Shown: positions 1 through 64,000 of the stretch, piece by piece
Numbering within the stretch: position 1 is the first letter of the stretch
Layout: each line of letters begins with the position of its first letter
Source: Lytechinus pictus
Lineage: Eukaryota
Direction of reading: 5' to 3'
Assembly: GCF_037042905.1 (NCBI RefSeq)
Contig: NC_087251.1
Location: 9,486,001-9,550,000, forward strand
DNA: 64,000 bases
Notes under the pieces: generated by a model
What the model was told of the DNA's origin: nothing
Seen by the model: only the letters and a program-made list of their open reading frames with translations
Databases searched by the model: none
Made by a program: the position numbers and the translations under genes

Positions 1-865
1 AAGAGAGAGGAGGGAAGAAGGAAGAGGAAAAGAAGAGGAAGTAGGGGAGGGGAAAGAGGTAAAGTAGGGAGAGGAGGGGGAAAGACCCGGGGAAAGAAAA
101 AGAGAGGAAACGGGTGGGGATCGTGGAGGAAATGAAGGGGGAGGACCGGGAAAAACGTAAGAGGAAAGAGGGGAGGGGAGGGGAAAGAAGGAAGAGGACT
201 CCTAAGTTTTCCCCATAATATTATTACTACAAGCAGGCCCTTGAGCAATATTACCTTTAAGCTTGTTTAATTAATCAACTATACAAACATTGCTCCAAGT
301 ATGTGAAAGGTGAATTATATTTTATTTTTAAGCAATTAAATTTAAAACTATAGTTGAAATAAATTGACACTAAACAGGCCAGACCTTTTGACTCACATCA
401 CAGCCGGGTCGGGGGGGGGGGGGGGATTTCGGCTAAGGGTCGACCAAAAACACTGAAATTGTGTACGTACTTGAATTAGTCAATACTAAAGTGCTGAAAA
501 AAATGCAATGCTGAAAATGAAAGCGTTCATGTAAATTATGCATATTTATGTGAATTATATGCATATTTTATTTGTCATTATAAAGTAAGTTAAGACTATT
601 TTTCTTTTCCTCTTTTCCCAGGTCTTTCCCCCTCGATCTCTCCCTACTTTACCTCTTTCCCCTCCCCTCCTTCCTCTTCTTTTCCTCTTCCTTCTTCCCT
701 CCTCTCTCTTCTTTTCCTCTTTCTCCTCCCCTGTCCTCTTTTCCTCTTCCCCTCTCCTCTTTCCTCCTCCTTCCCCTTTCCTCTTCTTCCCCAGTACTCT
801 CTTCTTTTCCTTTCCTCCTTTTCCTCTTTCCCCTCCTCTCCCTTCTTTTTCTCTTTCCCCTCCGT

Positions 866-2017
866 AAATAGCGAACTAGTTCGCTACAATGCCCCGTCGT
901 ATATATGTAGAGGAGATCAGAAAAATTGCGAACTAATTCGCTACAATTTGACACGCTCTATAATATAGAGAGGAGATGAGAAATTGCAAACTAGTTTGCC
1001 ACAATTTCCCGTCGTGTATATATAAAGGAGATCCGAAAAATAGCAAACTAGTTCGCTACTTTATTCCCCCTCGTGTGTATATAGATTAGAGGAGATCCGA
1101 AAAATAGCGAACTAGTTCGCTTCAATTCCCCTTGCCTCGTGTATATAGAGGAGATCCGAAAAATAGCGAACTAGTTCGCTATGTAAAATTCCCCCTCGTG
1201 TATGTAAAGAAGAGATCCGAAAAATACCCGGGGGGGGGGGCCACTTACATTGACGAGTGGATATCATGCGCGACCAAAAAAACACGTAAAAAAGATGTCT
1301 TTTTCAAGATAGGGCACGTAACGTGATAAGGGTGTCAAAAACACAAAAAATAATGAAAAAAGGGTATCTATTTTGCTAGGAAAGCTACGTGTTTAGGGTC
1401 AAATTTGCGGGGATGATAAAACAAAATTAAAATGTTTTATAAAGGATGTCCTTTTTGCCCCAACACTACGTGTTTAGAGTCAGATTTGCGCGAGGTGTGG
1501 AAGCTGGGGCCATACTAAACCCCATGGTGTGTAAACTGTAAAGGTAAAACCGACGACCCGTGACATAACAGTAAAATATCGCTGTACTTGTTTAGGGGTA
1601 CATTTTAAGGGAATACTTGCCAAGAGTATCGTTTTGTTTCCCATACTTGTTAAGGGTAGGGTTTCAGACGCCAATACTTGTTAAGGGGTGCATTTTCAGA
1701 ATATGGAAAATATGTGTTTAGGGTGCTTTTCGAGACCCCATGGTCGCGCATGGTATCCACTCGTCAATGGAGGTGGCCCCCCCGGGGAAAAATAGCGAAC
1801 TAGTTCGCTACAATTTGACACGCTCTATAATGTATAGAGAGGAGATGAGAAATTGTGAACTAGTTCGCTAGTTTGACACGTTGTATATTATAATATATAG
1901 AGAGGAGATGAGAAATTGCGAACTAGTTCGCCACAATTTCCCCTCGTGTATATATAGAGGAGATCCGAAAAATAGCGAACTAGTTCGCTACAGTTTGACA
2001 CGTCGTATAATATAGAC
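866..2017. repeat. Tandem array of 10 units (~56-63 nt), each built on the palindrome TAGCGAACTAGTTCGCTA, interrupted by a MITE
   Basis: Six units at 866-1226 and four at 1787-2017; two linker subtypes (..CCCCTCGTG..GAGATCCGAAAAA and ..TTGACACG..GAGATGAGAAATT). Confidence 0.9.
1227..1786 (+). mobile_element. Non-autonomous DNA transposon (MITE), CCCGGG-G-run termini, 8-bp TSD
   Basis: TIRs ccac..cattgacgagtggata.catgcgcgacc / ggtcgcgcatggtatccactcgtcaatg; TSD GAAAAATA at 1219-1226 and 1787-1794. Superfamily not assigned. Confidence 0.85.
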
Positions 2018-2100
2018 TAATACAAGGAGATCGCTACAAATTTTGACGCTTATATATAAGCGTTGAAGATCGCTATATTTGCCATCTTATTATTTCCCTT

Positions 2101-2586
2101 ATCAGATACATTGCTCAAAACTTACCTCAAAATTTCCGTAATAGTGAAAAATAAGGCTACTCCATAAAATGTGCCTGGAAATGCATGTAGCATATTGGTC
2201 CATTCCTATAGGCTATACTGTGGGCTAGTGGCTATCGCGGCAATCGCGACGAGAATTGGCCGTAAAGTCACCCGATGTGTTTAGGGCCCTGCATCGTATA
2301 CATCCAGCTCCAGATCTCAGTGAATCACCGGTGGTCAGTTTCAAAAGAAGGGTGCAAATGTAGGTAGGACAACAACAAAAACGAAAAAGCAATTCTACTA
2401 AAAAGCATTACCTTAATATATTCTTTATTAGCATTATTATCAGAGACATTGCTCAAAACTTACCTCAAAATTTACCTCAAAATTTCCTTAATAGTGAAAA
2501 ATAAGACTACTCCATAAAATGTGCCTGGAAATAAAGGTAGCATTTTGGCCCATCCCCATAGGCTATACTGTGTGGGCTAGTGGCTA
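2101..2586 (+). repeat. Local direct duplication of ~135 bp (2101-2234 and 2439-2586)
   Basis: Shared atcaga.acattgctcaaaacttacctcaaaattt...ataggctatactgtg.gggctagtggcta; the second copy has an internal 12-bp duplication. Confidence 0.85.
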
Positions 2587-3571
2587 AAAATAGGCGTTTT
2601 AAAGCCCTAATGCTGACCTAGACTGTTTGAGCCTCTCTGAGAAGCAGTGGAAACGTCACAGTGATAGATAATCAACTTGGCTGCCAGAAAATGTGAAGAT
2701 GTCGCTTCATTTAACTACATTGCGCACTCAAAATATAAAAAGAAAATTTGAAGCCAACTCACCTATTGACTTTTTGGACACATGTCTATAGCACAAATTG
2801 CCTACCCTAGCAAATGAGCAAATGTACAGGCTTGGTCCCACTGCACTTACGGATGCAGAGAGGATGTAAACGGAAAAGAATCTTGCCATCCGTTGGAAAA
2901 CGTTATGTATCCGCTGTGTACTCTTTGCATACGTGTAATCTTTCGTATTTCATACGCTCTCTCCACCGAGCATGTGTCCACTGTGATTTCGTATTAACTC
3001 TGCCCGACACAGACAGAATCACTTCTTTGCCGCATTTATTTCAAGGTGCATCCTTAAGAGGGGTTTTTCATTGACTATGCTAATCTAGCTCACAATAGTT
3101 TTTAATTTGGTTTATTGTAAAGAAAATCTTTGTGTGTACCCAGTGCAGTACAGTTCAATGTGAAGCATCACTACTGTGTATGTGTGTATTGTGAATAGAA
3201 AGTGACTTGAGTCGAACTTGGCAGTCTGCTGTATGTGACTCAAGTCAAACAAAGTGGCAAACAGTTGACTCAAATGAGCTCCACCGCTAAGAAGCCCAGC
3301 ACATATCACACCACCAGACAGTTAAATGTACCTGAAAACCCCCTTAAAAAAAATGAAAATGGAAAGTATACACACACCTCTATTCTATGGATATTTCTTT
3401 TCCCGGTTCCTACCATCAGATCCTAATTCAAAGAGCTTTACCCTGAAAAAAAATATATATATACCAGAAAATTGTTCTTGCCCTACACTCAAAATACACT
3501 GCAAATTGAATAATTTCTTTTCAATTTATGTTCTTTTTATCTTGTAGGTGTCCACAGGGTACTTGCTTACA

Positions 3572-3596
3572 ATGGAAGGAAGTTCCTTCCCTCAAG
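3572..3596 (+). CDS. Coding exon 1 (exon starts at acceptor 3548; MEGSSFPQ, phase 1)
   Basis: ttgtag acceptor at 3547, ACAATGG strong Kozak context, AAG|gtaatt donor. The 24 nt upstream of the ATG are in frame without a stop, so an upstream coding exon is not excluded. Confidence 0.6.
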
Positions 3597-6500
3597 GTAA
3601 TTGTTGTGTGAGTCTATAATAAAAAGGGGAAGTAATTTTTATGATGGAAATCTTACCCCAAAGATTTATAAAGAAGAGATCAACTTTTATATTTCCATTC
3701 TAATATAAGTTGCAGTTGTATTTTATTGAGTATATTAATAAAAATGATAGCTGGATAGGGTTTTGCCAGAGGCTGTAAAGTGCAACTATTATTGCCCTGG
3801 CTTTAGCGCTAGCTGCTGCTTTATCAGCAGTGTTTAGTGCACTCAAGGATTTAACCCTTTCACCTTAGCTGGGATAAGTGCACCAGGATAATACTTGAAA
3901 TAGCTGAAACAAAAATTGATAACTATATACCGTGTTTTATTCAGATTTTTAGTCATTTGGATTATTCTTTGCTATTTTTACACTATTTTCAACTTAAACT
4001 ATACAGTACAAGAATTGAGACAACTGTAATAAAAATATTATCTGTAAAAAAAAACCAGGATTAATATTGTCTTAAATAGTGGCTTAAAATATCTTTCTTT
4101 AGATATCATTTGTCAATTTTCAATGAACAAAAGGAGCTTTTAGAATTCTTAATTTGTTGAGTTATATAAGTCAATACAGTAGCTTAGAATGATAAAACAG
4201 ATATCTTTGCTTGGATCAGATTGTATGTTGTTATTTTTTTTTCTTTGATACAGAGATACCAAGGTATGGCTTCTATCTATCTCATCTCCTGGAAGAGTAT
4301 AAAGAAAATCAAAAGAATCTGGAAGTACAGGTCAGAAAACTTAAAACTTGAAAATTAATATTATGTTAACATGCTAGTATGATACTTAGAAAAGTGCCTC
4401 AGGTCGATTAGAAAGAGTTCCCCCATCAAGAAATCACTCGCAGGTCAGACACAGATACATCTACATTACCTTTCTTAGAAGGCACACACTTGTACAATAA
4501 TGTCCCCTTCCCTCAGATTATTATGCAGTGGTTTGAACATTTGATATGTATTGTATATGATTTATATTGTCATTGTGTTCTCTCTGAATCTTTTCAGTGC
4601 TAATGTCGAATGATATCTATCTTTTTTTCCACTTTTATGTATGCTGCATAATAGGTTCACAATTCATGAAAAATTGTTTCCAGCTTGAATTTGTTCATTT
4701 TGAATAAAAATGTAATGTTAAAAGTAGATATTTTTATCAAAGTACTACCTATTATTTTATTTTTCAGTTGAAGAATCTGAGTACACAATGTCGAGAGAAA
4801 GATGAAGATTTGAAGAATGTGAAGGATAAGCTTGCAGGTCACATCCGCTTCAACACACTACTCCAGTCAGAGAAAGGTACCCATTTAATTGAGTCAATTG
4901 CATTTTATTTGGATGTAAAGACAGTAATAATCTTACATGTTTCAAATATGTAATATCTCTAATTGTCTCATATGAATTTGTGACTAAGATAACTGTGAGA
5001 TTGCATAAAAATAGGACTACTGAAGTCACAAAACAAATAAAATCTTTTTTGTATGCAACAAATGTTTATATGCTCCCCCTGCTATTCCATTTATTTTAAT
5101 TCAATGAACAATGTGAATGTAAATGTGAAAGTTAATATATAAAGAATGTAAGAGAGCCTACTATTGTTATTTAATGTTCTTACTTGTACAGTGTGTTTGG
5201 AAGAGACTGTAGAGCAGCTGAGAGAGGAAGTTAAGTCATGTGATCACCTACTTCAGTCATGTGACTCTGTACTGAGGGAGAAAGATAGAGAGATCCGAGA
5301 GCTGCTTGTGGCAAAGGTATCTACCACTCGCTATTCACACTCCATTTTATAATAAAAGGGAACACATAACTAAGAAGAAATTTATTGAACCAAAAATGGA
5401 ATGGAAATATTAAGTTGGTATTACTAATAGGCCTGAATCAAACTGAATGGTTTACTGGTGTAATTTCCTGTAGACCAGTGGAAATAAAGTGAAATAAAGA
5501 CATTTTCAGTGTCAGATACTTTGACAATTAATGAGTTTAAGAACTTAATTTCGTAAAAGTATCATATCGACCATGTGGGACTATGGTAATAAAGGCATCC
5601 TTGTAGGACTTTATTAACCTGTGACTTTACAATATTGTTGCATTTGCAATGGCATATATTTACAATTACTAGTATTACGATTCCAGCAGAGGAATTATGA
5701 GCTTCAACCAACAATGAATATGCCCGTGCCTTTACACATACTGTAATGCAACAATATCTTAACACTACAGGCCAATAAATTCAGAGAAGAGTATTGAGAA
5801 ATCCTGCTCAGAAGTCTTGTATCCATAGTTCTACTTGGTTTCCAGATTTGGTGTTTAATATTGTGAAAGATTTAATTTGATAAGGGAATTTCGTTCAGTT
5901 ATTTAAACCATAAGTGAATCACCTCCAGATTCATCTTTTTCTTGATGTGTATGATTGCAGTACGATTTAGAACGTCGTGTTGCTGAGTATGAGTTCAAAG
6001 AGAAGGAGCTTCAAGGAATGGTTTCGGGTTTTCAGGACGACATCGGAGACTTGGCTTCAGAGAGGAAGAAACTTCGCAAATGTGTAAAGAAAGCCAGGAG
6101 ATTTCAATCCCCAAGTCAACAGGTATGGTTGTGAACCTCTGTCACTGTATACAAATGATGCATGGGTTAGAGTGGGTCAGTAGGAACTGTGTGCACAAGG
6201 TAACTTTGGCATGGTTTAGACCATAATGCCAAAGTTACCGCGTGCACACAGTTCCACTGACCCACGAATGAAACCCATGCATCATCTGTTTTATAGAATG
6301 GAAAAAATTTATTGAATAAACCACAAAAATTAATGATTTACCGGATGCATAATAATTTCATGCGTCCGGTAAATTCAATTTACCGGACGCATGAAAATAT
6401 TTACTGGACGCATGATTTTTTTACCGGACGCATGATTTTTTTTACCGGACGCATGATTTCTTTACCGGATGCATGAAAATTCCAAAATGTAATGCAGACC

Positions 6501-9500
6501 CTTTGATAACCCTGGACTGTCTGGACAACATAAATATGTATGCCTAACTTGATAATATGTTGGCACAAAGGCATTATTATACCCAAAATGCCAGATACAG
6601 CTTTGCATTGACTAGATCTATGAGGCAGCCTCAGACCTCCAATAGCTGTGTGTGTATGCCCGGGCCGCGCCGGGGGCCAGTGCCTAGGGCTGCCTGGGCC
6701 TGCAGTGGAGATTTGGCTGTGCAAAGCCAGCCCAGGGCAGTAGATCTATAAACGTTAGATCGTATGTCTGGACTTCTCAACTAATGAGTATGCAGGCAGT
6801 TTTAATCCCTATGACAATTACGGTACCGTATTTGTACTTAAAAGATCATTTTGCATCCTCTATTTGATTCATTCTGCCTTGATCGAAAATTCAAAATTTT
6901 GACGTAAACAAGCGTAACAGTACATGCGCGATGACATCACAATGACCTTTTCGGACGATAGCTTGTTTACAGTGGATATCGTTTTGAATATCGGGATATC
7001 GTTCATGCAGCCCAGTAAAAATTCTTGCATAGCTCTCAACCAATCAGATTGCAGGGATTTTCTCATCCATTCTATAATATTTCTTATAACCTTGACTGAA
7101 TTTGTGCAACTGATCTCCATCCAGCAAATTCAATTACCAATCGTTCATTGTGCTTTGGGGAAAACCCCTTTTTTGGGTTGGGACAAGCTGTTATTTAATT
7201 TTGCACAGTCTACTGCTGGTGCAGTAGTTTTACTAAAATGATATGTTTTCAGAATAATTGAGACTGACAAATGAATCTAGTTGTTCCTTATGGGCAATAG
7301 TGAAATTAGGAGGCTAAATACGCCAGCAAGAGCACAAATTAGTTCTATAGAAGTTCAAATCTATGTTCATAGCCCTATTTTTTCTATAAACTATATTCTA
7401 TCATTCATACAAACTTATTTCTACAATGTTTGTTAATGAGAAGCACCATGCAATTGTGTCTATATAGTGTGCTGAAAGATTATTTACTTTGCCATGTTAA
7501 TTTGATATCATTTTACCACCTATTTGCATTTTCTTATCTTTGAATATAATTTTTCAGGTCAAGGTTCCTGAACAAATAAATGAAGTAAATGAAGAGAGAG
7601 AAGTAGAGCTTGAGGTGAGTTCTATTACATTGGTAGTGATTGAAATTGAAACGGTTTATTAAGAAAACTTCATCACAGCAAAAGGCTGAATTGCAAAATT
7701 CTGTACAAGGTAAAATACAAAATATATACAATATCAATGACCATAACTAAATGACATGTAAAAGTAATAAAATAAATCTTATGTTGAAATTTAAAAAAAG
7801 GAGTAGAGTAGAATAATTGTAATCTTGGATAATTGTAACCACAGTATGATTCTATGGGGATAAAGTCAGTAATTCTATCATGTGCTTGCATTAATAAAAT
7901 AAGAAACAGAAATTATGAACAAATGGTATTTCTTTAAAGAATTGAAGATGAAATATAACTGTGCCGGAATAAGGGGGAAATGAAAAGGATGTTGATAAGG
8001 TTGGTAAAACTGATTTTGCTGATGAGATAAGTGTATTTCACCTGGCTTACACGGAAATAAGAGACATAAATCTAATTATTGATTGAATATTTTCTGGCTG
8101 TACATGTATAAACATGGAATTAGCATATAAAACAATTATACTAAGATGGGATAAGACAACTATTCCCATTGAAAACAAGCAATGCTACAAAGAGTCGTAA
8201 ACAGAATTTAAAGTAAACAAAAACATCATAATATTAGACAATAGCATATTAATTTTGTTTTGCATAATATTGATTATACATAATTTGGATATTGTTAACA
8301 CATTGATTGCATGTTGAGAAGTCGTATCATGTATTAATTAAATTAAATAGGCATGTGTTAATTAATCATAGATTTGGAAATGAATTACATATTAGATTGA
8401 TTGTTGAGTAGTCGGACCATGTATGGGACAGCGCTTTTACGATGGCGTTCTGTTCTACAGCGTACTTCAGTGTACATATTGCTGTAACGTAGTAAACGTT
8501 TGTGGACCGCCTCACGAGTTGGAGGTAGCCAGTCATGAAAGGGGGAGGAATGAAGACTCACGCCCTTTGCTAGTCTCATACATAGTCCTTCTCTCCGCTT
8601 GTCAAGAGTAGATAGGTTGAGCACTTCTAGTGCATGGTCATAATCTTGGTAAGCAGGCCCAAGCATGAGGCGGAATGTGCGTTTTTGTATCCCCTCAATT
8701 TGTTTTCTTTGTGATGCATCAAGTCCAGAGTGCCAAACTGGTGCACAGTACTCTAATGCTGGACGAACATAGGAGGAATGAATTACCTTCAAATCTCAAG
8801 GGGTAGTTTAAATTCCTTGAGGATGCAGAACATATGAAGCCTCATGCTTGCGTGCTTGGTGATCTCATTGACATGATAATGTTTATTTCAAATCATTCTG
8901 AATGCAAACTCAAGTAGTTTCATGAACTGGACTTCAGATTGTGACATAACCTATGATACAAGTTTAGGCATGGGATTACTGGGTTATTTAAGGTGAAAGT
9001 TCACCCCGAAATCAAGTTAGTCCTAATCAAAGGGCTCTTAAAGATATAGGAAAATATCAACAAAGGTTTGGAGAAAAACCATCAAACAATAATTTTATTT
9101 CAGTTTTTAATTATTTAATGACAAATGCAAGCATGTCATTCTTTCCCTGCATATTGGAAAATATTCAAATTCGATATATCTTTATCACATTACATCACAC
9201 ATATCAATGACAAATACTTTTTGAGTCATCATGATTATTTAAAAGGGGAATTTATGGAATTTTATTACATTACATATTGGCCAGGTGCTTCAATTTGACA
9301 CCAAAAATCAAACTTTAAAAATTCATAACTCTTTTGTGATGTATCTCATCAGATCATTATATTTTGCTTTTAATGAAAACTATCCTTATGTCATGGTGGA
9401 CTTGCCCATTGATTTATAGTGTTGAACATTTTTGTCCAGTGGATAAGTCTCCTGGCAGGAATCAATTCCTTGAAATGCTTATTTGCTGTAAATGGCTGGC

Positions 9501-12500
9501 CAGACCAAGCCAGGGTAATAATATCCAAGTACTCATAAATCATTTTACCATGTACTTATAAATAATTTCTTGTCTTTGAATATCATTTTTCAGGTCAAGG
9601 TTCCTGAGCCTATAAAGAAAGTAAATGAAGAGAGAGAAATTGAGCTCCAGGTGAGTTCTATTACATTGGTGATATTTCGTGACCTGGATTCACAAAAGAA
9701 TTTTATCCAATGGGATTACAGGAGTATTTATCAGTACATACACAAGAGAATCAGGGTCTCATCAATAAATACCAATTAAATTCCATGATTTCAGTAACTT
9801 TAAACCATAGCTTGAAACTTGTCATTGTCATAACACGTTTTTTGAAACATGACCATACCCAGTATGTTTTTAAGCACATATATGTGTGTGATATGGCTTT
9901 GTCTGAATGTCTTTCTGGAGGCTGAAGCCTAACCAATAGTTCACTGGCGTAAATCCAAGCACTGAACCTATTGTCCAGGGGGGGGGGGGGGACTATGATT
10001 TCACACCCCCCTTAAAAAAAAAAAACTTGAATAATATGACATCATGGATTTACGCCCATGCAATAGTTTGACCTCATATTTGGATTTGTATTAGTCTGTA
10101 CCTTTCCAATGTTTATGAAATACACTCGACATGTATGTGTATGTACACAGTTTCCTTTATAACTGCACACATACTTTGACCCTCTTTTTAAACTTGATCT
10201 GATCACAATGGATGAGATGGTATATGACATTATTTCACAACAGACCAAAGGGGGGGGCAAATTTGTCCGCCAAAAAATTTGACAAGCAAAAAAAAAAAAA
10301 AAAAAAGGTCTTCAACCGCAAGTAAAGGACAATTTGCACCAGAAAAAAAATTGACAAGCAAAAAAAAAAAAAAAGAAAGTTCAAAGCAGGGGGTCGTCAG
10401 GGATCAGTTTTGACTCGTCAGGGGGGGCAGGGATACGTCCTTTGCATGAGTTGTGACTCATCAGGGGGGCAGTCTGCCCCCCCTTAAGGCCTCTGCATAC
10501 CTTACGACTGTTCGTGATCCGATTTTGTAACAAATCGCATTTTGCTCATTTTTTGAAAATGTGAATGGAACATTTCATTTTATTTGAGGTTAAAATTAAT
10601 TGAAAGAATACTAATATAACAATTTTGAAAGGTTGCAAGCCTTTATTTTGGAGTAAAGGCCAAATCAGTTTCAAATCGTAGCTAATCGTACGACTGCTAT
10701 GACGTCATTACGACTAGATATTAAATTTGTTTTTATTCTAAGAAGGATGATAGCATAGTCACAGATTTGAAAATAGGTACATTTGTACGATGATTTCGAA
10801 CATCACAGTAAGATATTCCAAGTCTCAATATTAGCATCAAATTCTACTACGTTTTATTCCAAAATTGAGTCGCAGACCAATCGTAAGGTGTGCGGTCGCC
10901 TTTAGGTCCGCTAGTGGTGTTGGTGTTTCAATTACATTTCTGTTGTATAGAAATTGAACATTTCTGTTGTATAGCTTGTATGCAATAAGGGAAAGAGATA
11001 CTACAAGTATAAGTTTTAACTAGTTTGGGATGTTTTTTTTTTAAAGACAGGAATGCTGTTTTTTTTTTCAATGAATAAATTCTTGTTGAGACATTGCAAA
11101 GCTCAGCAAGAATTTATCCCCACTGTTTTTTTTAAAAGCTCTCTTTTATGGGACGTTTCTATGCTTACCTCAATATTATTTCATCAAGAAGAACATGTAG
11201 AAGTTCCATGTGATATTCAAGTTTATTGATAGTTTTGTAATAGCAGTGTCTATTTCATTAGCTTGTTTTTTAGCTCAACCGGCCCGAAGGGCAAGATGAG
11301 CTTATAAAATGCTGTGGTGTGGCGTCTGTCGTCCATCCACAATTTCAAAATGCTTCTACTTCGCCATTTCAAGTCCGATTTCAATTCTGTTTGCTTTATA
11401 TGATAGCACTAGGTGGGGGATTCAAAACTTGTACACAGAATTTTGAAACTCATTAAATATGCTAATTTATGCGCATTTTTCAAAATTAACAAAAATGCTT
11501 CTTCTTCATTTATTGACCGATTTTGAATTTTTTGCTTCCATCTGGTAGAGCTTTATGAGGTTCGCCAAACTTCTACATAGAATTTAGAAATTTTGACTAG
11601 AACAATTTTTATGCTAATTTATGCGAATTTAATTTATGCATATTTTTAAAAATTCGCATAAAATGCTTCTTCTTCTGAATTTGTTGACGGATTTTGATTT
11701 TTTTTCTTCCATCTGGTAGAGCTTCATGAGGCTCACCAAAATTCTCCACAGAATTTTTTGAAATTTTGAGTAGAAAATTATTTATGCTAATTTATGCAAA
11801 ATTCATAAATCACAGAAAATGCCTCTTTATTTGTTGACTGAATTTCAAAATGCTTCTTTGTCATTTCAAGTCTGATTTCAATTCTGTTTGCTTTTTATGA
11901 TAGCATTAGGTGGGGGATTCAAAACTTCTACACAGAATTTTGAAACTCATGTAATATGCTAATTTATGTGCATTTTTCAAAATTCACAAAAATACTTTAT
12001 TTGTTGACCGATTTTGAATTTTTTGCTTCCATCTGGTAGAGCTTCATTAGGTTCACCAAAATTGTACACAGAATTTCAAAATTTTGAGAACAATTTCTAT
12101 GCTAATTTATGCATATTTTTAAAAATTCACATAAAATGCTTCTTCTTCTGAATTTGTTGACCGATTTTGATTTTTTTTCTTCCATCTGGTAGAGCGTCAT
12201 GAGGTTCACCAAACTTCTACACAGAATTTTGAAACTCATTAAATATGCTAATTTATGCGCATTTTTCAAAATTCACAAAAAATGCTTCTTTATTTGTTGA
12301 CCGATTTTGAAATTTTTGCTTCCATCTGGTAGAGCTTCTTCATTAGGTTCACCGAAATTCTACACAGAATTTTGAAATTTTGAGTAGAACAATTTCTATG
12401 CTAATTTATGCGAATTTAATTTATGCATATTTTTAAAAATTCACATAAAATGCTTCTTCTGAATTTGTTGACCGATTTTGATTTTTTTTCTTCCATCTGG

Positions 12501-15500
12501 TAGAGCGTCATGAGGTTACCAAACTTCTACACAGAATTTTGAAACTCATTAAATTTGCTAATTTATGCATATTTTTAAAAATTCACATAAAATGCTTCTT
12601 CTGAATTTGTTGACTGATTTTGATTTTTTTTCTTCCATCTGGTAGAGCTTCTTCATTAGGTTCACCGAAATTCTACACAGAATTTTGAAATTTTGAGTAG
12701 AACAATTTCTATGCTAATTTATGCGTATTTTAAAAATTCATATAAAATGCTTCTTCTTTATTTGTTTACCAATTTAGATTTAGTTTTTCTTCCATCTGGT
12801 AGAGCTGCATGGGGAACACCAAACTTGTACACAAAATTTTGAAATTTAGTCTAGAAAATTATTAATGCTAATTTATGCAAAATTTATTCATAAATCACAA
12901 AAAATGATATTTCTCCTTCATCTGTTGATCAGTTTCAATTTTGTTTGCTTTATATGATAGCTCTAGGTGGTGATACAAAATTTCAACACAGAATTTTGAA
13001 ACTCATTAATATGCTAATTTATTCATATATTTTCAAAACTCACAAAAAATGCTTATCTATTTGTTGATTGATTTTGATTATTTTTGTTCCATCTGAGAGC
13101 TACATGAGGTTCATCAAGGTTCTACACAAGAGTTAAGAAATTTCGACTAGAAAATTGTTAATGCTGATTTATATAAAATTTATTCATAGATCACAAAGAA
13201 TGCTTCTATGTCATTTCTTCATCAATTTTAATTCTATATCCTCAATTTATGTCACCAATATCATTCACTACAGTGTCAACTGGGCTGAAATTAAAATTGT
13301 GTTAAATTTCGTTGCGAGATGCCGGATGAGCTCCACATCATTGATGTGCTAGTTTACTACCAGAATCGGGGTGCCTTTTTCAGATAAAGTTAGAAATTTA
13401 TACTTTTCCGCACATTTTTCATCTTCAATGGATACAAAAGGGTCCATTGTAGGTTATTTCCCATTTTTAAAAAATCATTTCTTAACGGTATCCCATAGTA
13501 AAATGTTTTATCATAATATATAGGCCTACTTTTTCTTTAGATTTGGCATTGATTTATAACATATATGGTAGACTATATGACACAGTAGCATGACAATTTT
13601 TTTTTCATTGCATTGAACCTTTAGAGGGGGAATGAAGTGTTTACTTCCAAATCATGAACATAGATTTATCCAAATTTCAAGATGAGAGGGAAAAATCACA
13701 TTGAAAGCAGCCAGCTTATGTTATGTTCTTTTTCTACTCTTGTATAGGCAAAAGCTGAACTTCTCAATGCCATCAGAGAGATAGCTTTCAAGATATCAAA
13801 AAGCCCTCAGAAAACCATCAATCCCGGGCTTAAAGTAGACCAGGCTGATGAAGGAGCATCTGTTGAGGGTCAACAGAAACAATCTACTGGAGATGATGCC
13901 AAAGAGGGCTATAAAGCCTTTTTTGTGAGGGAGTCTGATCTTTTTACCATGGATAATTCGCTGATCGAGAAGAAGACCAGTGAGTGCAGTCTCAACTATG
14001 ACTCCTTTTTTAATTACAGTTATGATGTTTGTGGCTCAGGATTGGAGGATGAGAGGCAGCTGTCTGCCAGGAAAGATAGAGGTGAAGATCAAAGACTTGA
14101 AGGGATCTCTTTCCCTTCACAAAGGCTGATAATAGAAGCTAGAGATATAGGAAGGAAGAGACTGAAAAATACATGGCATCTTACAAGAGAGAAACCCAAG
14201 ATCAATAATACAGAGGTGAGATTCATGAAGGATTCAGATGGCCAAGAAATGAAGGTTTCAGGTGTTTTGTGTAGATCCAGTCATCATGGTGATCTTCCTT
14301 CCTTGGACAAGTCTGATGATAAGGGGGAGGAGGTGGAAGATGAGGTTACCTTATCTTGTCACAATCTCTACAGTGATGTCATGAATGAACTCGGCTGTAA
14401 GAATGCTGCTGCTGCGATGCCAATTGTCACTGCAACAACCGCCACTGAGGATGCTCCAGAAGCACCCTCTAGCGGAACCTATGACAGGGACTGCGTCAGC
14501 TTGGAGGATATCTCTTCAGGTTACAGTGATGACCTACTGAAATCAGAGGAGTGGAGGGCATCTGGTGATTCACTTCCTAGTTCAGGGGGAAGTAGTTGCG
14601 TAGACTTTCTAGATGATGATGCTAATATTAATATGCAGCATGTAGCCAACAAGACCACTGCATCAAGAAAAATAGTGAACCCTGTGGAGGGAGAGGAGGA
14701 CTCTGAAGACATTTCAGATAATGAGGATTATGACTCCAAGTTTTTTAAAATGCAAAAGCATTTATCTTCCAACAACTCAAATGAATCTGAATATGGGAAA
14801 GGAAATAATGCACAAACTGTAGAATCTCATAGGTTTCCAGACAGCTTTTCCATAGCCAAAGGAACCAAACCTAATCAGGTAGATGAAAGCACTGATCCCA
14901 AACATGTTGGTGAGAGTTCAGATGACCTCCTCTCATGGGAATCACCACAGCGATTAGGGGAGATGAAGAATGATGACATGAGCTCATCTCATAGGATTAT
15001 TCCTCTCTCCGGAGATGAGTTACAAGAGGATGATCTTGATTTTTGTGTCGCAGATGAGGATTATGATACCAAGGATCGTGATAAAGAAATCAGTGATGCA
15101 TCACTTGATTACAATGAAGACCCTACAGTTCCTTGGGATGAAAGAGTTCGTGTTAACCAAGACACTGGACGCTCACCCATCACAAACAGAATCTTCCAAG
15201 GTGAACAACAATTTGAAATATCCTCAGGACAAAGGAAGTCTCCCAATCCTACTAAGATCAAGAAGGATGTTACTAACAGGTACATGAAAGGCAGCGGCCT
15301 GGATCCAGAAGTCGCTGAGAGGAAAATACCTCAACGCATCACCTTTGGAAGGAAAGACATGGAGAGAAGAGTTGCTAATTATCAAGAAAAGACCCTTGAA
15401 GATCCCTTTTCCATCCGTCATTCCAAGCATGCCAGGTACAGGACTCCAGAGAACCGTGATGATCTCCATCTTGAAGGCATCCATGATGTGAATGGGACTA

Positions 15501-18500
15501 ATAGTGATGGGTCTGTAGGTTCTTGTGATAGTTACGGAGAGGCATCACCGGCCGAAGGTCTCATACTACGCAAACAAGTCATGGAGCACTACGCCACCAG
15601 GGCTAATGACAGGTATGTAGAGATCTCTGTATGATTTCTGTAATTAAATTTGCTTCAATCCAAGATTTAATGTAAGATATATATTCACAATGTAGTCCTT
15701 GCAGCCTTTAAAACATGTAGCTTTACTAGAAGTACTGTCTTGGTTGAAATGAATTTATGGAAAGAGGAGGAGTTATTTTGTTTTATTTGGAGATAAACTT
15801 TATAGGCACTGTTCTCACTACCATCCTAAAACTAGTTTACTGGAAACTAGTTTAACGCGTAATGAGAACGTTCGAAGTGTTCTTGGAAGCGATCTTCCAA
15901 ACTGGTTCAGAAAACCATCTCGCGATGTTAAAAAATTGCTTTGACTCGTTAAACTGGTTTAGCATAAGTGAAGACACAACTGTTATTTGGGAAGTGATTT
16001 TTGCACATTTCGAGTGCGCTACTCCACACACTGTATGTGGAATGCCTAAGCTGCGGTTTCAAATTTCACGCAAAACATGTCACCCCCCTGAGAGTGTTCC
16101 AATAGCAACAAGACCACTTTCCACTTTCGGGTGATCAAATGGGAATGCTAGCAAAGCAATCTTCCAAATTGGTTTCCTGAACCGATTTCCAGTAAACTAG
16201 TTTTAGAAAGTATAATGGGAATGGTGTTATTCATGAGCTTCTCTGGATGCCAGTACAATGCAGAGTGCAGTATCAGATCCTACTGCTCTCCAGAGCTTGG
16301 CCAAGAGCTGTGCAACTTGTCTAATCTGTGTACGCCAGCTCCGGCCAGAACTTCGTTCTGCTGGACTCATTCTTCAAGTGCCCATTATCCTTCTGAAAAC
16401 ATACAGGAATAGAGTTTTTTCATCAGTTGCTCCTCGTCTTTGGAAGACCCTACCTATCCAACTTCGTAGCTGTAACAACATTGAGACCTTCAAGTCTGTA
16501 CTAAAGACCTATCTTTTCCAGCAACTGTGTGAATAATATGTGGCATTTAGGGGAGCAGGCACCTTCGAATGTTTTTTTACAGAGAAATGGTGCGGTGCCT
16601 TATAAATGCTGACATATTCTATCATGAATATTTGATAGTTCTAAAAACGTTTAATTTATAAAACTCTTCAGATAGAAGAAAGAGTTAATCCTGATTAGAT
16701 AATTGTTTTATTGTCATTATCTGAAAGTTACACAATGTTAAACTGTGGAAGCCATTCTTAGATACTTGTACCATTTTAGTATCTGTATTGAAAATTGAAA
16801 TCAATTTCAAGGTATAAGTTGATATGTGGGAAGCATATAAGTCATTGTTGCATCTGGGCTCCATTATATAAATGTTACCATTATGGTAACTTTGCCATCC
16901 AATGGGAACTTGCATGGAATCCTTGATTTTGATTGGCTGTTGGGCCATGTTACCATAGTAGTTACCATTGGATGGCAAACTTACTATAATGGTAACTTTT
17001 CTGCAACGGGGCCCTATGGTAAATATTGAAGAGTGAATTGTATTTAAAATTTGTGTCGTAAAATCATTCATACCTTTTGGAGCTCCTTTTAGAGCGGACT
17101 GATACGCTTGTTCTTCATATTGAAGTGATTTGTTAACTGTGAAAAGAAAAATGAGCTGCAAGAATGTACAGTGACATTAAAAAACATGTTAATATACAGT
17201 TTAAAGATGGAGCAATGTACATTTACATAAAAATGTCATCAGTTGAATGGAATATGTTTGTTTCATGATTACATGTGCTTCAACGTTTTTTAGACAAGAG
17301 GCCTACTTTTTCCTCGTGGATCGATTACTGATTCCTAGATAGCAGGCGATGTTACTTAAGGTGAATCCAAAGAAGAATATACAGTAGAACTAGAAGAGAG
17401 ATCCTAGTTTCTAAATTAGGTTTGTAATCAATTCAAAAGAGAAAGATTCATGAACACTATTGAGTACACTTTTTATTGACCCATCTTACTCGGGATTAAT
17501 GCAAAGCAGTAACTTCATTGCAAGAAAGCAAAGGAACTTGAAAAAGTTGATCATTTTTTTTACAATTGATTACAGTTTCAATGTTTCATATTTTTCCATT
17601 TAACTTTTATGGTTTCATGTTTGTCATTATTTTTTTCTTTTTTGAGGGGGGTGGATATCACTCAAGTAATGCTATTTTCCTTTCCCAATGGACAAAAAGA
17701 GGGAACTTTTTCAAAATGGATATCCACTATGTATAATTTGTTGGCCCATGATCCAGTCATGCCTGCATTCACCTATCCAAGGCTCAGTGACCTTTAGAAA
17801 TGATATCATGTATAAATAAAAAAGTTATCCATTTATGTTTTTGTGTTGCCCTTTTCATTAAGAAAAAAACCTCTACTCCCAAAAAATTGAACTTATATAG
17901 GCTCCCCCCCCCCCCCCATTTGGACGTATTGAAGGCACATCTGGTCATTATCTTTCATGAATCATGATGATAATTGAAAAGACACATGATATTTTAAAAT
18001 GTTAGGAATTTCTTTTTAGAATGACATGAAAAACATGGTTCTTTATTCGCTGGACATGAAAGGTCAGGGGAAATAAATACCTTTTTGATACTTACATTTG
18101 GTAATTCTTGTTTCATTCATTATTATTGAATTTGGTGTCTTACATCGAAAAGGCATCATGGTTTGGTGCAAATAACAAACTAAAAAATAACATTTTCCTG
18201 TTTTGCTTTAGTAAGAATTGGGCAGGAACTTGTGTAGATCAAATTACTACCGCATTTAATTTAGTATTCCTATATCTCTCATGACGAGTTATTTTAGCCT
18301 GTAATAAGTTATGTTCAGGGATATTGTAGGTAGAAAAAGGGAAAACCCCAGATGTTTCATGAAGCAGTTGCCATGACAATATTATAAAATAGAAAGCAGG
18401 CAGGTCAAAAGCTTAATTGGGTATGTATGGTGCAGCAACGCCCAAGACAATAGGATAATATTCAGTCCTTGAAAACACATATAGTCGCTAACTCTTTATA

Positions 18501-21500
18501 CATGTGGAAAGGTCAAGTTTTTTATTGAAAGCAAAAAAAAAAAAACATCTATTTCTTCCAAAGAAATTAATTTGATATCTTGGGGAACGCTATGCCATAA
18601 TTTTGGTGTCACTTTCTCAAAAGTTTTATCACCAAATCTCTTATTTAACAGGTTTTTGAGAATTGATTCTTTGATTGTATACAAATATTTTGGCTGGGCT
18701 GATATTTCTTAATGAGATATAAAGCAGGGCGCTTCCATAAATATACTTTTAGAGTAAAATAAAAGGGGAGTTTAAAAAGGGTAAAAACAGTCAAATGAAT
18801 AAAACTTTATCTTAGAGGATGTGAGGCAATATGGAATAATTGGCCATATCATATGCCTTAATTCATGAAGGTTTAAAAGCCTGGTGCACACCATGCGATT
18901 TATTGCGATCCAAATTTTAAAGGAATTGCAATAACATTTGATATGAACATTCCAACCAATGAAATCTTCGCAAACAGAATTGTGATAGGACTACTGATAT
19001 CAAAATTCAGTCAAGTTCGAGCCTCCCTGTAGGAATTAAAAGCAAAATCAATTCCAAATTGTAATGACGTCATCATCGCCTGCAACTTGAGCTGATTTGA
19101 ACTTTACTCCGAACACAGTGCTTGCCAAAGCAAATTTATGATTTTATAATTCCTAACATTATGCAGAACTTCTAATTAAAAAAATCCTTCTTGGAAATGT
19201 AACATTCAATGCAAAATATGATTTGTTAAAAAGATTGTGTCGCATCGGATGGCATATTGTGCGCTGGGCTTAACTCATGGGCTAAATTTGATACCTTGGT
19301 GTTTAATTAGTAAAGTGGGTAAGTTTGCCCATAGCTTACATAATTTTATTTGATATCAAATGATGCATTAAACTACATGCTCTGACATTTCAAAATCACA
19401 TTTTAAAATCCTGGGGCCGTATTCTGAACATTGTCTTTTCTCCATATTTTATCTTTTCTCAGAGATATGGCAAAATCGGTATTCTGGTGGATGTCATAAC
19501 TTTTGTCACAAAAATTGTCATAAATTTCGTCTCTTCTCTTTACCGCGCACCAAAAATACGCGGCTTTAAATGCGCGTAATCCTTTTATACAAGCAAAAGA
19601 TATGACAAAAGTTATGACAGGGGGGTAGCAGTCATAAATTTTGTCATATCTTTTAGTACCAAATATCCCGATACCCTGCCGACTGAATGTCAAGCATATA
19701 ATTATATTATTTAGATTAGATTGTGGTATTAGTTTCACTCATCATCCATGACAATTTTCAAAATTATTTTTTCATGCTACAATTAGTTAGGCCCTACATA
19801 TTAATTCCTCCTTTTTATCTCTGTTTTCCTTCTTTGTCTACTTCTCCTCTAAAATCCTTCACAGCTCCCTGTATCTCTTTGTAATTAAGCGCATCAATAT
19901 TCGCGTGGTTGCGCGATGCCAACAACTGTATTTGGGTTGGGGATATGCCCTACCTGTCACAGGGCCTTCCTATTGGCTAGAAGGGCTCCCACTGGGAACT
20001 AGCGATGATTTTGATTGGTTTGCTTCCGAAAAGAAGGGCGGGAACTTTGAGAGATATGACAGGGAAAAGACAATGTTCAGAATACCGATTTGTGACAATC
20101 ATAGCGGTGTCACATCTCGGAGAGAAATGACAAAATTTATGACAGAATACCACCCCTGGGTTATTTTACCCACTTTCATGAATCACAAATTTTAACACCT
20201 AGGGCTTAGATTTAGACAAGGATGATGCAATTTAAAGTTAATTCTGAAGTTAAGGGTAAAAGATTGCAGTTGCAGCAAACAATTATTTCATGAGAAAGTC
20301 TTTAAAATCAAGGTCAATTGTCACCCCATTATCATAGATTGAGATCTGGTACATTAAACCTAAACTTATCTTTCTGAAATCATGAAATCTTAACTAAAAA
20401 CTGACATTTTGATGGAATTCCATTTTTATTTTGCTCATTTCTAAGTAATTACACATTTTCTTGTATTTCAAATTTGGCACATATTTTTTTTATTCATACA
20501 TATACAAACACTTTGATGGCAGTTTCATTGCATTCTGTTCGAACTCATTTTGAGATCGCTACCACAACTGGCATTTCTCTTTAATCCATCTTTGTAAGTT
20601 TTGGCTTTAGTGTCTACCACTATGATGATGTAACTACAGAGAGCTCTGCAAAATTAGTAGATTTTTTATCCTTTTTAGTAGGATTTTAAAGGGGAAAGTG
20701 ACACTAAATAGGATTCTTCCCCTAGAAATAGGATCTATGAAACTTGAAAGAATGAAGATTTTTGGTATATTTTTCAAAACTTTAAAGAATTTTTTAGGCT
20801 TGACATGTAAAGAATAGGATGTTTTCACAATTGAGGTTGGCTCGTCACCAAGGCAGAACTTTTGGGCAGCCCACGTACATAGTACACACAAAGTCAATGA
20901 CCTTGGCATCATGATGAGAGCAATCGATCTCTTAACTTTGCCCATTTTTGTTATACAGTGCGTATAAAAAAAGTTTACGCAAAGCTTAGAAAAAGTCCTG
21001 TAAAATTATACATTTGTAATATCCTGAAGATTTTTCCATATTTCAACATTGGTACAGATCCGTTTAAGCAAATGACGATATACATGTAACTGTCGAAAAA
21101 TATTTCCGCTTGAGTGAGCACCACTTACTTTTGAAAAGTTAGTGAAAAATGATTTGTGCAGAACTTTAAAATAGTTATGCGAATAAAAGTAGACCTTAAT
21201 CATAAAGAACACGTGGAATTTAGCTAGTAAAATTGATTTGGAGATATCTTTTTAAATTTGTTTCCTTTCCCAAAACACTTCAAAGAGTGCATTGTGCCCC
21301 ACCCCCACTCCCCCACACACCGAGGCCATTGTGACGATATTTGCTCTAATTTGAGCTGTGATTACATGAAATGGCTTAGGTTTGATTTTCATTTTGTTAA
21401 TCATTGTCAAGCTTGGGAAAAGTGTGGAGAAATAAGTATCAAATGAAATATGAAATGTAAACCCACTTTAAATGATAAAAACTTAGTGAAAAATGCTGGA

Positions 21501-24500
21501 GATGTCTGATATAAACTTTTGTTCAGATTCAGTTATGTCCTCAGATCCAGCTGGCACAAAAAAGGTAAAGGTTGTGCTTACTAAGTGTTGAAATTTCAAT
21601 TTGGGTGGCAAAATTGTTACAATATGCTTGAATGTATCCGTTTTATTTCAATTGACTAAAAGTGCAAGGGAAATGTATGAGAAATGTTTCGCAGGGTAAG
21701 TTTGATTTCACCCTTTCCCCTTGACACGTCGTGAAAACAAGCATTTCTGCGCAAACAGATTTCTGCGAGCTTTACAAAAATGGACAGTGCTCACTCAAGT
21801 GCAACATTCTGTCAAAACTTTTACTTTCATTCGATAGATGAGACCCAAACCCAAGATTATATGTGAAAAAATTACCCACATGTTGTATATTTTTTAATTT
21901 CCAGGGCTTTTTCAAAGTGTAAACTTTTTTTTATACGCACTGTAGATGCGCATACATTAAATGCATAACTGTTCTCCAGCAAAGGAACCACTTCCCCAGT
22001 TTATTACCATTGCTTCAGTTTTTATGACATTTCTTGGTTGTAGAAAACTTACGATTGCTGAACTGTGCCTTTAATTAAATCTTCCATTAAATCCTTGATT
22101 TCATTGGCATTGTTGCCATGGTATTTAGAAATGATGGCAAGATAACCAATATGGTAAATTTTGTTCAATTGAGTCCCATGCCTAAAATTTCAATAGAGAA
22201 TGCATGCATTGAGAAATTGATATTCTGACTATTAGTACGGTATAATTGAACACTTTTAGCAAACAATTGCAAACATATAAGGATTCTTCATCTACAGGGT
22301 GAAATTATACAATTAGAATTATTTTGTGCCAATGAATTACTTAACAGAAATCAGTATGAAGCAAAAAGAGAGGGCGAAAAAGAAATAATATGAATTAAAA
22401 TCCTCTGTCAGTCACTTTTCAAAATCCAATATTTTTCCCGGACCATGATATAGCAATCAAATTTATTACATAAATGCTGGGCTTCTCCATGCAGAGAAAG
22501 ATATGTTGCCCCAGGACCTCTACAATAACTTCCTTGATCTGGTTGACATTTCTTGAACAAAGACCTTGCCATCAAAGACTATTAAATTTCATCTGCTTGT
22601 GTTTTGTTTTGTTTTTCTGAAGCAGTAAGATTTGTTTTAAATCTGGTTCATCTCTACTTTGGATACTTACACATATCTTGAAGAATATTCAGATTTTTGT
22701 CATTCTTACACATAATTTTTTTTTATCAATTTCCATATCCTTATTGTTTCCTCAAATGTGATTTTGTTTCTATGCATCCTCCATTAAAATACCATTGAAG
22801 AAGCTGAGATCCTGATGATTTCCTTGAAAATCTATTACACGAATGTAATTCCATATGACCAGTACCTTCCTCAGTTGTGACCTCATACTTGTAAAAAAGT
22901 TCACATCAAGTTCAGATATCACCTATTAGCATTGGTGACAACCTTGTGGTTAGTTTATGAGGACTTTTGACACACTTGATTTGGATGTGACTTGGTGATA
23001 TATGAGGATTCTTGTATGAGTAAACTTCCCTTGTTCTTGAACCTGTGATTATCCTTGTGGTTTTCCTATTCTAGATTCTTTATACATAAGGTGGTTTTAG
23101 ACCGCCTTGAAGTTCGTCAATTCCAGGTATTTTCTGATCTGGAAATTTACCCGATCAGAAAATACCAGGTAATATTGGCAATGTGAAAGTAAATTACGCG
23201 TAACATCCCCGAAAGAAAATACACACTAAATAGTAGGTACTTGGCAAAATTACGAGAACTTTCGCGGGAATTTTTCCAAGGTCGCAGGTATTTTGGCAAT
23301 GTGAAAGCAATTTACAGGAACCTTTAGCCCAGCGTGTAGTTGGGCGCGGGCGCCGTGGGTGGCTGCTGAGTTAGTGGTTTTGAATCTCGCGCCTTGCCTG
23401 CTTATCAGACCATACTGCGCATGCTCTTAACTTCAGGAATTTATCCCGAAGGGTATGTTTCGGGGCGGTGTGAATGCAGGAATAATTAAAGGGTATTTTT
23501 TAGCCTAAAAAAGTTCTCGTAATTTAACGGGGATTCTTATGATCGAGGCGGTTTGAAACCACCTATACCAAAGATTTATCAATTGAATATGAAAGTATTC
23601 CCAAGTGTTTCATCAGTTTCTATATAGCTTCCAATTAGTTTAACTTCCTGTACTTTGGAGTGGTTTATCTGAAATTCTTGGTTGTTTCAGAGACAAACAA
23701 CTGAGAGACTAATCAAAAGTAATCCAATATTGTAACCACATTGTTGAAGAACAGGATTTCAAAACCAAAGTTTCTGATTTACATGACAAATGTGGCACAT
23801 TAGTGAACATCTTTTTATCAAGTTTCAGCTACTGATTCATTGCCAAGTTCTTTTGAGGATATGAAAGTTTAGCAAATTTTGTTCAAGTTTTATGTTCATC
23901 ACTCATGACTATAATTTGGTTTAAAGCAAAAAGATCTTCGTTTTAAATGCTGCAGTCTCAAATCGATGGAAAAAAATCATGAGAAAACATTGATTGAATT
24001 ACTCCATACTATGACAACTATCAGTACATGTTTGTTCAGGTAGGGGCATTCTCAGGATAAGTTGACAAGGGGAAAGATGACCTTAAAGTGACATTATTTT
24101 ACTCTCAATTGAATAACAATTATAATATTTGAATTACATGACCCAGCCAGACCTCAGGTTTTTATCCTTTTCTTTCTACTTTCTTTGTTTCCCTTCATAT
24201 CATTTTTCCCCTCGTTTCTTTTTTTTTTCTTCTTCAAGTTTACATTATCAAAGTCGAAGTAGTACAATGTATTTCTTTTAAAGCTTTTTGTTGGTTTTTG
24301 TCTTAATAGAAGTTAAAATTGAGTTTGATGATGTGAAATTAGTAGATAACATTATCACCTATGTACACATTTATGTGTGAAATTGAAAATGAAACTGTTC
24401 CTGTTAATGATATTATTTCAAAAGAGAATATTTATGTGTTTGCCATTAGGACTAACAATAATTTGAAATGATGTATGAAAACATCTGTATGAAGACAAAC

Positions 24501-27500
24501 CTATAATCATTAAAAAACTAAAATCTAGCACATTTCTTTGAAATGGTCTCAAACAATTAATTTGAATTTATTTGTGATCTAATATAATCATTATTTTTCT
24601 GTATCTCCAATTAGAGCATGGCATTACGTGTACATGAAGCAAGAAGGTTCAAGATTGATGTTCTACAAGGATAGAATGGGAAGGGACTTAGATGCCCATA
24701 TTGAAGAACCTCTAGTACTAAGCAATGCTATCATATCAGTGGCTAAGGATTACTCCAGGAGGAAGCATGTCTTCAGAGTCCAGTAAGTAGCGTTCTTTTT
24801 AACTTTTTAGACCATGTTCTCTTCTACGACCTTAACTAGTTCAGTGAAAACCACTTAAACATGTAATGGAGACTCTCAAAGCGGTCTTGGTAAGTGGTCT
24901 TCCAAACCAGTTTGGAAAACCACCATGCGATGTGGTTTTAAGTCCCCCTCCAATATATAAAAACAAACATTTTCACCTCTTTTTTTCAAGCTCGATTTAT
25001 AATGTAGTTCTCATACAGAACATATGACTTTGATGGCCATGTTTGATACATATAATAAATTATGTATCATATGAGTGCTCCTTGTTGTATGAACAGGATA
25101 AATCAGACAAGCTTTCTAAGTACGTGAAATACATCTTGGTTTTGTTTATCATGGGACACAATGTATTAGACACCGTTCTCACTACCATCCTAAAACTAGT
25201 TTACTGGAAACTAGTTTACTGGAAACTAGTTTAATGTGTAATGAGAACGATCAAAGCGATCTTCCAAAATGGTTCATAGAACCACCTCGCGATGTAGTTT
25301 TCAAGATCGCTTTGCCTCGTTAAACTGGTTTTAGTGTAAGTGAGTACACAACCGTTCTTCGGGAAGCGATCTTCGAACATTTTGAGCACGCTACTCCACA
25401 CGACAGGTGAAGAATGCCTACGCTGCCGTTTCACAACGTGTCACACCACTGAAAACGTTTCCATAGCAACAAGATCACTTTAAGTGAAGTGATTTTGAAA
25501 GCCACTTTTTGTGTGATCAAATGGGAACGCTAGCAAAGCGATCTTTCACACTGGTTTCCTGAAACGGTTTCCAGTAAACTACTTTTAGAAAGCGTAATGG
25601 GAACGATGTACATACAACCCATTTGTTTAAACTGAGAATGACTTTTAGTCATTTACTGTGGACATGTATTAGAATTCCCAGAACAGGAGACAACTTTAAC
25701 CTTTCATTTTTAGACAAGAATATTTACCATTGATAAGAAAATAGCTTTTGGTTTATTTTGCAGCTCAATATTATTTGAAAATGAGCTCTTGATGGCATTT
25801 CTCTATCTTGACAAAAGTCCTTTTTTTTAATTTGTTTGCCCAATTTGTTTGTATAGGTGGGTTGGTCTGTTTTTGTGTGACATATTTCTTTGTCTAATGG
25901 AAGAATGTACTTTCGATATCGATATATGACGTACACAACAAGAATATTGACATGCAGTATTCATCTAACGTCAAAAATATCTTTATAGGGTGGGAAATAG
26001 AAAATGACAGTTAAGTGAATGTTGTTAATCTTATTTTTGATTTTTTTTTCAGTAGTTTATACAGATTATATCAGAAAATGCTTTGGAAGTAATGAAAAAA
26101 CACAAAATATATGAGCTTTATTATTGTTGAAAATTATCATTTGAAACAGGTATCACAAAAGTAAATATATTTTCAATAGGGTGTCCTCTTTTTAATCAAC
26201 TAGTGCATTCAAATTCTGTACATGATTTTTGTTTTAAATAAAAAATGTTTATTGCTATTTCATGAATAAAAATAGTCCCTCTGATTCTGAAGGATAACAG
26301 AAAAAATTAAATAACATAAAATTATCCTAGCTACCACTCTTTGGAAAAGATAAATCACCATCATATTTCAAATATTATCCATCACTAATTATGTTCATCC
26401 ATACATTTTTTTTGTTACATTATTTTAAGTACAGATAACTACATCCAACTCTTTTAGCAATGACACTGCACCATGTTTTAGTCCATGATATTGGTAATAA
26501 TGTAGGCTGAGTGACTCAGATTTATGTCCTTTAAACCATGATGGCCATAAAACAAAAAATAGATATATAATGCATAACTTTTACAAAGTAAATTAGAGAC
26601 ATTGATCACTATTCAATCCATCTTCATTATGCTACCAATACTAGAGATGAGCTTTAACATTATGTACCTTTTGTGATCTGATTGATGATCCATGTCCAAT
26701 AGGAGCAATCTCTTTCCATCATGTAACATAAGGCTTGCTAAGAAAAAGAGATTGGTGTCAAAGCCGCATCTATCCCGTGCTAGATGTGGAAAGGTAATAC
26801 CAGGAGACTATTGATTTAAAGAAGGGATATGTTTCTGTCAATTATAGCCATCATTCGTCATGGAAATTGGAATAGCAGGGAAGAGTCCTCTAATGCCCCA
26901 AAGAATGATTCCATTAATTACGTGGCCGGGATTTTAGAATGCGGCTGGCAGGCAGGCAGGCCATGCCAATCAAACAATAAATGCTACTCCTATCCAACTA
27001 TTGTCGGCATAAATTTACAATTTTTCAGCTGAATATTCTCATCTCATCAGGAAACGTGCAGAAATATCATTGATGAAATTGGTGTATCCAACTTTTGTTC
27101 CTTGCCAACATTTATTTCAACTTTTGCTTCAAACTGACATTGTTTGATGCATGATTTTGCAGGCATTGTGGCTAAATGCCAGAATGTTCTTGAGCTTTAT
27201 CATGATCAAGGAAACAACAATAATTTGCATGTCATTTATAAAGAAGGGTTGTGGCTAGTGGCCAGAAAAAATAATTATGATCTCATAAATTTGTTCATTA
27301 ATCTTACTTTTATTTTGATTTTACATTCCTCTTGAAATTTGGCAGTGTGATATTTATCATAGAGCTAATGTACTTCAATCAACATTGTCACATAATAAAG
27401 AAAGAAAGAAATAGACTCTCCCAAATGCCAAAGACAACATCTCTCAAACAATGTCTTCATTCTTGAAGTTGCGTATCATTTTCTTTTAAGAGAAATTTGT

Positions 27501-30500
27501 TTCGGTCCCTGGGAAATTTGAGCCCAAAATTTGAGATGTTTTGGTTTTATAGGAAAGGATGGTTGTCGGTATTGATAATCATATTTCACTGAGTTTGTGT
27601 CTGTTAGATAGTATCCATGCCATTATGTCATGGTGCAGAATTTAAGTACATGTAGTTAAAATCTGAAATTCAATTTCCGTATATAGGAGAATTTATGATT
27701 TTCTACACTCCACATATTTGCATTGATATAAACTCCATCAGGTGACTTATCAGGCTTCTGTAATGATACAAGCATAATATGTAAGTCTGAAATAAAATTA
27801 TAAAAACAATTAGTTAAAAATTTGATTTTTCTCTCTCTTCCCCCTTTCATCCAGAATTGGTTGACCTTCTATTAATGTAGCTAATTAGCAGAAACACAAA
27901 TGTATGCACATAAAGGTTCCTTTAAACATCTCATTTCATTGTGTCTTTCTCAGTAATTCCTTTGATTGAATTTAAGTGATGTTACTTGACAAGCGTGAGC
28001 CAGCGGGCAGGTTCATTTTGCAGCCACCTTTTAAAGATGACATACTCTCTATCTGTTGTATCTAAATATGATTACAGTTCAATCTAAGCTTGTTCATGAG
28101 CTGTTATGTGATATCTATTTTTTTTAAATGGTCTTAACATTGTATCTGTATAATCTGTTACTATTTTGACCAGCCAATAAAATAACGAAATCACTCATCA
28201 TAGGGTCTATTACTGTATTTACTGTACATTAATTATGATACTTACCATTTACAATAGTGCTTTTAATTACTTGAGCATGTTTTTAACAACATTTTCATCT
28301 ATTTTGCCCCATGGCTGCATTTTCAAAATGATTTTCTGTTAGTGATTCTTTGTTGGTCAGATGTGACCTTTAAGTGAGTGATCTGAAGACAAAGTATGTT
28401 ATGATTGCAGTCCCAAAGTATTCAAAATGGATACTTGTCAGACATATCCTTCCTGGCATAACAAATCAACAATCGCTCTTTGATATGGGTGGCATGCACG
28501 AATGTCAATTTTTTTCACCATAGGGATTTCTTCAACAATGTGCATTGCTTGTGTAGGACACACTCAACACCCCACCCATTACCCCCCCCCCCCCTTTCTG
28601 CCAATGAAGGGGAAAATGGTGCTTGCTGGTGGTATTATTCATCTTCAGAGTCTGGTAACACAAAGGTTAGTGATTAATTGCTAAATGAAGTGGCTTGTCG
28701 ATATCATAATTGCATATTGGCATTTTCCCCACAGATGGACACAGAGGCAACAAAATCAAGTTGATATTCATGTCAAATGCTTTATGTTTTTTAATGAAAC
28801 AAGACCTGAAGCTTCTGGGACAAAAAAATTTTCCGACTCTGGCAGCCATTTTTTATTTTAAAATGGCTGCCAAAGTATGGATACAAATTAGTGTTGAAAA
28901 TAGTATATTGATACATATTTTGTTTTGACAGATTTTTAAAGAACAGGTTTGATCATGATGTTTTCGCCTGTGATTTAGCTTGCTATTGTAACACTTTATA
29001 AAATCCCATAGAAAGATATACCAGTAATTCAATTATCTGATAAAAAAATATTGATGAAGTATGTAATATGGTATGTAATGTCAGTTACCAAAAACATGAA
29101 CTTTTTTTTTCTCATTTCCCGGAAAAGAGGATATATTATATGAAACTTGGTAGATTTCCTCTCTAGGTAACACCCCTCCCTTCTCCACCAAAATTAAAGA
29201 TTACCAATTAACAATCAAGCCATAGGGGACCATTAAAAATGTGTAAAGTCAGTTACCAAGTGGAAAATTGACTTTTGAAAGGTATAGTTCACAAGGAATA
29301 CTATATAAAATTATGAAGGAAGTTGCATTCCCATCGTGCAAAAAAATTACTATAATATCGTTTTGCACATGCACTTACCAAGTACCTAATTGTTTGTATC
29401 AGACAATTTTTTTTTTGGTTTTCGGGGGGGGGGGGTACTTTTCCCAACCTATTGCCTAAATCTGCAACATTTGATAAGCTTAACATTGCGATGAAGGGGG
29501 GTTTTCAGGGTCCCTTTTTTAGTTTCTAGGATTCTTTTGAGCATTGCCGGGCTAAAAGTAAATTCCTCGTTTTTATACCTGTTAGTAGAGTAGATGTGTG
29601 ATACAATTTTTGTTTTTGGTTTACAAGTATAGATGAAAAGTGAAATTTGACAGTTCTGATCAATGTTGCATGGATCTACTAAAACTGTGGGTTTTTTTTC
29701 TAATTTACAAATTATTTTTTGTTGACAGCTTAAAAAAGAAATTAGCAAAGAGAATGATTAAACAAATTATGAAGAGAATTGAAATCCGACAGATATGAAC
29801 AAGCATTGCTTGCGCTGACCAGAATAGAAATCAATAAAACTACATGGCTGCATGAGATTCGGGGGAGGGGTACGTGTAGCCTAGGGGAGGAGACCCTTAT
29901 TCATTTTGCCTTTCTTGAGGGGAGGGGGAGGTTGGAGAAGGAAAAGGTTTAAAAAGTCAATATAAAACTGATGAATATAAATGGGTGTATAGTCAGAAAA
30001 ATCCATGTGTACAGTCAATGCAATATTAAATTACTATAGGAATACATGTAGCTGCTATGACCCCCCCCCCCCCCCCCGAGTAAGTAAAACATTTCTTATC
30101 TTTTAATAATTAAAAATGTGAAGTATTATGAAACTTTTATGATTTTAAAAAGCTTTACAAATAAGTACCAAGAAAATTATGCCTTTAAAAATTATATAGC
30201 ACTGGTAGATGTTCATGGGTAATTTCAGTTACCGACAAGTATTAAAACAATGTTCAAATCAAAGAAAATGAATTAAGAAAAAGAATTTTTTTTTTCATTG
30301 AAATGTTCCTAGAAACTCAGGTATACTTCCACATCAAGCTCATTTTCATGTGAAGCCCTGCACAGAAGATACAATGCAATGATTCCACACATTTGACTTC
30401 CATGTGTTATCTCTATGGCAAATTAAGTGTAATGTCAGTTACCGTAATGTCAGTTACCGTAATGTCAGTTACCAGCATGGTCGTGGAAAAATTATCATAG

Positions 30501-33500
30501 CCCCCAAAAGACAAAAACAAATTATTTAATATTTTTACACATCTTAACCTAGTAATGAAGGTATATTTACATATTCAAATTATTGCTCTATCTACTCAGG
30601 GACATGAGATATTTCAATTTTACTGAACACCCTGAAATTGCATGTCCTTTTTGTGTAATGTCAGTTACTGACACATTTTTGCTTGCTGATGCGTAACAAA
30701 TGTGGTTGCATTAAAAAACTCAGTATCAGAGTATACAGCAAGGTTCACTTTATTAACTCTATCAAAAGCAAATTCCCATCATTTGTTGTTTTAGAGATCT
30801 ATACACACAATGAAAGGTGTGTAAAATTGTGCCGTGTAACGTCAGTTACCGTGAAAATGCCCATATATGCATTTTGGTCTGTAGATTGACAAGGAATCAA
30901 TCAGAATTCTGGGGGGGGGGGTATGTATGATATGTATGTGCTGCGGTCGAGAGTTCCATATTTAGCATAAATTTCTGTTCCAGAGCATCACCAATTTGGA
31001 AAGCCGTTCCGGAGACCCTCAACTGTGTTGTTTCTAGGGAGGGACAGTGCCCCTCGCTTGTACTCAGCGCAGCACTGTGGCACTGCGTACAACGACAGCG
31101 AAAGCTCTGCAGAGTGATTCTGAGGCCACTAATTGGTTAATCGCGCAGAACGTCGTGACCAAGTTCATGCATATTCATGCAACGCTCATTAATTTATGCC
31201 GTTTTAACAATCGTTGATACTAGAGCAGTTCCGGAGACTCCTATTTTAAGACTGAAGTTTAGTTCCAGAGCCCCTGATATTGGTTTTTGGTATGGCACGT
31301 AGGTATCATTTTATAAGTCGAGTACCCCCCTAGGTCAGAATTTCTCATTCAAAATGGCGAGTAATTGTTAATCTTTGTGTTACGGGGCCCAGGTTATGTC
31401 TTTGTATGTAACATAAAGTATTGTATTGTTAGAATTTTGGCTCATGACTTTACGATTATGATCAAATACAACAACCAGCCCACGTAAAATCTACCAAAAC
31501 TTATTATCAGCTATTATCGTTAAAAAAAACAAAAAAAGAGGAATTATTATGTAGGGCCTAACTGATTGTAATATGAACAAATATTTTTGAAAATAATTGT
31601 GGATGAAGAGTGAAACTAATGCCACAATCTAATCTAAACAATATCATTGTATGCTTGACATTTAGTCAGCAGGGTATTGGGATATTTGGTACTAAAACAG
31701 AGGACAAAATTTATGACTGCTAGACCCTGTCATGAAGTTTGTCATATCTTTTTGCTTGTATATTGGGATTATGCGCATTTAAGAGCTGCATATTGTTGGT
31801 GTGCGCTACATAGAAAAGAAAAAATTTATGACCATTTTTATGACAAAAGTGATGACATCCACCTCTGAGAAAAGACAAAATATGGAGAAAAGACAATGTT
31901 CAGAATACCGCCCCTGGTTTACAATTATTAATGAACACTTCAAAAAATAAGTAAATCAAGAACTAAAACTAAATCCAATCAAATAAAAAGATTAACACAT
32001 GATTGTGGGTTGTTGGTTTTTTGTCTCACCTGCATAGCAGAGTGAGACTATAGGCGCCGCTTTTCCGACGGCGACGGCGGCGGCGGTGGCGGCGGCGGCG
32101 GCGGCGTCAACACCAAATCTTAACCTGAGGTTAAGTTTTTGAAATGACAGCATAACTTAGAAAGTATATGGACCTAGTTCATGAAACTTGGCCATAAGGT
32201 TAATCAAGTAATACTGAACATCCTGCCTGAGTTTCATGTCACATGACCAAGGTCAAAGGTCATTTAGGGTCAATGAACTTAGACCATGTTGGGGGAATCA
32301 ACATCAAAATCTTAACCTAAGGTTAAGTTTTTGAAATGTCATCATAACTTAGAAAGTTTATGGATCTGATTCATGAAACTTGGACATAATAGTAATCAAG
32401 TATTACTGAACATCCTGTGCAAGTTTCAGGTCACATGATCAAGGTCAAAGGTCATTTAGGGTCAATGAACTTTGGCCAAATTGGGGTATTTGTTGAATTA
32501 CAGCCATAAATTTGAAAGTGTGTTGGTCTAGTTCATAAAACTTGGACATAATAGTAATCAAGTATCACTGAACATCCTGTGCGAGTTTCAGGTCACATGA
32601 TCAAGGTCAAAGGTCATGTAAGGTCAAAGAACTTTGGCCACGTTGGGGGTAGTTGTTGAATTGCCATCATATCTCTATAAGTGTATTGGTCTAGTTCATA
32701 AAACGTGGAAATAAGAGTAACCAAGTATCACTGAACATCTTGTGCAAGTTATAGTAGTTTTCAAAATCAGCACTGCTGCTATATTGAATCGCGTGATGCA
32801 GGTGAGACGGCCAGAGGCATTCCACTTGTTTTTTTTTTTAGGGGAGGGTGTATGCATTGAGTGAGCTGATGGTGTATCCCACTCAAATTCAGCAATGTTA
32901 CCATATCACTTAAATTAAATAAGACCCAGATTATATTCAAGAGATTTTTTTGGGTCTGACGGTAACAGGTAACAGCCAAATTTTGGTCTAGATTCAGCCA
33001 CTCCGACACTGGGCAGGTGTGTGATGTTTTGTGTTACAGTAACTGACACCTTATAGGCTATATGCTGCACACTGTACAATAACATAGAATCAAACCAAAG
33101 AGGTGTGAAATCTGAAACATTACTCTCTCTCTCTCTTTCTCAGGGGGGGGGGGCATTGCCATTACATGGTAAATACCATGCTCAAATGCAAACGCCATGG
33201 ATGGGTGATGTTGAGGCATATACTCAGTGCAAAAAGGTATCACAAATGCAAATATCTAGCAAACATACTTTTCAATGGCCTTTATACAAAGATTTTATTA
33301 TTTTGCATTATTCCCAGCCTTTCACAATCGGTCTTGTAATCATTTGTCACAATTTGGTCGATCACAAGACATTGCAATGATTACAAGTGGTCCCATGGCC
33401 AATTATGAAAGGGACTTAACATACTACATTCACGACTCAAGGTTGAGCTGATACAAAATAAAACATTGATGATGTGAGCCAATGTTTTTCTAAAAAGCAA

Positions 33501-34349
33501 TACATTGCCAAAACATCTAAGGGATCTTTTCTGATTTAAAAATATATGTTTAGGGTAGGGAAAACATGACAAAATACTTGTTTAGAATATTCTGAGATCA
33601 AAGGATGATTACGTGTTTCAGGCCCTTTGGAAATAAATGACAGTGCCCCCCCCCCCCTGTTGGAAATAATATTTTGATTTAGTTCAGTGGGTACACTTTT
33701 GGTAATCACTTTGTATTTATAAGAGGTTTAGGAATTTTTACCCAGCATAAAGTACGGCATATGAATTTGATTAGAGCGTCACTGAAAATTGACTTTTGAT
33801 TTTGAATATCGATAGTTGTATAATATTTCAACATACTTTCTGTAGAAAACGTTGTAAGGTATGACTATGGAATCTTATGCATCAGCTAAGAGACGTCGTA
33901 CTGCATGTAATGATAAGGAGGATAATTGTGTTGTGTGGTTTTTAACACTTTTATAATGAAACAGATAACTCAGCTGTCCAGAGTAGACCAATAATCATTC
34001 CCTTTTGCACTGAATGAAGACAAAGCATTGCTCAAGTTGTTCGTGTTTCATGAAGAGAACTTTAAAAAAAATTACTGGCATTGAGATGGTGAATTTCAGC
34101 TGTCTACTTTATTGGATAAATATTGACTGGAGTGAGGTATGACGTAAAGAATAAGCCTACTTGGGACGATCCCCAGGTCTCCTGATACTTCCCTGGCTGG
34201 CATGGTACAAATGTATTTTCAGTGCATGGCCAACAATTTGCTGGCAGTTGGGAGCTGGGGCAGGAAGATAATTTTTTAGAAGCAATCATCAAGTGAGATG
34301 AGAGATTTAATGCAGTTATAGATTGATTGGGATAGATAAACATTTCTAG

Positions 34350-34387
<38 letters not shown>

Positions 34388-35530
34388 GTTTGTGCCCCTC
34401 TCCCTTTTATTTCTCAACCTCCTCAAATCCCCATCCTGTCTCTCTTTATTTTTATTTTTTGTTCTTTCTCCCATCTTTAGGGGGTATTTTCACCCACTCT
34501 TTTCCCCTTTAAAGGTTGGCCTGTATTTATTTATATATATATATACAGTGCATATCAAAAAAAATTTACACTTTCAAAAGCCCTGGGAATTAAAAAATAT
34601 ACAATATGTGGGTAATTTTTTCACATATAATCTTGGGTTTGGGTCTCATCTATGCAATGAAAGTAAAAGTTTTGACAGAATGTTACACTTGAGTGAGCAC
34701 TGTCCATTTTTTTAACGCTCGCAGAAATCTGTGTGCGCAGAAATGCTTGTTTTCACGCTGTGTCAAGGGGAAAGGGCGACATCAAACTTACACTGCGAAA
34801 CACTTCTCATACATCTCCTTTACACTTTTAGTCAATTGAAATAAAACGGATACATTTAAGCATTTTGTAACAACTTTGCTACCCAAATTGAAATTTCAAC
34901 ACTTAGTAAGCACAACATTTACCCTTTTTGTGCCAGCTGGATCTGAGACATAACTGAATTTGAACAAAAGTTTATATCAGACATCTTCAACATTTTTTCA
35001 CTAAGTTTTTATCATTCAAAGTGGGTTTACATTTAATTTTTCATTTAATACTTGTTTCTCCACACTTTTCCCAAGCTTGACAATGATTAACAAAATGAAA
35101 ATCAAGCCTAAGCCATTTCATGTAATCACAGCTCAGTGTAAAGCAAATAGCGTCACGATGGCCTCGGTGTGTGGGGGAGTGAGATGGGGCGCAAAGCACA
35201 CTCCGAAGTGTTTTGGGCGAGGAAACAAGTTTAAAAAGGTAAAAGATATCTTCAAATCAAATTTACTAGCTAAATTTCATGTGTTTCATGATTGAGGTCT
35301 ACTTTTATTCGCATAAGTATTTCAAAGTTCTGTGCAAATCATTTTTTTTTTTACTAACTTTTCAAAAGTAAGTGGTGCTCACTCAAGCGGAAATATTTTT
35401 GGACAGTTATATCGTCATTTGCTTAAATGGATCTGTACCAATGTTAAAATATGGAAAAATCTTCAGGATATTACAAATGTATAATTTTACAGGATTTTTT
35501 CTAAGTGTAAACTTTTTTTTGATACGCACT

Positions 35531-35562
<32 letters not shown>

Positions 35563-38500
35563 GTATATATATATGTATATGTATATATAGTAAATAGGGG
35601 TAGTAAAATACGAGCTGTGATTGGCCAGATTGATACCACGTGACCTCCCTTCAAAAATTTATATTGTACATATGTACAATATAAACTCCTTAAAAAAAGT
35701 TTGGAAATCTGACTTTGATCGATAATCCCTCCTCGGTTTTAGTAAATATCAATGTGTAATTAATATCAATAAATAGATAATTCAATTCTCTTTAAAATGA
35801 TACTCTACATGATATGATTATCGTTCACATGGAGATGCAGTCTCTTGATATGTGGGGCAAGGTAAAAATTCAAGTTGCAAAATGACACAATATTGAAAGT
35901 CACTGTTCTTTTTCCGTGGTGATGAGCGAGTTTCTCAGCGGTTTCTTTTAATTGTTTTCATGCACCTTAACATCAACATTAACATGGAATCACACCTCTG
36001 CACAAGCAAACACATAACAAACAAACAAACATGCATGGGTATATCAAACCATGTTTATATCACAGAACCATCACTACATAAACCACAACAAAACATAAAA
36101 AATGAAGAAGCAGGGGCTTCATTTGAATGGATTTTCACCTCTATTGACACAGACAAAAGAATCATGTTCTGTATTGACCCTTCATGGCTATTTCTGCTCG
36201 TTTTGCAGCTTTTCAATTCAGACCTCATCCAACACTTTTGAATCCTGCTCTTTTCATGATGGCATGATCATAACAAGCATGGTATCATTTTAAAGATAAT
36301 AAAATGATCTTTTGAATGATGTCAAATATGCATTGTGTAAAATCAATGGCCAAACTCAGATTTCCAATCTTTTTTAAGGGGTTTATATCAGGGGTGTGAG
36401 AGTTCAGATTTTTATCTGATTTCAGATTTTTTTCGTTTTGATTTTCAGCTTAATTTCAGCTTATTTTTGGCTTTCCTCTGTACAAAAAGTATGGGAGCTC
36501 TTTCTATTTCAGACTTTTTCTACAAGTTTCAGCTTTTTTCAGATCTTTTTATTTGTGACCACTCACACCCCTGTTATATATAACTTTCGATTTTTGGAGA
36601 ATATCGATTAATGGTAATGCGCGATTAGCCAGTCAATCCTGGGCGTCTGCATTTACTAAGCGCATGCACTGTATTGAATCGTAATTTTTATAGTGACATC
36701 ATCTTTTCCTGGCTTGTGCAACTTTACATTATGGACGAAATTTTTTGGATAGTACGTGTGCAACGGTAGGAATGTTTGACATTCTCCGTACAACAAGCTA
36801 AGTAGGCCTTGTACAATTCTATAAATAAATAGTGAACATTCTATCATACAATATTACTGGACTATATGAACTCCAAATATAAAAGTATCCCTCGTGCAGC
36901 CGGTGCAGGTCTATTTCACCCAGGCCTTCGGCCTCAGTGAAATGAACCTGTGCTCAGGATAATTTTATGTTTGTCATACATATAATCCAGTATATTGTAC
37001 AATAGATTGTACACTATTCATATAATTAGTCAGGGGCCTTAGGCCCATAATTTGACGTTTTGGGGACAGAGTTTACAAAAGCACCAAACTTTCCCTATGT
37101 CACTATTAGGTCAATAGCTTCATTTTTTCCCACAGAACATGGTGTTGAAAATTGCATCTTCATGCAAAAATATGCTAATTTATGTAAATTAGCAGTAATT
37201 CATGCATGAATAGTAAAAATTAGTAAAAAGGAATAAAAAGAAACCAAACTTAAAGAAAATCTCTATCAGATCGATAGCTTTAATTTTCCCTACCAAACGT
37301 GCTATATCCCAATAGGAATTAATTAATAAAAGTTAATAAAAAGGATACCAAACTTTAGGAAAGTTTCTATCAGGTCAATAGCTTTAATTTTTCCCACAGA
37401 ACATGGTGTTGAAAATTGCATCTTCATGCAAAAATATGCTAATTTATATAAATTAGCAGTAATTTATGCATGAAGCCATATGCCAGTAGGAATTAATTAA
37501 TAAAAGTAAATAAAGAGATACCAAACTTTAGGAAAGTCTCTTTCAGGTCAATAGCTTTAAATTTCCTTATCAAACATGATATTGAAAATTGTGTCTTCAT
37601 GCAAAAATATGTTAATTTATGTAAATTAGCAGTTAATTTATGCATGAATAGTAAAAATTAGTAAAAAGGAATAAAAAGAAACCAAACTTAAAGAAAATCT
37701 CTATCAGATCGATAGCTTTAATTTTCCCTACCAAACGTGCTATTGAATATCCCGTCTTCATGCAAAATATGGTAATTTATGTACATTAGCAATTATTTCA
37801 TATGTATAAATTAGTCCCATTCCAATGGATACTAACAGTGAAAAAGGGGCCAAACTTTTGAAGTACCTCTATCAGCTCAAAAGCTTCAATTTTACCAGCA
37901 ATATATTGACAGGAAAATTCAAAACTTTGGAGACACCCCACACCAAAGGCTATGTATACGGAGACATATAGCCATGTACTATCAGTTAAAGTCTTATTTT
38001 CTCAATAGCTATAAAGTATATATGAATCACAGTTAAGCAAATTTTCAGTCTTTGGGAAACAAAATGGTGTCCAAAAATCTCTTTCAAGTTGTGTAATAAT
38101 CACATCATGGGCAATGTATACATAGGCATATTCTATAAATCTGTACATTATTACTATCTCCTTGCAGTTAGAGACCTATCCTATATTGTAATTAATTTGT
38201 TGGGATGTGAAGTAATGATTTTCAGTAAATATCAAAATCTGCAGCTTCACCGTGAGGAGGGATTGTAGACCAAGATATAATTCAAGCAGCAAACAACGAG
38301 AACCGAATTCTCCCTCATAAAGTTGGACTGATTCTTACCGATTATGGCCTGATTCAGATGGATTAGGGGAGTTCCCCCAAATGAAAAAAAATGGGTCCGG
38401 AATATGTCCCGATTCAGCGCAGAATCGCCAAGAACTGACCAAATCAATTTTGGCCATCCCCAAAAAGCAGAATGCCAACACGAATAGTGGCAAGAATCGA

Positions 38501-41500
38501 CCCAAGCATGTCCAGAATCCAGCCGAATGTGACCCGATATATCTGATTACAGCCGATCGATGGCCTGAATGTTCGGGACAGTTATGTCCAGAATGATACA
38601 AATTATAGGTCCGAATCTGCCCAGAAAACTCCAAATTCCTCCCCTAATCCAACCGAATGTCACCCGAATAGATCCCAAATGTGGCCCGAATGAAATTTGT
38701 TGTGGTCATATTCGGGAGTATTCTGGGGGGTATTCGGCTGGTTTTGAACATTTCAAAATGAGCTGAATTCCTAAGCGAATGTTCCCGAATTTTCTCGCAT
38801 TTACGAAGGCAAAACAGAATATTCCTGAAACCACCCGAATACGTATATGGATGGATTCGCAGCTGATTCGGTTCCGTTCTAACCCTAGCTTTAAGCAAGG
38901 GTTACACCAAAACCATATTCTCCCGAACAAATTCGGACCAATTCTGCCCAAAATGGCCTAAAATCAGTACTTATTCATCTCCTTTTCGGGGAGCTCCCGG
39001 AATCAATTCGGAAGGATCCGGGACTATTCTGTTCTCCCTCCCCATATACGAAAACATTCGGGAACATTCGTGGAGGGATTCTGCTTGTCTTGAAATGTTT
39101 AAAACCAGCCGAATATCCTCCAAAATACTCCCAAATATAGCCACGACAAATTTTTTTCGAGCCACATTCGGGATGTATTCGGATGGAATTCGGTTGAGTT
39201 TGGGGAGGCATTTGGACAATTATTTTGGGAAGTCAATAGTGCTCTGATTCGGGACCTATTCCAGACCGATTCGACTCTGATTCGGTCTGAAATTGATTGG
39301 GAGAATTTGGTTTTGGTGTTACCCTAGTTTTAGTGATAGAGATCAATTCATAAGCCAATAAAGAAAACAAATCACTGGAATTATTCAGGTCACCGTCAAC
39401 CAAGGGACGACAGAATAAGAAAAAGGATCAGGTCTCTTTGCTCAAATCTGATGTGTCCTTGTTCTAAAAATGTACATAGTTGCCAGAGGGGCAGACATGG
39501 ACAGCTTTTACTGACATGAGAACCATCCATATACACTCCTCTTTCTGACAGGAGAAAACTCTACTTGGGAAAGAAATCTAACCTTTTTAATTGCTTTGAT
39601 AAAAAAAGATAAAATACTGGTTTATCTTTTCCATATGATTTGGTTTTTTTTTATTGTGAAAGGGGTATGCACAGGATTTATAATTTGCATAAATTTGCAT
39701 TTTAAACATGATACCGTCCTCTGTTCGCATGGAAAGTCACCATAATGAATGAATTGTGTAACAGTGTCTCATATGCATAGTGTTGCGCTCGTCCCTCGTT
39801 TTAAAACCTCGAAATATGATAGTTGATGTGTTTTACACATCCTGAATGTGCATAAATTTTGCATAAATTTGCAATAATAAACATTGAAAATTGATTCTTA
39901 TTCTGGAACTGTACAGAAATCACTCTAGATTTGATGCCCCATCAAAATAAATCCCAAATCCCACCCCCCCCCCCCCAAAAAAATAGGCTTCTAGAAAAGT
40001 TTAGGTCTGTACTATACATATACAGTAATTTATGGTGAATAGTGTGATTTTGCATAATTTTGCATAAATTAGCACTATGAAATTGGATTCCAGTCATTGA
40101 TATCGAGGTATCCTATCAAGAATTAATTCTTTTTGTACCAGTGGAAAAATAATTGTGATTTTGACAATTCTATATGTCGAGATATGATAAAATATGTGTT
40201 TTTACATATAATTTGCATAAAATAACCTTAAGAATTGATTCATACTCACCAAATTTATGAAAATCGACCTGCTGTTGAATATTTAGCAAAAGGAGACCCA
40301 AATACACAAAAATTGGGCATTTGAAAATTATTTTTAGTGAGATATGGTGAATTATGAGTTTTTTGCATAAAATTTGCATAAATTAGCATTTTAAAATAGG
40401 GTGCCCTTCACCGATTTCGAGGCACCCTATCTAGAATTAATGCTTTTGATACCAGGGACCCACATGCAAAAAATGGCGCTTTTGTAAATTCTGCCCCCAA
40501 AATTTTGCTAAGGCCCCTGACTAAATATATGACCTCAACATAAATGTTTCGATATATGATTTTATGAGGTTCGTAAAATTGAAGGTAATTGAGGGTGAGG
40601 TGTAGGCCTATATATAAAATACTTTAACTTGTAAATGAATAAAGGAGACCTTTAAAAAACTCTTCATCTTTTCTCTCTTGATCTCATATTTTGAATTGTT
40701 TTCATCAGTCAGTGACTATTTGTGCCATAGAACAGCTGATTAGTAAAGCTAAAACTTAAGCATTGGGTTGTTCAGTTAAAAAAACAAATAACACCTTCAA
40801 GTAATTCAGCATTTATAGCTATTCAAACACATCCATTAGTTTTTTCAATATGCTGTCAATATTGTCTTTTTAAGTTTTATATTTCTTGGAGAATGATGAT
40901 TGTCTTCCTTCTCCTTTGATTCTTAGAAAGATGTTCCTCAATTAATGGACAGAGAAAATATTGAATCGATGGCCATGATATCAATGGCACTTTAATAGGT
41001 GCTCCTTCCTTTCTTTCTTTTTTGGTATTGCATTATTTTGATTTGTATCGTCTACATAAATATAGTTTCTTAGGAAAGAAGTACTTGAAATTTAATGGAA
41101 TAGGATTGGAATTTGATCATTAAAGTTGAATTAAGAAGGGGGTGAGTTTCCATAAATATAGGTTCTACATACAATATATAGTATATATAAGTTGTTCAAA
41201 CACATAGCATGTCACAATAATCCTCTGCCTTCTCGATATTTTGCTTTGAAAGTCTATGAAATTAGCCACCTGTCAGAGCCCGAGAGACGAGTGTACAGAA
41301 AAGTCACTCGGAGTGTGACGTCACCGGGGGGAATTTAGTATAAGAGGTGCCTGAATGTCATACAGAAATGCTATGCAGAGAGAGAAAGATATTTTACAAT
41401 TTTTTTTCAAAGCAACTCAAATCAAACAAATAGGACTGATATGTACAAATCTTTACTTTCCCTGTATAAAAAACAGTATGAATAACCACCATGAACTCTT

Positions 41501-43959
41501 CAATCATGATGTAAGATAGCAAACAGTGAGTTATTGAATGATATTTTCACTATTTCTCATTTATTTTATCACGATGTTCAATCAAGTGAGTAGCTGGAAA
41601 GTAATTCCGGCGGCTAGCTCAGCGCGCGCTGAACGCATAATACTATAGTACGCACAACACCCAGGCATTGAGTGTACTGTTATGGTCTGGTATGTCGACT
41701 TAGTTCATGGCCGTGCAGCGATCCCCTGGCGTTTTTTCTTCTTTTCTTTTGTCTTTGACTCCACTTTTATATCCTCTGGATCATTTCCACTCATAGCTCA
41801 TTCCACAGAACAATCTTGAACCAAACGTATAGTATTCTTTCTCGGCCTTCTGAGTTGTTTTCTATATTTAATTACGCTAGGGGTCACCGTCACACATACA
41901 AACGCAATTCGGAAGTGAGTTGAAGACAGAAAGATATATAGTAATTAGTATACATCTCTATGGTTGAAGACAACAAGAACGGTACGGTAGCTCGACAGCT
42001 AGCTGCGCCGGAGCGGGCGGCCGGTCGGCACAAAGCAATTCCGCAACCAACTGTGTTTTTTTGCAAGAGCCGCGTCACACGCGGATAAATATGTCATAAT
42101 AAACACGTCTGCTACGTTATCGACTGGTGAGAAGATCTCGATCAAATTTCATATTATTCACCTTGAAATTATTCCTTTAGGGTCCATGGTATCATTCTGA
42201 GGGAATTCACATATTTGGAATAATAGTACGGCCACAAATATTTTAATCATTTCCTCTTTGCAAGTTCTATGGCTCGCAGATACAACTTCAACTGCAGTTA
42301 TTCCATATGAAGGAGTACGTGCATAGTACACAAAACGGCACTGCCTTGATTACTACACCGGGACCGAATACCCCCCGGTGACGTCACACTCAAAGAACAC
42401 CCGTCTCGGTAGGCATTGCAGGAGCGAACTCAGGGAAAATGGGTAGGGATAAATCGTTCAAATTCACTATATTGAAAAAAGAAAATGGGGGGTCGAATCA
42501 CCTATTAGTGTTTGGGGGGTTGTAAGGTTGCTATTAATGTAAATATCTCAATATTTGGAATCGTCTTCTTAATTCAACTTTAAGACTAAGATAATTTCCA
42601 GAATTATATTCATAGGCAATCATTTTCTATGGCATTTCGATTGCACTTTCCAAGGAGTTTCATTGTCATTGACTCATTGTGCTCTTGCAAAGTCTTGTTA
42701 AATTGATTTACTGCAACAGAATTTTGGCTTTATATCATTTATATTTCTGTCCTGTTAATTTTAGTTGAGGAAACCACACAAGCAGAAATGGAATCTTACT
42801 TTTTCACATTTTTTTTTTTTTTTTGGGGGGGGGCTCTCTGCACCTTCCGAGAAGACATTTGTTCCATGGCAAGTCAATTCTAGGTCCTACTATCAATCAT
42901 ATCTCTAGAAATAAATTTCTGGTCTGCTTCTTTCATCAAGAAATAAAAATAAGTTTAACCGTAGTCAAAACTGATATATCAATTGTAAATAACTGAGCAA
43001 TAGAAACTTGCAAGTGAATTTATATATTATCTTGCAACACTCCCTTGCGGCACTGTCACATCATTCCGAATAAAGAGAATAATTTAAAGGTGAGGTCCAC
43101 CACCACTAACAAGTTGATTGGAAGGAAGTAAATAATAAGCAGGTAATGCTGGATATTTAATTTATTTTTCTATATTCATCAAGATCAACTTGCTATTGTG
43201 GTGAATTTGACCCTTAAATGCTAAATTTTATAAGGATTAAATAAAATGTACATCTTCAAATGAATGTAGTTTGATAGTTGTTTTTTCTTTAGGTTCTTTG
43301 TGTTGAGGTACATTATGTACATTAAGTAATTTTCATTAAATCAGAAAATGAAAAATTTGTGTAGGGTGTGTATGAGTTGTATAAATAAACTTCCTTCCTC
43401 CTTCCCAAAAAGGTCACTGTTGTATGAACAGTATGATTTTACTCAAGTGTTTTTTTTTTATTTGTTTAAGTATATTATACTGTCATGCCTTTTTCTTTTG
43501 TATTGTATAATTTGACATGTCTTTTATGGATGTAAATAAATAAAATATGCAACTTACATGTACTAACAGTTTACCTAGTTGGAAAATGATATACAGATAT
43601 TTCGATACCTTTCGCATATGAACTAATTTACAGTGCTGCAGGTACTATCATATTCAAGATCACTGTGTCATTGTACTAATTATCTGTTATTTTTTCTTTC
43701 ATATCCTTCTTGTCCTACCTATTATAGACTTCCAAATGGCCACCAGTATTTGTTTGCTGCCAAGGATGATCGTGAGATGATGTTCTGGGTCTGTCGTCTG
43801 GATGCATGCGGAGCTCCTCCCATGTATCGCCATGACCACGGCTACTCCCGCCTCCCTGCTGCCATCACCACCATTCCTCCACCTACCAGCGGCTCACCCA
43901 CCAGATCAGAGAGATTGAAGAATATGATCAAGGGTGGTATTTCAGCACTGCTCAAGTAA
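3572..43959 (+). CDS. Multi-exon gene (~958 aa): coiled coil + long acidic disordered region + C-terminal beta-spectrin-type PH domain; join(3572..3596,4254..4330,4768..4876,5192..5316,5961..6122,7558..7614,9594..9650,13748..15612,24615..24782,43728..43959)
   Basis: All exons have AG/GT boundaries, polypyrimidine tracts and matching phases, giving one open frame of 2877 nt. The spliced C-terminus AEGLILRKQ...ANDRAWHYVY...FYKD...EEPLVLSNAIISVAKDYSRRKHVFRVQLPNGHQYLFAAKDDREMMFWV aligns by eye with the beta-spectrin PH domain (EGFLNRKH...SRSWHNVY...FYKD...DYKKKKHVFKLRL.DGNEYLFQAKDDEEM..W). Confidence 0.85.
4254..4330 (+). CDS. Coding exon 2 (EIPRYGFYLSHLLEEYKENQKNLEVQ)
   Basis: T-tract plus cag acceptor, CAG|gtcaga donor, phase 1 to 0, open frame. 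Confidence 0.75.
4768..4876 (+). CDS. Coding exon 3, coiled coil (LKNLSTQCREKDEDLKNVKDKL...)
   Basis: tttttcag acceptor, AAAG|gtac donor, phase 0 to 1; matches ORF 4768+. Confidence 0.8.
5192..5316 (+). CDS. Coding exon 4, coiled coil (VCLEETVEQLREEVKS...REKDREIRELLVAK)
   Basis: tacag acceptor, AAG|gtat donor, phase 1 to 0; heptad-like pattern. Confidence 0.85.
5961..6122 (+). CDS. Coding exon 5, coiled coil (YDLERRVAEYEFKEKELQGMV...FQSPSQQ)
   Basis: ttgcag acceptor, CAG|gtatgg donor, 162 nt, phase 0-0, no stop. Confidence 0.85.
6148..7078 (-). mobile_element. Hairpin-ended non-autonomous element with asymmetric IRs (CryptonV-like or Helentron-like)
   Basis: ~145-nt imperfect hairpin 6148-6293; 12-bp IR ttatagaatgga (6291) / tccattctataa (7066); CCAATCAG near the far end; internal ~21-bp tandem repeat TTTACCGGACGCATGA at 6337-6478. 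Confidence 0.65.
7558..7614 (+). CDS. Coding exon 6, 57-nt micro-exon copy A (VKVPEQINEVNEEREVELE)
   Basis: tttttcag acceptor, GAG|gtgagt consensus donor, phase 0-0. Confidence 0.75.
8385..8960 (-). mobile_element. 5'-truncated LINE, 3' end of ORF2 (L2/Crack/Daphne-like, CR1 group)
   Basis: ORF 8385-8792 has RPALEYCAPVWHSGL...IEGIQKR...L.TL..RR...CRTER...S.VPY..RLLN, the typical post-RT region; frameshifted further 5'. Confidence 0.85.
8989..9408. mobile_element. Degenerate Kolobok-like MITE
   Basis: ttaaggtgaaagttcaccc ... ggtggacttgccc ends; related ends recur near 43084-43217, 48115 and 60881-61383. Confidence 0.45.
9594..9650 (+). CDS. Coding exon 7, 57-nt micro-exon copy B (VKVPEPIKKVNEEREIELQ)
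   Basis: tttttcag acceptor, CAG|gtgagt donor, phase 0-0; 48/57 nt identical to exon 6. Confidence 0.75.
10487..10901. mobile_element. PIF/Harbinger-like MITE nested in another short element (~10248-10916)
   Basis: TIR aggc..gcataccttacga / tcgtaaggtgtgc..gcct with TTA TSD on both sides. Confidence 0.7.
11266..13355 (+). mobile_element. Helentron-associated non-autonomous element (HINE/DINE-1/Tsp-like) with internal ~150-bp tandem repeats
   Basis: T-run insertion site, subTIR agctcaaccgg ... ccggatgagct, GTCC-type microsatellite, ~12 core repeats (cttccatctggtagagc...cttctacacagaattttgaaa...atgctaatttatg), 3' stem cacatca-t-tgatgtg then ctagttt. Confidence 0.8.
13748..15612 (+). CDS. Coding exon 8, 1865-nt giant exon: S/D/E-rich low-complexity region ending in the first strand of the PH domain
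   Basis: tgtatag acceptor in frame with the 569-aa ORF 13925+; GACAG|gtatgt donor, phase 0 to 2. Confidence 0.9.
15806..16229 (+). mobile_element. Harbinger-like MITE family copy (other copies 24811-24940 partial, 25168-25608, 47115-47486)
   Basis: Imperfect TIRs gttctcactaccatcctaaaactagtttactggaaa / tttccagtaaactagttttagaaag..taatggga, shared among copies. Confidence 0.7.
16258..16612 (+). mobile_element. L2-group LINE 3' fragment
   Basis: LRS...L.VP...KTY..R.FS..APRLW..LP..LR......FKS.LKTYLF motif followed by a gc..tataaatg-type 3' tail. Confidence 0.8.
16856..17015. mobile_element. Short palindromic MITE
   Basis: gttaccattatggtaactttgccatccaatgg / ccattggatggcaaacttactataatggtaac inverted arms, gggc..gccc ends. 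Confidence 0.65.
18496..18700 (-). mobile_element. Highly degraded L2-like LINE 3' fragment
   Basis: RFGDKTFEKVTPKLWHSVPQDIK resembles the G.R.F...AP.LWN.LP..I motif. Confidence 0.5.
18877..19270. mobile_element. Harbinger-like MITE related to 10487-10901
   Basis: agcctggtgcacaccatgcga ... gcatattgtgcgctgggct ends in TAA/TTA context; internal tgacgtcat. Confidence 0.5.
19413..20157 (+). mobile_element. MITE with GGGGC.GTATTCTG TIRs (Harbinger-like)
   Basis: ggggccgtattctgaaca ... cagaataccacccc; the left half is present inverted at 31555-31916. Confidence 0.7.
20956..21942 (+). mobile_element. Tc1/mariner non-autonomous element, copy 1
   Basis: TA|CAGTGCGTATAAAAAAAGTTTAC ... GTAAACTTTTTTTTATACGCACTG|TA. 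Confidence 0.9.
23089..23564. mobile_element. PIF/Harbinger-like MITE
   Basis: TIR aggtggttttagaccgcct / aggcggtttgaaaccacct, 3-bp TSD ATA. Confidence 0.75.
24615..24782 (+). CDS. Coding exon 9, PH-domain core (RAWHYVYMKQEGSRLMFYKD...KDYSRRKHVFRV)
   Basis: ttag acceptor, CA|gtaagt donor, 168 nt, phase 2-2; PH motifs W, FYKD, DY..KHVF. Confidence 0.9.
25168..25608 (+). mobile_element. Harbinger-like MITE, same family as 15806-16229
   Basis: Colinear similarity over its whole length; extra 15-bp duplication actagtttactggaa. Confidence 0.75.
28718..30862. mobile_element. Non-autonomous TIR element (Sola-like, tentative) with reiterated GTAATGTCAGTTACC motif
   Basis: ggcattttc ... gaaaatgccc ends flanked by ATAT; motif at ~29074, 29248, 30428-30473 (x3), 30655, 30836. 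Confidence 0.5.
30909..31334. mobile_element. MITE with G-run/C-run termini and 8-bp TSD
   Basis: TSD TCAGAATT at 30901-30908 and 31335-31342; ends ctggggg..gta / tacccccctagg. Confidence 0.7.
31555..31916 (-). mobile_element. Partial inverted copy of the 19413 MITE
   Basis: Reverse complement matches 19413-19800 (e.g. aaaatatggagaaaagacaatgttcagaatac). Confidence 0.8.
32017..32830 (+). mobile_element. HINE/Tsp-like Helentron derivative with (GGC)n and ~160-bp core repeats
   Basis: subTIR GTCTCACCTGCA (32023) / TGCAGGTGAGAC (32797), T-run flanks, 4 core repeats with caaggtcaaaggtca. Confidence 0.85.
34354..34383. repeat. (CT)n microsatellite
   Basis: Direct reading. Confidence 0.9.
34546..35531 (-). 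mobile_element. Tc1/mariner non-autonomous element, copy 2, inverted relative to copy 1, within (TA)n
   Basis: CAGTG...CACTG ends with TA flanks; its reverse complement is colinear with 20956-21942. Confidence 0.9.
35683..36384. mobile_element. TIR element with 4-bp TSD ATAT (unclassified)
   Basis: aaactccttaaaaaaagtttggaaatctga / tcagatttccaatcttttttaaggggttt. Confidence 0.7.
36389..36573. mobile_element. hAT-like MITE
   Basis: Perfect 12-bp TIR CAGGGGTGTGAG / CTCACACCCCTG; internal TTTCAGA/C repeats; TSD imperfect. Confidence 0.7.
37027..40523. mobile_element. Academ-like non-autonomous transposon (3.5 kb) with internal tandem duplications and nested insertions
   Basis: Perfect 16-bp TIR TAGTCAGGGGCCTTAG / CTAAGGCCCCTGACTA, TAG..CTA termini, 3-bp TSD AAT; internal repeats 37080-37900. 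Confidence 0.75.
38290..39328. mobile_element. Two adjacent related GC-richer TIR elements rich in CCGAAT/ATTCGG motifs, nested in the Academ-like element
   Basis: caagggttacaccaaaacc (38896) / ggttttggtgttaccctag (39309); related ends at 38296 and 38865-38890. Confidence 0.5.
41124..42579. mobile_element. Kolobok-like non-autonomous transposon
   Basis: TTAA|AGTTGAATTAAGAAG ... CTTCTTAATTCAACT|TTAA; internal IR gagtgtgacgtcaccgggggg (41311) / ccccccggtgacgtcacactc (42371). Confidence 0.8.
43728..43959 (+). CDS. Terminal coding exon 10: PH C-terminal strand and helix (LPNGHQYLFAAKDDREMMFWV) plus tail
   Basis: Long pyrimidine tract plus atag acceptor, phase 2; TAA at 43957-43959. Confidence 0.9.
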
Positions 43960-44435
43960 AATCCATGTTTACACTAGGCCTGCCTATGCCAGTTTACCAA
44001 GCTCATGTAGGATCATCTGTGTTTGTAAGATTTACATTCAGGAATATTCTAGATTGTCATCATAGGGGTATATCATTGCTGCACAAATAATGCATTTGCA
44101 CTTTGTAATCTTCATTAGCTTCATTATTTTGCTTTATGATTGGCCTTGTTGATCTCAGTCCTTGTTGCACATTTTCATAGATAACAACACAGATTTTGTT
44201 TTCTGTTTTTTCTTACTTTTAGCAGTTTGTCAAGTACAATCTCAATGAACACAAAGCATTTTGCAGGAATGGAGTAAATTTAATTGTATCAGTTATCAAA
44301 GCAAGTGAATTCTAATATCAAATGCAATGCACCATTTGATAAAGGTCATCATGCCCCCTCCCCTCCCTCCTCCCCCTTCCCTGGCCACTTAATAGTTCCG
44401 AGGCCTGTTGAAAAATGAGTTGCAGTCTAACACAA

Positions 44436-44969
44436 CCCTGGGGGGGCCACTTCCATTGACGAATGGATACCATGCGCAACCATGGGGTCTCGAATAGCAC
44501 CCTAAATACGTATTTTCCATTTTCTGAAAATGCACCCCTTAACAAGTATTTGCGTGTGAAACCCCACCCTTAACAAGTATGGAAACAAAACGATACTCTT
44601 GGCAAGTTCCCTGAATTGACCCCCTAAACAAGTACAGCAATATTTTTATTGTTATGTCATGGACTTCGGTCGTCGGTTTTTACCTTCACCTACATCATTG
44701 GGTTTAGTACAGCCCCACCTCCCACATCTCGTGCAAATGGGGCAAAAGTACATTTTTTATAAAACATTTTAGTCTTAATTTTTTACACCCTCGCAAATTT
44801 GACCCTAAACACGAAGCTTTTCTAACGAAAATAGAAACCCTTTTTTCATTATTTTAGTGTTTTTGACACTCTTATCATAAAGACATCCTTTTTACATGTT
44901 TTTTTGGTCGCGCATGGTATCCACTCGTCAATGTAAGTGCCCTCCCACCCCCCCCCCCCCCCCCCCCGG
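44436..44969 (-). mobile_element. Second copy of the 1227-1786 MITE, inverted, in the presumed 3' UTR
   Basis: Reverse complement colinear with 1227-1786; ACACAAC repeated at both flanks. Confidence 0.85.
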
Positions 44970-47114
44970 TACACAACTGAAGAAAAATAAAGACTAACTT
45001 GGTTTTTAACCCATCAAAGCTGCTCATTTTGAATTTGATATTTTTGAATGGGTTATTTATGCGTTAGACACCATGCAGATTTATCTCTATGTACTTCACA
45101 TCAAGTTTTGTTATTGATAATGGCCTAAGACCATAAGTACGGGTTTATTTGCTTTCTTTACTTCCTTGATATCATAACTATCCCACCTCTGAAATTGGTT
45201 TGGTGTATGGACATGCAGTAATATTTTCTTAATACTTTTTCATAGCTCCAAAGACATTTCAATTGAAGAGTAAAACCAAATTAATCACGAATTCCTTGAT
45301 CCGTCAGCCAGTGACAAATTGTTAATCTCTTTTCTCTTATGTTGTATAAAAAGAAAGACAGGTCTACATGTGATATGATTGATAACAGACAAGTAAATTG
45401 TGATTAATCACAATTATTCATAAGACCATACCTGTTCTGGTGAAAATTGAAAGATAATATCTAATAAATAAATTTCCTCAGAATGGGCACTGATTTATGA
45501 TGTATTGCAATTAATCACAATTAACTTATCAATTCAATGATCAATTACTTCATGTATTTACACAAGAAGTGTGGAACTCACATGACTATGAGCAGAGACA
45601 GAAACTTGCATGTTTGATTGTTCCAGTCAAGCCCTGTTGAGCATTGAGCCATGATCTTGGTTTCACTTGATAGTGTCAAATTTGACAATAAACTTTGCAA
45701 AATATTTGCCTAGATAGGCGTTCAAAGAGAGGAGGGAGGTGTTTCTATCAATTTCATTTTGGGGTCCCTTTGAATTTGTGTTTGTGCCCAAATGGCCGTG
45801 CTGAGGTTTCAGGTTGGTCCTAGTGATTTCAGCCAAATTTACATTTGAAGCCAAAGGTTTTAGAGGATTCAAAGAGCTGGAGATGGTTGTTTCTCTTTGA
45901 AATATTCCATCAAACGTAGATTATAACATTTAGACTATCTTTCAATCGAAAATGCAGTTTTCACTTTACAAAGGAAGACAACAAGGCTATATAATGCATT
46001 TTTATGACAATAATTTGAAAATGATCCCTTTAAGAACTTTGTAAAATAATAGGGGAATTTCAAATGATAATTATATACAATATGGAAATCACTGTTGTAG
46101 ACAGATATGAATTGTGATATGGTAATGCAAATCAGTTCACATCAAGGTTGTATCTCAAACCATATGTGCATGTATGTATTCATATGTTCTCATATTTTAC
46201 ATACCATCAACAAAGTTTTAGACAAATCTGGAGGGAAATCATTAAAGTGGGGAATTTAATCCCCAGGCTCTTCTCCCACATGAATCTGAAATGGTAAACA
46301 AAACCATTCCGACTCCATGCCGTCTAATTTCATGCTTGTGCACCAGTCACAGAATATGTAATACTAATATAAGAATATGATGTGCTGTTGCGTTTTCATG
46401 TTGAGCTGATGTTATTACAGCAGTCGGTTCAATGGTTTCCCCTTTATATTTTCAAGAAGATTTCCAGAGAGACAGGAAGACATAATACTCATGTATTAAA
46501 TTGTACCACAATATATCCATAATGTCTCAAAATTGGTGATATTGTCCTCCTCACATGGTGGTGAGATGTTATGTGATTAAGTCTTATCCAATAGCAACCA
46601 TCTTACAAATAAAATGAGAGGCATTTACAAAGATATTTGTTCACATGTACTGTTCTTAATCCTGAAGCCTGTGCATGGACAGGAAGGTATTCCATTTCTT
46701 TTCTGAATTATTAACTCAAATTGATAGAATTAATTATTTTGAGGTAACACAGCTGTTTAGGGTTCCTGTTTGTTGTGAAAATTAATGGCTGGAATTAAGA
46801 AAAAGAGGTTTAAACCAGAGCAGGGGTTTTAATCCCAAAATCGAATTTTTCAAGCTCACCAAATTGATGTGGATAACTTAAAGTACTCTGACGAGCTACC
46901 TCAAACTAAAGCGCCCTTCTCAAAACATGATCAGTATTCCTCCTCAACACATGCCCATACCAACGTACTCCGTTCGCCTTAACCATCTAACCTTCTCCTC
47001 CAAACCGGGTCCAAACCCAACATCTGCTTCAAAACCTCAGTCTTAAGTCTGGTTTATAATTTTAGAGGCTAATATAGGGCATGTTCCTCTTAAAGTCATG
47101 CATAGTGACTTTGA

Positions 47115-47486
47115 CCCCATTCTCATTACCATTCTAAAACCAATTTAGTGGAAACTAGTTTAACGTGTAATGAGAACAGTCTTGGAAGCGATCGTCCAAA
47201 CTGGTTTGGAAGACTTCGCAATGTAGTTTTTAAGATCCCTTTCCTGTTAAACTGGTTTTTGCGTTAGTGAGGACAAAACTCTTTCGGGAAGTGATCTTTG
47301 CACATGTTGTGTGTAGAAACTGAGAGCGTACCCATAGCAACAAAGCCAACAAGATCGTTTTCTGTGAAGTGGTTTTGAAAACCACTTTTGGTTGATCAAA
47401 TGGGAATGCTAGCAAAGCGATCTTTCTAACTGGTTTCCTGCATCGGTTTCCAGTAAACTAGTTCTTAGGATTGTAATGAGAACTCA
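47115..47486 (+). mobile_element. Harbinger-like MITE, same family as 15806-16229
   Basis: ggaaactagtttaacgtgtaatgagaac ... ccagtaaactagtt. Confidence 0.7.
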
Positions 47487-48450
47487 CCTTATGTCCATTA
47501 TTCAATATCAAAATCTCTGTTCCACATACTTTTGTAATCATACTAACATATGTTCAGGTGAAATATGATTTATGATTATACAGATTAAGCTGAAGTTTAT
47601 AAATCAAGATTTATAAAAGTTTGAGTTTGAGTTTTAAACATAAATTTAATACCATACGTACCATTACAAATTCTTAGGCATAATCTGTTTGTTGCACGTG
47701 GACTGCCCGCACATGCTGTGTCAACTAAGCACTCTCAAACACATTGTAATGTAAACCACAAATGACTACCAGTTTGTCTGAAACATTCAGCTATGTTGCT
47801 TATACCCTTGTAAAAGATATATACCTCTCATCTTATCAGAATCATTTTTTATAAGTTTTGACAAATCCACCTATTAGGTTCAGAAATAACTAGGGAGAGA
47901 GAGACAGAGGAGTATTCAATTAAACTGCATTTCTATGCCCTGGGGCCTCTAACATAGAAAGAAATGATAAGTTTAAATTATTCTGACTTTTTATACATGG
48001 TTTATCATTTATTTACAGCATGCTCAATTGTACAGTTGATTGTATTACAAGGCTCAGCTTCCAGTAACATAAAAGATAACATCAACTGAACAATAGAACA
48101 TAATTATGTTAAATGGCAAGTTTACCCTGTTGAAAGATAGTGGTGAAACTTCGATGAAAATTTGCCAAAGAATAACAGTTATGATTTTTTTTTCACTTTA
48201 TGACATCACAGATGGGCAGATCATCCATATACCGCGAGATATAAATTCCACTCAGTGACATTTTCTTTAAAAATTGAAAATGATTTTATTTATGTGATGG
48301 ATATATATCAGACACATCATATCATACTCCCTTCTATGAGAAAAATATTTTTCATTTATATTATATTAAAAAAAATAATTGTTGGTGTGCACATGTTACA
48401 TGATATATGGGGAGCTGATCGCATCACAGCTGACGTCACAAATTGAATAA

Positions 48451-48975
48451 TTTTTTAGCTAAAACAATATATAATTTTATGGCGAGGCGTCCGTCATCCG
48501 TCCACAATTTCAAAATGCTTCTTCTTCGTCATTTCATGTCCGTTTTCAATTTTGTTTGTTTTATATGATAGCACTATAGGTGGGGGATTCAAAATTTCTA
48601 CATAGAATTTTGAACTCATTGACCGATTTAGATTTGTTTGCTTCCATCTGGTAGATCTTCATGAGGTTCACCAAACTTTTACACAGAATTTTTAAACTTT
48701 GACTTGAAAAAAAATTTATGACAATTTATGCAAAATTTATTTATGAGTATTTTTCCAAATTCATGTTAAATGCTTCTTTGTTGACCGATTTTGATTTTTT
48801 TTTGAGGGGGGAGTTCCATCTGAGAGCTACATGAGTTATACCAAGGTTCTACAGAGAATTTAGAAATTTTGACTAGAAACTTATTTATGCTAATATATTT
48901 GAAATTTATTTATAAATCACAAAAAATTGCTTCTTCTCGTCATTTCTTCGTCAATTTCAATTCTGTTTCCTCAAA
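48451..48975 (+). mobile_element. Truncated HINE copy of the 11266 family
   Basis: ttttttagct ... gtccgtcatccgtccacaatttcaaaatgcttc plus core repeats. Confidence 0.7.
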
Positions 48976-49627
48976 GAGATCCTCAAATTGGCAATGCGAC
49001 AAAGATGTGTGATGTCACTTGTGAACAACTCTCCCCATTACTTTAGTATATATTTCACTTAAATTACCTCTTTTATCACATCTATCAGTAGATCATGTGA
49101 TCTTTCTATAGGAGGGCATGTAATACAGATTTTTAAAGAATACATCATGGATAAAGAATTTGTATCAAAGCAAAAAGAGAAATTTTTAGGGTATTTTATA
49201 GTCCATCAAAGGGAAAGTTGTTCACATGTGACATCACACATCCTTGTCGCATTGCCAATTTGGGGATCTCCATAGCATTAGTGATCGCAATATTCAAATG
49301 CTCATAAATTTCTCATTATTTGTCCGATTTTTATCAAACTTTCGTTGATCTGTTTCTTTGATTTTTCTGTTTTCACACAAGTTATCTTGTTCCAAAGGTT
49401 TCATTCTCCTTTAAAATCCCTATTTCATGACAGTTCATCGAAAACTTAGGCTCGCCATTTGCGGTCGCATTAATTGTTAAAAGTAGATTAACTCATGCAA
49501 CCTATTCGTAATTACAAAAGTGCTTGAAATGTCCTGTTAGGCCATAATATTAACAGATTTCGCGCTCTCTTTAGGCGAATAAGATCAATCAATAAATAAG
49601 ATTTTAATTTCATAATTAAATTGTCCC

Positions 49628-50616
49628 TTTTTGTCTCGCCCACCAGAGATGAAGACGAGACTTGGGGATCAAAAAAGGTCGTCCGTCCGTCACAAACCTA
49701 ATGGCACATAACTCCATAACCGTAAGTCACTTTTCAACCAAACTTGGATGGTAGATGGACTTCGGGGACCTGCATGTTGTGCTGCAGTCGGAGGTCACAT
49801 GGTAAGGTCAAAGGTCATTTTCAGGTCAACGTTAAAGTTTACATGCAAGACTCTTATGACACCTAACTCCGCAACCGTTGGTCACTTTTCAACCAAACTT
49901 GGATGGTAGATGGACTCGGGGAACCTGCATGTTATGCTGCAGTCGGAGGTCACATGGTAAGGTCAAAGGTCATTCTCAGGTCAACGTTAAGATTTACATG
50001 CAAGACTCTCTTATGACACCTAACTCTGCAACCGTAAGTCGCTTTTCAACCAAACTTGGATGGAAGATGGACTTGGGGGACCTGCATGTTATGCTGCAGT
50101 CGGAGGTCACATGATAAGGTAAAAGGTCATTTTTAGGTCAACGTTAATGTTTACATGCAAGACTCTCTTATGACACCTAACTCTGCAACCGTTAGTCACT
50201 TTTCAACCAAACTTGGATGGTAGATGGACTTGGGGGACCTGCATGTGATGCTGCAGTCAGAGGTCACATGGTTAGGTCAAAGGTCATTTTCAGTTCAATG
50301 TTAAAGTTACATGCAAGACTTTCTTATGACATGCACCTAACTCTGCAACCATAAGTCACTTTTCAACAAAACTTGGATGGTAGATGTACTTAGGCGACCT
50401 GCATGTTATGCTGCAGTCGGAGGTCACATGGTAAGGTCAAAGGTCATTTTCAGGTCAACATTAAAATTTACATGCAAGGCTCTTATGACAAGTGTTATTC
50501 CATCCCAGTCATTTCACAATGAAGTTTCGATACAATTCTTTTGCGTGCCCTCGCAAATCACAATATTTCTGGTTATTTTCATAAGTGGGCGAGACACAAA
50601 ATCGCTTTTGCCTTGT
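49628..50616 (+). mobile_element. HINE-like element with five ~157-bp tandem core repeats
   Basis: subTIR GTCTCGCCCAC (49633) / GTGGGCGAGAC (50585), gtccgtccgtc, repeats containing aaacttggatggtagatggac...ggtaaggtcaaaggtca. Confidence 0.85.
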
Positions 50617-52688
50617 CTCAGAATAGAATATGGACAAGTTTCATCTCGCACTTTGGAAGAGAAATAGGAAGAAAGTCATCATTTTCATATGATGACAAAA
50701 TGTTTTTAGAATGTCCCGGTCCTATGTCAAAACTCAAAAGTAATAATAATGAAAAAATATCAGCTCTTTATCAAGTGCGATCCATAATTATCCACCTCAC
50801 ATATTTTTCCTACAAAGTGCTTTGAAAATCGAACTTAAATTTACCCTTTCTCATATCAGAATATCAGTTATTTTAAGCTAGTGCTTCGCGCTTGCTTTAT
50901 TGATTTGCATGATAAAAAATTCATTTAGAATGCCCAGATTCTAGGTTTAAATCTGAAACACGCACACGCAGCTTGTTCTCTATTAAGATCATTATCCAGT
51001 TTCAGATCAGAATATCAAAAATTTTATGCTTACGATTTGCGCTCGCATTATTAATGCAGGAAGATCTCCAATTACTCATCATTTTCATGATTTACAAAAA
51101 CATGAATGAGTGTCCCGTTTTTTAGGTCTAAGTCTAGAATTTTTCCGCTCGCATCAATTGTTTAGTTATATACCTATCCTGTTTACGATTACAAGAGCTC
51201 ATCAGAATTTCAATTCTCTGGGTAGATCGGGGAAAATATGGCTGAAAAAATTCCCGATCCCACCCCATCCCCCTCCCCCATTGGCGAAGGCTGGATCCGC
51301 CTCTGTGAATTATATCTCTTTACGTTACAGGGCTCATTATGACATATCAAATTCAAGAACTGCAACTTTATTCTTTCTTTTGCCCTTTTTTATGTTGTTT
51401 TTTGTTACCTAAAGGTACAACTGCATTAAATTGATTAAACTGTTGATATAACGAGGTTATTCTTGTCTTCATCATATTTTCTATTTGTTGGTTGCAATAT
51501 CAGTCCTATTTCAGGATATCGTGAAAGTGAACGTCTTTCTTCATCCTGTAAAGGCCATTCAAAATTTATCTAAAATGTGGTTTTTTTTATCAATAATAAA
51601 TAAGTATGCATGTATTACTGGCTACATAAAGCATGCTTGGATGGGTTGCACATCAGATCTATCTCATTCAGATGAATCGAATTATGAAAAAAAAGAACCG
51701 TCGCCATTTCAAATGTGAGAAAATGCACGTAGACAGCATTCAATTTTTATTGTCCATCATTAAGATGGAATAGATCGTGAAATATCAGAATCAGAGGGAG
51801 AACTTGGGGTATAAAGATAGTTGTAGTGCATAAAGTGAAAGCTAACTGGTGATGGGACATGAATAGAGAGAGAACGAAAGTGGATAAGATATAGTGGGAT
51901 GGGGATAAGAAGGGGGAGAGTGTAAAGAGCAGCTGTATCAAAAAAAATATTTTTTTAATGACCCCTCCCCCTAAATTCAGGCTTGCTGTCTCTTTCATTT
52001 CGTCCCATTCAGACTTGAATGATTATAAAGAATGAGGTGAAGTAAATATTTAGTGATTTCGCGGGAAAATATCATTGGGGAAGGCGAATGTAGAATTGAC
52101 TCTTTTGATAGTTATATTCAAAATCGAAACTTTGTTTTCATTAGCTCTAATTTTGTGTTGGAGTTGTTGAGGCTCGAAAGGGGGAACAAATTGAATGAGG
52201 GTTTTTAATATCACAATAATTGAGAACTGTTTGTCACGCTTGCTCAAAGTGAAACTGAAATAACATTTAAAAATCTGCAAGTAATGTAAGAAATGTAAAG
52301 GCATGTATTTTAAACCGGGATTTTAAAAGAATATCTGAAATGTTTACTTGATTCCCGTGTTCATGATCTCCAGGGCCCATTTCATAACGGGACCTAATTA
52401 GGTTCGTAACGTTATAACTGATATACCTCTATGCTATATAAATACGCTTTCAAGTGTTTCTTTTGATTTTATCAATCAAAATTAGTAGAAACTCCGGGGT
52501 TCTCTCTTCGCCCTCTATTACAGTATTAGAAAGGAATCCAACCCAAATGATAATTGTTTCAAAAGAAAAGAAACAAAAGTCAGATGGAGTTGATCAGAAT
52601 TAGACAAACAGTTGTAAAAAAAATTGTAATCTCAAATTGATCGCTTCGTCATCATGGTGAGGGGTTGGGACAACTATTTTTCCAGTAA

Positions 52689-53526
52689 CAGGGGCGGCGG
52701 AGCGAATTTCAAAGTGAGGGGTGGGGCACACGAAAAAAGGACACCTTTTCTTTCGAAAAGAGCACTATCTTAAATTGAAAAAAAGACTAATCTACAATGG
52801 CGTAATGGGCCAAAAATTTTAGAGGGCTAGATATGTCGTATCACGTGAATTAAAAAAAAAATTGACATTTTTATAACGAAAATCTAATTTTGTGATAGAT
52901 TTTGACAACTCATATTCAGAAAAAATATATTTCACCCTTCTTTCTTTTCTTTTCTCTTTTTTTCCTTGGTCGTGAAGAATTTGGGGAGGGGACAAGAGCC
53001 CCCCAAGCCCCCTATCTGTACGCCTCTGGCCCTCTGCTTATCTACCCCACTCACATGACTCATGGAGCTTCAGGCACATAGGATTATCCTTGCAAGTTAA
53101 CATATAAAAGTGAGAGAATTTTTGTTTTTTTGAAAGGGGAACTCGTTGACACGTAATGGGTCCTCAGGTGAAAAGGGCACTGAACACATTCATGTGGGGT
53201 ACTTTTCTTGGGTAGGAAGGGGGACTGATACGAGATAGGGCACTTATACAAGAAGGCAAGGGGGCTCTTGCTCACACATAAAACGGGTCCTTCTCAAGGG
53301 GCACAGAACACGTTCATGAAGGGTAAAAGGGGGCACTGATTCGAGAAAGGGCACTTACAGGAAGGCAATGGAGTACTTGCTCACACATAAAACGGGTCCT
53401 TCTCAGTCGAAAGGGGCACAAAACATGTTCATAAGGTGGCATTTTTCTTGGGTAAAAAAGGACACTTTTTAGTGCTTCAAAAAGTGGGGGCACTGTGCTC
53501 CCCTGCCCCCAGGATCGCCGCCCTTG
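52689..53526. mobile_element. hAT-like MITE cluster with AAGGGGCAC repeats
   Basis: caggggcggcg ... cgccgcccttg ends; ~120-bp internal duplication 53210-53460. Confidence 0.5.
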
Positions 53527-55279
53527 TCCAATACACAAAAAGACAAACACGTCAGCTTTTTAAAGATTAATAATGAACTGAGAATGATATACTAGTAGTT
53601 AATCATGAGGATATGAAACAATATTATGTCATATTTTGAAGTAGTACCCTTGTTGGGTTACAATCTAATACTCACCAAATTTAGATTTACATACATGTAG
53701 TTTTAATGATTTCGTTTAAAAAAAAAAAGCTATTACTTTTTCATATATTCTTCTGAGTTCTTTCAAGCTTTCACAATTCTGTTTTCTCATTTTTTTTCCT
53801 CCTTTCCCACACCAAGGCTGTATTCCCATTTAAACCAAACATCTTGTCGTTATCTCGATATCATCACTGCTTGATATTATTTTATTAATGCCTTTTCTCC
53901 ACCCGCTGGATTAATCAAAATATGATTATGAAGATAGTTAAGATCACAAGGCAAGTCAACACCAGTTGATCTCCTTGACGATAATTATGGCATCTAAGAA
54001 GATACCAGCGAAATCTTGTGATTCTACACTGATAATATTAATAGGCTTTCAAGTACTAGTAATCTACTCATTATCCTTATTTTCATTGCATTCCATGTAG
54101 AATTTACACTTTCAATTTCACACCTTGCTCAATTACCAGTTACTATGCCTACCCCCCCCCCCCCCCGTTCTGAGGCAAAGTGGAATGGAATGGAATGGAA
54201 TCAAAGCGCTCAATGACAGCGAAAACTGGCAATATGAAATTGACTAATTGGGGAAGTCTGATTATGTAAAGATAGTCATTTGAAATTCACCCATGAAAAA
54301 GTAACGATGATAAAAAAGTAAGAAAAAAAGTTGAAATATGATTTTATATCGAAAGGGGTAGGCCAAGGTTTCGAAAATGATTATCAAACAGAGAAGCCAT
54401 TAAGGGTTTTAATATAAATGGGGTTTTCGGTTCGTGAAACTGTAGTTTAATCGTGATTCAACTCGTGCAGAATTGAACCATGTTCTCAAACATGTCAAAT
54501 AGTGACAAACATTTTGGGGGCTGATTTTATTGCCAAAGCAAAAAAATATATATAGATTTGTGTTGTGCTCCATTCCCCATTGATGGAAAATAATGGTGTC
54601 GAGAAAAAAAAATGTGTTAGAATTGAAATAAGTATTCTCGAAGTATTCTCCACTGATGTGTGATAAATGGAGAAGTGAGAACTTATGTATTGTTTTGAAT
54701 TTTCCAATATGACGTTTAATCTTATAAACCACTCCCTATAGCGTCGTTCCATTTCCACGACAGTATGAATTCCTGTGACTGGTGATTTTTTTTTTGGTTG
54801 AACTTTGTTTGGAAGGGGAAAGTCTTGGCTATTTTAGACCCCCTGTATGAAAGGGAAAGATAAGTCCCCCCCCCCCCCCCATGACTCCATCCTATTATAC
54901 CACATCTTGATCAACAGGAGTATTGTCACATGAGCTACTATTGAATTAGGAATGGAATCTGGTAATGATGAGTTGTTTTGATCTTATCCTAGTACGCTGA
55001 CCTCGCTTGCTCTTAGCCTGCCTACATGCGTGCTTGATTCATTGAATCAAGTTCACGATTGAAGTATTTAGTCTCGCATGAAGAACTCGTTTGTGTTATC
55101 TAGATTTGCAAGTTTATTCAATCATGCTTGCCACAAATGGCCTATCTTCAAAAACGGTGGTCCAAGAAAGGATAAATTCCCCATGTATTTTTAAGTTATG
55201 AAATAGTAGATAGTCTGACAAGAAAAATAACAGAGAAAAGATGAACAAAGAAAAAGACGGGGTGTGAAAATATACAGAT

Positions 55280-55506
55280 ACAATTATGTTCCATTTGTAT
55301 AGCGCAGCTACTATAATCGCGCTTGATATTTGGTATCGTAATTATTACCCCGGCTGTAGCTGAGCCGCCGGGTACCTCACCTGGGTCGAGTGCAGCACAA
55401 TGTGGGTAAATTTCTTGCTGAAGGAAAACACGCCATGGCTGGGATTCGAACCCACATCCCTCTGATTGAAAGACGAGAGTCGTAACCACTAGACCACGAA
55501 GCCCCC
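55280..55506 (-). mobile_element. tRNA-derived SINE with L2-type tail
   Basis: Minus strand: A box TGGTCTAGTGG, B box GGTTCGAATCC, central ccttcagcaag...cgacccaggtg segment, tail gcgctatacaaat. Confidence 0.85.
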
Positions 55507-56440
55507 ACATTAATTAGTCTTGTATATTAAATTACCCTTATTTCCGTTTTAAGAATAAATCAAACTTAATTTTGGTCACCCCCATTGACCCGCCCATAAT
55601 CGTCGATTAATGATATGTTCTGGATTAAACTGAAAATACGAGAGAAAAACAATAAGGAAGTTTCATTTCTTAGATATAAAAGTTTATTCCGAAAGAGAAT
55701 TGTAATTCTAATTTCTGATTCGTTCCTTAAACCACAGTCGTGTTTTAGTGGATTGAAACTTTAGATTTAGTGTACAATCAGTACCCAAATTCCCTACCGA
55801 AAGAAAAATTGATAACAGACGAGATGACGTCTCCATGAATAAAGTAGAATCTTAAATAGAAAAAAAATGTTTTGGCACTCTATTGTCAGAAACGTGGTGT
55901 TGGAAATCTTTATTTATGGGTTCGTGATTATAATCATCACTATAATCTGATAAATGAACATCAAAGATATAGGAAATATGGATCTATATCTATTCCAGAT
56001 CCGAAAACGTGTAGGCGTCGATCGACATTGATAAAAATCACTTTGGGAAAGGTCATTATAAAGCAGTATAGACTGGACGTGTGCTATCAAATGAAGATGT
56101 CAAGTCATTATTTCATTTTATATGGTCTCGTTAATCATGGTAACAATCACGGACTCTATAAGTATATTCACTAAACCTCATTGGGAATGGCATTGTTCTC
56201 CAAGATGAATGATTGTCAAAAATTAATTAGCTGTTATGTCACCAACCACACCCACACACTCCTATTGCTATTCATCCCCCTCTTTCTCTTTATCTGTATT
56301 ATATATCTATAATATCTCTCCTTTTCTCCATATCTATCAATCTATTTACACCCCTCTCTCTTCCTCTTTCCTATTCTCTATCTCTTTCACTGTTTCTCTT
56401 TAACACTCCAAACATTATATTTCATTGACATCATAAGCGT

Positions 56441-56865
56441 NNNNNNNNNNNNNNNNNNNNNNNNNNNNNNNNNNNNNNNNNNNNNNNNNNNNNNNNNNNN
56501 NNNNNNNNNNNNNNNNNNNNNNNNNNNNNNNNNNNNNNNNNNNNNNNNNNNNNNNNNNNNNNNNNNNNNNNNNNNNNNNNNNNNNNNNNNNNNNNNNNNN
56601 NNNNNNNNNNNNNNNNNNNNNNNNNNNNNNNNNNNNNNNNNNNNNNNNNNNNNNNNNNNNNNNNNNNNNNNNNNNNNNNNNNNNNNNNNNNNNNNNNNNN
56701 NNNNNNNNNNNNNNNNNNNNNNNNNNNNNNNNNNNNNNNNNNNNNNNNNNNNNNNNNNNNNNNNNNNNNNNNNNNNNNNNNNNNNNNNNNNNNNNNNNNN
56801 NNNNNNNNNNNNNNNNNNNNNNNNNNNNNNNNNNNNNNNNNNNNNNNNNNNNNNNNNNNNNNNNN
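56441..56865. other. Assembly gap (425 N)
   Basis: Run of N. Confidence 1.
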
Positions 56866-56964
56866 GTAGACGTAGTAGACGTAGTAGACGTAGTAGTCGT
56901 AGTAGTCGTAGCAGTAGTAGCAGCAGTAGTATAGCAGTAGTAGCAGTAGTAGCAGTATAGTAGC

Positions 56965-56995
<31 letters not shown>

Positions 56996-57000
56996 ATAGT
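56866..57000. repeat. (GTA/GCA)n microsatellite
   Basis: Direct reading; abuts the gap. Confidence 0.95.
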
Positions 57001-57039
57001 ATATTAGTAACCATTTGCATCATCAAATATAATCATCAT

Positions 57040-57678
57040 TATATTTTGGATCAAAAATTTATCCTCCGGTCATTGGCTAAAAGAGCTTCACGTGATTATG
57101 TGTATTTTCAACTATTTTGGAATGTTGGCAGCTAGGCATACTATTTGAGAAAATTACGTCATTTTTATGACGTCATTTCCCCAAATAGTAAAACTATTTG
57201 GGGAAATGACGTCACGGCGCCATACGCCTGATGCGCGTGATATCAAAATCACCAACATTCAGCGGGGTATACGAGAGCTCGAGTGCTTACCATGGGCGAT
57301 ACTCGCGACGTCGCGGCTACGTTTTTAGACTACAGTTTCTGCTTTGACTTTTTCAGACATTTTCATTGACTATTAAAACTTGGATTTCATTAAAATTGGA
57401 TATGATTTTTAAAAAGAGCATAAGACCATGAGAGTGACAAGAGAGGATAAAAGGTAAGCCATTATTCTGTTTTTCCTTTTGTTAAAATTTTTGATCCAAA
57501 ATATAAAACAAATATACTCTGCCATAATTTCGAGTTTCTGGTTAAAACTATGGGCCTCGGTGCCTCCAATAGTACCATTCACTTCGGGGCTGCGCCCCTC
57601 AGTGAATAGTACTATTCTGGAGTCACCTCTTGCCCATAGTTTTAACCAGAAACTCTCAAGGCAAAGTATATTTGTATA
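57040..57678 (+). mobile_element. Hairpin-ended non-autonomous element with asymmetric IRs (CryptonV-like)
   Basis: Perfect 21-bp IR 57040-57060 / 57485-57505, cattggct after the 5' IR, ~170-nt 3' hairpin 57508-57676 ending TTTGTATA, internal hairpin 57168-57214. Confidence 0.75.
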
Positions 57679-60600
57679 CTATATTGCAGTCGTTATAGAA
57701 GCATTAATTTTCGAGGATTGTAAATCAGAACATGAAAATATGAAACATGATTATAATAGCCAATAATTATGTTCCTGCATGAAATAATGTATGACATGGT
57801 TGATCAAATTACATGAAGGGGTTTAAAGAATTTCCTGATTTTTGTTTCACTTTGAATGATTAGACCAATCATATCTCTTCCAAATCAGAAATTCAGAATT
57901 TCTGATCACGATACCCAGACAATTCCTCTTTGCTTCCTTTATTCTCCTTTACTGTAATTCAATCCACAAAGATCGACATGTAATGTGAAATATGTCATCG
58001 CCTGGTCCCTCGACAACCAAATCGAAACTGGTGCTTCTTTCCTTCTTGGTGAAAAGAGCTTTCAAAACCTTCTCATATCGTCGGGTTATTGATTCACAAT
58101 GAGTGTAGGAAGAAAAGTGGTTATAGCAGAGGTAGGTTGTCGTCTGATATTAATTTGAGAGAAGAGTGAATACAGTATAGTCTCTCATGATCATGATAAG
58201 ACATTAATTAGCGCCTCACTTGAATGAAATTTATGATCACAAAGTTATTGGTCATCCATCCACTTGAAGGAGAACCAAAGTATAAAGGATTTTACATTTT
58301 TTCTTTTTTACTATGTTAGTTGTTTTGACCTATAAATACAAGACTGAATGACCATCAATATTTATGCACCCTCTTCAAAGAATAACTTAATTCCCTAACT
58401 TAACCCCACATAGATTTACGAGGCTGTATGCGGAAGTAAATTCCAAGTAATACTAAAACTACTATGTCACAAGTTTGTTACAGATTCTTGGTCACATTTT
58501 AATTTCATTATCTGCACGAATTCACAGTGGATCACTGACCAGCAACTGCACGGGAAGGTGTATGACTTAAAAATGTTGCTCTGTAAAATCACGTGTGAAA
58601 AAAATATTTTTCTTTGCCAAATTTACGGTTAAATCGTCTGTTTTTAAGAAGAAAAGTTAAAAAGGTTTTTCAAAAGAAGAGGATGTATTATATAGTGCAA
58701 AATGGTTAATGATATACCAAAGTTGCCAAACGCGCTCCCTCTATTCTATTCCTCATAGAAGAATTATAGGAATAGATTTATATCAGTACCGGTTGTACCG
58801 AAAATGTACATTTGTCGATCAATATTTATACATCAAATAAGTTAATAATTGGTACTTCACCACCACCAGTAGATCGACTTAACGGGGGTCAGTTAGATTG
58901 TTGGCTGAAATAGATACTATTCAATCAGTTTGCCTTTGCGGCAATTAATCTAATTGAAAGTTCAAATTGAAAGGCAAATAACATAAATCAACGACTTTAA
59001 TGTACGCTAAGTGAATGAAAGGTGATGTTGCCGAGATGAGATTGGCTGATTTTTACAGGGCTTATGCAGGGGCTGATGAGATTAGGTTCTACTAAAATAC
59101 GTCAAACGGAGCAAGCTTTTTAATGAGAGATGCTTCAAAGCTTAATGTAGATGAAATAATTGAATTGTACCGGGTCAAACCAATAAATAAGGATCATGAT
59201 TGTGGAGAAAACAAGATGTCTGTGTATATGAATAATCTATTAAACGAACCAAGGGCTCAAAGTAAACAGCTTAGTTAGTTCAGAGAGGGCAATACTGACC
59301 AAACAAATCATTAGGTTAGAATCTTATTCGATGTTATCACAGTTATGACGCCAAACTGACAAGACTACATCCTAATTATCCCATTATAGAGCCCCGTGTG
59401 TGTATATAAGTAGGAAATTGTCACACTCATTTGTCGTTACCGTAAGTCATTCGATGATACGTGCTACAGGGGCTGTCACCAACAAAAATGTTTCAACATT
59501 CATACTGATTCTCATAACCTTTCGATTTTATAATACTGAAAGTATATTGCTATTTCCCTTTTTATGTATTTCGCTCCATTTCCGAAATCATGAATACAAG
59601 CGCTCATCCTGTGTAATTGAAGAGGAAATGAATGGATATTGTTAATAATATAGTATAGAGATATAAGCAAGGGCGAAATGAATTTTATTGATGACTTTGG
59701 CATAATTAAAGGGAACGACGAAAGCGTGTATGTCGTAATGACGCCGTAGGCAACGTGTTTTCTCATGAATCATACTGGGCTTTCCATTGGTGAATGACCG
59801 AGTAAGAAAATTTGATATTTTCAAGAGAGAATTGAGCTATATGTAGGCAAATATTAACGAGTACTTGTGAGGGAGAGAGCAAACAGTGGTCGAGTGAGAA
59901 ATTTTCCAAATTATACAGATTTTCGTGAATTTCAAATTAAATCTAAGTGACACGGGATCAATTATGATAAAGTATTTTAATTACCTACCATACATGGAAT
60001 GCTACCCTAATCAAGTCGTTTGTGTATTTTTTTCATTATTGTCTGTAATAAATGAAATATGATAGAATTCTTGTAAGGCAGAGATTCCATGGAACGTATA
60101 AACATAATCATGTTGAAAATTGCCAAACTTTTAAAGTTGACAAGAGTATTCAAAGAGTGATCAAATTCCTAAGATCACAATCTTCGATTTGGTTCATCGT
60201 CTTTGAACAAAACAGAGAAAAATCGAGACAGGGTAGTGCCCCCTCCTACCCCCCCCCCCAAAAAAAAGACCCGTCGGTTTTCTTCATGATATGAAAGTGC
60301 GGGACAAATATAAGAGTAGGCGTTGAGGAAGTGAGAGGGAGCGAAGGGAGAAATGTGAAAATGAAGTCAATTGGTGGATTCAGGTCATCACGTAGGAAGC
60401 ATTATTTACACTTAACCATGAGTGAGTGATATCAGATTTTTCAGGTTTTCTTCAACACCGAATCCCTCCCCCCCCCTTCCCTTTCATTTCCCAATTTAAG
60501 TAATGTGAACGCAGTGGTGTTATTCATATGGAGTATTATAGTCTTTATTACCCAAAACCTTTATATCTTATAGACAGTCACTTAAACCTTTAGATTTTTT

Positions 60601-63600
60601 TTACAATGTCAGATTAGAAGATTTTCAGCATCTTTCTAAAATCCGAATGAACATGTTTGTTAAGTGTAATTTGTTTTGGTCACTTTTTAAAGGCAAGTAG
60701 AGTGGAAAGTTATCCCAGTTCGATAACAACAAGCAATCCAAAGGTATTCCACTTATTTCTATCACACACCCTTCCTCGTCAAAAGTAGCACCATTCTTTT
60801 TAAAAGTTATCATTATCATATTAAATAGATGCCCTATCTTTCTTCATTATTGAACTTCAAACACTGAGATAGCTCCACTCTTAAAGGGTGAAGTACATAC
60901 AAATGGATTCGAACAAAACGAAAATCAAATAAATACATAACGCTGAAAATTCGATGTAAATTAAGACAGTTATAGCATTTTGAATTTTTGCTTAATCTAA
61001 CAAAATATGGAAATCCCGGTCCGTATGCAAATGAAGGAATCGATGATGTCACTCACTATTCCTTTTGCCCGTTTTTACATGAAATATGATTACTCCCTAT
61101 ATAAGAGGAAATGCCATTGTTGTAACCTATGGTGACTCAATGGAGAGCTTCCTTATTGCAAAATCTGCAAGAGGTGAAATATTGTATAATTCATACAATA
61201 AAATACAAACAATAGTGCGTGACTCTATAAATTTTCTCATCTCCATACACGTTGGGGTTTTTAATAGGCGAAATCTTTAAGATTATACATCCGGTTTTAA
61301 TAAAAAAAATAATGAATAATGCTTTATTTTTCTCTTTTTATTTGAATCAACTTCTTGTTGGGGCGAGTTGGAGTTCTCCTTAAACATTTGATTTGTCGGT
61401 TATGCCTGCCACTAGCATATAAACTTTCTATGCCAGCAATCTTGGCACAGAATATGACTCTGTCATTCATTATTTAATTGGGAACACTTCCCTGATTCAA
61501 TGGAGTATTTCAACTGAAATTGATAAGGGCAATACAATGCACCATAACGGATCACACACAGCCATGCCTAGAATTTCTAGTTGTTGTTTTCATCAGTCAA
61601 AACTTAATCCCTATAAAAAATAAACATATATATCTTACAGAAATAGAATTCGCACAAACAACCAACCATAACAAACAAAACATGACATACTTAAAAGAAA
61701 TCACATGACCACATACCATACACCTATTCATTAACCAGCATCAGACACATCAACTATCATGATAACAATAAATCTATGTAAACATGATGAATTTCTTTAA
61801 ATATTTTTGTCTTTATTAAGTGACATAAGTCACATTTCAAAGCATATCTGGAAAAATAGGTAGATATAATGATGGTTCACTGTACCCAAAATACCAATGA
61901 CCACCACTAAAATGACTAAAAATTACATCACAGTACCATATATAAAACTTTTTGACCTGATATATGTATGAAGCAAGTATCATTCAAGTTATCTTCGCCA
62001 GTAAAACCATGCACTGTTTTCACCATTTCATTATTCTTCTTTCTCTCTCTCACTCTCATTCACTCTCTTCGACTCTCCTTACACACAAGCTCTCCTTCCT
62101 TCTGTCACAAAACCAGGCACTATAAAATTGTTTTGTTCACTAATTCTCTATCATAATCAAAGATATCAACCATGATATCAATAACAAAATATTTCCATCT
62201 TGTGAAACGAAAAAAATAATTATGTAAGAACACAAAATGACAAGAAGATCTTTCAATAAAAAAAAACAAGTTTAGAAAGCCACCTTCCTTACCAAACATT
62301 GTGAGTGCATGTGGATCCATGTAATCACAATGCATTCATGCATAGCAAACAGCATGAAGAAAAACAAATCAAATATAAAATTGTCATTTTGTTACTGATA
62401 TATCATTAACACATGTAAAATATGGCTAACACCATTTCATACCAGCACAATATATATCTTCTTTAAATGAACATCATAATATATATCAATGGTGTGATTT
62501 TTTTTGCAACTTTTGCTTATACAAGTCAAAATGAAGCCATAAATGATTAAATCTGCCAGTCGACAAAGAGCTCACAAAATTTGTCTCTGGTAGATTTATC
62601 ATCTCAAGAGTAAATGGCAAACAAAATATTTGTACAATGTCATCATAAACAGACCATTTAAGCTACAAATATCTAAATTTGCTCCAAGAATTCAAAAAAT
62701 TCCAGAAATTAGTTTCATTTGAACTTTTGAACAAGCACAGCAACTCTGAATCAAATTAGTTTTCTTGCAATGCTAACATGGAGTTTAGATAGAGTACATG
62801 TATATGCAGAATGATTCTGTTAATGAAAAACATATTTGTACAACATGTTAAAAACAAACTTTTTAATGAATCAATATATATAATTTTTTTCAAATTTCTT
62901 TATAATATATATAAATGCATTGAATTTTCAAAGCATATATTCTTAACACATCATGTTCATAATTAAAAGATATTACAATACATTATGAATATAAAAGAAA
63001 AGTGAATTCATAATTAGTCAAAATTACTTTCTGTTAAAACAAACATATGCAAAAGTAGTATATTTCTGCAGTTACCCACATCATAATTCTTCACTACATA
63101 GAACCAAGAAATCATTAAAATACACAATCCTTGAACAGATATTACTCCTAACAGCTGCACAAAAATGTAAATATGTTCATGTGAAATACGAACAATAGAT
63201 ACATAGAGAAGGAATACTGCCAAATAAACAGACTTATGCATAAAAGCTTGATAAAGCAATATATAGGTATCATATGAGATACTTCTGAATCATGTTAGTC
63301 TTTATTACCAAAAAATACACAGAATTAAAATACCAATAGCAATATAAAAATGAAATATATTTCTTATGCAGTGTGAATGCATGAAAACTAAATGAATGTT
63401 TGAATATTATCTCTATAACTAAATTATAGAAGCATACAAGAAGGAATAGAAAAAAAAATGCTACTGAATTTCAACAAAGCTCGGTTGGTCCTTGAACTTG
63501 CACTATCATAAAACTTGCATCTGTATATAAAGAGTCTTTATCAGCCTCATTTGCAATTTTTATCTTGAGTTTACATCTTGGCAATTAATTTTCAATAACA

Positions 63601-64000
63601 TTGAAATGAAAAAAAGTAAATTTGAAGAGTATGAGAAACATGTTAATCAACACATGTTTCTTCACCTATCACACAGCGTCCTTGAACAGAACCCTCAGAC
63701 TTAAAAAAAAAACACCTCATAATACTTGTCTCTGACATAACAATTTCAGAATTAAATGACATCATTTCAATACAGAACTCTAGAAGCAATCAGTTTTAAC
63801 TGCACAGTTGCGTTGATGCAAAAATGAGAGGGGGGAGTGTTATACCCCTTTCATAAACCCATCCTCCAATCCGCCTAAGAGTAATGCGGATAATTCAATA
63901 AAATTTGCATTCACAAACTCCAAAAATAATCCGCACTATTTTTTACCAGCGCCCGACCTGAAAAAGGCAGATAATTGTCATGGCAACTGCACACATCCCC

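Follow-up and report, generated by a model that had tools for sequence, protein, structure and literature searches.

A coiled-coil protein family of echinoderms and hemichordates carries a C-terminal PH domain of the beta-spectrin type

Conventional beta-spectrins are proteins of ~2300 aa in which a CH actin-binding domain and spectrin repeats precede a C-terminal PH domain. This domain binds Ins(1,4,5)P3 and PtdIns(4,5)P2 at a non-canonical site located between the beta1-beta2 and beta5-beta6 loops and marked by a conserved R/K-x-W motif, and its affinity for PtdIns(4,5)P2 is weak, ~40 uM (PMC3344901). PH domains of the same Pfam family, PH_9, are found in the EFA6/PSD proteins, next to a Sec7 domain, and in ARHGAP21 and ARHGAP23, where the PH domain is internal and PDZ and RhoGAP domains are present. 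EFA6 proteins also have a coiled coil. In LL5/PHLDB proteins a long coiled-coil or disordered body is followed by a lipid-binding PH domain at the extreme C-terminus. The layout of the proteins described here is analogous to that of LL5/PHLDB, but the PH subtype is different, the FHA domain is missing, and no sequence kinship was found. With conventional beta-spectrins they share the C-terminal PH subtype (37-41% identity), both phase-2 PH introns, the residues of the inositol-phosphate site, and a last exon spanning the end of the PH domain, a basic tail and the stop codon. In contrast to beta-spectrins, they are 660-1330 aa long, lack both the CH domain and the spectrin repeats, and have two other elements in front of the PH domain, a coiled coil predicted to be parallel and a disordered acidic linker of 575 aa. 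They differ from EFA6 proteins in lacking Sec7, and from ARHGAP21 and ARHGAP23 in lacking PDZ and RhoGAP and in the terminal location of the PH domain.

The window analyzed, 64,000 nucleotides long, lies on chromosome C7 of Lytechinus pictus (C7:9486001-9550000, plus strand). The large acidic ORF in it (13748-15612) is part of the NCBI gene LOC129265544, the product of which (P0001, 882 aa) is named "uncharacterized protein". LOC129265544 represents, in L. pictus, an ambulacrarian family of coiled-coil-PH proteins that is unnamed and uncharacterised. We propose, with a probability of roughly 0.6, that the last three coding exons of these genes came from a beta-spectrin and were joined to an unrelated coiled-coil gene, and that the resulting protein works as a membrane adaptor or tether. 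No mention of the S. purpuratus orthologue, LOC100893159, was found in the literature.

The coding exons located in the window are listed in Table 1. The large exon encodes a conserved AKAELLNAIREIAF motif, the acidic disordered linker of ~575 aa, and 21 residues at the start of the PH domain, which comprise strand beta1 and the part of the beta1-beta2 loop that ends with the R of R-x-W. Strand beta7 of the PH domain, the C-terminal helix, a conserved basic tail (..SPTRSERLKNMIKGGISALLK) and the stop codon reside in the last exon. A first-pass annotation of the region, made from the sequence alone, had assembled the PH domain from three exons separated by two phase-2 introns. The splice sites bear this out, since the end of the large exon, the middle exon and the last exon join in frame at GT-AG sites, and both introns, located at R|AW and Q|LP, are in phase 2. 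After splicing, the product is ...AEGLILRKQVMEHYATRANDR/AWHY...KHVFRVQ/LPNGHQYLFAAKDDREMMFW... or, in longer form, AEGLILRKQVMEHYATRANDR-AWHYVYMKQEGSRLMFYKD...RKHVFRVQ-LPNGHQYLFAAKDDREMMFWVCRLDA..., ending with ..SPTRSERLKNMIKGGISALLK*, and the frame is open through to the stop codon.

Table 1. Coding exons of LOC129265544 within the window (window coordinates; P0003 is the S. purpuratus orthologue)
Exon	Position	Strand	Basis
Internal coding exon (exon 1 of the first-pass annotation)	3548..3596	+	Acceptor ttgtag|GT at 3547/3548, donor CAAG|gtaatt
Coding exon, central coiled coil begins (EIPRYGFYLSHLLEEYKENQKNLEVQ)	4251..4330	+	Exact P0001 mapping; 90% identical to P0003
Coding exon, coiled coil	4768..4876	+	P0001 mapping, P0003 comparison
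Coding exon, coiled coil	5192..5316	+	P0001 mapping, P0003 comparison
Coding exon, coiled coil finishes	5961..6122	+	P0001 mapping, P0003 comparison
57-nt coding exon (VKVPEQINEVNEEREVELE), copy 1 of tandemly duplicated exon	7558..7614	+	P0001 mapping
57-nt coding exon (VKVPEPIKKVNEEREIELQ), copy 2 of tandemly duplicated exon	9594..9650	+	P0001 mapping, P0003 comparison
Large coding exon	13748..15612	+	Ends GAC AG|gtatgt; P0001 mapping
Middle PH exon (AWHYVYMK...RKHVFRVQ)	24615..24782	+	attag|A GCA TGG ... GTC CA|gtaagt
Last coding exon	43728..43959	+	tattatag|A CTT CCA ... TAA; 83% identical to P0003 end

The NCBI model of LOC129265544 begins at the ATG at 3572, ends at 24783, and is devoid of the last exon. 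It stops at 24783 because CA|gtaa has been read as CAG TAA into the intron. The annotated protein therefore ends inside its sole recognisable domain, and the PH_9 score of P0001 (25.5 bits) is under the 28-bit cut-off. The S. purpuratus orthologue LOC100893159 (P0003, 1330 aa) scores 38.5 bits, and holds the part absent from the NCBI L. pictus model, namely ..HAFRVQLPNGHQCLFAAKDDREMMYWVCRLDA.. and the same C-terminal tail. The three-exon PH model is correct, and improves on the public one, because P0003 shows the same junctions, the same tail and an above-threshold PH_9 match.

The 5' end calls for revision as well. The exon containing the ATG at 3572, taken as exon 1 in the first-pass annotation, is internal. 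It is preceded by a splice acceptor, and the frame 5' of the ATG is open (VSTGYLLT), and colinear with the S. purpuratus sequence ..SFLPTQGSMSYPQ. Five intact, open coding exons were identified by genome search and tblastn 9-15 kb upstream of the window (window -15290 to -9351, corresponding to C7:9470710-9476649). Identity to P0003 is 53-81% across the five exons, the first of which opens with MNPVSAGCGDNLEDGK. The N-terminal extension of P0003 amounts to 365 residues more than the NCBI L. pictus model, and the upstream L. pictus exons encode ~345 aa; on the basis of colinearity with S. purpuratus, they are plausibly joined to the exon starting at 3548. They carry MNPVSAGCGDNLEDGK and LEASRKLCCELYENLL, which correspond to a conserved N-terminus (M..VS.GCGD) and to a helical motif (L.E.L.ASR.LC.EL) also present in S. 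purpuratus, Diadema, Apostichopus and Amphiura. The full L. pictus gene spans ~59 kb and includes ~15 coding exons, and the protein is expected to be ~1,300 aa long. The public model of LOC129265544, truncated at both the 5' and the 3' end, needs to be corrected. A further amendment to the first-pass annotation is that the 57-nt exons at 7558-7614 and 9594-9650 are part of the gene.

The first reading of the region had listed spectrin repeats, Sec7 and GAP domains as missing, and this list holds, as PH_9 is the only domain found by Pfam. Spectrin repeats (PF00435), Sec7, PDZ and RhoGAP were not detected in P0001, P0003 and P0004, nor was a CH domain in the same proteins and in the segment P0003:1-365. 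In the same test, beta-spectrin fragments of comparable length gave a strong PF00435 match, and both PDZ and RhoGAP were detected in the ARHGAP21-type matches P0122 and P0136. Pfam gave no above-threshold match in the linker or the coiled-coil exons, nor in the N-terminal extension of 365 aa or in four intronic ORFs. By its own terms, the first-pass annotation would fall with transcripts reaching upstream spectrin-repeat or Sec7 exons, or with an architecture shared with a known conserved family. Upstream exons do exist, and hold neither spectrin repeats nor Sec7; on the second point it did not stand, and the architecture is that of a conserved, though uncharacterised, family. No Sec7 exon was found on C7 near the locus. 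The EFA6-type gene of L. pictus is located on C18, with Sec7 exons at 6.106-6.119 Mb and PH_9 exons at 6.087-6.090 Mb; unlike in LOC129265544, its PH domain is split elsewhere, and neither of the two intron positions is used.

The PH domain belongs to the conventional beta-spectrin subtype, as had been proposed, on the evidence of sequence, fold, phylogeny, intron positions and tail alignment. The best phmmer matches among PDB sequences are 1wjm (beta-III spectrin, 4.9e-12), 1dro (Drosophila beta-spectrin, 1.3e-11) and 1btn (mouse beta-spectrin, 5.7e-11), and the ARHGAP21 PH domain 2dhj follows at 4.2e-5. An AlphaFold model of P0003:1165-1330, obtained from a 15-row alignment, has a mean pLDDT of 79, with values >90 in the PH core and ~50 in the tail. 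Foldseek returned 1wjm and 1btn as top matches (TM by target 0.75 and 0.88, identity 41% and 37%, respectively); ARHGAP21-type PH domains (2dhj, 2j59) are the second-best structural neighbours. Residues K20, R33, W35 and Y79 of the alignment (A1) are invariant across the family and beta-spectrins. K20 is the Lys of strand beta1, R33 and W35 belong to the R-x-W motif in the beta1-beta2 loop, and Y79 is the Tyr located in the beta5-beta6 loop. The A1 columns were matched to residues Lys8, Arg21, Trp23, Tyr69 and Lys71 of 1btn, which we take to be the ligand contacts described in the 1995 structure paper. The PH domain and the tail are basic (pI 9.7). Conservation of the site residues suggests that the PH domains of the family may bind lipids.

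Relatives of LOC129265544 were sought by HMMER among 1.84 billion representative proteins, by using the PH domain and the tail as query. Orthologues were identified in all five echinoderm classes, in the echinoid Diadema setosum (1095 aa, E 1e-46), the asteroid Patiria miniata (406 aa, a partial model, E 1e-36), the ophiuroid Amphiura filiformis (702 aa, E 3e-34), the holothurian Apostichopus japonicus (656 aa, E 3e-26) and the crinoid Antedon mediterranea (660 aa, E 3e-24), and in three hemichordates, Glandiceps talaboti (903 aa, E 1e-24), Saccoglossus kowalevskii (690 aa, E 2e-24) and Ptychodera flava (702 aa, E 2e-23). The family matches (406-1095 aa, E 2e-23 to 1e-46) all rank ahead of spectrins, and each protein ends with the match. 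In all eight orthologues a coiled coil is followed by a low-complexity linker and a terminal PH domain. The proteins are called "uncharacterized", or bear spurious coiled-coil labels. The distribution does not fit the lineage-specific gene, in the narrow sense, of the first-pass annotation, since the same architecture recurs in the five echinoderm classes and in the three hemichordates. In L. pictus, Saccoglossus and Antedon, the exon maps share a coiled coil and one large exon encoding the linker and the start of the PH domain, followed by two phase-2 introns. The next-ranked matches are C-termini of beta-spectrins, with E values of ~1e-15 or weaker. No family member outside Ambulacraria was found among the best 150 matches. 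Candidates considered and discarded are P0149 (SAM-PH), P0060 (RasGEF-PH, RalGPS-like), P0127 (Sec7-PH, EFA6-type, matching at 1.8e-5 versus 1e-15 for spectrins) and the remaining mid-length PH_9 matches, in which spectrin repeats are present.

The conventional beta-spectrin gene of L. pictus is also located on C7, at ~20.08 Mb on the minus strand, and features spectrin repeats upstream of the PH exons. Its PH domain is encoded by three exons separated by phase-2 introns (..KKASNR|SWNHVY.. and ..YVFRLK|LADASEF..), and the last exon reaches the stop codon. A comparison with beta-spectrin genes, suggested in the first-pass annotation, thus revealed that both introns match those of LOC129265544 in position and phase. 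The same two introns interrupt the Saccoglossus and Antedon orthologues and the beta-spectrin gene of Tetraodon. Only the second is found in the tick beta-spectrin gene; the rotifer gene has an intron at or near the second position, and the flatworm gene has neither. Among beta-spectrin genes, the first intron (R|xW) is thus seen in fish and urchin only, being absent from tick, rotifer and flatworm. Another intron, AKDE|EE, is found in fish and tick beta-spectrin genes, and is missing from both the urchin beta-spectrin gene and the coiled-coil-PH family. Taken together, the introns would speak slightly for a donor from deuterostomes or from Ambulacraria. P0119, a metagenomic beta-spectrin of sponge-like type, was called as one uninterrupted ORF, and therefore gives no information on ancestral introns. 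Homology extends beyond the PH domain. The tail of the family (..SPSK.DR.KN.IKG..SAL.K) aligns with that of beta-spectrin (..SPGKREKDKEKRFSLF.KKK), and the homologous unit is for this reason the whole 3' end of the gene. The capture of the 3' exons of a beta-spectrin, hypothesized in the first reading, fits both the shared introns and the tail homology reaching the stop codon.

A tree was built from 114 PH domains (115 columns, LG+C20), and rooted on the ARHGAP21-type PH domains as outgroup. One clade (96/84) unites the family with conventional beta-spectrins, apart from the clade of heavy beta-spectrins (98/81). Within it, the family sits beside the conventional beta-spectrin clade (86/88), and not within it. 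A PH phylogeny had been envisaged in the first-pass annotation; the grouping with conventional beta-spectrins came out well, but monophyly of the family itself is weak, as the best tree recovers it as a single group with a support of 69/0, and in 70% of bootstrap trees, over 115 columns. Shared introns, aligned tail and PH tree therefore all point to a conventional beta-spectrin gene as the donor, and the fusion predates the split between echinoderms and hemichordates. In the middle exon, the PH domain of LOC129265544 is 39% identical to that of L. pictus beta-spectrin, and no closer to it than to human beta-III spectrin.

How the three exons reached the coiled-coil gene may be envisaged in different ways. 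They may have been duplicated and fused early in, or just before, Ambulacraria, giving rise to a clade-restricted class of dimeric, phosphoinositide-binding tethers operating outside the spectrin skeleton, a scenario that we put forward tentatively, as the odds are somewhat against it in this full form. Should it be true, the tether would reach the membrane sites used by the spectrin skeleton while not belonging to that skeleton, and could, for example, compete with, or pattern, cortical beta-spectrin in eggs and embryos. The PH-plus-tail module might alternatively have split from conventional beta-spectrin before bilaterians arose, and the fused gene been lost later outside Ambulacraria. This would agree with the position of the family as sister to all sampled conventional beta-spectrin PH domains, rather than nested with the urchin one, within a sister group that also takes in P0017, a metagenomic beta-spectrin fragment, and a long-branch SAM-PH protein. 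Yet, a long stem (0.24 + 0.44 changes per column) leads to the family, whose basal position may therefore be a long-branch effect, and forcing the family to join L. pictus beta-spectrin costs just 4.2 log-likelihood units (delta lnL 4.2, p-AU 0.415), and is not rejected. An early split is also at odds with the restriction of the R|xW intron, among beta-spectrins, to deuterostome genes, with the lack of the AKDE|EE intron in both the family and urchin beta-spectrin, and with the absence of non-ambulacrarian members among the best 150 matches; we deem it unlikely. An opposite view, that the urchin lineage recently took the 3' exons of its own beta-spectrin, yielding a product of ~950 aa from position 3572, would account for the start of the NCBI model at 3572 and for the agreement of the PH exon borders with the L. 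pictus beta-spectrin gene, but is hardly tenable. Architecture and both introns recur in crinoid and hemichordate orthologues, identity to the PH domain of L. pictus beta-spectrin is just 39% in the middle exon, and an acceptor precedes the exon at 3548, with five intact exons, colinear with S. purpuratus, lying further upstream.

The product and its PH domain are likewise open to other readings. Transcripts may continue past 24782 (CAG TAA), and the exon at 43.7 kb be seldom or never used; the truncated form of the NCBI type would then be the main L. pictus product, with a PH domain lacking the last strand and the C-terminal helix, which would not fold. The NCBI model finishes at that point, and an AATAAA occurs at 25054, ~270 nt downstream of the middle exon. 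The contig sets X18 and X19 (type unrecorded) contain 98% and 87% of the words of the large exon, respectively, and none of those of the last exon, though Logan contigs give evidence for presence and not for absence. RNA support for the last exon in L. pictus is very thin. In ~6% of two stranded RNA-seq runs, compared with 43200-46199, last-exon depth was detected in one run only, X21, with values of 0.72 and 1.9 in two 100-nt bins (43700-43899), equivalent to ~2 reads, and no splice junction or loose end, 24782|43728 included, is listed for this interval. The few reads are, however, on the strand expected for plus-strand RNA, and depth is zero in the 500 nt of the preceding intron. The acidic exon, used as query in a word-index protein search, retrieved only its own gene and a single strongylocentrotid fragment; the PH region gave only urchin sequences, or Logan ORFs made of intron plus exon, and no spliced L. 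pictus transcript. Yet, the last exon is 83% identical at the protein level to that of S. purpuratus, has an intact acceptor, frame and stop codon, and has been kept as far as crinoids and hemichordates, which would be unexpected for an unused exon. A truncated isoform may exist, or even dominate in some samples, in view of the end of the NCBI model, the thin last-exon RNA, the contig sets and the AATAAA; that it is the main product seems quite improbable. Just as improbable, in our opinion, is that the PH domain chiefly binds proteins, in the way that the PH domain of ARHGAP21 binds Arf1, so that the protein would be a soluble scaffold and not a membrane adaptor. The top sequence and fold matches do include PH structures of ARHGAP21, one of them its complex with Arf1 (2j59), and beta-spectrin PH domains bind lipid only weakly, at ~40 uM (PMC3344901), both in line with such a role. 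The same role conflicts with the invariance, in both the family and beta-spectrins, of all the checkable residues of the inositol-phosphate site (K20, R33, W35, Y79), with the strongly basic nature of PH domain and tail (pI 9.7), and with a likeness to beta-spectrin PH domains far above that to ARHGAP21.

The coiled coil and the acidic linker described in the first-pass annotation are both recovered. The coiled coil is predicted to cover ~145 residues; the linker is 575 aa long, poor in hydrophobic residues, and contains 118 D+E versus 72 K+R residues (pI 4.65). L. pictus and S. purpuratus are 87% identical in the coiled coil, 88% in the PH domain and 83% in the tail, versus 54% in the linker, the pattern of two constrained modules and a spacer between them. 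Modelled as a dimer, residues 366-560 of P0003 give a predicted homodimeric coiled coil that is parallel and in register, with the interface at 368-512, in line with the dimer surmised in the first reading. An ipSAE of 0.54 was obtained in three runs, against 0.00 for the highest-scoring of three controls; the runs share at least 70% of their contacts, partner pLDDT is at least 74, and contacts are heptad-spaced and in register. Among proteins solved as pairs, 21 of 30 attain the calibration mark, versus 0 of 23 among those solved as single chains, in a set including neither predicted nor disordered chains, and calibration is weaker for eukaryotes. Feature and structure searches of the ESM Atlas with P0003:1-560 and with the whole Antedon protein returned only generic coiled-coil and PH clusters, at chance-level scores.

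In the model proposed, a protein of ~1,300 aa would feature, in order, the conserved N-terminus (M..VS.GCGD..) and the short helical motif, the coiled coil, the acidic linker, the PH domain and the basic tail. The coiled coil, ~145 residues long, would form a parallel, in-register homodimer, and the fast-evolving linker of ~575 aa, encoded by one large exon, would be disordered. The last three coding exons, including PH domain, tail and stop codon, are homologous as a unit to the last three of conventional beta-spectrin, and had been fused to the unrelated coiled-coil gene by the time of the common ancestor of echinoderms and hemichordates at the latest. In the dimer, long, flexible acidic arms would each end in a PH domain with weak affinity for phosphoinositides. 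With the non-canonical site preserved in both, avidity would therefore bring about binding to PI(4,5)P2-rich membrane. Some partner may be held by the N-terminal region together with the coiled coil, and the protein would plausibly function as a membrane adaptor, or as a tether.

The unnamed family, conserved in echinoderms and hemichordates, provides a clean and datable case of domain capture, in which exon borders, intron phases and the tail following the domain reveal beta-spectrin as the donor. Shuffling of PH domains is a known theme, and no new kind of molecular machine is at work here. Sea urchin embryos are easily manipulated, and the predicted dimeric PI(4,5)P2-binding adaptor is therefore directly testable at the egg and embryo cortex.

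The two tandem copies of the 57-nt exon (Table 1) are 86% identical over 132 nt in L. pictus, and have a single counterpart in S. purpuratus.

The public model of LOC129265544 is short at both the 5' and the 3' end, as it starts at position 3572 of the window and ends at 24783. Its start corresponds to an internal ATG, despite the presence of five intact exons upstream, and the last exon is missing because CA/gtaa has been read as CAG TAA. Any kind of 3'-UTR mapping would be confounded by the interspersed repeat found past the stop codon, where RNA runs and contig sets alike pile up to very high depth on the two strands, with many variant letters and loose ends.

Within the gene, a 57-nt coding exon occurs in two copies, both included in the NCBI model, which exhibit, along with their flanks, 86% identity across 132 nt. 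Since S. purpuratus carries one copy of this exon, the pair is a recent tandem exon duplication that took place in the Lytechinus lineage. An intron hosts an antisense ORF of 135 aa, containing YVRPALEYCAPVWHSGL and, further on, QIEGIQKRTFRLM, which looks like the C-terminal part of a reverse transcriptase from a non-LTR retrotransposon; a Pfam scan of the ORF gave no match. Elsewhere in the window, a low-complexity tract, which translates as poly-Leu/Thr in one frame, adjoins a run of N.

Coordinates of the features surveyed (window positions, unless a chromosome is given)
Feature	Position	Strand	Remarks
57-nt coding exon, copy 1	7558-7614		2 kb from copy 2
57-nt coding exon, copy 2	9594-9650		
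Intronic ORF	8385-8792	-	antisense to LOC129265544
Interspersed repeat	44400-45000		just past the LOC129265544 stop codon
Run of 425 N	56441-56865		assembly gap or mask
L. pictus conventional beta-spectrin gene (loci L003, L005, L006)	G000:C7:20080622-20103000	opposite to LOC129265544	

P0024, a metagenome protein of 481 aa, combines an unrelated N-terminal part with a beta-spectrin-like PH domain followed by a hydrophobic C-terminus. In the PH tree it falls with the PH domains of conventional beta-spectrins, and may represent a further, independent capture of a beta-spectrin-like PH module. In L. pictus, LOC129265544 and the conventional beta-spectrin gene reside on the same chromosome, 10.6 Mb apart.
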